Source of the DNA: Bacillus sp. V59.32b
GTDB lineage: Bacteria; Bacillota; Bacilli; Bacillales; DSM-1321
Assembly: GCF_003429085.1 (NCBI RefSeq)
Contig: NZ_QVTC01000003.1
Span: 19,173-59,172 of the forward strand
Direction: 5' to 3'
Length of the DNA stretch: 40,000 bases
The notes beneath the pieces are model-generated. The model worked only from the letters and a program-made list of their open reading frames with translations, did not search any database and was not told where the DNA came from. Positions within the stretch are counted from its first letter, which is position 1. The number at the start of each line of letters is the position of its first letter. The position numbers were made by a program, and so were the translations under genes. Positions 1 through 40,000 of the stretch are shown piece by piece.

Positions 1-1010
1 GTCGCATGTATGAACGTTATCAGACAATCCGGCTACATCTGATGGGGAAATCTGTCCAGGAAATCGCCGCCATTCACAAGCGAACCAGTAAAACCATCGG
101 AAACTATATCCGTTCCTACCAAGAACATGGATTGGACGGCTTAACCATGAAGTTCTCAACCGGAAAGACACCAAGATTGACGACGGAACAGCAGGCGCAG
201 GTAAAGCAGACCATTATTGATTTCCAGCCCCATGAGTGCGGGTTCCCGGCCAAGTTCAATTGGACGCTGGAACTCATTAGTTTGTACATTCTGCGAGAGT
301 TTGGAACGTCCTATTCCATTCGTGGCGTGTCGAAAATGATGGAACGGCTTGACCTAAGTTACACGAAACCAACCTATACCCTGGCCGCAGCCGGTGAAGA
401 AAAGCAAAAAGAATTTGTCGAAACGACTTTCCCAGAGGTAAAAAAATACTACAAGGGTGAAATTGATCACATTTTGTTTGAAGATGAAAGCATGATCCGT
501 GATTACCAGGCCCTGCAGTATACCTGGTTTGCCAAAGGAAAACAAAGAATCATTAAGACGACCGGAAAACATCGTAGCGTCAAACTGTTAGCTGTGTTAG
601 ATTACGTCACTGGAGAAATCGTATGGCAGGAAGAAGAGCACTATACAGCGCTTGAGTTCCTATCTTTCCTTAAAAAAGTGACAGCAGCCTACCCGACTGG
701 AAACATTGTCATGATTCTGGACAACGCACGAATTCACCATGCAAAAATGCTTGAACCTTTCCACAAAGAATTGAGAGGCAGATTGAATTTGATCTTCCTG
801 CCTCCTTACAGCCCTGAACTCAATGTGGTCGAGGGGCTTTGGAAATGGTTGAAATCCGACATCATCCATAACGTTTTCTACCATACCACAGCTGAAATTC
901 GCAGAACGTCCAGGCTTTTATGAAGCATATAAATCCTATGACAGTCATTGACCGACTGTGTATAAGGATGGAATCAAGTGCAATTCAGGAAAATCTTTAG
1001 TTCAACTTAT
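1..1010 (+). mobile_element. IS630-family insertion sequence, right part (left end outside the window)
   Basis: The transposase reading frames fill 6-1000. The right boundary was not mapped precisely and lies between the alternate-frame stop at 1000 and about 1030. No inverted repeat could be checked because the left end is missing. Confidence 0.7.
6..923 (+). CDS. IS630-family DDE transposase, 3' end frameshifted
   Basis: 305-aa ORF with an N-terminal HTH-like region and the core motifs LFEDES, ILDNARIHH and PPYSPELNVVEGLW, typical of IS630/Tc1-like transposases. The family-typical C-terminus (NVQAFMKHINPMTVIDRLCIRM...) continues in another frame, 905-1000. This implies a 1-nt indel near 903-907. 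Confidence 0.85.
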   Translation: MYERYQTIRLHLMGKSVQEIAAIHKRTSKTIGNYIRSYQEHGLDGLTMKFSTGKTPRLTTEQQAQVKQTIIDFQPHECGFPAKFNWTLELISLYILREFGTSYSIRGVSKMMERLDLSYTKPTYTLAAAGEEKQKEFVETTFPEVKKYYKGEIDHILFEDESMIRDYQALQYTWFAKGKQRIIKTTGKHRSVKLLAVLDYVTGEIVWQEEEHYTALEFLSFLKKVTAAYPTGNIVMILDNARIHHAKMLEPFHKELRGRLNLIFLPPYSPELNVVEGLWKWLKSDIIHNVFYHTTAEIRRTSRLL

Positions 1011-1033
1011 ATAGCACATATCATAGACATATA

Positions 1034-1444
1034 TTGGGGATTATGGAGTTTATTTTTTATCCTTATTTGACTCGGCCCATAATTGAGCAAGAAATCCATG
1101 ATGGACGAAAAAGAATAGATATAAGTTTTGATAATTCTGCTGAAAAAGGCTTTTTTCATCAACTGTATATTGCTAAAGATATACCAAGTCAATATATATT
1201 CGTAGAATGTAAAAATTATGGTTCAGAAGTTGCCAACCCAGAATTAGATCAACTCTCAGGAAGGTTTTCACCAAATCGTGGAAAGTTTGGTTTAATGGTT
1301 TGTAGGACTATTGTAGATATGGAAAAGTTCATTGCAAGATGTGCAGATACATATCATAATTCAAGAGGAATGATTATTCCTTTAGTGGATGAGGATTTTA
1401 TTTACTTGCTAAATGAAATAAAAAAAGGAAATAGTAAAAGATGA
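1034..1444 (+). CDS. PD-(D/E)xK nuclease-fold protein, probably 5'-truncated by the IS630 insertion
   Basis: 136-aa ORF with a D...E-x-K pattern (RIDISFDN ... YIFVECKNY). It begins directly after the IS with a TTG start (ATG at 1043) and no convincing RBS. Confidence 0.45.
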   Translation: MGIMEFIFYPYLTRPIIEQEIHDGRKRIDISFDNSAEKGFFHQLYIAKDIPSQYIFVECKNYGSEVANPELDQLSGRFSPNRGKFGLMVCRTIVDMEKFIARCADTYHNSRGMIIPLVDEDFIYLLNEIKKGNSKR

Positions 1445-1807
1445 GTTATTAGCGGAAAGATTAAGAAAAATAATTTTAAGATAGTATATTATAATCTATT
1501 AACCATGAAATTTAATTTAAAATCATGTATATAGTTAGTTCACCATCGTTTCGGTATTAAATGCAATTTAAGTTCCTTTAATGAGGAGGTCTTAAAAAGT
1601 TGATGATACACGACCTTTTGAGACCCCCTACTCAATTTTATCAACCAAAATTTCAAAATGAATTCAAAATCACTAGCAAACTATGTCGATATATTTTTAT
1701 TGACCGATATGGTCAGACATACCCGATGAATGGAGATTAAAAATGCATTCTGATTTTTAAAACCTGAGTCCCACCAAAGAAGAGTTTGGACAAAGGTGAA
1801 TGGTAAT

Positions 1808-3733
1808 TTAATTATAGCTTTCTCTATCCTCAGCAATCCTATCTAATTGAACTTCGCTATTAAAATCAATTCGACTCTTAAAAAATCGTTCCGTATCCTT
1901 GTCCATAAAATGAACATAGCAGCCTTTCATTCCGCGGGTCATGAGAACACGGTAAGTATTTTTAACAAGGTCGATAAATTGCTCTTTAGATCTTTTGACG
2001 ACTGTATCGTAGGAATGTTCTTTATTTCCTTCCCATCGTTGTTCATCAAGGTTATAAACCAGGTCAGGGCCAATGATTACTCCTACATAATCAAATTCAA
2101 ATCCTTGTGCTGTGTATATGCAGCCTACTTGATTAATGCCGTTAGGGTCATATGCCCAAAGGTGTGCTTTGGGAATGCCGGGAGCAAGTCTTGGTGCATC
2201 ATGTCTAGCATTCCATGGCCTTTTAAAGTCTCCAATTATAACATCTTCTTCTAATGTTCCATCCCATTTTGGCTGTTTGGACCATGGCCAGCAAAAGCCA
2301 GCTGTTACTCTTGCATCGAAACCGTTATCTGCTTTGTGTTTAATTGCATCTTCTAAACCCTGTGGGGAGTTAAAGATTTTGAATTCAAAATCGTCTTTTG
2401 AATCCCAAATTACATTGGCAGTCCTTTTGATACCTAATGTATTGTTGATCCAGTTAATGAAACCATCGGAGCCGTTACAGCGGAATTGGGCGTCTAATTC
2501 TTCAATATACACCTCGCATCCATAATCTAATGCAAATTTATTAATATATCCAACTGTTCCTATTTCATCTGGCCTAACGGCCTGATTATCATCGATAAAA
2601 AACACAGATACTTTAGATGTTTTGATAATTTCTTCTATTTGGGGGGTGTTGGAGCGTTCTTCTTTTTTCATATACATATTATTGCTTGTTTTTCTGATTC
2701 TGTGGGCTTCGTCACATATTAAAATATCAATTTCATTTTTCTCAGTTTTTGTATAACTATTAAAATATTTAAATTGGACTGAACCTCTTTTTCCAATTAT
2801 TTTTCTAAGTGTTTCAGTAAACGCTTTAGAACCAGTAGCATAATGGGAGTTGTATCCTTCCAATGATAAATCAGCCAATAAATTTAGTGCGATTACTGAT
2901 TTTCCAGTTCCTGGCCCGCCTTTTATAATAACCACTCTTTTTCGTTTATCATGAAAACCATCCCGGGCAAAAGCAAAAACTTTATCATAGATAACTTTTT
3001 GATTATCAAGAAGAATATATTCATCCAATCCTTTTATAGTATTACCAACATGCTTCATTAGTTTTTTGCTAGGGCGATATTGACTTTCCTCTACTTTTTT
3101 TAAGATAGGAAGTCCGTCGCCTTTTGCCAATTTGGTCTGAAGAAAACTCTTTAATTTAGGAACATCATCAGCAGTGAAAACAGGGAATTGATTTAACAAA
3201 GCTGTGAATTTTGAATCAAATAAAACATCTTCAGCATCGTAAGAATAATTATGTAGATAGGAACAAGATGTTAATCTGATAGGTTTTTCTCCATCATAAA
3301 AAGCTGTATGGGTATCCTGCAAATAAAGCTGATACTGTCCAACTTGAGCTGATGGATGAAGGACATCTCTTAGTGCACCCCCAACCCATGTGACAACCTC
3401 ATTTTCACCGTTAGAATGATCGCATTTATCCCATTGCTTTAATTCTATAATGACTGCCTCATTCTCGCCGCTTTCGTTTTTTCCAGTAATCATGCAGTCT
3501 AATCGTTTTGAGGTCACCGGCAATTGGTATTCAAGTAAGATTCCGTGATCTGTCATACCGCTATATTGAAATACTTGAGACAGTGCTCGCAAGGAATTTC
3601 TCCAAGATGCCATTTCAGAATCTGATGGATAGTATCGGTAGTAGTCAAAAAAACTTTCTCTTAACTTAGAAGCAATTTGATTTTGGATTGAGTCTTCAAT
3701 AAACTGCTCGGATGTCCCTGAATAAAGTCTCAT
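1808..3733 (-). CDS. DUF2075-type (Schlafen-helicase-like) P-loop ATPase with an N-terminal PD-(D/E)xK-like nuclease module
   Basis: 641 aa. Walker A is GGPGTGKS (nt 2897-2920, minus strand) and Walker B is ILICDEAHR. The N-terminus has a KRLDCMITG...AVIIELKQW nuclease-like motif. The C-terminus has YTAQGFEFDYVGVIIG and YRVLMTRGMKGCYV, which I recognise as DUF2075 hallmarks. Confidence 0.8.
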   Translation of the reverse strand: MRLYSGTSEQFIEDSIQNQIASKLRESFFDYYRYYPSDSEMASWRNSLRALSQVFQYSGMTDHGILLEYQLPVTSKRLDCMITGKNESGENEAVIIELKQWDKCDHSNGENEVVTWVGGALRDVLHPSAQVGQYQLYLQDTHTAFYDGEKPIRLTSCSYLHNYSYDAEDVLFDSKFTALLNQFPVFTADDVPKLKSFLQTKLAKGDGLPILKKVEESQYRPSKKLMKHVGNTIKGLDEYILLDNQKVIYDKVFAFARDGFHDKRKRVVIIKGGPGTGKSVIALNLLADLSLEGYNSHYATGSKAFTETLRKIIGKRGSVQFKYFNSYTKTEKNEIDILICDEAHRIRKTSNNMYMKKEERSNTPQIEEIIKTSKVSVFFIDDNQAVRPDEIGTVGYINKFALDYGCEVYIEELDAQFRCNGSDGFINWINNTLGIKRTANVIWDSKDDFEFKIFNSPQGLEDAIKHKADNGFDARVTAGFCWPWSKQPKWDGTLEEDVIIGDFKRPWNARHDAPRLAPGIPKAHLWAYDPNGINQVGCIYTAQGFEFDYVGVIIGPDLVYNLDEQRWEGNKEHSYDTVVKRSKEQFIDLVKNTYRVLMTRGMKGCYVHFMDKDTERFFKSRIDFNSEVQLDRIAEDRESYN

Positions 3734-3748
3734 TTAAAATCCCTCTTT

Positions 3749-4078
3749 TTATAATTCTGTATATTTCTTTTTACTGCCATACGCTTTTTCAACCGGATAC
3801 TTTCTTGCATTCTTCTGCACTTTATCTAAAATAATTTCTTTTAGGTCTAATCCTAATTTATCTGACATCAATATGGCATAAATCACAACATCAGCTAATT
3901 CGTCTTTAATATTTTCCAAGTTGTCTTTTACAGCTTCTTCGTTATTCTTCCATTGGAAATTCTCTAACAGTTCGGATGCTTCTAAAGATAGAGATATAGC
4001 CAAATCTTTAGGGGTATGAAATTGTCCCCAATTTCTTTCATCCCGGAAATGAATAATTTCTTTTAATAATTCATTCAT
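3749..4078 (-). CDS. MazG-like nucleotide pyrophosphohydrolase (all-alpha NTP-PPase)
   Basis: 109 aa with the EASELLE...W and DELADVVIY acidic helix motifs typical of small MazG/dCTPase-like enzymes. It lies 15 nt upstream of the DUF2075 gene on the same strand. Confidence 0.8.
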   Translation of the reverse strand: MNELLKEIIHFRDERNWGQFHTPKDLAISLSLEASELLENFQWKNNEEAVKDNLENIKDELADVVIYAILMSDKLGLDLKEIILDKVQKNARKYPVEKAYGSKKKYTEL

Positions 4079-4516
4079 AAAAACCCTCTTTTACTAGCAA
4101 CTTAGATTTATAAATCAATTATACTATTAATTTAAATTAAATAACTAACATACAGGTACAGAAAAATTGTAGCGAGAGAGGTGAAAAGCTCAATTTACTT
4201 TTATACCTTTATATTTTCAAAGTAGATAAAAAGATATTAGGGTTTACTCATTTACTAGTAATCTTAACTTTCAAAAGCAGTAATAGTAAAAACAAAGAAC
4301 TGTTAAATAAAACATAGTTATTCTAAAACTAGTCGCTGTAAACCCATCATGAGTGGATGAGGTTGGGAGAGGTATCTAGTAAGAGAAGTTTTTGAGGTAA
4401 AATGCTTCTTGCAGCGATTGCTTTATTGATTTGACAAAGTTTACTCATATTTATTTGCCTCAAACTGAATCAAGCCTTGGCTGGAGATTGAATTATCTGT
4501 TATCACAAAATTCCTC

Positions 4517-4545
4517 TTACATAAAAACCCAATTTACGATACTAT
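4517..4545 (+). promoter_or_regulatory. Candidate sigma-A promoter for the Gly-rich/OGG/kinase-NDT/QueC-like operon
   Basis: TTACAT (4517-4522), a 17-nt spacer, then TACTAT (4540-4545). It sits about 30 nt upstream of the RBS GGGAGGGAG. This is a pattern match in AT-rich DNA only. Confidence 0.3.
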
Positions 4546-4577
4546 AGATGTAAATGCTAGGGAGGGAGTTTTCAAAT

Positions 4578-4931
4578 ATGGGAGGAAGCGGTTATTCAGG
4601 AGCAAATAATGGTGGGTCTGGTGGAGGATTAGTAAATAATTGCGGGGATACATTAATACTCCAGCTTATTGTAAATCAGAATCAGAGTAGTATATGGTTA
4701 AATACTTCCCTCCACGATGCTGTTTATATAAATCTTAATAAAAATTCTGTTTTACCTATTATTGAGGTTTTAAAGCAAGTAGACAATACGCTTGTTGGGG
4801 TTGCCCCACCAAGCTACGGTTGGGTCATCGATTGCATTGAGAACGGCTGGCAGTACCAAGGAATAATTATTAAAAAAGAAGGAAGTCAGTATAATCCACG
4901 AATAACAGTAAAATTAGAAGGTTTAAAATGA
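4578..4931 (+). CDS. Small protein of unknown function with a Gly-rich N-terminus (MGGSGYSGANNGGSGGG...)
   Basis: The ORF track starts at 4554, but ATG 4578 is preceded by the RBS GGGAGGGAG at good spacing. The stop is 1 nt before the next gene's ATG (4933). No family recognised. Confidence 0.6.
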   Translation: MGGSGYSGANNGGSGGGLVNNCGDTLILQLIVNQNQSSIWLNTSLHDAVYINLNKNSVLPIIEVLKQVDNTLVGVAPPSYGWVIDCIENGWQYQGIIIKKEGSQYNPRITVKLEGLK

Positions 4932-4932
4932 T

Positions 4933-5658
4933 ATGGGTGATATTAAAGCGAATATTATTTTAAAGGAATTATGGGATATATATGGTGATTCAATAGATCA
5001 AGAATATAATTTATTTCAAAAATCAAAAGAACAAGTACTTGATGAGTTCTTCTTTGTATTATTAGGTGGTTTCGGAATCAGTTTCGAATTAAATTTATCA
5101 GGTCTTCAAATTCTAAAGAATCAAAGTTTATTTAGAAGAGAGTATTATAAAAGTCCAGATAACCTAGTGGCAATTGAAGAGAAGATTAGAGAACAGTTTT
5201 TCAAGAAACAGTTTACTCCTGCTACGTCTAATGGACAGTTGAGAAAATATAGATATATCGAAACAAAGCCTAAAATAATTTCAGAAGCTGGTTATTGGCT
5301 CTGGAAGAGCTGTGAATGGGAATTATTTGAGGAACTACATAAGTTTAATGCATTTGAGGCAAGGCTATGGTTATGTACTTGCCCTGGAATTGGGATGAAA
5401 TCTGCAAGTTGGTTTTTGAGAAACACAGGTTTTAATGACGATTGTGCTGTATTTGATGTTCACATATTAAGATTTTTAGATTATCTAGGTTTTCATGTTC
5501 CAAAGCAATTAACAGAAAGAATGTACCTTAAATTAGAAGATGCATTACGAAACGTTTGTGACAGTGTTGGTGTGACCTTAGGTAAGATGGATTATTTGTT
5601 ATGGTTGTTGTCCAGAAATGGGTTTCTTAATCACGTTGAACGGGGTGAGGACATTTGA
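4933..5658 (+). CDS. Ogg2/AGOG-like HhH DNA glycosylase (8-oxoguanine glycosylase family, COG1059-like)
   Basis: 241 aa. The motif CPGIGMKSASWFLRNTGFNDDCAVFDVHILRFL (from nt 5386) matches the archaeal-type Ogg pattern GxGxK(E/S)AS.FLRN...(L/F)D.HI, including the catalytic Lys and Asp positions. Confidence 0.75.
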   Translation: MGDIKANIILKELWDIYGDSIDQEYNLFQKSKEQVLDEFFFVLLGGFGISFELNLSGLQILKNQSLFRREYYKSPDNLVAIEEKIREQFFKKQFTPATSNGQLRKYRYIETKPKIISEAGYWLWKSCEWELFEELHKFNAFEARLWLCTCPGIGMKSASWFLRNTGFNDDCAVFDVHILRFLDYLGFHVPKQLTERMYLKLEDALRNVCDSVGVTLGKMDYLLWLLSRNGFLNHVERGEDI

Positions 5659-6920
5659 GCCTTTCGATATATGGAGAGATTGGAATAGACATCTTACTAG
5701 ACAATGATTCTAGTATTTTTTATAGAACTGGTGGAGCGGGTTTATACGCAGCAATTGCAGCCGCAAAACAAGAAATGAAAGTAAACTTCTTAACTGTTTA
5801 CGGTCCTGAAATAGACAAATATAGCATGAGATTTTGGGAGACGATGGGTGTTTCAACACAACAGTCTTTATACTTAGAGAACTATAATGTTCCTCGTTAT
5901 TTAGTAACAGGCTACAAAGCATTTGAAAATAAGTATAGTACACCGATGACCGATGTAAAAATCGGAGTTGATTATAATCCTAGCATAGAAAAAGATTGTG
6001 AAGGTTTATTACTTTTTCCAATTGATCACACATTACCTGAATCTTTGTGTAAGCAAGCATTAGAAAGAAATATTCCAATATTTTTAGATCCTAAACCAAA
6101 TAATAAGTCAATTCAACAAGCCAAGACTATCTTAGAATATGTAACAGTACTCTTAGTTAATGAGGAAGAAGCTTTACTTTTATCTGAATCAACGGATATC
6201 GATGAAGCTATTAATAAATTAAACGTAATGGGACCTAAGTATATAATTTTAAAAAGAGGACACAAGGGCTGTACTTTGATTTACGATGAAAAAAGAATAG
6301 ATTTTCCTGCTTTCAAGAGTAATGTTGTTTGTACTCTTGGATCGGGTGATGTCTTTGGAGGAGCGTTTGCAGTAACGTTTTTGAGAACTAGAGATATAGA
6401 ATATAGTGTACAAATTGGGAATTGCGCTGCAGCTAATTTTATCGAAAGTGTATCTATTGAAACTGTAATTGATAAAGCAGGGGTGGAAAAAGATCTTTTC
6501 CTTCGTGAGAAGCTTATTACAGATGAAAAACTTCTTAAAAAAATTTATTTAGCTGGTCCCTTCTTCAGTAAACAAGAAATAAACTGGGTTAAACAGATTA
6601 CTGATAGACTAGAAAGTGCTCGATTTAGAGTTTTGTCTCCATCACGAGAGAATGGAATCATTAATAAAGATATGTCGTTAGAACAGCGAAGAAAGGTTTT
6701 TCAATCTGACATTGATCTTTTAAACGATGCTGATGTCGTGGTAGCTTTACTAGATCATGATGATCCCGGCACATGTTTTGAAATCGGGTATGCTTATGAA
6801 AAAGGAATTCCTGTATACGGTCTTAAAACTTCTCAAAATGATTTGAATAATATGGTTCGGTTTGGTTGCAAGGAATTATTAGACAATATTGAAGATCTTA
6901 TAGGGATATTATATGGCTGA
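5655..6920 (+). CDS. Fusion protein: PfkB-family sugar/nucleoside kinase (N) + nucleoside 2-deoxyribosyltransferase-like domain (C)
   Basis: 421 aa. The N-terminus has the GG motif (TGGAGLYAA) and the PfkB signature TLGSGDVFGGAF (nt 6333-6368). The C-terminal ~125 aa carry IYLAGPFFS (6546-6566) and DHDDPGTCFEIGYAYEKGIPVYGL, the NDT (PF05014-type) pattern. The TTG start overlaps the upstream stop (TTTGA), with RBS GGGGTGAGG. Confidence 0.8.
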   Translation: MSLSIYGEIGIDILLDNDSSIFYRTGGAGLYAAIAAAKQEMKVNFLTVYGPEIDKYSMRFWETMGVSTQQSLYLENYNVPRYLVTGYKAFENKYSTPMTDVKIGVDYNPSIEKDCEGLLLFPIDHTLPESLCKQALERNIPIFLDPKPNNKSIQQAKTILEYVTVLLVNEEEALLLSESTDIDEAINKLNVMGPKYIILKRGHKGCTLIYDEKRIDFPAFKSNVVCTLGSGDVFGGAFAVTFLRTRDIEYSVQIGNCAAANFIESVSIETVIDKAGVEKDLFLREKLITDEKLLKKIYLAGPFFSKQEINWVKQITDRLESARFRVLSPSRENGIINKDMSLEQRRKVFQSDIDLLNDADVVVALLDHDDPGTCFEIGYAYEKGIPVYGLKTSQNDLNNMVRFGCKELLDNIEDLIGILYG

Positions 6921-7554
6921 GAATAAAGTTGTCTTACTTTTTTCAGGTGGGATTGATTCAACTGTTTTGTATTATTGGCTTGTGGATGCAGATTATGATG
7001 TATTCCCTATTCATATAAATTATGGTCAAACAACTTATCCAGGTGAAGTAAAAGCTATAAAAGAAATAACTCATGGAAAATTCCCAAGAAAAACTTTTTT
7101 TGTTGAGGTGCCTAATCTAAGAAATATAGGTACAGGATCACTAGTTGGTGACTTACCACAATCTGATTACTCCCAAGATAACTGGATGAAAAGCGAATTC
7201 TTTCCAAATAGGAATATGATTCTAATATCTATCGCAGCTTCATACGCCTATAAAATGGACATAAATAAATTGGCTATTGGAGTAGTAGGAGAGAACTCTT
7301 ATAGTGATACAGGGGCTGCCTTTATCACTAGTATTGCCGCAACATTGTCTGAGTCTTTAAATTCATTTGAATTAATTACACCTTTCGTAGGTAAAAATCG
7401 CAACTTTGTGGTTGATGAATGCCGACGATTGAATGTCCCTCTAGAGAAAACATTTTCATGTAATTGTCTGAGGAATCGACATTGTTTATTGTGTAGCAGT
7501 TGCCTGGACAGACAACACTTATTGGAGAGATTGGGAAAGCAAAATGCGTTTTGA
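6913..7554 (+). CDS. QueC-like PP-loop ATPase (divergent paralog of 7-cyano-7-deazaguanine synthase)
   Basis: 213 aa. PP-loop is LLFSGGIDST (6943-6960). The C-terminal Cys cluster is SCNCLRNRHCLLCSSC, matching the QueC Zn site. It is clearly diverged from the canonical QueC at 35767. It overlaps the upstream gene by 8 nt. Confidence 0.8.
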   Translation: MAENKVVLLFSGGIDSTVLYYWLVDADYDVFPIHINYGQTTYPGEVKAIKEITHGKFPRKTFFVEVPNLRNIGTGSLVGDLPQSDYSQDNWMKSEFFPNRNMILISIAASYAYKMDINKLAIGVVGENSYSDTGAAFITSIAATLSESLNSFELITPFVGKNRNFVVDECRRLNVPLEKTFSCNCLRNRHCLLCSSCLDRQHLLERLGKQNAF

Positions 7555-8003
7555 ACTTACTTGAGATAATTATTTCAATTAAGTTTGGATAAACTAAGTG
7601 GTTTCTTAATCAAAAAGGAAAATTTTGTTGAGTTAGATGGAGAGGGGTCAGATGATGAAGACTTCTTTTCTTTATTTAGTTTTGGAAATCTACTAATCAA
7701 GCGGAGCATGTTTTTAAGGGTCATCTTTTTCTTTTGGACTTCTTACAAGGGAAGAAGTAGAAATGAAGCAAGCATAGTTATGAAACTGAGAAAAATAGTA
7801 CGTAAGATTTAGAGTTTGGAAGGTTCTTGAAGACGATTAGTAGAAGTTGCGTTTTAAATATAATATCAGTAAGCACCTCACTGAAATCCGTAATAGGGAA
7901 CCGTATAATTAATGATATGTTTGTTATTTATTCTAATTCTATATTGAGACCATTAGGCTATAATAGAATCAACTCATATGCAACATGGATTGTCAACACT
8001 AAA

Positions 8004-8353
8004 CTAGACAACTTTTTTAAGGTGTTCAAGTTTATACTCAATCGGGCTTAAATAACCCAGTGTCCCATGAATACGAATGTGATTAAACCAATGAACATAG
8101 TCGTGCAATTCTCTTGTTAGATCTTCCAATGTATCGAAATTCCGGCCCTTCACAAACTCTGTTTTGAGGATTTTGAATGTTGCTTCAGCTACGGCATTGT
8201 CGTTTGGTGGCTCTCATGAAATATTTCGATGATGTCGGAAGTGATGTCATCTTCGGATTTTCTTTCTTTCGCTTCATAATAATAAGTGCTTCTAGGCAAT
8301 TGAAGGACGTCGTACATTTCTGATATCGAGTATTTGTGCTGGTTGTTCCGCAT
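8004..8353 (-). pseudogene. IS3-family orfB remnant (N- and C-terminal pieces joined, catalytic core deleted)
   Basis: The minus-strand translation MRNNQHKYSISEMYDVLQLPRSTYYYEAKERK...IIEIFHESH joins directly (about 8205-8215) to ...NDNAVAEATFKILKTEFVKGRNFDTLEDLTRELHDYVHWFNHIRIHGTLGYLSPIEYKLEHLKKVV*. Confidence 0.7.
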
Positions 8354-8358
8354 CACAT

Positions 8359-8642
8359 TTACTTTCGTCCTAGTATCAGCGCAGCTTGCTTTAAAATATC
8401 ATTCTCCATTTGTAACTGTTTGAGTTCCTTACGGAGCTTTACCAATTCTGTTTCTTCCGGTGTTCGGTTATCGGCTTCTTTGAATGAACCGGAGGCATTA
8501 TGTTGAGAGATCCACTTATCCAGAGAAGATGTGTTAGATCGTACTCACGAATAATATCCTTTCTTGGCTTCCCATTCTGATACAGCTGCACCATTTGATT
8601 TTTAAATTCTTCTGAAAACGTTCTTCGTTCTCTTTTAGTCAT
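8359..8642 (-). pseudogene. IS3-family orfA (HTH + leucine zipper), frameshifted
   Basis: MTKRERRTFSEEFKNQMVQLYQNGKPRKDIIREYDLT, then a frame change near 8528-8535. It continues as SSLDKWISQHNASGSFKEADNRTPEETELVKLRKELKQLQMENDILKQAALILGRK*. Confidence 0.7.
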
Positions 8643-8715
8643 CGTAGATTCTCCTCAACTATTGTATTAGTAGTCTACTTGACCTTAAATTTTCTGTCTA
8701 GATAAGTGTAGCCGT

Positions 8716-9096
8716 TCCAGCATGTAGTCTTCAATGTCCCTGGTCGACATGCCTTTTGCATAAAGGCCTATAATTAGGTCTTCCAATCCATTCGATGTAG
8801 TTTCAATACTTCGTGATAATCTGTGGTTCAAATTTGCCTTTTCTGTCTCTCGGCAATTTTAACTCTGTATTTCCAAACTTGGTTTTAACTCTTTTTTGGC
8901 TATATCCATTTCGGTTGTTTCCGGAATGGTCACCTTCGTTATCATGCTTCTTGTAACCCAGGTGATCGTCAATTTCAGCTTCCAATACATGTTGAATGGT
9001 ATTTTTGAATAGATCCTTCAACTTTTCCTGAATGTCTTTCACTGTCCGACAATCTTTCGCTAATTCTTTCGCCAACCAGTTTGTTTCGTTTTGCAT
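8716..9096 (-). pseudogene. IS256-family (mutator-type) transposase, N-terminal fragment, frameshifted and truncated by the IS3 insertion
   Basis: 97-aa ORF 8803-9096 (…EAEIDDHLGYKKHD…NGYSQKRVKTKFGNTELKLPRDRKGKFEPQIITKY). It continues after a 1-nt frameshift as TTSNGLEDLIIGLYAKGMSTRDIEDYM, then family similarity stops at about 8715. RBS AAGGAG lies upstream. The element end is probably near 9190. Confidence 0.7.
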
Positions 9097-9626
9097 AAAT
9101 GATCATCTCCTTGATGGTAAATTTAACCATTCGCAAAACTTCTTACATCCTCCTGAAAGTATTAATATCTTTTTTATCAATGCTTTATAACCCAATAAAA
9201 TCTTCAGAATATTTCCAAATTATCTGCTCGAAAACTCCTCGATCATGAACGTCTTCTTCTCTAAAGTAAATGCAATCCTATTGCATTACACCCTTGAAAA
9301 TTGTATCCATTATCACTCGGTCTTCCAATTCCTCCCATACTTGGCAATGCGGTAGTATTTTTAATTTATCTTCCATAGTATTTGACGCTCCTTTCTTCTT
9401 AATCTTCCAAGGAATTAAAGATGGTTCCTGCTAGTACACAAGATAAAATGAATTATTAGAGATTTTAATCCAATAAGAAATCGAATAAGCAGCAATCAAC
9501 TTCGTCTCCAGATCGTTTTTTTTCGAAATGAAATAATCATTGTTTTCACTATATAAATATATTTTCTACATAGATTTAATTTGTGATAGGATATATTAGA
9601 ATGCTTTAAATAAGGTGGAGGTTTTT

Positions 9627-11666
9627 ATGCAAAAAAAAGTATTGGTTGTGACTTCATGTACGGGCGAAAAAGTCCATCAACCAACTAATGAGCTCCAATT
9701 AAATGATTTTAAAGACGTTAGTATGTTAAAAAAGCGCGAAGAAGAACTCGCTTCATATAAAACTACTGCTGGAGAAATGTACACCGGAAAGCAACACGTT
9801 GCTTTAATGGAGGGTGTGAAGAAATATCGAGATCATGGTGGCGATATTGATGTAGCCATTTTATCAGCTGGTTACGGCATGTTGAGAGAAAACGATGTAA
9901 TTGTTCCTTACGAAGTAACTTTTAATTCAATGAGTGGTGTTGAAATAAAATCGTGGTCTAAATATATATCTATATCCCAAAAGTTGGAGAAATGGATAAA
10001 AGATTATGATTTGATTTTTTTCCTCCTAGGTGATAAGTACTTACAAGCTATTGAATGGCCTTTGAAAACAACAGAGGGTCAAAAGTTATTTTTCTTTGCA
10101 GGTGATGCAAGTAAGCATAAAGTTCTAATAGCTCCAAATCATTATGTTATTGCTGCCCGTGAATTGGAAGCAAAAATATTTAGATCAGGCCTTATTGAAT
10201 TAAAAGGATTTCTATTCAACAAGCTTCTTAGTTATGGAATTGAAAATAATAATATGTGGGAATCTATAGCAGAGTATCCTGAACGAATTAGAGAATATTT
10301 ATTAAGTTTCTATAAGTTAGGCCAACAAATATCCATGTTTGAAGATGAAGAATTGGAGTCTAAATTATTGTCTTTTTATACAATTGCTGTCCCGTATGAA
10401 AAATTGGCAAGAAACTATGGTTCTGAATTCATGTTTTATATTCCTGAAAATGATGATCGTGTGGATCCTCGATATGATTTTATTGAAGACTATTCAGATC
10501 CACAAAGGGATAGGTTGGTAGACGATGTATATGCACATGAGTTACACCATCAACCTCAATATGATGGAATTCTAATTTCGAAGGTAAATGTAGATAAGGC
10601 GACGAAAAAGAAAACCAGTATGATTCATGAAATGGGTATACGTGAATTCTTAAGGCTTCCTGATAACTATTCAATAATGGGAGATTGTGGAGCATTTAGC
10701 TATATTGGCAAGGAGTTACCTCCATATAAAACTGAAGAAGTTCTTAATTATTATAGGGATTTGGAATTTAATTATGGAGTATCAGTAGATCATTTAATTG
10801 TTGGATCATTTGCCAAAGATGAAGCAGAAAGAATTCGCAGATATGAAATAACCTTAAACAATGCAGAAGATTTTATAACAAAATATAAACAGAATAAAGG
10901 TGAATTTCGTAGGAAGTTTACTCCAATTGGAGTAGCGCAAGGTTGGGATCCAATTTCATTCCGAAATGCAGTATCTGACTTGGTTAAAATGGGATATGAA
11001 TACGTTGCGCTAGGTGGACTTGCTAGAGAAAAATCCTATACGATAGTTGAAATTTTAAAGGCAATTGCTCCTGTGATTCCAAATAATAATTTTAGAATGC
11101 ACTTATTTGGTGTGGTACGTGACAACATGGAAGTAATGAAAACATTTCATAAACTAGGTGCTACTTCTTTTGACTCTGCATCTCCATTAAGGAGAGCGTG
11201 GTTGGGCTCGGAACATAATTATTATGGTAAGAATCAGCATTTTTCTGCAATTAGAATTCCTGAGGCAAAAGAAAATACTGGTCGAGTTAAAAAATTGATA
11301 TCAGAGCAAGGTGGAGCATTCTCTGAATATAAAGCACTCGAAATGAAAGCATTAGATTCTTTAAGAGCTTTTGACCGGGGAGATATGGATCTAGACACAA
11401 CCTTGGAAGCAATTTTAGCATATGATGAAAGACTTGGAGAAAAACGTGAAAGGCACGCTGATTTTTATCGCGAAGTATTAAAAGAAAAGCCATGGAAGCA
11501 ATGTGGTTGTAACATATGTACTGAAATTGGAATTGATGTGATGATTTTTAGAGGTAATAATCGTAATCGAAGAAGAGGTTTTCATAATACCCATGTTTTT
11601 TATGAGCAAGTTACCAACTTGAAAAAAGAAATAAAATCAGAACTTCTTGTGCCAAATTCTTACTAG
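9627..11666 (+). CDS. dpdA: DpdA/TGT-like DNA(?)-guanine transglycosylase fused to an unknown ~300-aa N-terminal domain
   Basis: The C-terminal half has the TGT/DpdA motifs GDCGAFSY (10680-10703), VSVDHL, IGVAQGW, ALGGLA, MHLFGV, SFDSASP, the Zn motif CGCNIC (11502-11519) and FRGNNRNRRRGFHN. The N-terminal domain has VVTSCTGEK...MYTGKQH...ILSAGYGML...VPYE. ATG 9627 follows the RBS AAGGTGGAGG; the track start, GTG 9615, lies inside that RBS. Confidence 0.8.
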   Translation: MQKKVLVVTSCTGEKVHQPTNELQLNDFKDVSMLKKREEELASYKTTAGEMYTGKQHVALMEGVKKYRDHGGDIDVAILSAGYGMLRENDVIVPYEVTFNSMSGVEIKSWSKYISISQKLEKWIKDYDLIFFLLGDKYLQAIEWPLKTTEGQKLFFFAGDASKHKVLIAPNHYVIAARELEAKIFRSGLIELKGFLFNKLLSYGIENNNMWESIAEYPERIREYLLSFYKLGQQISMFEDEELESKLLSFYTIAVPYEKLARNYGSEFMFYIPENDDRVDPRYDFIEDYSDPQRDRLVDDVYAHELHHQPQYDGILISKVNVDKATKKKTSMIHEMGIREFLRLPDNYSIMGDCGAFSYIGKELPPYKTEEVLNYYRDLEFNYGVSVDHLIVGSFAKDEAERIRRYEITLNNAEDFITKYKQNKGEFRRKFTPIGVAQGWDPISFRNAVSDLVKMGYEYVALGGLAREKSYTIVEILKAIAPVIPNNNFRMHLFGVVRDNMEVMKTFHKLGATSFDSASPLRRAWLGSEHNYYGKNQHFSAIRIPEAKENTGRVKKLISEQGGAFSEYKALEMKALDSLRAFDRGDMDLDTTLEAILAYDERLGEKRERHADFYREVLKEKPWKQCGCNICTEIGIDVMIFRGNNRNRRRGFHNTHVFYEQVTNLKKEIKSELLVPNSY

Positions 11667-11724
11667 AAAAATAATAAAGTTCCTTGTTTATATTGTGTAT
11701 CTAGAAAAATTAGACTGGTGTAAG

Positions 11725-11755
11725 GAAAGAGGTAACTCTCTTTCTTTTTTTTTTT
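11725..11755 (+). terminator. Rho-independent terminator after the dpdA-fusion gene
   Basis: Stem GAAAGAG (11725-11731) pairs with CTCTTTC (11738-11744), with a 6-nt loop, followed by an 11-T run. Confidence 0.7.
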
Positions 11756-11812
11756 AGGAATGATTTAATGTTTTTAAAGGTTTATAAATATACTTCAATT
11801 CGAGGTTAAGAG

Positions 11813-12631
11813 ATGGGTAATTTAAAAATCAATAACGTCAAGAAATTAAATCGCAGAGATAAAAATCATCTCTATCTCTATATTGCTTCCTCAAATGAAA
11901 TAAAAGAATGGAAATTAAAAAATGGAGACCCTTTTTTAGGGGGAGTCGATGGAGTTCTTTATTTAACCTGTCTTGATATAATGGAGTGTTTTTGCGTTAA
12001 TTCAAACCAATTATCTATAGAAATTACAGCTCCCTTATTAAGATCTGATATTGGTATAAATATTAATAATGACTTTTTAGTGGTTATTCAAAAGCAAAAT
12101 CTTCAAGACACGGTTAAAAGTATGTTTCAAAATGATTCATTACTCAATACATGGATTGAAATAAAGGGTTCCCGAGTTAGTAAAAATTCCCTAAAAGTTA
12201 TTACAATAAACTCATTAAAAAACATTATGAGTACACTTTTTAGTAATAATAGTATCTCTGAAACAGAGGAATTTACGACTTTTCTGCGGATTTATCTACA
12301 AGAATTTATCAAGGAGAACTCTATTTATTTTCCGTATAGTGTAAAACAAATGGTAGAAATTAAAGAAAGCACTGTCGTCCATAGTGTGAATACTTGGTAT
12401 ATTTTGATTAAGTATTTTAAAGAGCAATGGGAAAACTCATATGAACAGGGTATAAAGGCTCCAATATTTTTAAAAGAAATTACATATAAAAATTGGCAAG
12501 GTAATTTCTTCGATAGATCAAGTCCCTTCTGGCTAGAGTTCAACAAAGATTCTAAACGTCCTTTTTATCCTAGTAAAAGTAATCAAGAAATAATTTATAA
12601 AGCTTGGAAAGATCTAACCGAACCTTCTTAA
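11813..12631 (+). CDS. Hypothetical protein, monocistronic, between the two DpdA paralogs
   Basis: 272 aa with RBS GAGGT upstream of the ATG, bracketed by terminators on both sides. The N-terminal ~50 aa (…IKEWKLKNGDPFLGGVDGVLYLT) faintly resemble an AbrB/SpoVT-type swapped hairpin. No family recognised. Confidence 0.55.
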   Translation: MGNLKINNVKKLNRRDKNHLYLYIASSNEIKEWKLKNGDPFLGGVDGVLYLTCLDIMECFCVNSNQLSIEITAPLLRSDIGININNDFLVVIQKQNLQDTVKSMFQNDSLLNTWIEIKGSRVSKNSLKVITINSLKNIMSTLFSNNSISETEEFTTFLRIYLQEFIKENSIYFPYSVKQMVEIKESTVVHSVNTWYILIKYFKEQWENSYEQGIKAPIFLKEITYKNWQGNFFDRSSPFWLEFNKDSKRPFYPSKSNQEIIYKAWKDLTEPS

Positions 12632-12650
12632 AATAGAAGGTTTTTTCTTT
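12621..12650 (+). terminator. Rho-independent terminator overlapping the stop codon of the 272-aa gene
   Basis: AACCTTCT (12621-12628) pairs with AGAAGGTT (12635-12642). The loop contains the stop TAA and is followed by TTTTTCTTTT. Confidence 0.7.
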
Positions 12651-12683
12651 TATTTTTAGAAAAAAGTATATATAATTAATCTA

Positions 12684-12703
12684 TCACGTATCTTCACGTA
12701 TCT
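12684..12703 (+). repeat. Perfect tandem 10-bp direct repeat TCACGTATCT x2, upstream of the dpdA2 operon
   Basis: Read directly: 12684-12693 is identical to 12694-12703. The repeat lies between a TATAAT hexamer (12671-12676) and the RBS/start at 12712-12733. Possible operator. Confidence 0.5.
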
Positions 12704-12720
12704 AAAATATCAAAAAGGCG

Positions 12721-13620
12721 GTGTGTATTAATTTGGATTTTTATATCAGTTGGTCACACAGTGATGCAGTTTTTAGTGATTATTTTGATAGTTGTCCTAT
12801 GCTTATTTCTGCTATTCCTGATAATAAATATGCATTGAAGAAATTTAATAGAAGTCCGCAGAAAATTATAATAGATTCTGGTGCGTTTTATTATTCTAGG
12901 CAGAATGTAGCAAGAAAATTGAAAGACATTATGGATATTCAATGCTATATGATAGATGGGGCACCTAATGATGTACCAATTAAAATCGTGCATTTAGATG
13001 AACCTTTAACAGAAAAGAAAGCGCTTACAGAAAAATATAATTCAATTGAAAAAACGCTATTGAATGCATACGAGCATTTTAATTTATTTCAAATGGAAGG
13101 ATTTCCTCAAAATATTAGCATGATGGGTGTTATACAAGGGTTTGACTTTGCAAGTATTCAATTTTCTATACATGAACTAAAAAAGATGGGTTACACCTCA
13201 TTCGGTATAGGATCCTTATTAAAAAAATCAGCAAAGGATCAGATATCCATTATTAATTTTATTTCTGAAATTGTCGGATCTGAAAATCTTCATGTTTTTG
13301 GGGTTACTGGTATCCCCCAAATTAAAGAAATGGCAAAACTAAAAATCTCTTCATTTGATTCAAGTAGACCGACAATGGTAGCAGCTTATCATCAAATAAT
13401 CTATAGCAATCCTTTTAGAATTTTTTTAATTTCCGAATCCAATGTAACAAAAACGCAAAAAAGAATATCTAAACCCTTAAATTGCAACTGTCCTGTTTGT
13501 AATAATAAGCCTGAAGATATAATGAAAATTGATCATCGGAATTATACAAAACTTAGATCTATACATAATTATTATCATTTGATTGAAACAATTAAAGATA
13601 TTAAAAGAGAGGTATTATAA
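12721..13620 (+). CDS. dpdA: Second DpdA/TGT-like transglycosylase paralog (short form)
   Basis: 299 aa with IIIDSGAFYY (12871-12894), VHLDEP, MGVIQGF, FGIGSL, LHVFGV, SFDSSRP, the Zn motif CNCPVC (13483-13500) and HNYYH. The start is uncertain: GTG 12721, or TTG 12733 at better spacing from AAAGGCGG. Confidence 0.75.
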   Translation: MCINLDFYISWSHSDAVFSDYFDSCPMLISAIPDNKYALKKFNRSPQKIIIDSGAFYYSRQNVARKLKDIMDIQCYMIDGAPNDVPIKIVHLDEPLTEKKALTEKYNSIEKTLLNAYEHFNLFQMEGFPQNISMMGVIQGFDFASIQFSIHELKKMGYTSFGIGSLLKKSAKDQISIINFISEIVGSENLHVFGVTGIPQIKEMAKLKISSFDSSRPTMVAAYHQIIYSNPFRIFLISESNVTKTQKRISKPLNCNCPVCNNKPEDIMKIDHRNYTKLRSIHNYYHLIETIKDIKREVL

Positions 13621-14375
13621 TGTCATTATTTCAAATTTGTTATGGACCAGAAATCCAATCGATTTTTGAAGTAATCAATAAACAGCCCGGAATTAAATTT
13701 CAGGAGTTGGTAAAGAAATTTCAGTATGAAGAGAACGGTGATATAACTTCCTTAGTCGAAGCAGTAGGGAAATTTCTTGTAAATTTAGGATTCATTGAAA
13801 TTGATGAAAATAAAAGAATTTTCCCCTTAATAAAAAAATTTAGCAAACTTGAAACTTTAAAACGGTTGACAGAAATATCGAACAGTATAAAGGATCCTTC
13901 CGATCAAAATTATGTGTTTTCGTCGTTATACTATGAATTGTTTATACGTCATAATGAATTATATATAAAGAATTTGCATTACGAAACAAATTTACATTAT
14001 GAGAAGTGCGTCGTTAGTCATGAGAAAATCAATGCTTGGAAGAGAATAATGCAATACTTGGGTCTAGGATATAGAGTTTATGGGGGCTTTTATGCATTGC
14101 CGCATTTGGATTTAATAGTGGACATAATTCAGCTTCATCAAAATTGGGAAGGGCCATTTCAGGAATTCATTGAAAAAAATGTAGACCCAATTATACCGTG
14201 TGTTTTTAATGGGAACGCATACAATGGTGTTGTGTATGGATTAATAAATTTAAGTAGTACTGATTTAATAGAACTATCTAAAAAACAGGACCTACCATTC
14301 CATTCATATGGAGAAAGAAAAGAGTGGAACTGGATTAAAGTGGGGGGAGACGCTGATGATTCCGTGCATAACTAA
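13620..14375 (+). CDS. wHTH-like protein, paralog of the 273-aa protein at 23460
   Basis: 251 aa. The ATG overlaps the upstream stop (TAATG). It shares the motif INAWKRIMQYLGLGYRVYGGFYALP with INGWVTWANYFGLGHTMNGKFIVNP in the 273-aa protein, and has a similar N-terminal helical/wHTH-like region. Confidence 0.6.
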   Translation: MSLFQICYGPEIQSIFEVINKQPGIKFQELVKKFQYEENGDITSLVEAVGKFLVNLGFIEIDENKRIFPLIKKFSKLETLKRLTEISNSIKDPSDQNYVFSSLYYELFIRHNELYIKNLHYETNLHYEKCVVSHEKINAWKRIMQYLGLGYRVYGGFYALPHLDLIVDIIQLHQNWEGPFQEFIEKNVDPIIPCVFNGNAYNGVVYGLINLSSTDLIELSKKQDLPFHSYGERKEWNWIKVGGDADDSVHN

Positions 14376-17085
14376 AAGATCAATTAAACATCTCTATAAT
14401 ACTGCAGACGAACGTTATAATTTTTCGCATGAATTCTTTAGAAAGACTCATTTTCCTCAGTTATTAAATAGGTACTATAAAGATTCATTAATTGAAAAAG
14501 TTACTGAGGAGTCGTTATTAAATGAATTGGAAGACGATCATCCCTTCGGTAATAGAGTTTATATTATTTATGGTTCAACGGGTTCAGGGAAATCTGAATT
14601 GCTATGTTGGTTAAAAGACCAGTGGATTGTTAAAGGGAATAAGAGACCTATAATAAGGATATCTAGAAGTGAATTAAATCCCCAATTATTAATAAAAAAG
14701 TGTTATCAATCTTTAGAATTTGATCTACAAGACTTAATTATTGATGAAAACAAATGGCACCTTTTATTAAACAAACCGATAGCTATAATTACCCAATTAG
14801 TTTGGTCTGCCTTAGATGAAATTTTCGATAGAGATGAAGACATTGTTCCGACCGCTATGTTATTAAGACCTGTTATAGAAAAGAATGTTTTAGATTTTAC
14901 AAACCAGGTAAAGTCAGGGATTGTGAACTCACCTTTAGAGATCATTACAATAAAAGAATTTGAACAATTAATTGAAAATACAACTGTCCCTATTACAGTA
15001 GATTATTGGAAGTTTAGACATTCTTTATCTAAAAAGTTGGATGATTATTTATTTCAAGGAGTTGATATTCAAACAATCTTTAAAAATTTAACAGAACAAA
15101 TAAGTATTAGAGGAATAAGACCTGTTATTCTAATTGATGACCTGGTTCAATCAATGAATTTGTATGCGAGTGATATTTTAGACTTCTTTATAACATTAGA
15201 AGAAGGGAGATGGGATGTGGTAATAGGTTTAACCCCAGGGGTTTTGGATGGGAATGAGTCTGATATAGAGTTAAAAAATAGAATCAATAACCTCGATACA
15301 ATAGATGATCGAGTTAAAAAACTATGGCTTTCAGATGAATCAGGCAACTACTTTTATAGTTTAGATAAAGATAATGCAAAAGATTATTTATTAAATTATA
15401 TAAAAGCCTTAAAAGAGGCAAATGGATTTAAATGTTCACAGTCTTGTCAGCATGCTCAAAATTGCTCTAGTCTCTTAGGAAGTAAAACAAATTCTTTATT
15501 ACCACTAAATGAACCGTTGATAAATCGAATTTTTGATGGTTTACCAGCGGGAAAAGGTGTTTTACGTTATATGATAATGCACACTAGAGAAATATTATCT
15601 TTTCTTTTGGAAGGAAATAATAAAAATCCAACTAAAATTAAGAAGTACTTTTCCAGGGATGTGTATTCCGACCATGATGATGTAATTATTAAGCTTTTAG
15701 CTGAAATGTATGCAGATAGCTCACTAAGTGAATTTAAATTTTCCCTAGAGCTATTAAGGCATTTTAATAGGGAGAATGCTACTTCTTTAGTTAAAATAAA
15801 AAAATTAACTTATGATGTTCAGGATGAAAAACAAAATCAAATAAAATATAAAAAAGACAATGAGATTTTAGGACATATAAGAGATTGGGTAGAAGGTAAA
15901 AAAGTTAATAAACAATTATTAGAGCCGATCAGATTTGGTGTCGGTACTATATTAAATGAGATAACAAAAGGAACTTCGATCATGAAGGCAGATACGTCGA
16001 GAGTTATAAAATCAACATCCACTATACAAAAAACAGAAGTAATAAATAGATTAAGGTATCCAATTTCATTTGAAAAAAAGGATAACCAAATAACAATAGA
16101 AAAGAAAATTAATTTGTTGAACATAGCTGATTTCCAAAAACTAAAAATGCAAGATCGTCCTGATGCATTCGCAAAAGTTGCTAATGATTTAAATGTTTCT
16201 AAATGGACATTTGAAACAGAAAACCTTAAAAAAATTTGGATCAAAGAATTAGAAGAGAACTTAGGATATAATATGGAAAGTTTTGTTTTTTATTTTAAGA
16301 ATTTTATAAACAAAGTTAACGTAATTGCGGACTATAACTGGTCAGAAGATATAAAAAATCCTATTAAGACTGAATGGTTAGAAATAGCTGACTCTCTGTT
16401 TTTGGATTGGTTTTCCTTAAGAGATAACATAATTGATTATAATAAATTGAGGTGGGAAATGGTAGAAGACGAATCATTTGAACGCCATTTTCTTAATTTT
16501 AATCCTTCTAGATCGTTAAATAAATTTCATATAAAAAATTATCAAATGCAATCTTTTATTATTAAATTACAATTTGAAATTAAAAAATTTTTGAGTATAC
16601 TGGCACCCATTATCAAAGAAAAGATAAACGAAATTAATAAAGCTTTCACTTATTTAGCAAAAATTCCTGGCGATTTATTGGGAATCGTTCAAAAAATTAA
16701 CTTATTAAAGGAGAGTGAAATACTTTCCTTAGATACTATTCAAAAAATTGGAGAAGTTGTTAATTGGATTGAAAAAGAAGAAAATAAAGGTTATATAGTT
16801 TTTATCCAAAGTCAGCAGAAACATTCCAAAAATATCAGTAAAGTTTTATCATTAATTGAAGAAAATGATAATGAAATAGGGGAAATAAATAGTCTGCCTT
16901 TAATAAATGATTATTTAAAAGATAAGTTAAAACTTAGAAGGCAAGTTAGAAAACATCTTTTGAATTTAATTGAAAATGGAGAAACACAACTTCCAAAACA
17001 ACAGTGGAAAGGAATTATAAGAGATATTGAAGTTTTGAATCCCGAACTATTTAATCATTTAAATTTGAATCTTAAATTAAAGTAA
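14356..17085 (+). CDS. Large P-loop NTPase, paralog of the 1079-aa ATPase at 24287
   Basis: Walker A is GSTGSGKS (14572-14595) and Walker B-like is PVILIDDL. ATG 14356 follows the RBS GGGGGGAG and overlaps the upstream gene by 20 nt; the track start 14308 has no RBS. The region YIIYGSTGSGKSELLCWLKDQW..IIRISRS aligns with HVVKGDNGSGKSHLIRWIKEHY..VIFISRM in the paralog. Confidence 0.7.
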   Translation: MIPCITKRSIKHLYNTADERYNFSHEFFRKTHFPQLLNRYYKDSLIEKVTEESLLNELEDDHPFGNRVYIIYGSTGSGKSELLCWLKDQWIVKGNKRPIIRISRSELNPQLLIKKCYQSLEFDLQDLIIDENKWHLLLNKPIAIITQLVWSALDEIFDRDEDIVPTAMLLRPVIEKNVLDFTNQVKSGIVNSPLEIITIKEFEQLIENTTVPITVDYWKFRHSLSKKLDDYLFQGVDIQTIFKNLTEQISIRGIRPVILIDDLVQSMNLYASDILDFFITLEEGRWDVVIGLTPGVLDGNESDIELKNRINNLDTIDDRVKKLWLSDESGNYFYSLDKDNAKDYLLNYIKALKEANGFKCSQSCQHAQNCSSLLGSKTNSLLPLNEPLINRIFDGLPAGKGVLRYMIMHTREILSFLLEGNNKNPTKIKKYFSRDVYSDHDDVIIKLLAEMYADSSLSEFKFSLELLRHFNRENATSLVKIKKLTYDVQDEKQNQIKYKKDNEILGHIRDWVEGKKVNKQLLEPIRFGVGTILNEITKGTSIMKADTSRVIKSTSTIQKTEVINRLRYPISFEKKDNQITIEKKINLLNIADFQKLKMQDRPDAFAKVANDLNVSKWTFETENLKKIWIKELEENLGYNMESFVFYFKNFINKVNVIADYNWSEDIKNPIKTEWLEIADSLFLDWFSLRDNIIDYNKLRWEMVEDESFERHFLNFNPSRSLNKFHIKNYQMQSFIIKLQFEIKKFLSILAPIIKEKINEINKAFTYLAKIPGDLLGIVQKINLLKESEILSLDTIQKIGEVVNWIEKEENKGYIVFIQSQQKHSKNISKVLSLIEENDNEIGEINSLPLINDYLKDKLKLRRQVRKHLLNLIENGETQLPKQQWKGIIRDIEVLNPELFNHLNLNLKLK

Positions 17086-17483
17086 AATAGGATCACCATC
17101 TATTTTAAAAAAAGTTTCACTAATTCTGTTATCTTTTTCCATCTAAATATGTTAGCCCAATAAAAGATCGCTATTCACTTGGTAAGTGTTACCGGGTAGT
17201 ATTCGGTCTTTTTCTTGTCCTTTCTGTGTCTCTAAAGCATTCCCTACAGCACTTAATAAGGTGAAAATGCGAGGGATTCCGATGTTCTATGTCTGGATAA
17301 AGGGCGTCTCTTAGAGAAAACAAGTTAGAAACATATATATTCAGTGCCAAAACAAAAAATATAGAGTCATATGATGGCAGAAGCGTCCGAGTTGCAACAA
17401 AATATTTCTTATATATGATATATCTAAAAACTATTATATAATAGAAATATGTAATTATTTGTAACAAGGTGATGATCATAATT

Positions 17484-20400
17484 ATGAGTAAAATAAAAAC
17501 CGGAATGTATGTAAGGTGTAATATAGATATTGAACATCCTGAAACACCCAGAAGGTTTGCACTCGGACAAGTGAAGAGTGTTTATAACAATGAAGAAGTC
17601 TTAGTAGACTTTTATAGTTTAGAAAGACAATTTGATTATTTTTCTGTTTATCATGTTCCGAAACAACAAAGGTATCATCAAACTCAGATTGAACATGTTC
17701 ATATTTTACCTAACACAATCGTGGAATGGAATAATGATAAACAAAGCGGGAAAATTATTGAGTTTTCCCATAAAGATAAAGAAGGGTTCAATTGGTACTA
17801 CACCGAAGTTATAGTGGCTAAAATGAAGAAAATTAACATTTTTTGTGAGACACAACTAAAGGTGCCTTTTAACCGAGCTGATGCCGACCCAGTAAAGCAA
17901 CTAATAAATTATGAACTAAATCATCCCAGATGGTATTTAAAACGTGATATTGTAACTAATTCACTTCACACATTAAAAAATGCCACCTTTGGGTTTGATA
18001 CATTAGTAGGCTCACGTGTCTACTTACTAAAGCACCAAGTTGATACAATAGTTCGGGCAATATCGGAAAGGCCATGCCGTTTTATGTTAGCTGATGAAGT
18101 AGGACTCGGAAAAACGATTGAGGCCATTGTTATAATGAAGGGCTTGCAAAAACGTATCGGCGATATGAGAATCTTAATAATTACCCCAGAATCATTATTG
18201 TACCAATGGAAAAATGAATTATCCTTTAAATTCTGGAGTAATTTTCAAGTGCATGGGGAAGAATCCTCCCGCAAAAAGCATCCATTTGTGTTATTTCCAT
18301 TAGAAAAAGTCAATACTCCTATATGGGATGATTTATTGGCAGACAATTGGGATTTAGTAATTATAGATGAGACTCATCGTTTACTTTATCTCGATTATGA
18401 ATATAAAAAATTACTTCAATTAAGCCAGAAAGTCGAAAATCTTCTGTTACTAAGTGCGACTCCAATACAGTCTCGTCATAATGAATTTTTAAAATTAGTT
18501 CGTTTACTAGAACCGCATAAATATTTAAAAATATCAGAGCAACATTTTGACGCATTGCTGGAAAAACAGAATTATATTCGGAGACGCGTTTATCAAATGA
18601 TGCAAGAACTTCCGGATTATATAGAAGATGAACTGGTAGAAGATTTCATTGATAGCTTTGAAAAAGTATCAAAGAGACTTGAAGATAAAATTTTTGATAG
18701 ATTAATTGACAATATTGATCCGGAATCAGATGACCAAGGTTTGGATCAAGTTAAATTAGCCTTGGCGTATTTAGCTGAAAATTATCAAATTGAAAGAAAA
18801 ATTATTCGCCACCGGCGTAAAGAATTGGAACAACAACTACCTAAACGTCAAAAAGAAGTAATTTCTTATGAAATGCAAGGTTCAGATTTGCTTTATTATG
18901 AGTTAGATACAAATGAATCGCTGTTATCTTATTTAGATCTTATTAACCAAAAAGGTTATTTGCCAGACCAAGCAGGATCCTTCCACCGTGTCTTTTTATC
19001 CAGTATGTTTAGTTCCCCATGGGCACTTGAATCGGTGGTTTCAAAAAGACTGGAAATTCTGAAGGAAAACGAGGTATACATTGATCGTGAAATCTTTAAA
19101 CCGTTAAACATTCTTCCTGTTTCAAAAGATGAGGAAATGTACTTGAATGATTTATTGGGAATAATAGAAAGATGGAAAAAGGCTGCGGAAAAAGAATTTT
19201 TCCATATTCAGGATCTTTACGATGATCCTGACCTCATTAAAGGAAGATTAATGTATATTTTAGACTATTTGACCGAAAATACGGAAAACGAAAAGGTTGT
19301 TATTTTTTCTCAGTGGAAAGAAACAATTATCCAATTTGAACGACTCCTTACTGCTAGATTTGGTAAAGATAGTGTTAGAAGTTTTTATCAAGGAAAAAAC
19401 GAGGAAGAACTTCAGACAGCGGTAGACGATTTTCAGAGAAATATTGACTGCAGATTTATGGTTTGTGACCCACTGGGAGGGGAAGGCCGAAACTTTCAGA
19501 TGGCCGATTTTTTGGTTCATATTGATTTACCCTGGACTCCGACAGACTTGGAACAGCGTATAGGAAGGCTTGACCGCATTAATCGAGAAAAAGATGTTCT
19601 TTCTGTTATATTCATTTCAGAAGAAACAATAGAGGAAGAACTATTTAGATTATGGAATGAAGGACTACAAGTTTTTGATGAGTCTTTAAGTGGAATTGAA
19701 ATTGCTTTGTTTGAAATCCAAAATGCTATAACAGAAGCAATTACAAAGAATTTGGAAAACGGGCTTAGCAATATATTAAATGAAATAAACTTGAGTCTTC
19801 AAAAAATGAGAGAAAAGGTAGAGGAAGAACGATTCTTCGATATTGCTAGACAATTAGATCAATCAGTAGAGAAGCAATTACTACATTTAATTCATCAATT
19901 TGATGCAAATGATGGTGGTATTTTGGCTTCAACGATGATGTCTTGGTCTTCCTTCTGTGGATTGCATGGAACAGATGTGGAAAAAGGGACAGCAATTATG
20001 TATTCCCCTAAGTCTTTTAATTTTAAATCAATGAATAATTCACAATATTTTGTTCCTGATTTAGAAGAAGCCCGAAAGAGGTCTTTACGTTCTAAGGAAT
20101 TGAGAGGGACTTTTATACGAAAGAAAGCGATTGAACGAGAAGACTTGATGTTCTTTGCTCCCGGAGACTTATTATTCGATTCAATCGTAAATAATGCTTA
20201 TGCTCTTTCATCTGGAAGATCTACAGCAATAGAATTTAGAACCAATGAGGTGCACTGGGAAGGTATTGTATTCACATGGTCAATGTCATTAAATCCAAAA
20301 CCATTGATTGATATAGGGGAATCATTAGATCATCTTTATCATGCTCAAGGTTATCTCCCATTGGAGCATTTTAAAACTGTTGAGCACGTCGGAGGAGATG

Positions 20401-20795
20401 AAATTGATGAAAGGACAATCGTTTCTTTACTTTCAAATGATATTCCAGATAGGGTAATAAGGCACTTAGGAAAAAGACAAGGTGGTGTTTTAAAAAAGTT
20501 TCTTGACGACTACCCCAAAGATATTTGGCAGAATATGATTGAATCTAGTTTTGAGAACAGTCAGTTGAAAGTCCAGGAATTTTTTAAATCTGAGGTGCAA
20601 GTCCATAAAGCACGTGAGGATTTCCAGAATAAGATAAATTCATTGAAAGCTTCAAATCTATATTATGGATATGAAGACGATGCTAATGTAAGGTATTTAT
20701 CATCAATTTTTGATGCTGTACAAAAAGGAATTGAAAACCCGGTCTTTCGATTAGAATCAGTAGCATTTATCAGGTTGGTGAATACGAGTGGATAA
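17484..20795 (+). CDS. dpdE: SNF2-family helicase (DpdE-like by architecture and synteny)
   Basis: Motif I is ADEVGLGKT (18093-18116), motif II IIDETHRL, motif III LLLSATPIQ. The C-terminal helicase lobe has GGEGRNFQ and EQRIGRLDRINR. ATG 17484 lies 11 nt after AAGGTGA; the track start is GTG 17469. Confidence 0.8.
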   Translation: MSKIKTGMYVRCNIDIEHPETPRRFALGQVKSVYNNEEVLVDFYSLERQFDYFSVYHVPKQQRYHQTQIEHVHILPNTIVEWNNDKQSGKIIEFSHKDKEGFNWYYTEVIVAKMKKINIFCETQLKVPFNRADADPVKQLINYELNHPRWYLKRDIVTNSLHTLKNATFGFDTLVGSRVYLLKHQVDTIVRAISERPCRFMLADEVGLGKTIEAIVIMKGLQKRIGDMRILIITPESLLYQWKNELSFKFWSNFQVHGEESSRKKHPFVLFPLEKVNTPIWDDLLADNWDLVIIDETHRLLYLDYEYKKLLQLSQKVENLLLLSATPIQSRHNEFLKLVRLLEPHKYLKISEQHFDALLEKQNYIRRRVYQMMQELPDYIEDELVEDFIDSFEKVSKRLEDKIFDRLIDNIDPESDDQGLDQVKLALAYLAENYQIERKIIRHRRKELEQQLPKRQKEVISYEMQGSDLLYYELDTNESLLSYLDLINQKGYLPDQAGSFHRVFLSSMFSSPWALESVVSKRLEILKENEVYIDREIFKPLNILPVSKDEEMYLNDLLGIIERWKKAAEKEFFHIQDLYDDPDLIKGRLMYILDYLTENTENEKVVIFSQWKETIIQFERLLTARFGKDSVRSFYQGKNEEELQTAVDDFQRNIDCRFMVCDPLGGEGRNFQMADFLVHIDLPWTPTDLEQRIGRLDRINREKDVLSVIFISEETIEEELFRLWNEGLQVFDESLSGIEIALFEIQNAITEAITKNLENGLSNILNEINLSLQKMREKVEEERFFDIARQLDQSVEKQLLHLIHQFDANDGGILASTMMSWSSFCGLHGTDVEKGTAIMYSPKSFNFKSMNNSQYFVPDLEEARKRSLRSKELRGTFIRKKAIEREDLMFFAPGDLLFDSIVNNAYALSSGRSTAIEFRTNEVHWEGIVFTWSMSLNPKPLIDIGESLDHLYHAQGYLPLEHFKTVEHVGGDEIDERTIVSLLSNDIPDRVIRHLGKRQGGVLKKFLDDYPKDIWQNMIESSFENSQLKVQEFFKSEVQVHKAREDFQNKINSLKASNLYYGYEDDANVRYLSSIFDAVQKGIENPVFRLESVAFIRLVNTSG

Positions 20796-23376
20796 AATAT
20801 TTGATCTAACTCAGAAAGTCCTGTTGGAAGAAATCGAAGTAATCGAAGGAATTAATACTCTTGACGAAATTCTGACCGGTTCAGATATTAAAGCTCTATC
20901 CAAGACCAGTTGTGTAAAGCGTATCTTTAAATGTCTCAATGAAATAAATTCTAATTCCAACCGTGCATCCATTTTTGATTTAGCAGGTCATTTGCGCCAG
21001 TTTATTCTTATGTTTCAATCAAGGGTGAAGGTATCTTCAAAATGGCAGGAAATATTAAAAGACCTTTCAGAAACTGTTGGGCTTTACGTAGGATTAGATG
21101 GTGAGGTAGATACTGTAAATGAATTCCCTGTATCTATCCCACACATCGAAAGAGTCCAGGAAATTTATTCTCTGCCTGAAAGAAGAATTAGCAATGCGCC
21201 AATTGGGGATGGAATCTTGAATCACATGACAGGATTTACGCGCTATCGATCTGAAGCACAAAAAGTGATGGTTAAATCTTGCATGAATATGGAAGAAGGG
21301 GAAACTTTCCTGGCTGCTTTGCCAACAGGTGGTGGAAAAAGTTTAGTCTTTCTTTTGCCGTCCTTTTACGAAACCGAGGGAGGTACTCTTTTAGGTTCCT
21401 TAAGGAAAACCGTCGGTACGACCATCGTAGTTGTTCCGACAGTCTCATTGGCGATGGATCAAAAGATGGCAGCAGCTAAGCTTTTCTCTGCCGCCATTAA
21501 TGAAAAATATAAACCGCAAGCGTATTATGGAGATCTGTCAGCAGAGGGAAAGAACGTGATTTTTGATGGATTAAAAGAAGGTTCCCTCCCAATTCTGTTT
21601 ACTTCACCGGAATCCATAGTGAATGGTTCTTTATCTAATGAAATCTTAAATGCTGCGTATAAGGGTAATATTACAAGATTTGTAATTGATGAAGCGCATA
21701 TCGTCATGGATTGGGGCAGCAATTTTAGGACCGATTTTCAATTGCTGACCGTTTTTCAAAAGAGATTGTTAAAAGCGACAAAAGGGAAATTGAAAACTAT
21801 ACTTTTGTCGGCGACATTAACAGACGCTGCTACCAATTTGTTAAAGAATTTATTTTGCCAAAATGACAAATATACGGAAATACGCGGAGATGAACTCCGA
21901 TTGGAACCAACATTTTTATTAGATGAAAACAGATCAATAAAAGAGCGTGATGGTAAAATTTCAAAGTTGATTCCATATTTGCCAAGACCTATTATTCTAT
22001 ACGTTTCCAAAAAAGAAGACGCTGTATATTGGAAAGGAAAAATGAGTGAACTTGGCTATAGACGGATTAATACATTTACTGGTGATACCAAAGACTTAGA
22101 TCGGGAAAGGATTATCCGACAGTGGAATAACGATGAAATAGATATTATTGTAGCAACGTCTGCCTTTGGGATGGGTGTAGATAAACGTGATATCCGTACA
22201 GTCATCCATTGCTGTCTGCCTGAAAGCGTCAACCGTTTTTATCAGGAAGTAGGACGGGGTGGACGCGACGGCTTTGCTTCAATTAGCCTATTGAGCTACC
22301 AATATGAAGAAGATGTCAAAATACAGGATGGTTTAACCTCAAAAGCGGTGTTAACTACCGAAATGGCTTGGAAACGTTGGATTGCCATGTATGAGAAGAG
22401 AGAGGCAACAGATGTAGCCGATGAATTCTGGTTTTCTATGAACGCACAACATGTTGGACTTGAAGGGCCATCCGGCAAAAGTAATGCTTCCTGGAATGAG
22501 TCTGTTTGCCTTATGCTGGCAAGGCATGGTTTCATTGAAATTGTGGATACCTTGCTTGAAAAGGGTGAGTTTACAAGGAAGTTACGTTTAAAAATAATTA
22601 ACTTCTCGGTTATAAATAATGAGACAAACTTTAAAGCAAGCCTGGAACCGGATCGTGCAAAGGAAAGGGAGCGGGTAAACAAAGACCTCCGGCAAATGAG
22701 GAAACTAATTCGAAAAAGCGAACAGCACTGCATATCAGAATCCTTTATTGAAATCTATCCTAACGCTGTTGAGGCTTGCGGCGGATGTCCATCATGCCAT
22801 TCAGACAGGAATGACCTAACCTATTACAGGCCGGAATTAAGAATACCTTTTAATAATCAGGAAATCGAGACGGAGGCCATTCTATCAGGAAGTTTGGTAG
22901 AACTTGCGGGTGGTTTCCAGGAGGTTATTTTAAAACCTTTAAAAGATGATTGGAGCCGTGAATCACTGTTGCATATTATCACAGAATTAACGGCCTGCAA
23001 CATATTGACTCTCGTTTTACCAGAAGGAAATAATATAAATTATACTGAACTATTAAAGGCATCACCTACTGAAATAGATTGGGTTAATTATACATTCCTA
23101 ACAAGAGATGAATTAAAAAATTACCCTTTGGACTTGCTAAAAGGATCGGTTGCCATTTTTTATCAGCATGACGATTTTCTAAATGACCAATTATTCCAAT
23201 GGTCCAGAAGGTTTCTGGACGCCCATCCTTCAGGAATAATTGTCCATGTATCTACACCGAATATTTTTATCCCTTCAGAAGGAAAATCACTGGATAACTT
23301 AGTAGATTATATAGGCATTAACAAGGACGATTTCTTTGAAAGGCAAGACCAAATGTTCTCGCTTGAAATGTTTTAA
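20788..23376 (+). CDS. dpdF: RecQ-like DEAD/DEAH helicase (DpdF-like by architecture and synteny)
   Basis: PTGGGKS (21322-21342), VIDEAH (DEAH at 21688-21699), LLSATL, VATSAFGMGVDKRDIRTVIH, YQEVGRGGRDG, and a Cys cluster CGGCPSCH. The GTG start overlaps the dpdE stop (GTGGATAA). Confidence 0.8.
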   Translation: MDKIFDLTQKVLLEEIEVIEGINTLDEILTGSDIKALSKTSCVKRIFKCLNEINSNSNRASIFDLAGHLRQFILMFQSRVKVSSKWQEILKDLSETVGLYVGLDGEVDTVNEFPVSIPHIERVQEIYSLPERRISNAPIGDGILNHMTGFTRYRSEAQKVMVKSCMNMEEGETFLAALPTGGGKSLVFLLPSFYETEGGTLLGSLRKTVGTTIVVVPTVSLAMDQKMAAAKLFSAAINEKYKPQAYYGDLSAEGKNVIFDGLKEGSLPILFTSPESIVNGSLSNEILNAAYKGNITRFVIDEAHIVMDWGSNFRTDFQLLTVFQKRLLKATKGKLKTILLSATLTDAATNLLKNLFCQNDKYTEIRGDELRLEPTFLLDENRSIKERDGKISKLIPYLPRPIILYVSKKEDAVYWKGKMSELGYRRINTFTGDTKDLDRERIIRQWNNDEIDIIVATSAFGMGVDKRDIRTVIHCCLPESVNRFYQEVGRGGRDGFASISLLSYQYEEDVKIQDGLTSKAVLTTEMAWKRWIAMYEKREATDVADEFWFSMNAQHVGLEGPSGKSNASWNESVCLMLARHGFIEIVDTLLEKGEFTRKLRLKIINFSVINNETNFKASLEPDRAKERERVNKDLRQMRKLIRKSEQHCISESFIEIYPNAVEACGGCPSCHSDRNDLTYYRPELRIPFNNQEIETEAILSGSLVELAGGFQEVILKPLKDDWSRESLLHIITELTACNILTLVLPEGNNINYTELLKASPTEIDWVNYTFLTRDELKNYPLDLLKGSVAIFYQHDDFLNDQLFQWSRRFLDAHPSGIIVHVSTPNIFIPSEGKSLDNLVDYIGINKDDFFERQDQMFSLEMF

Positions 23377-23459
23377 AAAGGTGTCCTTAGAGTTCTCTCA
23401 TAAAAGGTTAGATCTAAGGATATTCCTAAGATGTTTATAAAGAGAGAGGATGGTGGAAG

Positions 23460-24281
23460 ATGCCATTTGATAACAATTTGAAAAATATGCAAACCCCTGG
23501 TCGTGTCCATGCTTTGTGCAAACTATTGGCTCATGGTTCCCAAACCCAAGACAGATTGATGGAACTACTGCAACCTAATTCTGATAGAGCACAGGTAAAA
23601 GAGGTTTATAGACTTGCACTAAACGGAGGTTTGGTCAAGTTGGGAGAAGATAAGAAGGTCCATTTGCAAGTACCTGAACAAATTGTGTTCGATCGGAAAG
23701 AATTCCAAAACTATGTTTCACAGCTCGCATTTAATAATAACGATTTTGTATTTGGCAAGTTTACAGCATGGGTCATGACAAGAGGAGAGAAGGTATTAAA
23801 CGAAACAAAAGATCAGCTTTCTGATAGTTTCTTTAATGATGTAACAAGACAGTACACTAAAAATCGCGAATTTAATGACACTAATATAAATGGATGGGTG
23901 ACTTGGGCAAATTACTTTGGATTAGGCCATACAATGAACGGCAAATTTATCGTAAACCCTGCAAATCGAATCCAAACCGAGCTCGAGAACGACAAACAAG
24001 CCTTGCCCAGTGGAGAAATGATACCTTTTAGAACCTTCATGAAATGGCTTGGAGAAAAATGTCCCGAATTGGATGGCGGCAATTTGAATAGGCCATTTAA
24101 CACTCAGTATAGCAGCCAACAACTTTCCTTTGCACTGTCTCTAGCACTCAGTACGTTACATGACATGAAAATTATTTCGTTACAAAATACAAGAGACATT
24201 GAAGATATTTGGTATCTCTCTGATATGTCGACGCATCACATACCAAATCAAGTAACTGAAATAATGGTACTGAAAGGTTGA
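23460..24281 (+). CDS. wHTH-like protein, positional equivalent of DpdG
   Basis: 273 aa with RBS GAGGATGGTGGA. It shares the W..Y(L/F)GLG motif with the 251-aa protein at 13620. It is called only by position between the RecQ-like helicase and the giant ATPase. Confidence 0.55.
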   Translation: MPFDNNLKNMQTPGRVHALCKLLAHGSQTQDRLMELLQPNSDRAQVKEVYRLALNGGLVKLGEDKKVHLQVPEQIVFDRKEFQNYVSQLAFNNNDFVFGKFTAWVMTRGEKVLNETKDQLSDSFFNDVTRQYTKNREFNDTNINGWVTWANYFGLGHTMNGKFIVNPANRIQTELENDKQALPSGEMIPFRTFMKWLGEKCPELDGGNLNRPFNTQYSSQQLSFALSLALSTLHDMKIISLQNTRDIEDIWYLSDMSTHHIPNQVTEIMVLKG

Positions 24282-24286
24282 TTATT

Positions 24287-27200
24287 ATGGATATACAAAG
24301 ATATAAAAGTAAACTTTCCGATGTATTTCAAATAAATGCGATAACTGTTGATAAAGATTATTTCATGTTAACGCATAAACCATTTAAAAGAATAAAAATG
24401 GTGAGCAAAGGATTATTTTTAAATGGGGAAAAATTTTTCCATGAAAATGAACTCTATAACACAATCATGGACAATCGCGATAAACATCAATTTCATGTTG
24501 TCAAAGGGGACAATGGTTCGGGAAAATCCCATTTAATTCGTTGGATAAAAGAGCATTACGAAACCGATGCAAAAAATGAAGCTGTCATTTTTATATCCCG
24601 GATGCAAAGTACCTTGAAAGGCGCATTGCAGCAAATTATTAATGCAGAAGTTATCCAAAATCATGAAACCTCGCATAAACTGAAAAATTTGATTGAAGCG
24701 AACAATCATTTAGATAAAGCCCACTTAAAAAATATCATTCTGGCACATTTAAACGTTGCGGTACAAGAGGACGACGATACAAGAGATATCAAACTACGCA
24801 GAAGTAAGCGATTAAACCTATATGATTTTCTTTCCAGCCATGATACTCGTGATTTTATGCTACGTGATAATGGCCCTCTTGACAGGATACAGAAAAAGCT
24901 TGCACCAAGTGTTAATAATGAAATTATGGATGAAGTAAACCCGCACTTCCTTCCTGAAGATTTCAAAATTACCTCAGCAGAATCGCAAGAATTCAAGAGG
25001 ATGAAAGATATTAGTCCAAGGGCACTGCGTTTCATTGGCAGCATACAAGAAGCTTTCAATGTAGATGATCAGGAAGAGGTTGAGGAGTTTCGAGCGGAGC
25101 TTGCTAGGTATTTGAACCAGTTCCTTGACAAGGTAGTACAAGAATGCCTTAGCCTTCGCGGCACTGATTTAAAGGAAATTTTCGTCCTTTTGCGCCAGGA
25201 GTTGAAAAAGGAAGGTAAGAATTTAACGCTATTTATCGAAGATATAACCTCCTTTACAGGAGTAGATAAGGATCTTGTAGATGTTTTAATTGCCGATCAC
25301 GAAGAAGAAAAATCGCTAGCGCTATGCCGTTTAGTTTCGCTTGTAGGTATTACCAATGGTTACTATAATACTTCTTTACCTGGCAATATTATAGACCGGA
25401 TTACCAGCCATATCGAAATCGATAATGTGGTCATGGAAAACAAGGATGAAAGCGCTGAACTGGCAGCAAGGTATATTAATGCGGTTTATCTTGAAGACGA
25501 CCAAATTCTTGAATGGAAAAATACCGGGTACCGCCTCGAAGAATTTCCTGTAGCAACAGCATTTAGGCAACATTCATGGGCAAATGTTACAGTTGATAAT
25601 GATTTGGAGTTATCCATTTTCCCATTCACAAAAGCCGCTCTGTGGAACTTTTATGTTCATTTGGAGACAAAAACTCCACGGAGCTTCTTGCAGACTGTAT
25701 TATTGCAGTACATTCAAAAATATGCTCTTTACGGGCCAAGAGGTCAATTTCCACCGAACATTGGCAAGGTACTATTAGATTTCAAACGTTTGCCAAATTG
25801 GAAGGATACCAGTTTAAATCGGGTTTTAAGCAGTAAAGTCAGTGCTGATGAAAAAGGCCGTTATGAAACTTTATTCCGTATCTGGGGAAATGGCACATTG
25901 GATGAACAAATGGTAGACGGCAGGAAAACTGTCGGCGGGTTAGAGGATGATGTATTTGAATCCTTTAAGTTAAAGCCGATTTCTGGGATCCAGGGCAGAA
26001 CCGCGCCAAAACCGGACCCCGCTGGAGCCCGTGGAGGAGACGGAATTCCTGTTTCTCCAAAACCTAATCCAGGTGGAGGAAAAAGACCAATAATAAAACC
26101 GGTACTAGACCCTCCAACAGTTGATCCGCCGGTAGTAGACCCGCTCGCAATAGATCCACCAGTTGTTGTTCCTCCATCTACTGAACCATCTAACCCGGAT
26201 TTGGAAAATGCGATAAGCGAAATTGAAAGATGGTCAAAAGGTGAACCGCTTGATAACAACTGGATGATTGGCGATATTTTAGATATTATCCGTGAATATA
26301 TCCATTGGGATTTAGAGGGTATTTCTACATTGATTGTTAAAGACTTCTTAACTAATAATTATGTATTAATAGAAGGCCAATCTAAGGCAGTAAAAGTAAA
26401 GGAAGAGAATGCTCTTATTTTTAGGCGTAATGATACGCTTCGCTATACTCTAGAAGGGCTTGCTTCCTACCGTTATGAGGGCAATAAAACTTGGGATTTC
26501 CCAAATTCCTCTATGGCACTCCTTTCCTTGCATACTTGGCTTGAAATAGTGAAGGATGATATCGTTTCATTTTTACAGAAGCCATTTGATTATAAGGGTA
26601 ATGATTGGGCTATGGAAGAATACCTAGTGTCAGCTGAATTTTATTCTACTGCCTTACTTAGCGGTTTCAAGGGTACCGAAAGATCCCCTGAAGAAATATA
26701 CTTGCAATTATTGAAAGACAAGAATAAAAATAATATAAAAAACCACAACAAAACATGGGAAGCATCAACAAATTACTTGAACCTTGAACATACAGACCTC
26801 TTTAGACGTTATTTTAATTTGCTTCAAGGTGAAACTAAAAGGGCGGGTTATTCATCCCTGACTTTCTTCTATGATGCATTTGAAATCATTGGCACAATCA
26901 AAAAAATCACAAGCAAGGATTTTGCACTGGTGTTGGATGGCATACCAAAAGGGAAATCAAATAGCTGGTATACATCTGTTAATATATTGCCTGATATTAA
27001 TCAACGGATACAATCAGCCGCTAAAGAAGAAATTAGCCAGTCAACCAACTTTGTCAATAATATTCAAATGTTAATAGGTGATGAACCTTCAAAAGATGTT
27101 ATTGAAAAAATAATAAAGTCGATGGCTGGTTTCCTTGATTATTTAAAACAAATCAAAGAGCCATTTCAACATTCACAGTTCGAAGTACTTTACAATAATG

Positions 27201-27517
27201 TATTAAATTACCCTGAAGTAGCGGCGAAAATCCATGTTTTAAAAACGCTTGAAGATACAAGTGTTTTTGCTGAACAATTGGTCGCATTGTCAAACAGCCC
27301 TGCTCTTCAAGTCCAGCCATTTTATCTGTTGCTTGATAATTTTAATAAATTGGTTGAACAGAAGAACAATGACATTGCACCAAAAATTTCATCACTAAAG
27401 ACCGAGTTACAATCTTATTCAGGTGATCCGATTACAGCCCTAAAGCAAGATTTATTGGCAATAAAAGAGGTAATCAGTGAATTGGATGAAAGGAGTATCA
27501 GCCATGTTGTTAAATAA
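24287..27517 (+). CDS. Giant P-loop NTPase with an internal Pro-rich linker, positional equivalent of DpdH
   Basis: Walker A is GDNGSGKS (24506-24529) and Walker B-like is LTLFIEDI. A low-complexity Pro/Gly-rich tract spans 26006-26200. The start is ATG 24287, or TTG 24278 overlapping the upstream TGA. Confidence 0.7.
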   Translation: MDIQRYKSKLSDVFQINAITVDKDYFMLTHKPFKRIKMVSKGLFLNGEKFFHENELYNTIMDNRDKHQFHVVKGDNGSGKSHLIRWIKEHYETDAKNEAVIFISRMQSTLKGALQQIINAEVIQNHETSHKLKNLIEANNHLDKAHLKNIILAHLNVAVQEDDDTRDIKLRRSKRLNLYDFLSSHDTRDFMLRDNGPLDRIQKKLAPSVNNEIMDEVNPHFLPEDFKITSAESQEFKRMKDISPRALRFIGSIQEAFNVDDQEEVEEFRAELARYLNQFLDKVVQECLSLRGTDLKEIFVLLRQELKKEGKNLTLFIEDITSFTGVDKDLVDVLIADHEEEKSLALCRLVSLVGITNGYYNTSLPGNIIDRITSHIEIDNVVMENKDESAELAARYINAVYLEDDQILEWKNTGYRLEEFPVATAFRQHSWANVTVDNDLELSIFPFTKAALWNFYVHLETKTPRSFLQTVLLQYIQKYALYGPRGQFPPNIGKVLLDFKRLPNWKDTSLNRVLSSKVSADEKGRYETLFRIWGNGTLDEQMVDGRKTVGGLEDDVFESFKLKPISGIQGRTAPKPDPAGARGGDGIPVSPKPNPGGGKRPIIKPVLDPPTVDPPVVDPLAIDPPVVVPPSTEPSNPDLENAISEIERWSKGEPLDNNWMIGDILDIIREYIHWDLEGISTLIVKDFLTNNYVLIEGQSKAVKVKEENALIFRRNDTLRYTLEGLASYRYEGNKTWDFPNSSMALLSLHTWLEIVKDDIVSFLQKPFDYKGNDWAMEEYLVSAEFYSTALLSGFKGTERSPEEIYLQLLKDKNKNNIKNHNKTWEASTNYLNLEHTDLFRRYFNLLQGETKRAGYSSLTFFYDAFEIIGTIKKITSKDFALVLDGIPKGKSNSWYTSVNILPDINQRIQSAAKEEISQSTNFVNNIQMLIGDEPSKDVIEKIIKSMAGFLDYLKQIKEPFQHSQFEVLYNNVLNYPEVAAKIHVLKTLEDTSVFAEQLVALSNSPALQVQPFYLLLDNFNKLVEQKNNDIAPKISSLKTELQSYSGDPITALKQDLLAIKEVISELDERSISHVVK

Positions 27518-28160
27518 AATAGCTGAAACTCGTAAAACGTTTGAAGAGTATAATAAAGTTTATACTGATCTTCAAAATGTTAAAAAAATAAACTCCTTCA
27601 GCCAATATGCTAAACAAGAATTGAAAAAGTGCAAAGATATCCTTGAAAGTTACCGGGCCCTCAATCAAATGGACGATGATATTTTTCCAAAACGAAGCAT
27701 GGGTTACGAACTCAAACAACTTGAAGGATTATTTAATTACGACTTGGCTAAATTGAATAGAGATGAAGTATCCTCCTTTCAACGAACTTTAAAGAAATTA
27801 GATGATCACTGGAAAATGCGGTGGACAGTATATGTCCAAAATAAAAACCAGGACCTTATTGGTTTATTAGAAAGACTAAAGAACATTGTCAGCAATCCGC
27901 AAGAAATAGAGCAATTAATTATGTACTTAAAACAATTTGAAACTGTATGGCCGGTGTCATCAGCCAAATTGTCCAGGTATCATGAATATCTTGCACAAGC
28001 AAATAAAGTGGTTTCCGACATGAACGCAAGTCAGGGTGTGCAGGAGTTTATTGGAAAAGTGGCAGCCAATAATGCCACCATTGAAGATTTGAATGACGAA
28101 GTGATCAGTTGGTTGCGCGAACAGCAGTTAACGAACAAGTTATTTATTAAATTCAAGTAG
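27504..28160 (+). CDS. Small coiled-coil-like protein, positional equivalent of DpdI
   Basis: ATG 27504 follows the RBS AAAGGAG and overlaps the upstream gene by 14 nt. 218 aa, rich in K/E/L/Q. No family motif recognised. Confidence 0.55.
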   Translation: MLLNKIAETRKTFEEYNKVYTDLQNVKKINSFSQYAKQELKKCKDILESYRALNQMDDDIFPKRSMGYELKQLEGLFNYDLAKLNRDEVSSFQRTLKKLDDHWKMRWTVYVQNKNQDLIGLLERLKNIVSNPQEIEQLIMYLKQFETVWPVSSAKLSRYHEYLAQANKVVSDMNASQGVQEFIGKVAANNATIEDLNDEVISWLREQQLTNKLFIKFK

Positions 28161-28177
28161 TAAGGAGAATTCCCATC

Positions 28178-31100
28178 ATGAAACGGACTGATTTTGACAT
28201 TCTTGCTGAAGAAATATTAACGCAAATAGAAATGAAGGAAAACCAGTTACTCGAATGGGGATTTATTGGAGGTGGGATTGATGCAGAAGAGGAAATAAGG
28301 ACTCTTCTGCTCAACCCTCCTACTTCTTTATTGGAAGAGTTGATTGGCGGATTAGGCATTACTGAAGGGGACACTTTTCGAATTTTGAATAATTTAGTGG
28401 ATAGGAAACTATTATTCCAACTAAATCCGAAGCATTTATATCGCTCACGTTTTGCTGAGACGATTCGGTTGCTCTATTTATTAAAGCAGCGCTTTACCCA
28501 TGAAGATTGGCACACGGGGAAAAACCTTGTGAGCAACATCAAGCCTATGCTTTCTTACAGAAAATATCCTCGCCGAAATATCACCTTGACTTCCATTAAT
28601 GAAGAATTAAATTCGGTGATTGGAATTTCCAATATCCATAGAAAAGTTGTTTCAACATTACTTAAAGGTGGAGAATTGTTTCTCTCACAATTCCAAATGG
28701 ATTCAATGGTACGGATTTTGAATCAATCCCGAAGTAAATTTGATTCAGGCACTGTTATTGGAGCCGGAACGGGTTCCGGAAAAACGAAATCTTTTTACAT
28801 ACCAGCTTTTGCATCTCTTATTGAGGCAGTTACAAAGGATCAAACCAATTGGACAAAAATCATTGGTCTTTATCCTCGTGTTGAGCTATTAAAGGACCAA
28901 TACCGTGAAGCGTTATCAGAAATTCTGGCATTAAATTCACTTTGCAGGGAATTTGGAATTCGTCCCCTGACCATAGGTGGTTTATTTGGTGATACACCAA
29001 AAGTTGCAAAGGATGTACAAAGCCATAAAGATCGCAAATGGGATAAAACACTAAAAGGGTATGAATCACCGTTTTTTATATGTCCAGAATGTTCCCACCC
29101 GATGGTTTGGCGGGAAGAAGATGTTGAAGAACAAGTTGAAAGGTTGCATTGTTCCGAGTGTAAAATGGTAATAGGGGAGGAGAATATCGTCCTGACAAGG
29201 GACAGAATGAACCGGACTGCACCTGACATCCTCTTTACTACAACTGAGATGATAAACAAAAAGACACCCAACTCATTTGAAAATCAATTATTCGGTGTCT
29301 ATGCACAAAAGCCGCCAATGTTGGTCCTGCTTGATGAAGTTCATATATACGAAGGCATTACTGGAGCACATGTGGCATATTTGCTTAGACGCTTGAAACA
29401 CTTGATAAAACAGTGGCACCCAAACCGTGGAATCCAGTTTGTAGGTCTATCAGCTACATTGTCAAACCCAAGCTCCTTCTTTTCTCAATTAGTTGGTTTA
29501 GAAGAAAAATACATTGAATACATAACACCGCAGGAGAAAGATTTAATGTCTGAAGGGATTGAATACAATATGGTAGTCCGCGGGGACCCGTTTTCAGCTG
29601 CTTCTCTTTTGTCGACATCTGTCCAGACTGCCATGTTATTAGGCCGGATGCTGGATCCGATTAACACGAATGTTTCAAAAGGCGCCTACGGTTCGAAGTT
29701 ATTTGGTTTTACCGACAAATTGGATGTTATTAACAGGTGGTTCCATATCGAATTGGATGCTGAACGGGAAAAAAATTTGAGCAAGCTTCGTGATCAGGGA
29801 GAAATCAGGAGAGAAATCAAAGGCAATCCTAATTTGACCGAGCGATATAAGGCAGGACAATTATGGCTTGCTCCAAATCAAATTGATGAACGGGCTTTAA
29901 AAACCCCATTGGACGTTGACATTACATCGTCCCAATATAAAGGAGTAAGTGAAAAAGCAAAACTTGTCATTGCAACTAGTACATTGGAAGTCGGCTATAA
30001 CGATCCAAAGGTAGGCGGAGTAATCCAGCATAAAGCTCCAAGAAATTTGGCTTCTTTCATGCAAAGGAAAGGCCGGGCAGGCCGTGTCAGGGGGATGAGG
30101 CCTTGGATGGTCGTTATTTCATCTGCCTACGGCCGTGACCGTTTCATTTATGATTACCCTGAGTTATATTTCCAGCCTAATTTAAATGAAATGTATTTGC
30201 CAATCCAAAATTCAAATGTAATCAAGATACAAATGTTGTTTGCGTTTATGGAATGGTTAATGGACCGTTTTTATAAGCAGTCAAAACTGCTTGATGTCAG
30301 GGACAAGTTAAGTGCAAAAGGATATGTCCGAAACCCGAATTATTCCGAACTCATTTTATCGATTGTGAGACAAGTGCTTGAAGGAAACGATCAGGATTTG
30401 GTGGAATATTGGCAGAAATCACTCCAACTTGACGCAAAAACTCTTACAAGGATAGCCTGGAGCGAACCGAGGTCGTTCTTTTTTGATGTTTTACCTACTT
30501 TGTATACGCAGCTGAAAGAGCATTTTTCATTCATTGATGAAGAAGAACGTTCGAACGATCCGTTTGTCGGTTATATCCCAAGGACATTGTTCTCGTCATT
30601 GGACATTTCCGAACTGGCCCTTCACATTCCCAACTCGAACAAGGTAAATCATCAACCTCTGGTTCAAGGGATTATGGAGTTTGCACCTGGCAACGTTTCG
30701 AAAAGGTATGTTAATGTGTACAAAATGAAAGAGGCTCATTGGCTTCCAGTTGGAACGGATGGAATTGTAGATGTAAAATCTGGCGTAATGAATTCCCGAT
30801 TGATTGAAACTCTTCAGGTAGAAGGACAGAGCATTCCGGTTTTCGAACCAGTTTCTATTAACCTGGAAAGCATCCCGTTTTCTGTTTCTGACAGATCATC
30901 TGGAAAATATAATTGGAAACTGGATATTAAGCCAATAAAAAATACGTTCCAGAACAAAATAGAATTTCCAATCCAAAGTTCTCTAAGGTCTGTATTCGAT
31001 AAGGTCGAGTACTTCACAAGTGATGAGCACAATTACACAAAACTCACGAGATTTGCAATCAATGGTGAAGGAGTTCAAAAATCCAGTAAAGGGGAAGAGA

Positions 31101-32638
31101 CACCTTTTGTATCCAGATTCGAATACCAAGGCAAGGACTGCGCACTCGGATTCCAACGCTATGTTGACTCAATTATGTTCGATTTACAAACAGTGGATAC
31201 AAATAGATTATTGGATGCGCCGCTTGCTCAACAAATCATCTCGGTCTCAAAACCTGCTTTTTTTGATTATTTATTAATGACTGACCCGGAAGTTTCCCAA
31301 AGGCTAAATGTTTTTCAACGCGGTTGGCTGGCCCAAATTGCCCTATCTTCCGTCATGGCAATTTGCATTAGCAAAAAAGTTACGATGAAGAATGCAATAG
31401 AAATTTACAAAAAAGACCTTGCCGGCATTTCAAAAAGAACGCTCGAAGCAATCTTCCTTTCCACGATTGCCAAAGATGAGGATGATCAGGCTACAACTTC
31501 AAACGATCCAAAAGTAAAAAAGAACCTTCAGTCCTTCATTGAAGATTCTTCGTTAATGGATTGTATCCTTAAGCATATCGAATCACTTGAAGGTGACCTG
31601 AAAGACAACAGACAATTCCACCACTGGATGCAATTAACCATCATTGATTCAATGGCAGCGGCACTTAAAGCAGCCCTTGAGGAAATGCTTCCTGACGTTA
31701 ATACCGAAGATACCAATATCGACGTCATCGGGAACCGTATATTGATATCTGAAACAGAATCAGGCGGATTAGGGATCATCACAAAAATTGTTTCATCGCT
31801 AAAAAACAATCCCGCTGTATTCGAAGAATTAATTTTAAGCAATATTAATAATTGCCAAAGACATATGATTGCTTCTTCTATAAAATCCGTTTTAAACCAT
31901 ATTGAGGATAACAACCTTTCAGACTTAATAGAAAAAATACGCGAGGAACAACGTGTTGAATTCCAGCAGGAATATCTGGGGAAATTGCAGTCCCTTCTTG
32001 ACCAACTTGGCATACCTCCGAAAAGGGATCTTATTATGGCTATGTCGAGCAAGTTTTTCCGCAGCAACCGCTCTGCAAAGACCGATTTGTTTATGAAGGA
32101 AATACATGAAGACTGGGAAAATGAAGAAGATAGATTGAAATTTCATATTCAACCAAATGTCTTTTCTGTAGCAAGTTTGAAACGGGAAGAAATGGACACA
32201 AGGTTAAGGGGCCTTATGGAAGATGCAAATCTTCAGTTAACAACTGAAAGGCAAACTTTTTTATTCCTAGAATCCTTTTTAGTACATGATTGCCACGATT
32301 CCTGCCCGGAATGTTTGAATATATATAGTTCCTTCCAGTCATTCCTTAAACCATCAAGGTTATTGTTAAAAGCATTGGTGAAACCAACACATGAGATACT
32401 GCATTATCCAAGCCCTGACTTTTTTGAAGAAGCAACAAAGACTCTTGAGTTAGAAAAACGATTGCGGATTGTTCTATCGACTATGGAAAAGAAGGCATTC
32501 CAGACTGAATTATTCCGTTTATTCCATACTCCAATAGAATTTAAATTCCAATTGTATTATCCATTTTTAGAAAGAGTGACGAATAATGGGGATAATTGGT
32601 TTTATGACGTGAGTGTTAGGGAGGTGTCATATGTCTAA
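28178..32638 (+). CDS. dpdJ: 1486-aa DEAD/DEAH-box helicase with a Zn-ribbon insertion and a C-terminal Cys cluster (DpdJ-like)
   Basis: GAGTGSGKT (28760-28786), LLDEVH (DEVH at 29333-29344), GLSATL, TSTLEVGYND, and QRKGRAGR. There is an inserted CPEC...CSEC ribbon between motifs I and II, and a C-terminal CHDSCPEC (MrfA/DUF1998-like). Confidence 0.8.
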   Translation: MKRTDFDILAEEILTQIEMKENQLLEWGFIGGGIDAEEEIRTLLLNPPTSLLEELIGGLGITEGDTFRILNNLVDRKLLFQLNPKHLYRSRFAETIRLLYLLKQRFTHEDWHTGKNLVSNIKPMLSYRKYPRRNITLTSINEELNSVIGISNIHRKVVSTLLKGGELFLSQFQMDSMVRILNQSRSKFDSGTVIGAGTGSGKTKSFYIPAFASLIEAVTKDQTNWTKIIGLYPRVELLKDQYREALSEILALNSLCREFGIRPLTIGGLFGDTPKVAKDVQSHKDRKWDKTLKGYESPFFICPECSHPMVWREEDVEEQVERLHCSECKMVIGEENIVLTRDRMNRTAPDILFTTTEMINKKTPNSFENQLFGVYAQKPPMLVLLDEVHIYEGITGAHVAYLLRRLKHLIKQWHPNRGIQFVGLSATLSNPSSFFSQLVGLEEKYIEYITPQEKDLMSEGIEYNMVVRGDPFSAASLLSTSVQTAMLLGRMLDPINTNVSKGAYGSKLFGFTDKLDVINRWFHIELDAEREKNLSKLRDQGEIRREIKGNPNLTERYKAGQLWLAPNQIDERALKTPLDVDITSSQYKGVSEKAKLVIATSTLEVGYNDPKVGGVIQHKAPRNLASFMQRKGRAGRVRGMRPWMVVISSAYGRDRFIYDYPELYFQPNLNEMYLPIQNSNVIKIQMLFAFMEWLMDRFYKQSKLLDVRDKLSAKGYVRNPNYSELILSIVRQVLEGNDQDLVEYWQKSLQLDAKTLTRIAWSEPRSFFFDVLPTLYTQLKEHFSFIDEEERSNDPFVGYIPRTLFSSLDISELALHIPNSNKVNHQPLVQGIMEFAPGNVSKRYVNVYKMKEAHWLPVGTDGIVDVKSGVMNSRLIETLQVEGQSIPVFEPVSINLESIPFSVSDRSSGKYNWKLDIKPIKNTFQNKIEFPIQSSLRSVFDKVEYFTSDEHNYTKLTRFAINGEGVQKSSKGEETPFVSRFEYQGKDCALGFQRYVDSIMFDLQTVDTNRLLDAPLAQQIISVSKPAFFDYLLMTDPEVSQRLNVFQRGWLAQIALSSVMAICISKKVTMKNAIEIYKKDLAGISKRTLEAIFLSTIAKDEDDQATTSNDPKVKKNLQSFIEDSSLMDCILKHIESLEGDLKDNRQFHHWMQLTIIDSMAAALKAALEEMLPDVNTEDTNIDVIGNRILISETESGGLGIITKIVSSLKNNPAVFEELILSNINNCQRHMIASSIKSVLNHIEDNNLSDLIEKIREEQRVEFQQEYLGKLQSLLDQLGIPPKRDLIMAMSSKFFRSNRSAKTDLFMKEIHEDWENEEDRLKFHIQPNVFSVASLKREEMDTRLRGLMEDANLQLTTERQTFLFLESFLVHDCHDSCPECLNIYSSFQSFLKPSRLLLKALVKPTHEILHYPSPDFFEEATKTLELEKRLRIVLSTMEKKAFQTELFRLFHTPIEFKFQLYYPFLERVTNNGDNWFYDVSVREVSYV

Positions 32639-33137
32639 TCGGATTATTCGTTCATTTGGGGGAAGCACTGTCCTTAGGGATTATTTAGTCTCATTGTTTG
32701 TAGCAGAAGCAATGAATCCAAGCCCGGAATTGTATTTGATTTCACCATTCTTAAGCAATTCGCCTTTGATTGAGAACAGGAATAATCAGTATACAGATGT
32801 ATTTCCTTTGATTAAGTCCAAAACAATTTACCTTTCAGATATCCTTTCCACTTTAGCGTGGAAAGGAGTTTCAGTCAGAGTCATTTGTGACAATGATCGT
32901 GACGAAACGAAGCCGTTAATAGATGCACTTTATCATCAGGTAAAGTTCAGAAAGTTGGAACAAAACCATGATAAAGGGTTAGTATCCAACAATGTCTTTG
33001 TCCATGGTTCAATGAACTTTACGTACAGCGGTATCTATTTGAACAAGGAAAGTTTAAGGACAACAACTGAATTATCAGAAATAAATGAAGCTCTTATTTC
33101 ATTTAGGCAGCGTTGGGAGGAGTCGAAAATTATATGA
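32631..33137 (+). CDS. dpdK: PLD-family (HKD) nuclease-like protein (DpdK-like)
   Basis: A single HKD-type motif, HDKGLVSNNVFVHGSMNFTYSG (HDK at 32967-32975). ATG 32631 follows AGGGAGGTG and overlaps the dpdJ-like stop by 8 nt. Confidence 0.75.
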   Translation: MSNRIIRSFGGSTVLRDYLVSLFVAEAMNPSPELYLISPFLSNSPLIENRNNQYTDVFPLIKSKTIYLSDILSTLAWKGVSVRVICDNDRDETKPLIDALYHQVKFRKLEQNHDKGLVSNNVFVHGSMNFTYSGIYLNKESLRTTTELSEINEALISFRQRWEESKII

Positions 33138-35395
33138 ATACCTCAAGAATAGAATTCCTGCGCTTTTTACTAAAAATGAGTGAAGCCGACTATAAATCCA
33201 AAGAAATAAATGGACAATTTTTTGTGGACCAGTCTATTTTTCAAGAAATGGTCAATCGCTTAACAGAAGGACTAACAGCTATTTTGCCTTTTCAAAACAA
33301 GGGTGAGACAGTATGGCTTTGCTTACAAAGTGATGAGCAAACTTTAACATTTGATTATTCATCGTTAAAAAAGTTCATTTCCCCATACAACATAGATGAC
33401 GTTGTCCTAAAGCGCATGTTTGTAAGAGACACTTCAGAGCTTGGTCGTCTGGGCAGCGACTTGTTTCCGAACGGGTATTATATGTTCAAAACAAGCAATG
33501 CTGATGTAAATAAAATTTGGGAATTACTTAAACTTTGGTTGATAGTGTTAAACAGAAAACCTACAATTAAATGGCAGGAATCGGTCATAAATGCTTATAC
33601 ATTAAGAAATAAATTTAGAAATCATCTTGGGATGATGGAATGGGCGGAAGCGGAGCAAACATTAAATGTAATCCGTGACGGCCACTATGTTTCGGATGAA
33701 AATTTCTTATTTCTGTATGTAGAATTGTTATCGGCCCAGAGCAAATGGAAAGATATCTGGTATTGGAAAGAATTCGAAACCTTATCCGGTCTGCAGAGAC
33801 TTCCCAAAGAAGTTAAAGAAGCAATGTTATCTGCATTTTATTTTGTCAATTTGGCAGATGATGAAGTGAACAATGATTTTGAAAAGAGTTTTCAAAAGTT
33901 TACTGCTAATCGTTTTCGACTGAGTACTTTATTGCATAGTCATCTCGGAATAATGGGCGACCATATTTACCGGATTTTTGCTTATCAATCTACATTTGAG
34001 CAAAACCTTGAAAAACTTTATTTCATAAAAGATCAGGTTAGAGACGATGAGACTTTAAATTTAATCTGTTATTTAGAAACAAAGTTTTCTGAAAATCCTG
34101 TTCGTGTTTTACCTCCAAGTGTATCGTCTGAGGAAAGAGCAAAACAATTTCTGATAAATCGTCAATACGATGATGCATATTTAGCCTTAAAAGATTGCGA
34201 TAATTCAAAAGAAAAAGTGGGTATGTTATCTGTTCTAGGTTTCGAGACCGGATCAAGTGAGATCCAGAATGAAACCTATCAACTGTTTTTAGAACTTCCT
34301 AAAGCAGCGCAAGATAGTTTATCAAAAGATAATAAAACAAAGAATTACATTCTCTTTATTAAAATGACGAATGAGGGAATACAAAAAAAGGCTCGTCAAG
34401 AAGACATAAAATATACTTGGAACCATTGGTTTCTAAAAGTTTTAGAAACAGATACCGAATCATTTGATCCGTTGTTTGAAGTTTTATATGACCAGGAGAA
34501 ACTTCCCTTGTTTATTTGGTCGCCTTCAATGGTAGTGGAATTAAGTAATATTGTTTTGGAAGTAGCATTGTCAACTTTAGATTCAAAAAAAACTGTAGTA
34601 CTTAATGAAGGAATTATAATCTTTATTTCTGAATTAATCCGTGATAAAGAATTTCCGCGGACAATTGCAGCAGATTTATACGCTGATTCAGTTGAACTTC
34701 TTTTGCTTCATTGTAATAAGAATAAAATTAATACGAATCATTTAAACCGTCTTTTCGAGGGCTTGCTTCAGATCAATGTGGTTGAAATTGATAAGTATTG
34801 GCACTGGGCAAGCCAATGGTATTCCATTACTCCAATGAATATTATGATTCCCAACCTTTTATTTACGCTTGAGCTGTTTTGTGATTATGGTCAGAAGTTG
34901 GAGGATTTAAGCAACGTTTGGAACCAATGGACTTCCACACTGTTAAATGGAATATCAACGTTATCAGACATAGAAATTATTGATTGGGTAAAGATTGGCC
35001 AAATTATCGGTGGGGAAAAGTTTTTAATTAATAAAGTGCAAGATTTAGTTGAAAATGAAATAACTGAAATAGAAGAACTGGAATTAGCGCCAGTAACCTC
35101 CATAGTGATTTTTACATTAAGAGAAAATGCGGCCAGACGTGCAGCTGAACAACTTGTGATGAGAAATCCTAATTTAAAGATCCGCATAAATATGGATACT
35201 CATCTAACAACACAGGCAAAAAGCCTTGCAAGTTCCTCGGATGTTGTTGTTCTTGTTACTACAGCAATGAAACATGCTTTGTACTACGGAATTACTCCAT
35301 ATATAAAAAACGAGCCGGTTTATCCTAGTTCATCGGGCACATCAAGTATTGTTGTCGAGATAGAAAAATACTTTAAAAGCTTAGTAACAATTTAA
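33134..35395 (+). CDS. 753-aa protein of unknown function, last gene of the operon
   Basis: The ATG overlaps the PLD gene's stop (ATGA), with RBS GGGAGGAG. Mostly helical-looking. The C-terminal ~110 aa (IVIFTLRENAARR...SSSDVVVLVTTAMKHALYYGI) faintly resemble a small Rossmann-like DUF2325-type module (memory-level impression only). Confidence 0.6.
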   Translation: MNTSRIEFLRFLLKMSEADYKSKEINGQFFVDQSIFQEMVNRLTEGLTAILPFQNKGETVWLCLQSDEQTLTFDYSSLKKFISPYNIDDVVLKRMFVRDTSELGRLGSDLFPNGYYMFKTSNADVNKIWELLKLWLIVLNRKPTIKWQESVINAYTLRNKFRNHLGMMEWAEAEQTLNVIRDGHYVSDENFLFLYVELLSAQSKWKDIWYWKEFETLSGLQRLPKEVKEAMLSAFYFVNLADDEVNNDFEKSFQKFTANRFRLSTLLHSHLGIMGDHIYRIFAYQSTFEQNLEKLYFIKDQVRDDETLNLICYLETKFSENPVRVLPPSVSSEERAKQFLINRQYDDAYLALKDCDNSKEKVGMLSVLGFETGSSEIQNETYQLFLELPKAAQDSLSKDNKTKNYILFIKMTNEGIQKKARQEDIKYTWNHWFLKVLETDTESFDPLFEVLYDQEKLPLFIWSPSMVVELSNIVLEVALSTLDSKKTVVLNEGIIIFISELIRDKEFPRTIAADLYADSVELLLLHCNKNKINTNHLNRLFEGLLQINVVEIDKYWHWASQWYSITPMNIMIPNLLFTLELFCDYGQKLEDLSNVWNQWTSTLLNGISTLSDIEIIDWVKIGQIIGGEKFLINKVQDLVENEITEIEELELAPVTSIVIFTLRENAARRAAEQLVMRNPNLKIRINMDTHLTTQAKSLASSSDVVVLVTTAMKHALYYGITPYIKNEPVYPSSSGTSSIVVEIEKYFKSLVTI

Positions 35396-35431
35396 ATTCC
35401 ATTTTATCTCTAAAAATCGATAATAATACTG

Positions 35432-35462
35432 CTCTCTATTGCTTGAAAGAGGGCAATTTTTT
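35432..35462 (+). terminator. Rho-independent terminator ending the dpd-like operon
   Basis: CTCTCT (35432-35437) pairs with AGAGGG (35448-35453, one G-U), with a 10-nt loop, followed by CAATTTTTT. Confidence 0.6.
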
Positions 35463-35618
35463 ACTTATACAAGTTCTGGACATGAAAACCTGTGCCTGAA
35501 CAATAAAATTAAAATTTGCACATCGATAGTCAAGGTATCTCCCGGTATGTTACGACCATACTTATGAAGTACCATATAGGGATAGGGTAAGGAGGTATCG
35601 AAAAATGTCGAGAGAAAG

Positions 35619-35647
35619 GTGCAAAAATTATTAAATTAGTTTATAAT
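35619..35647 (+). promoter_or_regulatory. Candidate sigma-A promoter of the queCDE operon
   Basis: GTGCAA (35619-35624), a 17-nt spacer, then TATAAT (35642-35647). It lies about 30 nt upstream of the riboswitch aptamer. Confidence 0.4.
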
Positions 35648-35678
35648 AAATTATATAAAAAGTCCGCTATCAGGCGGT

Positions 35679-35712
35679 AGAGGTTCTAGCTACCCTCTCA
35701 AAAAAACTAAAG
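35679..35712 (+). promoter_or_regulatory. preQ1-I riboswitch aptamer
   Basis: AGAGGTTCTAGCTACCCTCTCAAAAAAACTAAAG is nearly identical to the B. subtilis queC preQ1-I aptamer as I remember it (AGAGGUUCUAGCUACACCCUCUAUAAAAAACUAA). P1 is AGAGG/CCTCT, followed by an A-rich tail with ACUAA. Confidence 0.85.
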
Positions 35713-35714
35713 AA

Positions 35715-35748
35715 AACGGTACTGCTTTCTTAGTAGTGCTGTTTTTTT
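35715..35748 (+). terminator. Riboswitch expression-platform terminator (attenuator)
   Basis: AACGGTACTGCT (35715-35726) pairs with AGTAGTGCTGTT (35732-35743) using three G-U wobbles, followed by a T run. It lies 19 nt upstream of the queC ATG. Confidence 0.65.
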
Positions 35749-35766
35749 GTCGAAGGGAGTAATAGT

Positions 35767-36429
35767 ATGTTAAAGGACGAAAAAGCTATAGTGGTTTTCA
35801 GCGGAGGACAGGACAGCACAACTTGCCTGTTTTGGGCAATGCAGCAATTTGGACATGTTACAGCGGTAACATTTAATTATAACCAACGGCATATTACTGA
35901 AATTGAATGTGCGAAAAACATTACAAAAGAGTTGGGCATCAAACATCATATCCTCGATATGAGCCTACTGAATCAGTTGGCCCCGAACGCTTTAACGCGA
36001 GAGGATATCGAAGTGAAGGATGCGGAGGACGGAGGGCTTCCTTCCACTTTTGTACCTGGGAGAAACCTATTATTCATGTCTTTTGCAGGAGTCCTTGCCA
36101 GTCAGATTGGAGCAAAGCATATTGTCACTGGAGTTTGTGAAACAGACTTCAGCGGCTATCCTGACTGCCGAGACATATTTATAAAGTCATTGAATGTTAC
36201 CTTGAACCTCTCTATGGATAACCAGTTTGTTATCCACACTCCATTAATGTGGTTGAATAAAGCCCAGACATGGGAGCAGGCTGATCAACTAGGGGCATTT
36301 GATTTTGTTCGTGAAAAAACATTGACATGTTATAACGGCATTGTGGCAGATGGATGTGGAGATTGCCCAGCGTGCAAACTGCGAAAAAAAGGTCTTGATG
36401 CCTACATCTCAGAAGGAAAGGGGCTGTAA
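35767..36429 (+). CDS. queC: 7-cyano-7-deazaguanine (preQ0) synthase QueC, canonical
   Basis: 220 aa with [12 protein letters not shown], the PP-loop. [10 protein letters not shown] and the C-terminal CYNG...[11 protein letters not shown] Zn site are also present. First gene behind the preQ1 riboswitch. Confidence 0.9.
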
Positions 36430-36432
36430 ATC

Positions 36433-36915
36433 ATGTACGGATTTCGAATCGTCGATAAAATTCAAAAATTAGGAGAGGATATCAAGGACGACCAATTAAA
36501 ATACCACTCAAAGCGGGTCCTTGTCAGTAAGGAATTTACATTTGACGCAGCACACCATCTGCATAACTACGAAGGCAAATGCAAAAACCTGCACGGGCAC
36601 ACGTATCGTGTTATTTTTGGGATCAGTGGTTTTATTGATGACCGTGGATTAATGATTGATTTTGGTGACATTAAGGAAATCTGGAAAAATGAAATTGAAG
36701 TTTTCCTTGATCACAGATATCTGAATGAAACTCTACCGCCAATGAACACAACGGCTGAAAATATGGTTGTATGGATTTATGAAAAAATGGCAGAAGCACT
36801 GAAACAAGAAGATAGGGTAACCCAATATAACAGTGCCCGCATTGAATTTGTTAGATTGTTTGAAACTCCTACCAGTTACGCAGAAGCCAGAAGGGAGTGG
36901 ATGGAGATTGAGTAA
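36433..36915 (+). CDS. queD: 6-carboxy-5,6,7,8-tetrahydropterin synthase QueD
   Basis: 160 aa with FTFDAAHHL and CKNLHGHTY (PTPS/QueD His/Cys motifs), in the order queC-queD-queE. Confidence 0.9.
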   Translation: MYGFRIVDKIQKLGEDIKDDQLKYHSKRVLVSKEFTFDAAHHLHNYEGKCKNLHGHTYRVIFGISGFIDDRGLMIDFGDIKEIWKNEIEVFLDHRYLNETLPPMNTTAENMVVWIYEKMAEALKQEDRVTQYNSARIEFVRLFETPTSYAEARREWMEIE

Positions 36916-37630
36916 AATTCCTGTCATGGAGATTTTCGGTCCTACTATCCAAGGCGAAGGTATGGTGATCGGTCAAAAGACGATGTTTGTACGTACTGCT
37001 GGTTGTGACTATTCCTGTGCTTGGTGTGATTCTTCTTTTACATGGGATGGTACAGGAAAGGAATTAATCCGTCAGATGGAAGCAGAGGAAATTTGGAGAG
37101 AGCTAAAAGCAACTGGCGGAGACAGCTTTTCTTTTGTTACGATTTCCGGTGGCAATCCTGCTTTAATAAAAAATCTAACTGAACTAATTGCTATATTAAA
37201 AGAAAATAATATTAAAATCTGCTTGGAAACACAGGGTAGCCGGTGGCAGGAATGGTTTTATGAAATCGATGAATTAACCATTTCACCAAAACCTCCAAGT
37301 TCTAAAATGGACACCAATTTCGATTTACTTGATACTATTGTAGGCAACTTACAATCTGAAAAACAAAACTTTAGCCTTAAGGTAGTTATCTTTGACGAGC
37401 TAGATTATCAGTATGCTCGGAATGTCCATAAAAGGTATCCAAGTATTCCATTCTATCTTCAGGTTGGGAATGATAACATCACTACCAATGATAATACTAA
37501 TCTGGTGGCCCACCTGATCAAAAAATATGAAGATCTGATAAACAAAGTGATAATGGACACTGAATTAAATGACGTACGAGTTCTTCCACAACTTCATACC
37601 TTTGTTTGGGGAAATAAGAGGGGAGTTTAA
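36908..37630 (+). CDS. queE: 7-carboxy-7-deazaguanine synthase QueE (radical SAM, Bacillus type)
   Basis: IPVMEIFGPTIQGEGMVIGQKTMFVRTAGCDYSCAWCDS matches B. subtilis QueE, including the CxxxCxxC-like cluster. The start is probably TTG 36908 (after AAGGGAG, overlapping the queD stop) or ATG 36926. The track start at 36833 lies inside queD. Confidence 0.9.
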   Translation: MSKIPVMEIFGPTIQGEGMVIGQKTMFVRTAGCDYSCAWCDSSFTWDGTGKELIRQMEAEEIWRELKATGGDSFSFVTISGGNPALIKNLTELIAILKENNIKICLETQGSRWQEWFYEIDELTISPKPPSSKMDTNFDLLDTIVGNLQSEKQNFSLKVVIFDELDYQYARNVHKRYPSIPFYLQVGNDNITTNDNTNLVAHLIKKYEDLINKVIMDTELNDVRVLPQLHTFVWGNKRGV

Positions 37631-37645
37631 ATCTCCTCTTTTTAA
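37616..37645 (+). terminator. Rho-independent terminator overlapping the queE stop
   Basis: AAGAGGGGA (37616-37624) pairs with TCTCCTCTT (37632-37640, one G-U). The loop contains the TAA and is followed by TTTT. Confidence 0.6.
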
Positions 37646-37756
37646 ATTGAAAATTTTAAATTAAGATATCCATTTTGTTTTACAAGTCGAGAATTTAAAG
37701 TTAAATTAAAATAGAACTAATGTTCTTTTGGAAAATTCAAAGAAGGTGGGGAAAAT

Positions 37757-38287
37757 ATGAGGGTGTTATTGTATTTAGTTATAATAGTTACAGCTAATGT
37801 GGTGACGGCTGCATTTGCTCCTTTGCATCTTGGTATGTTTATTATACCAATGGGAACATTTTTTATTGGTGCAACTTTTATTTTAAGAGATCTTGTTCAA
37901 AATAAATATGGCCGTCTTAAGACTTACTTGTTTATCGCAATTGCTCTTGTTTTATCAGCAAGTCTATCATTTATGTATGGTGACACACTTCTTATCGTAT
38001 TTGCGTCTGCTATTTCCTTTGCTGTGTCGGAAACTACAGATACTGAAATTTATACTAGGTTAAAATTACCAATGAGTTTGAGAGTTTTTTATAGTGGACT
38101 AGTTGGAGGATTCTTAGATTCGGTTATCTTTGTTGTAATAGGGTTAAGTCCATTGGGCGCTAATTTCTTACCTTGGGAAACTGTTCCAATGGCTATTTTA
38201 GGTCAAGTAATTGTAAAGACAATTATTCAAGGTTTAGCAGCCCTGATTATTAATCAAACGAATAATAGAAAATTGATGTCGAATTAA
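37757..38287 (+). CDS. VUT/YhhQ-family (DUF165) membrane protein, probable queuosine-precursor (preQ0/preQ1) transporter
   Basis: 176 aa with about 5 hydrophobic segments. The motifs TFILRDLVQNKYG and FAVSETTDTEIY resemble the YhhQ/VUT family. RBS AAGGTGGGG. It sits directly after queCDE. Confidence 0.65.
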   Translation: MRVLLYLVIIVTANVVTAAFAPLHLGMFIIPMGTFFIGATFILRDLVQNKYGRLKTYLFIAIALVLSASLSFMYGDTLLIVFASAISFAVSETTDTEIYTRLKLPMSLRVFYSGLVGGFLDSVIFVVIGLSPLGANFLPWETVPMAILGQVIVKTIIQGLAALIINQTNNRKLMSN

Positions 38288-38293
38288 AATTTT

Positions 38294-38322
38294 AGCACTT
38301 ACCAGTCAGTAAGTGCTTTTTT
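38294..38322 (+). terminator. Rho-independent terminator after the transporter gene
   Basis: A perfect 9-bp stem, AGCACTTAC (38294-38302) with GTAAGTGCT (38309-38317), a 6-nt loop, then TTTTTT. Confidence 0.85.
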
Positions 38323-38519
38323 AGTGCACCTGGATGGGTAAAATACGTGTGAGGTACTAACGACTTTCTATATAACAATAAAATCGGAAAATAATCTGAA
38401 AAATACCTGAGAAAGCCTAATGAAAAGAGCTGATTATGTGGTCTTTATATTGCTGACGAACAATCTCAATAAAAACCTCTAAATAAGAAGGGATAGGCGA
38501 AAAATAGCATGCATTTTTT

Positions 38520-38754
38520 AGATCTTCACCATAAGTGGTGGTTTAATATTGATTAACGTAATAGCTCAGTTAATTTTGCAACAAATTTGATTGGAGAGGA
38601 AGGTGCGAGACTCCTGCGGGAAAAGCAGGCCAGGGAAGACCCCGGAGGCGTGCCCTTTGCCGAGGAGGCTCCCGGACTGCCCGCGGTAAGTGAGCGCCTG
38701 GAGCGGAAATCAACGGATAGTCAAATGCTTAAACCATTCTTTTGGTGAAGAATT
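38520..38754. mobile_element. MITE-like non-autonomous element (235 bp) with ~30-bp imperfect terminal inverted repeats, a GC-rich core and an 8-bp target-site duplication
   Basis: The left end AGATCTTCACCATAAGTGGTGGTTTAA (38520-) is the reverse complement, with a few mismatches and one gap, of the right end TTAAACCATTCTTTTGGTGAAGAATT (-38754). Both ends are flanked by the direct repeat CATTTTTT (38512-38519 and 38755-38762). The core 38590-38715 is strikingly GC-rich (…CTCCTGCGGGAAAAGCAGGCCAGGGAAGACCCCGGAGG…). Confidence 0.7.
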
Positions 38755-39381
38755 CATTTTTTGAATAATTGTTAAATTCTGGGATCCCCTATACGTAAAA
38801 ATCAGGGGTCTTTTTAATGTCCAAAACGAATCAACTATACATGCGAAAAACAGGAATTGGAACGCTAATTACCAAACAGGAGATGAAACTGGAACGAGAA
38901 ACAGAATAAAAATAAACAGCACCAAACAAAGAGAGGATTATCAAATTCGATTCCTCCTTTTTTATTCCAGTTTCAGTTATTGATAGCATTGATTTTGATT
39001 TATTGGAACAATCTATGAGGGATAACTCTTTTGTCAGACGGAGGAAGTCCCTTGAGAAAATTAACGCAATCCATATATTTTGCTCTGTTGGCTGTTTTGC
39101 TTGGGGTGCATGCTATGGGCTTGAGGGCTGGTATAATGTCGGAGGCAGAGGAAGAGGTTCATGGCGTCGTACAGCAAAAATTCAAAAATCAAATTGTGGC
39201 GAACAAAATGAGCTGTTAAGAGACAGAAATGCAATACTGGGTGAAGTTGAACAATGGCAAGCAGATTCAAATTCCGGCTTATCTCTATGAAAACGTTGCC
39301 CTGGGTGAGGAAATTTTCTTCGTGAAAACGCAGGGAGGCAGTCTTTATCTCTCAAAAAACGGTTAATAGCAATAGAAAGAA

Positions 39382-39414
39382 GCACATGGACTAATGTTTA
39401 GCCATGTGTTTTTT
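39382..39414 (+). terminator. Rho-independent terminator with no annotated gene upstream
   Basis: GCACATGG (39382-39389) pairs with CCATGTGT (39402-39409, terminal G-U), with a 12-nt loop, followed by TTTTT. Confidence 0.6.
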
Positions 39415-39653
39415 AGCTTGTGCTCATTTCTTGTAGATTTGAATTTGAAATGAGAAATTGAAACGCATTTCAAAATTCACTACGAACTACACCCGTCTTT
39501 TTACCCGAAAAAACAACCATAGATATAAGTTATAGTGCTTAGGTGGTATAGACGACTGTACCTATGTGCTATACCCTTTGATTGTAAGCGATTTCAAATT
39601 AGTTGCTGCTAAAGGCAGCCTTTGATTAATTGACTCAGTAAAAAGGAGGACAC

Positions 39654-40000
39654 ATGAAGAAGAAGACGTTCATCATCACTTCTGTTTGCTCGGTTTTTCT
39701 AGGGAGCACCACGGTTTTAGCTGATGGCAGCGTGCCATTGGTTCCAACCATTGAAAAGCAGGAAAAGCGCTCGTTCATTGATTCTCAGCTGCCTCATCCG
39801 GTATTTACATGGAATACAGCCGTTTTCCCGGCGTCAAGTGTTCTTCATCCCGGCTCGGCAAGGGGAGCCGGGATGGTGGAAGCGCCGCTCCAGGCAATTG
39901 ATCCGATTATACACCAGGCCATTTCAGACAAAGTCATGCCCGGTGCCGTTGCATTTGTAGCCAGAGGAGGCCGGATTGTCAAACATCAGGCCTACGGATA
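39654..40000 (+). CDS. Secreted serine hydrolase / beta-lactamase-family (class C-like, PBP-type) protein, 5' partial (runs off the window)
   Basis: Not in the ORF track because the frame has no stop inside the window. RBS AAAGGAGG (39642-39649) precedes ATG 39654. There is a signal peptide, MKKKTFIITSVCSVFLGSTTVLA. The sequence …VMPGAVAFVARGGRIVKHQAYG is typical of the region just upstream of the SxxK motif in this family. Confidence 0.65.
   Translation, partial: MKKKTFIITSVCSVFLGSTTVLADGSVPLVPTIEKQEKRSFIDSQLPHPVFTWNTAVFPASSVLHPGSARGAGMVEAPLQAIDPIIHQAISDKVMPGAVAFVARGGRIVKHQAYG

What the first reader, a model, noticed from the sequence alone, without database searches (positions are those of the whole stretch)
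4517..35462. A 31-kb Dpd-like 7-deazaguanine DNA modification/restriction island in a low-GC Firmicute
Thirteen co-oriented genes, most with overlapping or abutting start and stop codons, include two TGT/DpdA-like enzymes. They also include the gene order SNF2 helicase, RecQ-like helicase, wHTH protein, giant P-loop ATPase, small coiled-coil protein, 1486-aa DEAD helicase and PLD nuclease. As I recall the Salmonella Montevideo dpd cluster, this is the DpdE-F-G-H-I-J-K order and these are the domain types. A preQ0-biosynthesis operon lies immediately downstream. The helicase, PLD and TGT motifs are read directly. The assignment to Dpd rests on synteny and architecture, not on alignment.
Basis: partly seen in the sequence, partly recalled or inferred. 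Interest (0 to 1): 0.7.

Follow-up and report, generated by a model that had tools for sequence, protein, structure and literature searches.

The report
Variant Dpd deazaguanine restriction-modification island
The region does encode a Dpd-type system that marks the cell's own DNA with a 7-deazaguanine base and attacks unmarked DNA, but in an undescribed Bacillus/Paenibacillus layout, and its first 3 kb is a separate four-gene cassette that probably attaches a deazaguanine base to a small DNA-end-binding protein.

Summary
The Dpd reading holds. Curated HMMs identify DpdA, DpdE, F, G, H, (I), J, K and D at 9615-35395. The gene order E-F-G-H-I-J-K-D matches a PGAP-annotated Enterobacter Dpd plasmid. 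A preQ1-riboswitch queC-queD-queE operon and a YhhQ-type transporter follow. The source is Bacillus sp. V59.32b.

It is not a canonical Dpd:
- DpdC is fused to the N-terminus of DpdA.
- No DGQHR-type DpdB exists in the window or in four related loci.
- A conserved trio sits between the modification and restriction genes: a minimal second TGT, a possibly DpdG-like protein and a DpdH-like P-loop ATPase. This five-gene front module recurs in Bacillus infantis, Paenibacillus polymyxa and plasmid pART37.

The 5' end of the finding (4578-7554) is not Dpd. It is an independent cassette, cut off by IS debris: a small protein, an OGG-like glycosylase, a PfkB kinase/deoxyribosyltransferase fusion and a QueC-like enzyme. 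It occurs without dpd genes in other genomes. Its small protein has a conserved MGG(S/G) N-terminus, a disordered Gly-rich tail and a HIRAN-like fold. That matches the substrate signature of QueC-family protein deazaguanylation.

Verdict: a new variant of a known system, with a more novel neighbour.

The parts
4578..4931 (+). Small 117-aa protein: N-terminus MGGSGYSG..., Gly/Ser-rich disordered tail, HIRAN-like globular domain. Probable deazaguanylation substrate. Not Dpd.
   Evidence: The true start is ATG 4578, with the Shine-Dalgarno AGGGAGGGAG upstream. 28 representative homologues were found; of the 25 inspected, 22 begin M-G-[GS] as called and one more does at an internal Met (miscalled start). 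G2, C22 and C86 are at least 90% conserved. AF2 gives pLDDT 85.9 with residues 3-19 disordered. Foldseek top hits are 3k2y and the HLTF HIRAN-DNA complexes 6kcs and 4s0n (TM-score 0.52-0.70, prob 1.0).
4933..5658 (+). OGG-type HhH DNA glycosylase-like protein (same family type as Cap11; no direct comparison with Cap11 was made)
   Evidence: Pfam Ogg-HhH, E 2.4e-21. It holds the same position in L003, L004 and L015.
5655..6920 (+). PfkB ribokinase-like kinase fused to a nucleoside 2-deoxyribosyltransferase domain
   Evidence: Pfam PfkB E 6e-24 and Nuc_deoxyrib_tr E 3e-20. PDB matches: ribokinase 1vm7 and N-deoxyribosyltransferase 6evs.
6913..7554 (+). QueC-like PP-loop enzyme, a paralogue 26% identical to the housekeeping QueC; consistent with 'Cluster 4' of Libby et al. 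2026
   Evidence: Pfam QueC E 1.6e-36. It scores below the NCBIfam QueC cutoff (111 vs 150). PADLOC QueC E 1.4e-30. PDB matches: QueC 2pg3 and Cap9 9nto_B.
7555..9614 (.). Decayed IS3-family and IS256-like transposase fragments separating the two systems
   Evidence: Only short broken ORFs with transposase-like translations. blastn gives 77-81% identity to IS3 transposase genes of Peribacillus and Priestia plasmids.
9615..11666 (+). DpdC::DpdA fusion: DUF6884/DpdC domain at about residues 1-150, DpdA transglycosylase at 273-668
   Evidence: NCBIfam DpdA 460 bits (cutoff 200). Pfam DUF6884 47 bits (cutoff 30). PADLOC DpdC E 1.7e-10. Asp95, Asp130, Asp256 and the Zn ligands are conserved.
11813..12631 (+). 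272-aa fast-evolving protein in the DpdB position, with faint similarity to the C-terminal half of DndB and no DGQHR motif
   Evidence: Pfam DndB E 0.0045 here; 2 of 4 orthologues match, best E 2.6e-7. hhalign against DpdB is negative. The AF2 model is unusable, pLDDT 36.
12721..13620 (+). TGT2: minimal about 300-aa TGT-family protein that keeps the catalytic Asp pair and Zn site but lacks the DpdA insertions Ins1 and Ins8
   Evidence: tgt_general 60.8 bits (cutoff 47.6); DpdA model E 2e-21. Alignment A1. 177 homologous clusters, the named ones mostly Bacillaceae and Paenibacillaceae.
13620..14375 (+). 251-aa protein, possibly DpdG-like
   Evidence: hhalign against DpdG: probability 41.8%, E 2.7e-4 over 194 columns. 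It always precedes the P-loop protein.
14308..17085 (+). 925-aa P-loop NTPase with a DpdH-like N-terminal ATPase domain (true start probably ATG 14356)
   Evidence: hhalign against DpdH: probability 97.4%, E 1.2e-11. Walker A is GSTGSGKS. Orthologues align from M17 onward.
17469..20795 (+). DpdE, SNF2/BrxHII-like helicase
   Evidence: NCBIfam DpdE E 2e-114, full length, 383.6 bits (below the 500 cutoff). PADLOC DpdE E 3e-81.
20788..23376 (+). DpdF, RecQ-like helicase
   Evidence: NCBIfam DpdF 582.6 bits (cutoff 550).
23460..24281 (+). DpdG
   Evidence: NCBIfam DpdG E 4.8e-17, 62.3 bits (cutoff 80). The gene at the corresponding position on the Logan contig (264-aa call, later start) carries Pfam PF28110 DpdG.
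24278..27517 (+). DpdH, large P-loop ATPase (BrxC-like)
   Evidence: NCBIfam DpdH E 1.1e-79 over residues 14-1033, 269 bits (cutoff 450).
27477..28160 (+). DpdI (weak, mainly positional assignment)
   Evidence: NCBIfam DpdI E 4.5e-4, 20 bits, aligned end to end. It sits in the same slot as the E. cloacae DpdI-like gene.
28178..32638 (+). DpdJ, YprA-family helicase
   Evidence: NCBIfam DpdJ 1235 bits (cutoff 800).
32613..33137 (+). DpdK, PLD-family nuclease (likely start ATG 32631)
   Evidence: NCBIfam DpdK 124 bits (cutoff 100). Pfam PLDc_2 E 4.9e-9. Motif HDKGLVSNNVFVHGSMN.
33113..35395 (+). DpdD
   Evidence: NCBIfam DpdD 395 bits (cutoff 300).
35674..35716 (+). preQ1 riboswitch aptamer, 50 nt upstream of queC
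   Evidence: Rfam RF00522, 42 bits (gathering score 39).
35767..37630 (+). queC, queD and queE (preQ0 synthesis; no queF)
   Evidence: NCBIfam QueC 277 bits, QueD 101 bits, QueE 382 bits, all above their cutoffs.
37757..38287 (+). YhhQ/VUT-type queuosine-precursor transporter
   Evidence: TIGR00697 E 3e-11, 43.5 bits (just below the 50.95 cutoff). A VUT gene flanks the same module in pART37 and P. polymyxa.

Best explanation
Window 9615-35395 is a Dpd-type 7-deazaguanine DNA modification-restriction system of a Bacillales-specific architecture. The adjacent riboswitch-controlled queC-queD-queE operon and YhhQ-type transporter (35674-38287) supply it.

Inferred mechanism:
1. QueD, QueE and QueC make preQ0.
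2. The DpdA domain of the 683-aa fusion exchanges guanine in DNA for preQ0, using the conserved Asp nucleophile and acid/base pair.
3. The fused DpdC (DUF6884) domain converts the nitrile to the amide, giving dADG.
4. DpdE (SNF2), DpdF (RecQ-like), DpdG/H/I (BrxC-like ATPase set), DpdJ (YprA helicase), DpdK (PLD nuclease) and DpdD restrict DNA that lacks the mark.

It differs from the Salmonella paradigm in two ways. There is no DGQHR ATPase DpdB: a short protein with DndB C-terminal similarity sits in its place. A conserved trio (TGT2, a possibly DpdG-like protein and a DpdH-like P-loop ATPase) is inserted between the modification and restriction genes. I infer that this ATPase-containing trio supplies either the energy-dependent DNA-handling step that DpdB provides elsewhere, or a second transglycosylase specificity.

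The 5' 3 kb (4578-7554) is a separate cassette, chemically allied but not Dpd.

Shown here: the family assignments, synteny, conserved catalytic residues, absence of the DGQHR motif, and recurrence of the module. Inferred: all chemistry and the phenotype.
For: - HMM assignments for DpdA, D, E, F, G, H, J and K, with E-values from 5e-17 to 0. Five of them exceed the curated equivalog cutoffs.
- The order E-F-G-H-I-J-K-D is identical to PGAP-annotated pPOL9A.
- The residues essential in S. Montevideo DpdA (Asp95, Asp256; PMC10164549) and the Zn ligands are invariant in both TGTs.
- DUF6884 is the DpdC domain (PMC12235509) and is fused here.
- QueC/D/E and YhhQ commonly flank dpd islands. Here they carry a preQ1 riboswitch.
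- The five-gene front module recurs in B. infantis with DpdE-G, in pART37 with DpdJ-K-D plus DpdE-J, and in P. polymyxa SC2.
- The 925-aa protein is homologous to the DpdH ATPase domain (hhalign probability 97.4%).
- All ORFs are intact.
Against: - DpdB, essential for DpdA activity in Salmonella, is not found. There is no NF041060 hit and no DGQ[HQ]R motif in any of six frames of the window or of loci L008 and L010-L013, while the control loci L009 and L002 have it.
- DpdE, G, H and I score below the NCBIfam equivalog cutoffs.
- The DpdI match is weak.
- No chemical or phenotypic data exist.
- IS debris lies directly upstream of dpdC::dpdA and could have removed its native promoter.
- DpdB could be encoded elsewhere in the genome.
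Confidence: 0.85

Rival explanations
1. TGT2, not the DpdC::DpdA fusion, is the working DNA transglycosylase (or a second one with a different target motif). The DpdH-like 925-aa ATPase and the 251-aa protein replace DpdB as its motor. On this view the island merges two Dpd lineages.
For: In the distant metagenomic locus L013, TGT2 with its 250-aa and 1171-aa partners is the only TGT. It lies next to DpdJ-like, DpdK and DpdD genes. TGT2 keeps Asp95, Asp256 and the Zn site. In pART37 the trio is followed directly by its own DpdJ-K-D set. GC content is 0.28-0.31 across 11-18 kb and 0.38-0.41 across 21-32 kb, which suggests a mosaic origin.
Against: TGT2 lacks Ins8, the DpdA-specific insertion that occupies 30% of S. 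Montevideo DpdA and lies near the modification site in its SAXS-based DNA-complex model. In Bacillaceae and Paenibacillaceae it always co-occurs with the full DpdC::DpdA fusion. The flanks of L013 cover only 10 kb each side.
Confidence: 0.3
2. The whole 4.5-35.5 kb span is a single functional island. The QueC-like, kinase/NDT and OGG genes would make an alternative deazaguanine or nucleoside, which TGT2 inserts into DNA.
For: The genes are co-oriented and physically adjacent, and both parts use 7-deazaguanine chemistry.
Against: The cassette occurs without any dpd or TGT gene nearby in Paenibacillus sp. NPDC058174, Desulfitobacterium hafniense, Thermohydrogenium kirishiense and a fermentation metagenome. 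The Dpd module occurs without the cassette in B. infantis, P. polymyxa and pART37. Two kilobases of IS debris separate them here.
Confidence: 0.05
3. The island is a decaying, non-functional remnant after IS activity.
For: IS630, IS3 and IS256 sequences lie in and around it. DpdB is missing.
Against: All 13 Dpd ORFs, including those of 1486, 1108 and 1079 aa, are uninterrupted. The same DpdB-less layout is conserved at 40-72% protein identity in other genera, which implies selection.
Confidence: 0.08
4. The helicase/nuclease block acts as a modification-independent BREX/DISARM-like defence, and the TGT proteins modify tRNA only.
For: DpdE, DpdH and DpdJ are homologous to BrxHII, BrxC and DrmA/YprA (bioRxiv 10.1101/2025.09.15.676423).
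Against: The best matches are the Dpd-specific models, by large margins. The DpdA equivalog model scores 460 bits against 27 bits for tRNA TgtA.
Confidence: 0.02

Closest known systems
Dpd restriction-modification system (Salmonella enterica sv. Montevideo dpdA-K; PGAP-annotated copy on Enterobacter cloacae pPOL9A)
   Same: DpdA, the DpdC domain, and DpdD, E, F, G, H, (I), J and K are all detected. The order E-F-G-H-I-J-K-D is identical. The catalytic Asp95 and Asp256 are conserved. preQ0 synthesis genes and a YhhQ-type transporter lie adjacent.
   Different: There is no DGQHR DpdB. DpdC is fused to DpdA. The modification genes are co-directional with the restriction genes rather than divergent. 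An extra conserved trio (TGT2, a 251-aa protein and a DpdH-like ATPase) is present. Several components fall below the equivalog cutoffs.
Phage DpdA-only 7-deazaguanine modification systems (Hutinet et al. 2019, PMC6884629)
   Same: A TGT-family DNA transglycosylase and preQ0 synthesis genes without a DpdB partner. That paper mentions DpdA 95 times and DpdB never. That phage DpdA works without DpdB is my own knowledge.
   Different: The system here is chromosomal, with a full DpdD-K restriction block and a DpdC fusion. I did not test how TGT2 relates to the phage DpdA subfamilies.
Type IV CBASS and Thoeris Cap9/Cap10/Cap11 protein deazaguanylation (Wassarman et al. 2025)
   Same: This comparison is for the 4578-7554 cassette. 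It has a QueC-family enzyme with SGGxDS, RN and Cys-cluster motifs. Its partner protein begins MGG(S/G) and has a disordered Gly-rich tail. An OGG-like glycosylase is present.
   Different: There is no CD-NTase or TIR, and no Cap10 TGT. The partner is a 117-aa HIRAN-like protein. A PfkB kinase/2-deoxyribosyltransferase fusion takes the place of the TGT.
QueC family 'Cluster 4' with a PfkB-NDT neighbour (Libby et al. 2026, PMC13329287)
   Same: The QueC paralogue is about 10 residues shorter than canonical QueC, has a YGQ...E motif and a variant Cys cluster, and lies next to a PF00294-PF05014 fusion.
   Different: That paper proposes purine salvage and does not mention the small MGG-protein. 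Cluster membership was not tested here by a sequence similarity network. The published cluster is mostly proteobacterial.
QatABCD
   Same: A QueC-family enzyme acts on a partner protein with an essential N-terminal glycine.
   Different: No QatA ATPase and no QatD TatD nuclease are present. The QueC-like enzyme here lacks the QatC extensions (213 aa against about 400 aa) and keeps canonical substrate motifs.

Membership tests
Dpd system | DpdA: TGT-family DNA transglycosylase with a catalytic Asp pair | tested here: met
   NF041059 scores 460 bits (cutoff 200). Asp95, Asp130, Asp256 and the Zn ligands are conserved.
Dpd system | DpdB: DGQHR/ParB-like ATPase needed for preQ0 insertion | tested here: not met
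   No NF041060 hit. No DGQ[HQ]R in six frames of the window or of L008 and L010-L013, while the controls L009 and L002 are positive. The 272-aa neighbour has only faint DndB C-terminal similarity. The rest of the genome was not searched.
Dpd system | DpdC (DUF6884), which converts dPreQ0 to dADG | tested here: met
   It is present as the N-terminal domain of the DpdA protein: Pfam DUF6884 47 bits (cutoff 30), PADLOC DpdC E 1.7e-10. A local match to the pPOL9A DpdC-position protein gives E 4e-7.
Dpd system | Restriction genes DpdD, F, J and K at equivalog level | tested here: met
   395 (cutoff 300), 582.6 (cutoff 550), 1235 (cutoff 800) and 124 (cutoff 100) bits respectively.
Dpd system | DpdE, DpdG, DpdH and DpdI | tested here: inconclusive
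   Full-length matches with E 2e-114, 5e-17 and 1e-79, but below the curated cutoffs. DpdI scores only 20 bits. The assignments are supported by position and PADLOC models.
Dpd system | Conserved gene order of the restriction operon | tested here: met
   E-F-G-H-I-J-K-D, as in pPOL9A.
Dpd system | dPreQ0 or dADG in genomic DNA, and restriction of unmodified DNA | not testable with these tools
   This needs LC-MS/MS and transformation or phage assays.
Protein deazaguanylation systems (Cap9-type), for cassette 4578-7554 | QueC-family ligase with an intact PP-loop and Zn cluster | tested here: met
   SGGIDS, FPNRN and a Cys cluster are present. Pfam QueC E 1.6e-36. Cap9 (PDB 9nto_B) matches at E 9.5e-9.
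Protein deazaguanylation systems (Cap9-type), for cassette 4578-7554 | Adjacent partner protein with an M(G/S)G(G/S) N-terminus on an unstructured tail | tested here: met
   The partner begins MGGSGYSG. Of 25 homologues, 22 start M-G-[GS] as called and one more at an internal Met. G2 is at least 90% conserved. Residues 3-19 are disordered in the AF2 model.
Protein deazaguanylation systems (Cap9-type), for cassette 4578-7554 | CD-NTase or TIR signalling partner and a Cap10 TGT | tested here: not met
   Neither is present in the cassette here or in L003-L007 and L015. It is therefore not type IV CBASS or Thoeris.
Protein deazaguanylation systems (Cap9-type), for cassette 4578-7554 | +176 Da NDG adduct on Gly2 | not testable with these tools
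   This needs intact-protein mass spectrometry.
QatABCD | QatA ATPase and QatD TatD nuclease alongside QatB and QatC | tested here: not met
   There are no KAP ATPase or TatD hits in the cassette.

The most novel reading that the evidence does not exclude
The four-gene cassette at 4578-7554 is an undescribed protein-deazaguanylation system. Proposed steps:
1. The QueC-like enzyme ligates 7-carboxy-7-deazaguanine to Gly2 of a HIRAN-like protein, a fold that binds DNA 3' ends.
2. The fused deoxyribosyltransferase and kinase then build a (deoxy)nucleoside or nucleotide on the free N9 of the protein-linked base. This would tether the protein to a sugar or to DNA, the role proposed but unproven for the Cap10 TGT.
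3. The OGG-like glycosylase reverses the link.

Separately, the Bacillales Dpd variant would show that DNA deazaguanylation can proceed without DpdB, using a TGT2/DpdH-like ATPase module instead.
Probability: 0.4. Interest if true: 0.8.

Novelty: new variant of a known kind. Interest (0 to 1): 0.6.

Why it matters
Dpd is the largest known restriction-modification system, and how its parts work is still unclear. A naturally DpdB-less lineage, with DpdC welded to DpdA and an extra TGT/ATPase trio, is a ready-made comparison. It can be used to ask what the DpdB ATPase is needed for and what DpdG and DpdH do. Surveys that require dpdA plus dpdB, such as GATOR-GC (11 Bacillota windows), probably miss this lineage. 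TGT2 alone has 177 homologous clusters, the named ones mostly Bacillaceae and Paenibacillaceae.

The neighbouring cassette bears on an open question in the deazaguanylation field: what the protein-linked base is transferred to. Here the substrate is a minimal DNA-end-binding fold and the putative transferase is a deoxyribosyltransferase. That suggests deoxyribose or DNA as the acceptor, and it offers a four-gene system that is easy to reconstitute.

Tried and rejected
- **TGT2 as a Cap10-like partner of the QueC-like cassette: rejected.** TGT2 keeps the Zn site that Cap10 lacks. It always travels with dpd genes and never with the cassette.
- **The 272-aa protein as DpdB: unresolved.** hhalign against pPOL9A DpdB gave probability 0.3%. 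BLASTP found nothing. AF2 with a two-sequence alignment gave pLDDT 36. The word-index search found only two homologues.
- **The 251-aa protein as DpdG: suggestive only.** hhalign probability 41.8%.
- **Exact lookup of the 925-aa protein:** failed, probably because the start codon is miscalled.
- **Genome-contig scan with the fusion protein:** returned only a canonical Sphingomonas DpdA.
- **Metagenome-contig scan with the QueC-like profile:** mostly distant QueC homologues. It yielded one more full cassette (L015), one partial (L014), and a Thoeris-type Cap9/10/11 operon (L018).
- **HD/dGTPase or guanylate-kinase remnants downstream of the QueC-like gene:** searched for because they occur in relatives; none found.
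- **The B. infantis 498-aa DndB-like protein (ADGQTQ motif):** has no counterpart in the window.
- **Promoter scan:** uninformative, with fewer hits than in shuffled sequence.

Full report
**What is there**

The window is low-GC (0.28-0.41). It comes from Bacillus sp. V59.32b: the QueC-like, TGT2 and 272-aa proteins are 100% identical to NCBI entries from an 83-kb contig of that strain.

Between 4554 and 38287 all sizeable ORFs are on the + strand. They fall into four blocks:
- A four-gene cassette at 4578-7554.
- About 2 kb of decayed IS3 and IS256 transposase sequence at 7555-9614.
- Thirteen genes at 9615-35395.
- A preQ1 riboswitch (Rfam 42 bits) followed by queC, queD, queE and a YhhQ/VUT-type transporter.

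The stated start of 4517 adds the unrelated cassette.

**The Dpd assignment**

Alignment to curated models now supports it. NCBIfam results:

| Protein | Result |
|---|---|
| DpdA | 460 bits (cutoff 200), on residues 273-668 of the 683-aa protein |
| DpdE | E 2e-114 |
| DpdF | 582.6 bits (cutoff 550) |
| DpdG | E 5e-17 |
| DpdH | E 1e-79 |
| DpdI | E 4.5e-4 (weak) |
| DpdJ | 1235 bits (cutoff 800) |
| DpdK | 124 bits (cutoff 100) |
| DpdD | 395 bits (cutoff 300) |

PADLOC Dpd models agree. A tblastn of DpdJ against plasmids recovered PGAP-annotated dpd clusters. On Enterobacter cloacae pPOL9A the order is dpdE-F-G-H-(I)-J-K-D, exactly as here, with dpdB, dpdA and a DpdC-position gene divergent. 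The PLD motif is an HxK...N...GSxN variant.

**How it departs from canonical Dpd**

*DpdC is fused to DpdA.* The first about 150 residues of the 683-aa protein match Pfam DUF6884 (47 bits, cutoff 30) and the PADLOC DpdC models (E 1.7e-10). DUF6884 is the DpdC domain (PMC12235509).

*There is no canonical DpdB.* In Salmonella, DpdB is a DGQHR/ParB-like ATPase required for preQ0 insertion (PMC10164549).
- The NCBIfam DpdB model scores the pPOL9A protein at 477 bits but nothing in the window.
- No DGQ[HQ]R motif occurs in any frame of the window, of 85 kb of pART37, or of the B. infantis, P. polymyxa and L013 loci. The Enterobacter and Sphingomonas control loci do have it.
- The 272-aa protein sits where dpdB would be. 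It has only faint similarity to the C-terminal half of DndB: two of four orthologues match, best E 2.6e-7. Profile comparison and structure prediction did not resolve its identity.

*A conserved trio follows.*
- TGT2 (299 aa) keeps Asp95, Asp256 and the Zn ligands, but lacks DpdA insertion Ins1 and most of Ins8.
- A 251-aa protein is weakly DpdG-like (hhalign probability 41.8%).
- A 925-aa P-loop protein has an N-terminal ATPase homologous to DpdH (probability 97.4%, E 1.2e-11).

**The layout is conserved, so it is not a one-off**

The five-gene front module is: DpdC::DpdA, an approximately 270-aa protein, TGT2, an approximately 250-aa protein, and the P-loop protein. It recurs in three other places:
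- Bacillus infantis, followed by DpdE, F and G.
- Paenibacillus sp. 37 plasmid pART37, flanked by queE-D-C and VUT genes and followed by DpdJ-K-D and a second DpdE-F-G-H-I-J set.
- P. polymyxa SC2, followed instead by a 955-aa protein and a UvrD helicase.

A distant TGT2 (35% identity) in a metagenome sits with its two partners beside DpdJ-like, DpdK and DpdD genes and no other TGT.

TGT2 has 177 homologous clusters. Those carrying organism names are mostly from Bacillaceae and Paenibacillaceae.

A published survey of dpd islands required dpdA plus dpdB and found only 11 Bacillota windows. It probably missed this lineage. I found no paper describing the layout.

**Most likely mechanism**

The family assignments are shown; the chemistry is inferred.
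1. The riboswitch-controlled queCDE genes produce preQ0. There is no queF in the operon.
2. The DpdA domain swaps G for preQ0 in DNA by the double-displacement mechanism established for S. Montevideo DpdA.
3. The fused DpdC domain hydrates it to dADG.
4. DpdD-K attack unmodified DNA.

The open step is what replaces the DpdB ATPase. I favour the TGT2 / possibly DpdG-like / DpdH-like trio as the energy-coupled DNA-handling or second-specificity module. This is inference from conservation only.

Terminator-like hairpins after the stops at 11666, 12631 and 17085 suggest four transcription units.

**The 5' cassette is a different system**

The cassette is a small protein, an OGG-HhH glycosylase, a PfkB kinase::nucleoside 2-deoxyribosyltransferase fusion and a QueC-like enzyme. 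It occurs with 51-77% identity for the three enzymes and 34-68% for the small protein in other genomes with no dpd or TGT gene nearby:
- Paenibacillus sp. NPDC058174.
- Desulfitobacterium hafniense, between Wadjet-like and BrxC/TerB genes.
- Thermohydrogenium kirishiense, near Zorya, and without the OGG gene.
- A fermentation metagenome.

Libby et al. 2026 noted the pairing of QueC 'Cluster 4' with PfkB-NDT and guessed purine salvage.

The unannotated small protein changes that reading:
- Its true start is ATG 4578, with a strong Shine-Dalgarno sequence, and gives MGGSGYSGANNGGSGGG....
- Of 25 homologues, 22 begin M-G-[GS] as called and one more does at an internal Met. G2 is at least 90% conserved.
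- AF2 (pLDDT 85.9) shows a disordered tail at residues 3-19 followed by a compact domain.
- The best structural matches of that domain are L. plantarum lp_0118 (3k2y) and the HLTF HIRAN domain bound to DNA. The Foldseek E-values are modest (5e-3 to 5e-2), but TM-scores are 0.52-0.70 and the probability is 1.0.

This is the substrate signature defined for QueC-family deazaguanylation. Type IV CBASS CD-NTases begin M(G/S)G(G/S)GG, and Cap9 ligates 7-carboxy-7-deazaguanine to Gly2 (bioRxiv 10.1101/2025.04.06.647259). QatB needs its N-terminal glycine. Thoeris TIR proteins with Cap9/10/11 are similar, and I saw one such operon in L018.

The cassette lacks a CD-NTase, a TIR and a Cap10 TGT, so it is not a member of those systems. 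It plausibly works like them, with the deoxyribosyltransferase/kinase in the role proposed for Cap10. That mechanism is hypothesis.

**Context and verdict**

The surroundings look like a defence island. Upstream lie an IS630 transposase, an Mrr-like fragment, and a minus-strand pair of a Schlafen-type helicase (PADLOC PDC-S41, AbiO and Nhi-like) with a MazG-like protein.

The system is a new variant of a known kind. The most novel element is the neighbouring HIRAN/QueC-like cassette.

Noticed in passing
window 1808-4078 (- strand): A 641-aa Schlafen group 3/DUF2075-type helicase (Pfam E 6e-94; PADLOC PDC-S41 E 1e-17, AbiO E 1.6e-15, Nhi E 3.5e-13) is followed by a 109-aa MazG-like pyrophosphohydrolase (E 2.7e-24). 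This is probably another defence gene pair next to the island.
   Followed up: partly
window 6-1444: An intact IS630-family transposase (237 bits) and a 136-aa ORF. The ORF matches only the C-terminal part of PADLOC PDC-M36A and faintly matches Mrr_cat, so it is probably a truncated gene.
   Followed up: partly
window 11000-18000 vs 21000-32000: GC content drops to 0.28-0.31 over the DpdB-position gene, TGT2 and the P-loop gene. It is 0.38-0.41 over dpdF-dpdJ. This hints that the front module and the restriction block have different origins.
   Followed up: no
window 38300-39640: About 1.3 kb after the transporter has no convincing ORF and no Rfam or tRNA hit. A signal-peptide-bearing serine-hydrolase-like gene starts at 39654 and runs off the window.
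   Followed up: partly
L012 (Paenibacillus polymyxa SC2, CP002213) 6951-20124: The five-gene DpdC::DpdA...P-loop module is followed by a 955-aa protein and a UvrD-family helicase instead of dpdE-K. The same 947-aa plus UvrD pair also ends the pART37 island (L008 27446-32520). It may be an alternative restriction module.
   Followed up: no
L010/L008 (pART37) 23683-24491 region: The plasmid carries two DpdJ genes and two DpdH-like genes. One set (P-loop, DpdJ, DpdK, 935-aa DpdD) directly follows the TGT2 trio; the second is DpdE-F-G-H-I-J. It looks like two stacked Dpd restriction sets.
   Followed up: partly
L011 (Bacillus infantis) 4749-6245: A 498-aa DndB-like protein has an ADGQTQ motif in place of DGQHR and lies upstream of the fusion gene. 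It is absent from the window, where IS debris occupies that position. It may be a divergent DpdB lost here.
   Followed up: partly
L018 1483-4345: A metagenomic operon encodes TGT-like, OGG-like and QueC-like (197 aa) proteins and a 161-aa protein starting MSGSGGSY with a possibly TIR-like sequence (judged by eye; no domain search run). It resembles the Thoeris-with-Cap9/10/11 type reported in bioRxiv 10.64898/2025.12.03.692087.
   Followed up: partly
L003 10837-12712; L006 10837-12763: In relatives the QueC-like cassette is followed by an HD/dGTPase-like gene, plus guanylate kinase in Paenibacillus. These may be additional cassette components. No remnant of them exists in the window.
   Followed up: partly
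window 4578-4931 and alignment A8: Two cysteines (C22 and C86) are at least 90% conserved in the small HIRAN-like protein family. Their role (disulfide, metal or catalysis) is unknown.
   Followed up: no

What the first reader, a model, noticed from the sequence alone, without database searches (positions are those of the whole stretch)
4578..7554. Four-gene translationally coupled operon (Gly-rich small protein, Ogg2-like glycosylase, PfkB kinase-NDT fusion, QueC paralog) in place of the DpdB/DpdC functions
All four junctions are tight: a 1-nt gap, a TTTGA overlap and an 8-nt overlap. None of these genes belongs to the canonical dpdA-C modification set. I found no DGQHR/ParB-like protein anywhere in the window.

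A QueC-like enzyme, TGT-like enzymes (9627 and 12721) and an OGG-family glycosylase together make the same triad described as ancillary genes of type IV CBASS (Cap9/Cap10/Cap11). Here there is no CD-NTase or CBASS effector, and the partners are Dpd-type helicases and nucleases. This suggests one of two things:
- a different route for installing or removing a 7-deazaguanine base in DNA (glycosylase-generated site, base exchange, nucleoside or nucleotide salvage through NDT plus kinase), or
- a deazaguanine-conjugation signalling module recruited to a restriction complex.

I know of no description of this combination.
Basis: partly seen in the sequence, partly recalled or inferred. Interest (0 to 1): 0.88.

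Follow-up and report, generated by a model that had tools for sequence, protein, structure and literature searches.

The report
Stand-alone QueC/NDT-kinase/Ogg tail-protein cassette
The four genes are real and tightly coupled, but they form a self-contained cassette found in many bacteria without the neighbouring Dpd DNA-modification genes. The cassette most likely attaches a 7-deazaguanine base to the tail of its own small protein and then builds a nucleotide on that base.

Summary
**Observation: confirmed.** Four same-strand ORFs lie at 4578-7554:
- a 117-aa Gly-tailed protein;
- an Ogg2-type glycosylase;
- a PfkB kinase fused to nucleoside 2-deoxyribosyltransferase (NDT);
- a QueC paralog.

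Their junctions are a 1-nt gap, a 4-nt overlap and an 8-nt overlap.

**Interpretation ("in place of DpdB/DpdC"): not supported.**
- A DpdC-like DUF6884 domain is fused to DpdA at 9615-11666.
- The same Dpd variant occurs on a Paenibacillus plasmid without the cassette.
- Transposase fragments separate the cassette from the Dpd genes.
- A canonical preQ1-riboswitch queCDE operon follows dpdD.

**Survey of 96 loci with a PfkB-NDT fusion:**
- QueC-family gene directly downstream: 67/71.
- Small-protein family upstream: 64/69.
- Ogg within 3 kb: 35/45.
- TGT-like gene within 7 kb: 0/25.

**Small protein.** It starts M-[GS]-[GS], continues as a disordered Gly/Ser tail, and ends in a HIRAN-like fold. 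This start matches the MGGS acceptor motif of Cap9 deazaguanylation in type IV CBASS.

**Best reading.** This is a third kind of QueC-based N-terminal nucleobase-protein conjugation system. NDT plus kinase stand where TGT-like Cap10 stands in CBASS, and Ogg would act as the reverser. The conjugation and the later steps are inferred, not shown.

Only the QueC/PfkB-NDT pairing has been noted in print (2026, called "purine salvage").

The parts
4516..4568 (+). Candidate promoter (CTTACA, 18 nt, TACTAT at 4540-4545) and ribosome-binding site GGGAGGGAG (4560-4568) for the first gene.
   Evidence: Read. The GATACTATAGA element is shared with the P. azoreducens orthologous locus. It falls below the threshold of the consensus scan, so this is inference only.
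4578..4931 (+). Small protein, 117 aa. Its N-terminus is M-GGSGYSGANNGGSGGG, a disordered tail of about 20 residues. Residues 25-117 form a beta-rich HIRAN-like domain. It is the proposed acceptor of N-terminal conjugation.
   Evidence: - AF2 model: pLDDT 82.6, with residues 1-18 below 50.
- Foldseek finds HIRAN domains in PDB (3k2y, HLTF 4xzg/4s0n, Rad5) and BFVD.
- 28 of 32 family representatives start M-G-[GS].
- N-termini in the survey: MSG 44, MGG 16, MGS 6 of 74 resolved.
- No Pfam, NCBIfam or PADLOC match.
4933..5658 (+). Ogg2-type HhH DNA glycosylase/lyase homologue, 241 aa. The catalytic Lys (GIGMKSASWFLRN) and Asp (FDVHIL) are retained. It is the analogue of Cap11.
   Evidence: - PF22175, E 2.4e-21.
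- PRK01229 at 89.5 bits, below its cut-off of 183.
- Alignment to the solved Ogg2 enzymes 9o00, 3n0u, 3fhf and 3knt.
- 86 bits to the Ogg of a TGT/Ogg/QueC/TIR operon.
5655..6920 (+). Fusion protein, 421 aa. The N-terminal part (about residues 1-285) is a PfkB ribokinase-family kinase. The C-terminal part (about residues 295-421) is a nucleoside 2-deoxyribosyltransferase.
   Evidence: - Pfam and NCBIfam matches.
- The nearest solved structures are ribokinases and the NDTs 6evs and 7m5h.
- Invariant across 17 diverse homologues: GG switch, DP, NxxE, GSGD, YLAGPFF, and D..GT.FE.G.A, which by its position in the family motif (my reading, not an alignment to a solved NDT) holds the catalytic Glu.
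6913..7554 (+). QueC-family PP-loop ATPase paralog, 213 aa. It keeps SGGIDS, Y37, R100-N101, Y130-x-D132 and the four Zn-binding Cys. It lacks the canonical His of YxQxHxxE, the Cys of YPDC and Tyr189.
   Evidence: -.
- 26% identity to the canonical QueC of the same window.
- Y130, D132 and R100 align with the Cap9 residues Y115, D117 and R86, which hold the conjugated base.

Best explanation
The four genes are an autonomous cassette that lives in defence islands and merely sits next to a Dpd island. They are not part of the Dpd system.

Proposed mechanism:
1. Met1 of the small protein is removed, exposing Gly2 at the end of a flexible Gly/Ser tail.
2. The QueC-family enzyme activates 7-carboxy-7-deazaguanine with ATP. 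This substrate comes from the host queD/queE genes, which are present in this window. The enzyme then ligates it to the N-terminal amine, as Cap9 does to CD-NTases in type IV CBASS.
3. N9 of the tethered base remains free. The NDT domain transfers a 2'-deoxyribosyl group onto it, and the fused PfkB kinase phosphorylates the sugar. The result would be a protein-tethered deazaguanine nucleoside or nucleotide.
4. The Ogg-type glycosylase cleaves the base-sugar bond, which resets or restrains the system.
5. The HIRAN-like domain of the small protein supplies target recognition, possibly of DNA 3' ends.

The likely biological role is anti-phage defence.

What is shown: gene content, conservation, the N-terminal motif, retained catalytic residues, and independence from Dpd.

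What is inferred: every chemical step and the defence role.

My rough sub-confidences:
- independent of Dpd: 0.9;
- N-terminal conjugation by the QueC paralog: 0.6;
- defence role: 0.6;
- NDT and kinase acting on the tethered base: 0.3.
For: **Independence from Dpd**
- The cassette is intact in Paenibacillus (3 species), Cohnella, a Bacillaceae MAG, Desulfitobacterium and Clostridium amylolyticum, and without Ogg in Thermohydrogenium. No Dpd or TGT gene lies within 8-10 kb in any of them.
- In 96 fusion-bearing loci:
  - QueC-family gene downstream: 67/71;
  - small-protein family upstream: 64/69;
  - Ogg within 3 kb: 35/45;
  - TGT-like gene: 0/25.
- Transposase_mut and HTH_Tnp_1 fragments lie between the cassette and dpdA.
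- The Dpd variant recurs without the cassette.

**Conjugation**
- Small-protein N-termini are M-G-[GS] in 28 of 32 representatives.
- In 66 of 74 survey loci they are M-[GS]-[GS].
- The tail is disordered.
- The motif matches MGGS of type IV CBASS CD-NTases (acceptor Gly2) and MGTS of QatB.
- The QueC paralog keeps the ATP loop, the Zn site and the three residues that hold the conjugated base in Cap9.
- It lacks residues of the canonical nitrile synthase.

**Glycosidic chemistry**
- Catalytic motifs of NDT, PfkB and Ogg are invariant or retained.
- Wassarman et al. noted that N9 of the conjugated base stays free for ribose addition, and that Ogg-like Cap11 could reverse such a step.
- In three loci QueC is replaced by an adenylosuccinate-synthetase-like enzyme, another amine-to-purine ligase.
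- Nucleotide enzymes (a dGTPase-like HD protein, guanylate kinase) follow the cassette in 7 of 10 Firmicute-type loci.

**Defence context**
- Neighbours include QatABCD, Wadjet-like, BrxC/D, McrB, Mrr, MmeI-type and SLFN-helicase genes, and Dpd.
- About ten loci lie on IMG/VR viral contigs.
Against: - No biochemical or genetic evidence exists for this cassette. No PADLOC model covers the small protein, Ogg or the fusion.
- Most proteobacterial-type small proteins begin M-S-G, not M-G-G. The acceptor there would be Ser, for which there is no precedent.
- The HIRAN similarity is at fold level only: Foldseek E values run from 4e-5 to 5e-3, and no sequence profile match was found. In my by-eye comparison with the HLTF HIRAN sequence recalled from memory (not a tool result), the NPYD and RYY residues that bind the DNA 3' end are not evident.
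- NDT enzymes are known to act on free bases. Action on a protein-tethered base is unprecedented.
- NDT-like domains in other defence systems act as NAD+ or nucleotide glycosidase effectors (my own knowledge).
- The only published view of the QueC/PfkB-NDT pair is purine salvage (PMC13329287).
- The window's copy lacks the HD gene that usually follows in Firmicutes, so it may be incomplete.
Confidence: 0.45

Rival explanations
1. The cassette is a small-molecule pathway. The QueC paralog makes a free 7-deazaguanine base (amide or nitrile). NDT puts it on deoxyribose and PfkB phosphorylates it. The product is either salvaged or acts as an antiviral nucleotide analogue. The small protein would be only a regulator or scaffold.
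For: - All three enzymes belong to families that work on free bases, nucleosides or sugars.
- Guanylate kinase and dGTPase-like HD genes often follow the cassette.
- The published annotation is "purine salvage".
Against: - It does not explain why the first, translationally coupled gene always encodes a protein with an M-[GS]-[GS] start and a disordered tail.
- It does not explain why the QueC paralog has lost canonical nitrile-synthase residues while keeping those that hold the base.
- It gives the Ogg-type DNA glycosylase no obvious role.
- Salvage genes are not expected to sit in defence islands and on viral contigs.
Confidence: 0.22
2. The conjugation occurs as in the best explanation, but the NDT domain is the effector. 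It would be a nucleotide or NAD+ N-glycosidase, as in some retron and other abortive-infection systems. The PfkB domain would be a nucleoside-binding sensor that docks the modified tail, much as Cap10 holds the modified CD-NTase tail. No sugar is ever added to the tethered base.
For: - NDT-like effectors are reported in retron defence (papers listed, and my own knowledge).
- Cap10 binds the modified tail and keeps the partner inactive.
- The fusion protein is the largest and most conserved component of the cassette.
Against: - The kinase catalytic motifs (NxxE, GSGD) are invariant, which argues for real phosphotransfer.
- The presence of Ogg suggests that an N-glycosidic bond to the deazaguanine exists at some stage.
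Confidence: 0.2
3. One reading: the cassette replaces DpdB/DpdC and gives the adjacent Dpd system another way to install or remove 7-deazaguanine in DNA.
For: - The cassette lies about 2 kb from dpdA, on the same strand.
- No DpdB match was found in the window.
- Both systems use 7-deazaguanine chemistry.
Against: - DpdC-like DUF6884 is fused to DpdA.
- The syntenic Dpd variant exists without the cassette.
- The cassette occurs without any TGT or Dpd gene in every other locus examined.
- IS fragments lie between the two.
- A canonical riboswitch-controlled queCDE operon adjoins dpdD.
Confidence: 0.04

Closest known systems
Type IV CBASS accessory module Cap9 (QueC-like), Cap10 (TGT-like) and Cap11 (OGG-like), which acts on the CD-NTase N-terminus (Wassarman et al. 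2025, 10.1101/2025.04.06.647259)
   Same: - A QueC-family ligase.
- An Ogg-family glycosylase as an optional member (about a third of type IV CBASS operons; 35/45 loci here).
- A partner protein with an MGGS-type N-terminus on a flexible tail.
- Residence in defence islands.
- The Cap9 residues that hold the base are conserved.
   Different: - No CD-NTase and no CBASS effector.
- No TGT-like Cap10; a PfkB kinase-NDT fusion takes that place.
- The partner is a 117-aa HIRAN-like protein.
- The QueC paralog is no closer to Cap9 (38 bits) than to canonical QueC (45-48 bits).
QatABCD (QatC is QueC-like, QatB is its substrate; PMC13279940, PMC13376578)
   Same: A QueC-family enzyme paired with a protein of no known family. 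That protein's unstructured N-terminal tail and Gly2 are essential.
   Different: - No KAP NTPase (QatA) and no TatD (QatD).
- The QueC paralog is minimal (213 aa) and lacks the extensions and remodelled motifs of QatC (about 400 aa).
- The small protein is beta-rich, not helical like QatB.
- One locus carries both systems side by side.
QueC superfamily "Cluster 4" of Libby et al. 2026 (PMC13329287)
   Same: - The QueC paralog is encoded next to a PfkB-Nuc_deoxyrib_tr fusion (89% of neighbourhoods in the paper).
- The proteobacterial loci I fetched carry the published CH(x)5CxxCxGCxK motif.
   Different: - The window's Firmicute protein has CN(x)6CxxCxSCxD and YGQ(x)5E instead.
- The paper does not mention the small tailed protein or Ogg. 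It proposes purine salvage.
Dpd 7-deazaguanine DNA modification/restriction system (dpdA-K)
   Same: - Both depend on 7-deazaguanine precursors from the queuosine pathway.
- The two are physically adjacent in this window.
   Different: No shared genes, no co-occurrence elsewhere, and IS debris between them.

Membership tests
Dpd system (modification side: DpdA/DpdB/DpdC) | Genes co-occur with dpdA across genomes. | tested here: not met
   - 0 of 25 well-flanked cassette loci have a TGT/DpdA-like gene within 7 kb.
- None of the annotated genome contexts has one.
- The Paenibacillus pART37 Dpd variant has no cassette.
Dpd system (modification side: DpdA/DpdB/DpdC) | Homology to DpdB (DGQHR) or DpdC (DUF6884). 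| tested here: not met
   None of the four proteins matches the DpdB or DpdC models. DUF6884/DpdC similarity is found instead at the N-terminus of the DpdA protein at 9615-11666.
Type IV CBASS | CD-NTase and a Cap effector in the operon. | tested here: not met
   No CD-NTase or CBASS model matched any cassette protein. Neighbouring genes in the annotated loci carry no CD-NTase Pfam family.
Type IV CBASS | TGT-like Cap10 alongside the QueC-like Cap9. | tested here: not met
   The cassette has PfkB-NDT instead. No TGT-like gene is found near cassettes elsewhere.
Cap9-type QueC-family N-terminal deazaguanylase (functional class) | PP-loop SGGxDS, Zn-binding Cys4, and the Tyr/Asp/Arg that hold the conjugated base. 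| tested here: met
   S11-G-G-I-D-S16, C183/C191/C194/C197, Y130, D132 and R100 are invariant or nearly so in 26 homologues. They align with Cap9 Y115, D117 and R86.
Cap9-type QueC-family N-terminal deazaguanylase (functional class) | The partner protein has a Met-cleavable small residue 2 on a long unstructured N-terminal tail. | tested here: met
   The window protein starts MGGSG and residues 1-18 have pLDDT below 50. 28 of 32 representatives start M-G-[GS]. 66 of 74 survey loci start M-[GS]-[GS].
Cap9-type QueC-family N-terminal deazaguanylase (functional class) | A covalent 7-amido-7-deazaguanine adduct on residue 2 of the partner. | not testable with these tools
   This needs intact-mass or MS/MS analysis of the co-expressed proteins.
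QatABCD | QatA KAP NTPase, QatD TatD nuclease, and QatC with N- and C-terminal extensions. | tested here: not met
   No such domains occur in the cassette. The QueC paralog is 213 aa. A true QatABCD lies next to a cassette in L046 as a separate operon.
Canonical QueC (preQ0 synthase) | Score above the TIGR00364 cut-off, and the motifs YxQxHxxE, YPDC and Tyr189. | tested here: not met
   - 111 bits against a cut-off of 150.
- Its motifs are YGQTTYPGE, YSDT and SCN.
- The true queC of the window (35767-36429) scores 277 bits.
QueC SSN Cluster 4 (PMC13329287) | A PfkB-NDT fusion as the operon neighbour. | tested here: met
   The two genes overlap by 8 nt. The pairing holds in 67 of 71 loci.
QueC SSN Cluster 4 (PMC13329287) | The published motifs YGQ(x)6E and CH(x)5CxxCxGCxK. 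| tested here: not met
   The window family has YGQ(x)5E and CN(x)6CxxCxSCxD. The Klebsiella-type loci do carry the published motif. The window protein is therefore a sister group. Its placement in the published network is unknown.
HIRAN domain (small protein, residues 25-117) | HIRAN fold. | tested here: met
   - Foldseek probability 1.0 to 3k2y (TM 0.62/0.71), HLTF HIRAN and Rad5.
- Hits to viral HIRAN-annotated models with E values of 4e-5 to 4e-4.
HIRAN domain (small protein, residues 25-117) | Sequence-profile match to HIRAN, and the residues that bind the DNA 3'-OH. | tested here: not met
   No Pfam HIRAN hit for any of 31 members at E up to 10. No PDB profile hit. The 3'-end pocket residues were not evident by eye against the HLTF sequence recalled from memory; that comparison is not a tool result.

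The most novel reading that the evidence does not exclude
The cassette builds a nucleotide on the end of a protein. The QueC paralog ligates 7-carboxy-7-deazaguanine to the N-terminal amine. NDT then adds deoxyribose to N9, and PfkB adds the 5'-phosphate. In some genomes guanylate kinase would extend this product and an HD triphosphohydrolase would trim it. The HIRAN-like domain then brings a DNA 3' end to this tethered nucleotide. The protein becomes covalently joined to, or blocks, replicating phage DNA. Ogg removes the adduct from host DNA. This would be a new class of post-translational modification (protein-nucleobase-sugar-phosphate). It would also answer what happens downstream of deazaguanylation, which is still unknown for type IV CBASS and Qat.
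Probability: 0.15. Interest if true: 0.95.

Novelty: new variant of a known kind. Interest (0 to 1): 0.7.

Why it matters
Protein deazaguanylation was discovered only in 2025, and its downstream target is unknown in both systems that use it (type IV CBASS and QatABCD).

This cassette keeps the QueC ligase, the tailed acceptor and the Ogg glycosylase. It swaps the enigmatic TGT-like Cap10 for two enzymes whose chemistry is well understood: deoxyribosyl transfer to a base, and sugar or nucleoside phosphorylation.

This points to a concrete, testable next step, namely glycosylation of N9 of the protein-bound base. The system is small (three or four genes, about 3 kb), which makes it convenient for the test.

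It also corrects an annotation trap. NCBI names the paralog "7-cyano-7-deazaguanine synthase", and the one paper that noticed the gene pair filed it under purine salvage.

For the Dpd field the result is negative. The neighbouring Dpd variant has a DpdC~DpdA fusion and no DpdB, and it must find its DpdB-equivalent among its own five conserved genes, not in this cassette.

Tried and rejected
1. Looked for a remnant of the HD gene that usually follows the cassette. tblastn of four HD proteins, guanylate kinase and two accessory proteins against the window found nothing.
2. Tested the 272-aa protein (11813-12631) as a hidden DpdB.
   - There are only sub-threshold DndB hits.
   - BLASTP against Enterobacter DpdB gives E = 4.9.
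   - The single-sequence AF2 model had pLDDT 32 and was unusable.
   - The question stays open.
3. Looked for a sequence-level HIRAN assignment of the small protein. Pfam scans of 31 members at E up to 10 and a PDB profile search gave only spurious hits such as LRR repeats.
It returned mostly canonical QueC from Opitutae and similar groups, with only three true cassette loci. The PfkB-NDT query worked far better.
5. The second TGT-like protein has no PDB sequence match at 1e-3, so it could not be compared with Cap10.
7. The cassette DNA has no match in the plasmid collection.
8. Literature searches for HIRAN+QueC and for PfkB+NDT+defence found nothing beyond PMC13329287.
9. I considered that the QueC paralog supplies preQ0 to Dpd. 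I rejected this because a canonical riboswitch-controlled queCDE operon sits next to dpdD, and the paralog lacks canonical residues.

Full report
**1. What is in the sequence**

Four + strand ORFs fill 4578-7554:
- 4578-4931, 117 aa;
- 4933-5658, 241 aa;
- 5655-6920, 421 aa, TTG start;
- 6913-7554, 213 aa.

The first gene starts at the ATG at 4578. A GGGAGGGAG ribosome-binding site precedes it, and all orthologues start at the equivalent M-G.

- Ogg-HhH, E 2.4e-21.
- PfkB plus Nuc_deoxyrib_tr in one polypeptide.
- QueC, E 1.6e-36. It scores 111 bits, below the 150-bit cut-off of the QueC equivalog model.
- The small protein matches no family.

The window comes from Bacillus sp. V59.32b.

**2. 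The cassette is not part of the Dpd system**

The rest of the window is a Dpd island. DpdE, F, G, H, I, J, K and D lie at 17469-35395. They are preceded by five genes:
- a 683-aa protein in which a DUF6884/DpdC-like domain is fused to DpdA (460 bits to the DpdA model; PADLOC DpdC E 1.7e-10);
- a 272-aa protein;
- a second, shorter TGT-like protein;
- a 251-aa protein;
- a 925-aa P-loop protein.

DpdC is therefore not missing.

Directly after dpdD lies a preQ1 riboswitch (35674-35716). It is followed by canonical queC (277 bits), queD, queE and a precursor transporter. The Dpd island thus has its own preQ0 supply. The cassette's QueC paralog shares only 26% identity with that true QueC.

Between the cassette and dpdA lie a Mutator-family transposase fragment (97 of about 379 residues) and an IS3-type HTH fragment, both on the opposite strand.

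Paenibacillus sp. 37 plasmid pART37 carries the same variant block. It has queE/D/C, a VUT transporter, the DpdC~DpdA fusion, homologues of the 272-aa, TGT-like, 251-aa and P-loop proteins, and then DpdJ and DpdK. The genes upstream of that block are nfi, DNA polymerase IV and yolD. No cassette lies in the stretch examined, 12 kb either side of the dpdA match.

**3. The cassette travels alone**

*Firmicute relatives.*
- Exact-protein look-ups and collection scans found the same four genes in the same order in eight further distinct loci. They come from three Paenibacillus species, Cohnella, a Bacillaceae MAG, Desulfitobacterium hafniense, Clostridium amylolyticum and a metagenome contig.
- A Thermohydrogenium locus has the same arrangement but lacks Ogg.
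- None has a Dpd or TGT gene within 8-10 kb.

*Proteobacterial form.*
- More distant PfkB-NDT fusions (25-33% identity) lead to a second form: small protein, fusion, then a 198-aa QueC paralog.
- Ogg is often nearby, sometimes on the other strand.
- These QueC paralogs carry the CH(x)5CxxCxGCxK motif published for QueC "Cluster 4".

*Pooled survey.* I pooled 96 distinct loci whose PfkB and NDT domains sit in one ORF. I counted only loci with enough flanking DNA:

| Feature | Loci |
|---|---|
| QueC-family gene immediately downstream, same strand | 67/71 |
| Small-protein family member upstream | 64/69 |
| Ogg homologue within 3 kb | 35/45 (25 on the same strand) |
| dGTPase-like HD gene just downstream | 12/49 |
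| TGT-like gene within 7 kb | 0/25 |

The TGT detection used phmmer with three TGT-like queries at E 1e-5, so very divergent TGTs could have been missed.

Among Firmicute-type loci the HD gene follows in 7 of 10. The window has none and no remnant of one.

*Genomic context.*
- Neighbours in the annotated contexts include QatABCD, Wadjet-like genes, BrxC/D-like ATPases, McrB, Mrr, an MmeI-type enzyme and SLFN-type helicases.
- About ten fusion-bearing loci lie on IMG/VR viral contigs.
- In this window the neighbours are the Dpd island and a SLFN-helicase/MazG pair.
- This is the usual setting of anti-phage systems. I did not compute an enrichment statistic.

**4. The small protein is the key**

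- A profile of seven close homologues finds only 38 clusters among 1.84 billion representatives.
- 28 of the 32 sequences retrieved begin M-G-[GS]. A Gly/Ser-rich stretch of 15-40 residues follows, and then a conserved domain of about 90 residues.
- In the wider survey the N-termini are MSG (44), MGG (16), MGS (6) and MSS (3), with a few others. My choice of start codon favoured M[GS][GS] where there were alternatives.
- AlphaFold2 gives pLDDT 82.6 overall. Residues 1-18 are disordered and residues 25-117 form a compact beta-rich domain.
- Foldseek matches this domain to HIRAN domains in two independent libraries:
  - PDB: L. plantarum lp_0118 (TM 0.62/0.71), human HLTF HIRAN and Rad5;
  - BFVD: several phage proteins annotated HIRAN, and Bacillus phage G gp253, E 4e-5.
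- There is no sequence-level HIRAN signal, so this is a fold assignment only.

The N-terminus matches a known signature:
- In type IV CBASS the CD-NTase begins M-GGSGGSFGSG. After Met removal, Gly2 receives 7-amido-7-deazaguanine from the QueC-like Cap9.
- In QatABCD, QatB has an essential MGTS start on an unstructured tail that enters the QatC active site.

**5. The enzymes look active and fit one chemical logic**

*QueC paralog.*
- It keeps the SGGxDS loop and four Zn-binding cysteines.
- It keeps Y37 and R100-N101.
- It keeps Y130-x-D132. These align with Cap9 Y115 and D117, which together with R86 hold the conjugated base.
- It lacks three canonical features: the His of YxQxHxxE, the Cys of YPDC, and Tyr189 of the Zn region. 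Of these, only Tyr189 was tested by Libby et al., whose Y189A mutant lost canonical QueC function.

*PfkB-NDT fusion.*
- Kinase motifs invariant across 17 diverse fusions: GG switch, NxxE, GSGD.
- NDT motifs invariant: YLAGPFF and D..GT.FE.G.A, which by my reading of the family motif (not an alignment to a solved NDT) holds the catalytic Glu.
- The nearest solved structures are ribokinases and bona fide N-deoxyribosyltransferases.

*Ogg homologue.*
- It retains the catalytic Lys and Asp of Ogg2 enzymes.

Taken together, one enzyme can put a 7-deazaguanine on an amine. One can make an N-glycosidic bond to a base. One can phosphorylate a sugar. One can break a purine N-glycosidic bond.

[quoted passage not shown] They also suggested that Cap11 (OGG) could reverse such a step. 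In this cassette the enzyme for that next step is explicit.

Two further observations agree with purine and nucleotide chemistry on an amine:
- In three loci the QueC paralog is replaced by an adenylosuccinate-synthetase-like enzyme, E 1e-42. That family ligates an amine to a purine.
- Guanylate kinase, dGTPase-like HD proteins and a possible nucleotidyltransferase recur downstream.

**6. Best explanation and its limits**

I conclude with high confidence that the cassette is autonomous and unrelated to Dpd function.

I think it likely (about 0.6) that the QueC paralog conjugates a 7-deazaguanine carboxylate to the N-terminus of the small protein.

I think it possible (about 0.3) that NDT and PfkB then build a deoxynucleoside or nucleotide on the tethered base, with Ogg as the reverser.

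The defence role is inferred from context alone.

Weak points:
- There are no experimental data.
- Most proteobacterial members have Ser rather than Gly at position 2.
- An NDT acting on a protein-bound base has no precedent.
- The HIRAN link is only structural.

They are weighed in their own entries. The last is contradicted by the comparative data.

**7. Comparison with what is known, and novelty**

The cassette works like the Cap9/Cap11 part of type IV CBASS and like QatBC. It is a member of neither:
- it has no CD-NTase, no TGT-like Cap10, no KAP NTPase and no TatD;
- its acceptor protein is of a different fold.

The only prior mention I found is the QueC network paper of 2026 (PMC13329287). 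That paper reports a PfkB-NDT neighbour for 89% of Cluster 4 and suggests purine salvage. Its neighbourhood table lists HTH_3, nitroreductase and LysR, but neither Ogg nor the small protein. Full-text searches found nothing else. The library does not hold most papers of subscription journals.

I therefore rate the cassette a new variant of a known kind. It is a third architecture of QueC-based N-terminal conjugation systems, and its extra enzymes suggest what happens after conjugation.

Noticed in passing
window 9615-17085: The modification side of this Dpd island is a variant. It has a DUF6884 (DpdC-like)~DpdA fusion (683 aa), a 272-aa protein with a sub-threshold DndB-like signal, a second short TGT-like protein (299 aa), a 251-aa protein and a 925-aa P-loop protein. 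No DpdB is recognisable. The same five genes are syntenic on Paenibacillus sp. 37 plasmid pART37. Which of them supplies the DpdB ATPase role is unknown.
   Followed up: partly
window 35674-38287: A preQ1 riboswitch (RF00522, 42 bits) is followed by canonical queC, queD, queE and a queuosine-precursor transporter, immediately after dpdD. In pART37 the same que genes adjoin dpdA. The Dpd variant appears to travel with, or insert next to, its precursor operon.
   Followed up: partly
window 1808-4078 (- strand): A 641-aa Schlafen-group-3/DUF2075-type helicase (PF09848, E 6e-94) is followed by a 109-aa MazG-like pyrophosphohydrolase. They diverge from the cassette. A SLFN-g3 helicase also lies upstream of the cassette in P. 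azoreducens (L005). This may be another defence gene pair.
   Followed up: no
window 6-923 and 8439-9096: Mobile-element debris. A 305-aa ORF lies at the left edge; by eye its sequence resembles a transposase, but it was not scanned against any family library. Truncated IS3-type (HTH_Tnp_1) and Mutator-family transposase fragments lie between the cassette and dpdA. These fragments may mark loss of the HD gene that follows the cassette in most Firmicute relatives.
   Followed up: partly
L043 6252-9660: A metagenomic operon encodes TGT-like, Ogg-HhH, QueC-like (33% identity to the window paralog), a TIR protein starting MGGPGS with a tail of about 40 residues, and an 8xMP membrane protein. It looks like the Cap10/Cap11/Cap9 triad serving a TIR protein instead of a CD-NTase.
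   Followed up: no
L048 6665-11417; also L065 and L127: A Pedobacter-type variant in which the QueC paralog is replaced by an adenylosuccinate-synthetase-like enzyme (PF00709, E 1e-42). A dGTPase-like HD protein and a 236-aa protein follow. By eye, the 236-aa protein has a motif resembling a nucleotidyltransferase head domain; no family matched it. The small protein in L048 lacks the Gly/Ser tail.
   Followed up: partly
L046 8771-9445 and about 38 other survey loci: A protein of about 224 aa with no Pfam match follows the QueC paralog in most proteobacterial-type cassettes. It is absent from the Firmicute type. It may correspond to the "nitroreductase" neighbour listed for Cluster 4 in PMC13329287.
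   Followed up: partly
L046 730-5367: A complete QatABCD operon lies immediately beside a proteobacterial-type cassette and near a phage terminase gene. Two different QueC-family systems sit in one island.
   Followed up: no

What the first reader, a model, noticed from the sequence alone, without database searches (positions are those of the whole stretch)
9627..10560. Unknown ~300-aa N-terminal domain fused to a DpdA-type transglycosylase
Residues 1 to about 300 of the 679-aa protein carry a conserved-looking pattern: VVTSCTGEK ... EMYTGKQH ... ILSAGYGML ... VPYEVTF. This pattern is absent from ordinary TGT/DpdA enzymes. It reminds me of the SCxxxK / SAxYGL / PY pattern of DUF6884-type proteins, but that is a memory-level impression, not an alignment.

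Canonical DpdA needs the separate ATPase DpdB, which is missing here. The fused domain is therefore a candidate functional replacement, for example in DNA handling or base activation.
Basis: partly seen in the sequence, partly recalled or inferred. Interest (0 to 1): 0.6.

Follow-up and report, generated by a model that had tools for sequence, protein, structure and literature searches.

The report
DpdC-like domain fused to DpdA
The 'unknown' front part of this DNA guanine-swapping enzyme (DpdA) is a relative of DpdC, the enzyme that finishes the 7-deazaguanine self-mark on bacterial DNA, so one protein probably both inserts and matures the mark; this is a widespread, unstudied variant of a known defence system.

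Summary
The gene (9627-11666, 679 aa) and the quoted motifs are real. The extra domain spans residues 1-~235, not 300: the DpdA barrel starts at ~263. It is not unknown. It matches DUF6884/YaaA (Pfam E 4e-12), PADLOC DpdC models (E 2e-10) and a DpdC profile (HHalign P 98.9%). The fusion is common (170 hits; Bacilli, cyanobacteria and several other phyla). In 80 fusion loci no separate dpdC exists, and the domain sits where dpdC sits in canonical dpdC-dpdA-dpdB. Best reading: a DpdC-DpdA fusion that inserts preQ0 and hydrates it to ADG (inferred, not assayed). Orthology is likely but unproven: trees do not reject alternatives, and DpdC's C-terminal part is missing. An active DpdB is indeed absent from this genome. 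However, the next gene is a DndB/DpdB-fold relic without the DGQHR motif, and 14 cyanobacterial fusion loci keep an intact DndB-family gene. So DpdB replacement is a possible second role, not the main one. The scan reported the same fusion in at least eight other genomes. I found no paper describing it.

The parts
9617..9621 (+). Ribosome-binding site GGAGG, 5 nt before ATG 9627
   Evidence: sequence
9627..11666 (+). Fusion gene, 679 aa: DpdC-like (DUF6884) domain + linker + DpdA transglycosylase
   Evidence: NF041059 DpdA 460 bits, cut-off 200; AF2 mean pLDDT 94, pTM 0.90
9627..10331 (+). N-terminal DpdC-like DUF6884/YaaA-fold domain, residues 1-~235 (conserved core 1-200)
   Evidence: Pfam PF21818 E 3.6e-12, PF03883 E 5e-6; PADLOC DpdC E 1.7e-10; HHalign vs DpdC P 98.9, E 3e-17; conservation profile
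9657..9671 (+). CxxxK motif (C11, K15); candidate catalytic residues (inferred)
   Evidence: invariant in 104 homologues; the Cys and a Lys/Arg are shared with all 12 DpdC rows
9780..9788 (+). YxG motif (Y52-G54)
9864..9878 (+). SAGxG motif (S80-G84)
   Evidence: LSAxxG is a DUF6884 signature
9906..9923 (+). PYxxTF motif (P94-F99), aligned to the matching DpdC motif
10332..10412 (+). Variable linker, residues ~236-262
   Evidence: mean column conservation 0.36 against 0.57-0.67 in the domains; pLDDT dips at 231-240
10413..11666 (+). DpdA TIM-barrel DNA transglycosylase: D353, D388, D516, Q438-G439, G463-G464; zinc site C626/C628/C631/H653
   Evidence: 7UI4 phmmer E 1.5e-87; Z 47.1, rmsd 1.7 A over 394 residues; reference residues in PMC10164549
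11722..11747 (+). Terminator-like hairpin after the fusion gene
   Evidence: consensus match only
11813..12631 (+). DndB/DpdB-fold protein without the DGQHR motif (degenerate dpdB-like gene, in dpdB's position)
   Evidence: PF14072 E 0.0045; 12 of 21 family members hit DndB, best 1.2e-8; Atlas TM 0.53 to a DndB cluster; HHalign P 64, E 6.5e-5 to cyanobacterial DndB
12721..17085 (+). Second TGT-like gene (12721-13620), 251-aa gene (13620-14375) and DpdH-like P-loop ATPase (14308-17085)
   Evidence: conserved beside the fusion in Bacilli, Chloroflexota and Deinococcota
17469..35395 (+). dpdE, F, G, H, (I by position only), J, K, D restriction block
35767..38287 (+). Island copy of queC, queD, queE and a YhhQ/VUT-type transporter (preQ0 supply); a second queCDE lies on contig C50

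Best explanation
The protein is the one-chain writer of a Dpd (7-deazaguanine) restriction-modification island. Shown by sequence and structure: a complete DpdA barrel with its catalytic aspartates and zinc site, an N-terminal DUF6884 domain homologous to DpdC, and the dpdD-K restriction genes and preQ0 genes in the same island. Inferred: the barrel exchanges G for preQ0 in a DNA motif. The tethered N-domain then binds the same DNA, flips the modified base into the cleft lined by C11/K15/Y52/S80/Y95, and hydrates the nitrile to the amide (dPreQ0 to dADG), as DpdC does. C11 as nucleophile is my chemical guess by analogy with cysteine nitrile-converting enzymes. The fused domain lacks DpdC's conserved C-terminal segment, so DpdA probably supplies the DNA targeting. 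How exchange is powered without a DGQHR ATPase is open: candidates are the neighbouring DpdH-like ATPase, an ATP-independent DpdA, or help from the N-domain.
For: DpdC homology: PADLOC DpdC E 1.7e-10; HHalign P 98.9, E 3e-17, 224 columns. On the shared core, DpdC scores best among the dpdA-independent or canonical families: P 99.3, against 98.8 for short DUF6884, 95 for YfjM-like and 86 for YaaA. Position: canonical loci read dpdC-dpdA-dpdB or dpdC-dpdB-dpdA-dpdB. Complementary distribution: a DpdC HMM finds only the fused domain (or its broken copies) in 80 fusion loci, and finds stand-alone DpdC in three control loci at E 1e-68 or better. Split forms lie next to dpdA in a cyanobacterium and in haloarchaea. 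Trees group fused domains with DpdC (93/93; 83/50). A paper equates DUF6884 with dpdC (PMC11888242). DpdC converts preQ0-DNA to ADG-DNA independently of DpdA/B (PMC10164549).
Against: AU tests do not reject grouping the fused domain with short DUF6884 proteins (p 0.22 and 0.41), and a PADLOC PDC-M57A model scores slightly higher than DpdC models. The shared motifs are family-wide signatures. HMM matches to DpdC cover only ~110-125 residues, and DpdC's C-terminal motif is absent. Close stand-alone relatives occur on plasmids and chromosomes with no dpdA nearby, so the subfamily can do something outside Dpd. DpdC's catalytic residues are not mapped in any paper I could read. No activity was measured.
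Confidence: 0.68

Rival explanations
1. The N-domain is a DNA-binding, base-flipping accessory that takes over DpdB's job, letting DpdA exchange guanine without ATP, with or without hydratase activity.
For: No DGQHR DndB/DpdB in this 99.95%-complete genome or in 7 of 10 non-cyanobacterial fusion genomes tested. Only 14 of 80 loci have one, against 92% of dpdA genomes in the literature. The DUF6884 member YfjM flips a base in an AlphaFold3 model, and the fold has a DNA-binding cleft (PMC11701544).
Against: The fusion coexists with an intact DndB-family gene in 14 cyanobacterial loci and in 5 of 5 cyanobacterial genomes. Every other context brings its own ATPase (DpdH-like, HerA). Canonical DpdC has the same fold, yet DpdB is still required. 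The domain has no NTPase motif.
Confidence: 0.2
2. The N-domain is a DpdC paralogue with changed chemistry: it makes a different derivative from dPreQ0, or processes or protects the abasic intermediate of transglycosylation.
For: It forms its own clade apart from canonical DpdC, with clade-specific invariant residues (Q56, H57, G188, K193, G194). YfjM was found among interactors of abasic and RNA-base lesions. The barrel's specificity loop reads LARE, with Ala in place of the valine that excludes larger substituents.
Against: Only queC/D/E and YhhQ-type genes recur beside the fusion among the genes I tested. The loop still fits the GGhsbb preQ0 consensus.
Confidence: 0.1
3. The N-terminal region is a linker or decayed sequence.
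For: None found.
Against: As conserved as the barrel, confidently folded, above the Pfam cut-off, present in 170 homologues.
Confidence: 0.01

Closest known systems
DpdC of the Salmonella Montevideo Dpd system (DUF328/DUF6884 type)
   Same: Same fold family and motifs (CxxxK, YxG, SAGxG, PYxxTF); same position upstream of dpdA; mutually exclusive with it in 80 loci.
   Different: Fused to DpdA; about 235 aa instead of about 318; lacks DpdC's conserved C-terminal segment; ~22% identity; separate clade; activity untested.
DpdA, PDB 7UI4 (NCBIfam NF041059)
   Same: Barrel superposes at 1.7 A over 394 residues, 39% identity; catalytic aspartates and zinc ligands kept.
   Different: Carries a 260-aa N-terminal extension; Gln for His181; specificity loop LARE for MVPL; no intact DpdB in this genome.
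Cyanobacterial 'DpdA' WP_015211588 (Microcoleus/Allocoleopsis PCC 7113), listed in Fig. 3 of PMC5699537
   Same: It is a 698-aa member of this same fusion family.
   Different: Its locus holds an intact DndB gene; the review text I could read does not mention the fusion.
DUF6884 (B. subtilis YfjM) and E. coli YaaA
   Same: Cantaloupe fold with CxxxK and LSAxxG motifs and a predicted DNA cleft (PMC11701544).
   Different: Short DUF6884 proteins lack the ~25-residue insert after CxxxK that fusion and DpdC share; YaaA lacks the cysteine.

Membership tests
DUF6884 / YaaA fold | Pfam PF21818 above gathering cut-off; CxxxK and LSAxxG motifs | tested here: met
   47 bits against cut-off 30; motifs invariant; Atlas structure TM 0.81 to a DUF6884 cluster
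DUF6884 / YaaA fold | Structural match to solved YaaA (5CAJ) | tested here: inconclusive
   Whole-protein fold searches were filled by the barrel; the domain was not folded alone
DpdC | Sequence homology to DpdC | tested here: met
DpdC | Encoded with dpdA in a dpd island, with no other dpdC present | tested here: met
DpdC | Orthology (one clade with DpdC) | tested here: inconclusive
   support 93/93 and 83/50; alternatives not rejected
DpdC | Conserved C-terminal segment (SATxALRxFR...FEEKRF consensus) | tested here: not met
   absent from the fused-domain consensus; the alignment ends before it
DpdC | Converts preQ0-DNA to ADG-DNA | not testable with these tools
   needs LC-MS or an enzyme assay
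DpdA | NF041059 above cut-off; catalytic Asp residues, GG loop and zinc site | tested here: met
   460 bits against 200
DpdB (for the N-domain) | ParB/DndB fold with DGQ(H/Q)R NTPase motif | tested here: not met
   N-domain hits DUF6884/YaaA only and has no such motif
DpdB (for ORF 11813-12631) | DndB-family fold | tested here: inconclusive
   weak but concordant; no direct profile match to proteobacterial DpdB
DpdB (for ORF 11813-12631) | DGQ(H/Q)R motif | tested here: not met
   absent from the window protein and from the family alignment
Dpd system | dpdA with dpdD-K and access to preQ0 | tested here: met
   dpdD, E, F, G, H, J, K matched; dpdI by position only; queCDE present

The most novel reading that the evidence does not exclude
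The fusion is a self-sufficient DNA deazaguanine writer: the DUF6884 domain presents the target base so that DpdA needs no ATPase, and then matures preQ0 to ADG or another derivative. This would explain why most of the clade has lost or inactivated DpdB and why the gene moves between dpdD-K and HerA contexts.
Probability: 0.2. Interest if true: 0.6.

Novelty: new variant of a known kind. Interest (0 to 1): 0.3.

Why it matters
The fusion marks a large Dpd clade (Bacilli, cyanobacteria, Chloroflexota, Deinococcota and others) that surveys requiring dpdA+dpdB, or counting separate dpdC genes, would miss or score as 'lacking dpdC'. It points to candidate catalytic residues for DpdC chemistry. Because many carriers have no active DpdB, it offers a direct test of why bacterial DpdA needs ATP at all, which the DpdA structure paper calls an enigma. 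A single-chain DNA base-exchange enzyme would also be a convenient labelling tool. The system itself is known, so this is a useful variant, not a new kind.

Tried and rejected
Linker or decay: rejected. Assembly artefact: rejected by the 170 homologues. Start at GTG 9615: rejected, since the RBS overlaps it. Fold searches with the whole model returned only TGT barrels and did not test the N-domain. The PDB fold search for ORF 11813 gave nothing above Z 5.1. HHalign of that family against five proteobacterial DpdB gave no match. Co-folding the fusion with ORF 11813 gave no verdict, which is no evidence either way. No sigma-70-like promoter was found upstream of the fusion. Thiaville 2016 and Yuan 2018 could not be read, so a mention of DpdC-DpdA fusions there is not excluded. 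I recall Meiothermus (Calidithermus) chliarophilus, a fusion carrier (L037), being among the strains analysed by LC-MS in 2016, but could not verify this. The BRC-system paper describes a different TGT context and reports no DpdC. Neighbours of stand-alone plasmid homologues are not TGT- or DndB-like. Phage genomes gave only one partial hit to the domain.

Full report
Observation. The ORF runs 9627-11666 on the + strand (679 aa). A GGAGG site lies 5 nt before ATG 9627. All four quoted motifs are present. A search with residues 1-270 found 170 proteins at E<=1e-3, nearly all 670-720 aa and carrying both PF21818 and PF01702. In 104 aligned homologues C11, K15, Y52, G54, S80, A81, G84, P94, Y95 and F99 are invariant. 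Residues 1-110 are as conserved as the barrel (0.66 against 0.64-0.67), and 201-262 are variable. The DpdA part aligns to 7UI4 from residue ~264 and superposes from 266 at 1.7 A over 394 residues. So the extra domain is ~235 aa plus a linker, not 300 aa. The AF2 model is confident throughout (pLDDT 94, pTM 0.90).

Identity of the domain. Pfam gives DUF6884 (47 bits, cut-off 30) and, below cut-off, YaaA. PADLOC gives four DpdC models (best E 1.7e-10, residues 8-128) and PDC-M57A (E 1.6e-12). The ESM Atlas agrees on DUF6884 by features and by structure (TM 0.81). I fetched canonical dpd loci; their gene upstream of dpdA or dpdB is DpdC by PADLOC. A 34-sequence DpdC alignment matched the fused domain at P 98.9, E 3e-17 over 224 columns, with CxxxK, YxG, SAGxG, PYxxTF and the later W and Y positions in register. 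DpdC's conserved C-terminal segment is missing from the fusion. The Pfam 2025 paper describes DUF6884 as a YaaA-like fold with CxxxK and LSAxxG motifs and a DNA cleft (PMC11701544). The GATOR-GC paper names DUF6884 as the domain of dpdC (PMC11888242).

DpdC or another DUF6884? On the shared core, the fused domain scores P 99.3 with DpdC, 98.8 with short DUF6884, 95 with YfjM-like proteins and 86 with YaaA. It shares with DpdC a ~25-residue insert that the short forms lack. Trees put fused domains and DpdC on one side of a branch (93/93; 83/50 after removing four long branches), but AU tests do not reject a grouping with short DUF6884 (p 0.22, 0.41). Phylogeny leans to DpdC without proving it.

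Context is the stronger argument. In 80 fusion loci from GTDB genomes a DpdC HMM hits only the fused domain or its broken copies, while it finds stand-alone DpdC in three control loci. The domain occupies dpdC's place in dpdC-dpdA-dpdB. Split versions lie beside dpdA in a cyanobacterium and in haloarchaea. Against this, close stand-alone relatives also occur without dpdA. These counts are over related genomes and are not independent events.

The DpdB question. The next gene (11813-12631) belongs to a Bacilli family in which 12 of 21 members hit DndB (best E 1.2e-8). Its model matches a DndB cluster (TM 0.53), and its profile matches the C-terminal half of cyanobacterial DndB weakly (P 64). It lacks the DGQHR motif. 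I read it as a catalytically degenerate DpdB-like protein in dpdB's position; this is moderately supported. Across the 80 loci, 14 (all cyanobacterial) carry an intact DGQHR gene, 14 carry the degenerate form, and 8-11 carry a different gene pair that includes a HerA ATPase. Genome-wide, 3 of 10 non-cyanobacterial and 5 of 5 cyanobacterial carriers have a DndB-family gene above cut-off. The clade is therefore depleted in DpdB compared with the published 92%, but the fused domain is kept whether or not DpdB is present. That fits a DpdC role better than a DpdB substitute. Dispensability of DpdB in some clusters has been suggested before (PMC12839542).

The rest of the island. DpdE, F, G, H, J, K and D match PADLOC or NCBIfam. 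An island copy of queC, queD, queE and a YhhQ-type transporter follows, in addition to a second queCDE elsewhere. The barrel keeps D353, D388 and D516 (D95, D130, D256 in Salmonella) and the zinc ligands. Its loop GG-LARE fits the GGhsbb preQ0 consensus, though with Ala for Val.

Mechanism. Shown: two intact domains, DpdC homology, Dpd context and preQ0 supply genes. From established work: DpdA inserts preQ0 and DpdC converts preQ0-DNA to ADG-DNA as a separate step (PMC10164549). Inferred: the fusion does both on one DNA, with DpdA providing the targeting that DpdC's own C-terminal segment may otherwise give, and C11 as the likely nucleophile. Unknown: the energy requirement. I put DpdC activity at about 0.68, a DpdB-bypass role at about 0.2, and altered chemistry at about 0.1.

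Novelty. The Dpd system, DpdA and DpdC are known, and these fusions are already annotated as 'DpdA'. One (WP_015211588) is listed in a 2016 review figure. I found no paper that describes the fusion, but two primary papers were unavailable. The scan has reported the same fusion in at least eight other genomes; I had recorded this reading before seeing those notes, and they are not independent evidence. Verdict: real, a new variant of a known kind, interest 0.3.

Noticed in passing
window 11813-12631: Family of DndB/DpdB-fold proteins without the DGQHR motif, directly behind the fusion in Bacilli (14 of 80 loci); invariant SxxSxK motif. It could be a dead-ATPase partner or a regulator.
   Followed up: partly
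L032:12035-12874 and about 20 other cyanobacterial loci: A conserved ~275-aa gene behind the fusion is a remote, truncated TGT/DpdA-barrel homologue (HHalign P 94) with no Pfam TGT hit, often followed by a convergent dndB.
   Followed up: partly
L014, L073, L076, L078-L080: The fusion is followed by a ~400-aa gene (NurA-like by motif only, no Pfam hit) and a HerA ATPase, with no dpdD-K match within 10 kb: possibly a different effector module using the same writer.
   Followed up: partly
L097:6995-7675, L099:6938-7609, L140:2345-2998, L141:2486-3127: Stand-alone ~220-aa DpdC-like genes on plasmids (dozens of Enterobacter plasmids) with no dpdA nearby; role unknown.
   Followed up: partly
window 12721-17085: The second TGT + 251-aa protein + DpdH-like ATPase module travels with the fusion in Bacilli, Chloroflexota and Deinococcota, and a similar order occurs in haloarchaea (L091); a candidate energy source in place of DpdB.
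   Followed up: partly
L054:7017-11998: Two divergently oriented, broken copies of the fusion gene in one cyanobacterial MAG; may be an assembly or sequencing artefact.
   Followed up: no
L082, L083, L086, L087, L089, L090: Alphaproteobacterial plasmid loci carry two dpdB copies flanking dpdA (dpdC-dpdB-dpdA-dpdB).
   Followed up: no
window 4554-7554: Small protein, Ogg-like glycosylase, PfkB-NDT fusion and QueC paralogue, separated from the fusion by IS remnants (about 7950-9100).
   Followed up: no
P0004, P0010, P0011, P0022, P0116, L094: Some homologues are 810-920 aa, so they carry further domains; not examined.
   Followed up: no
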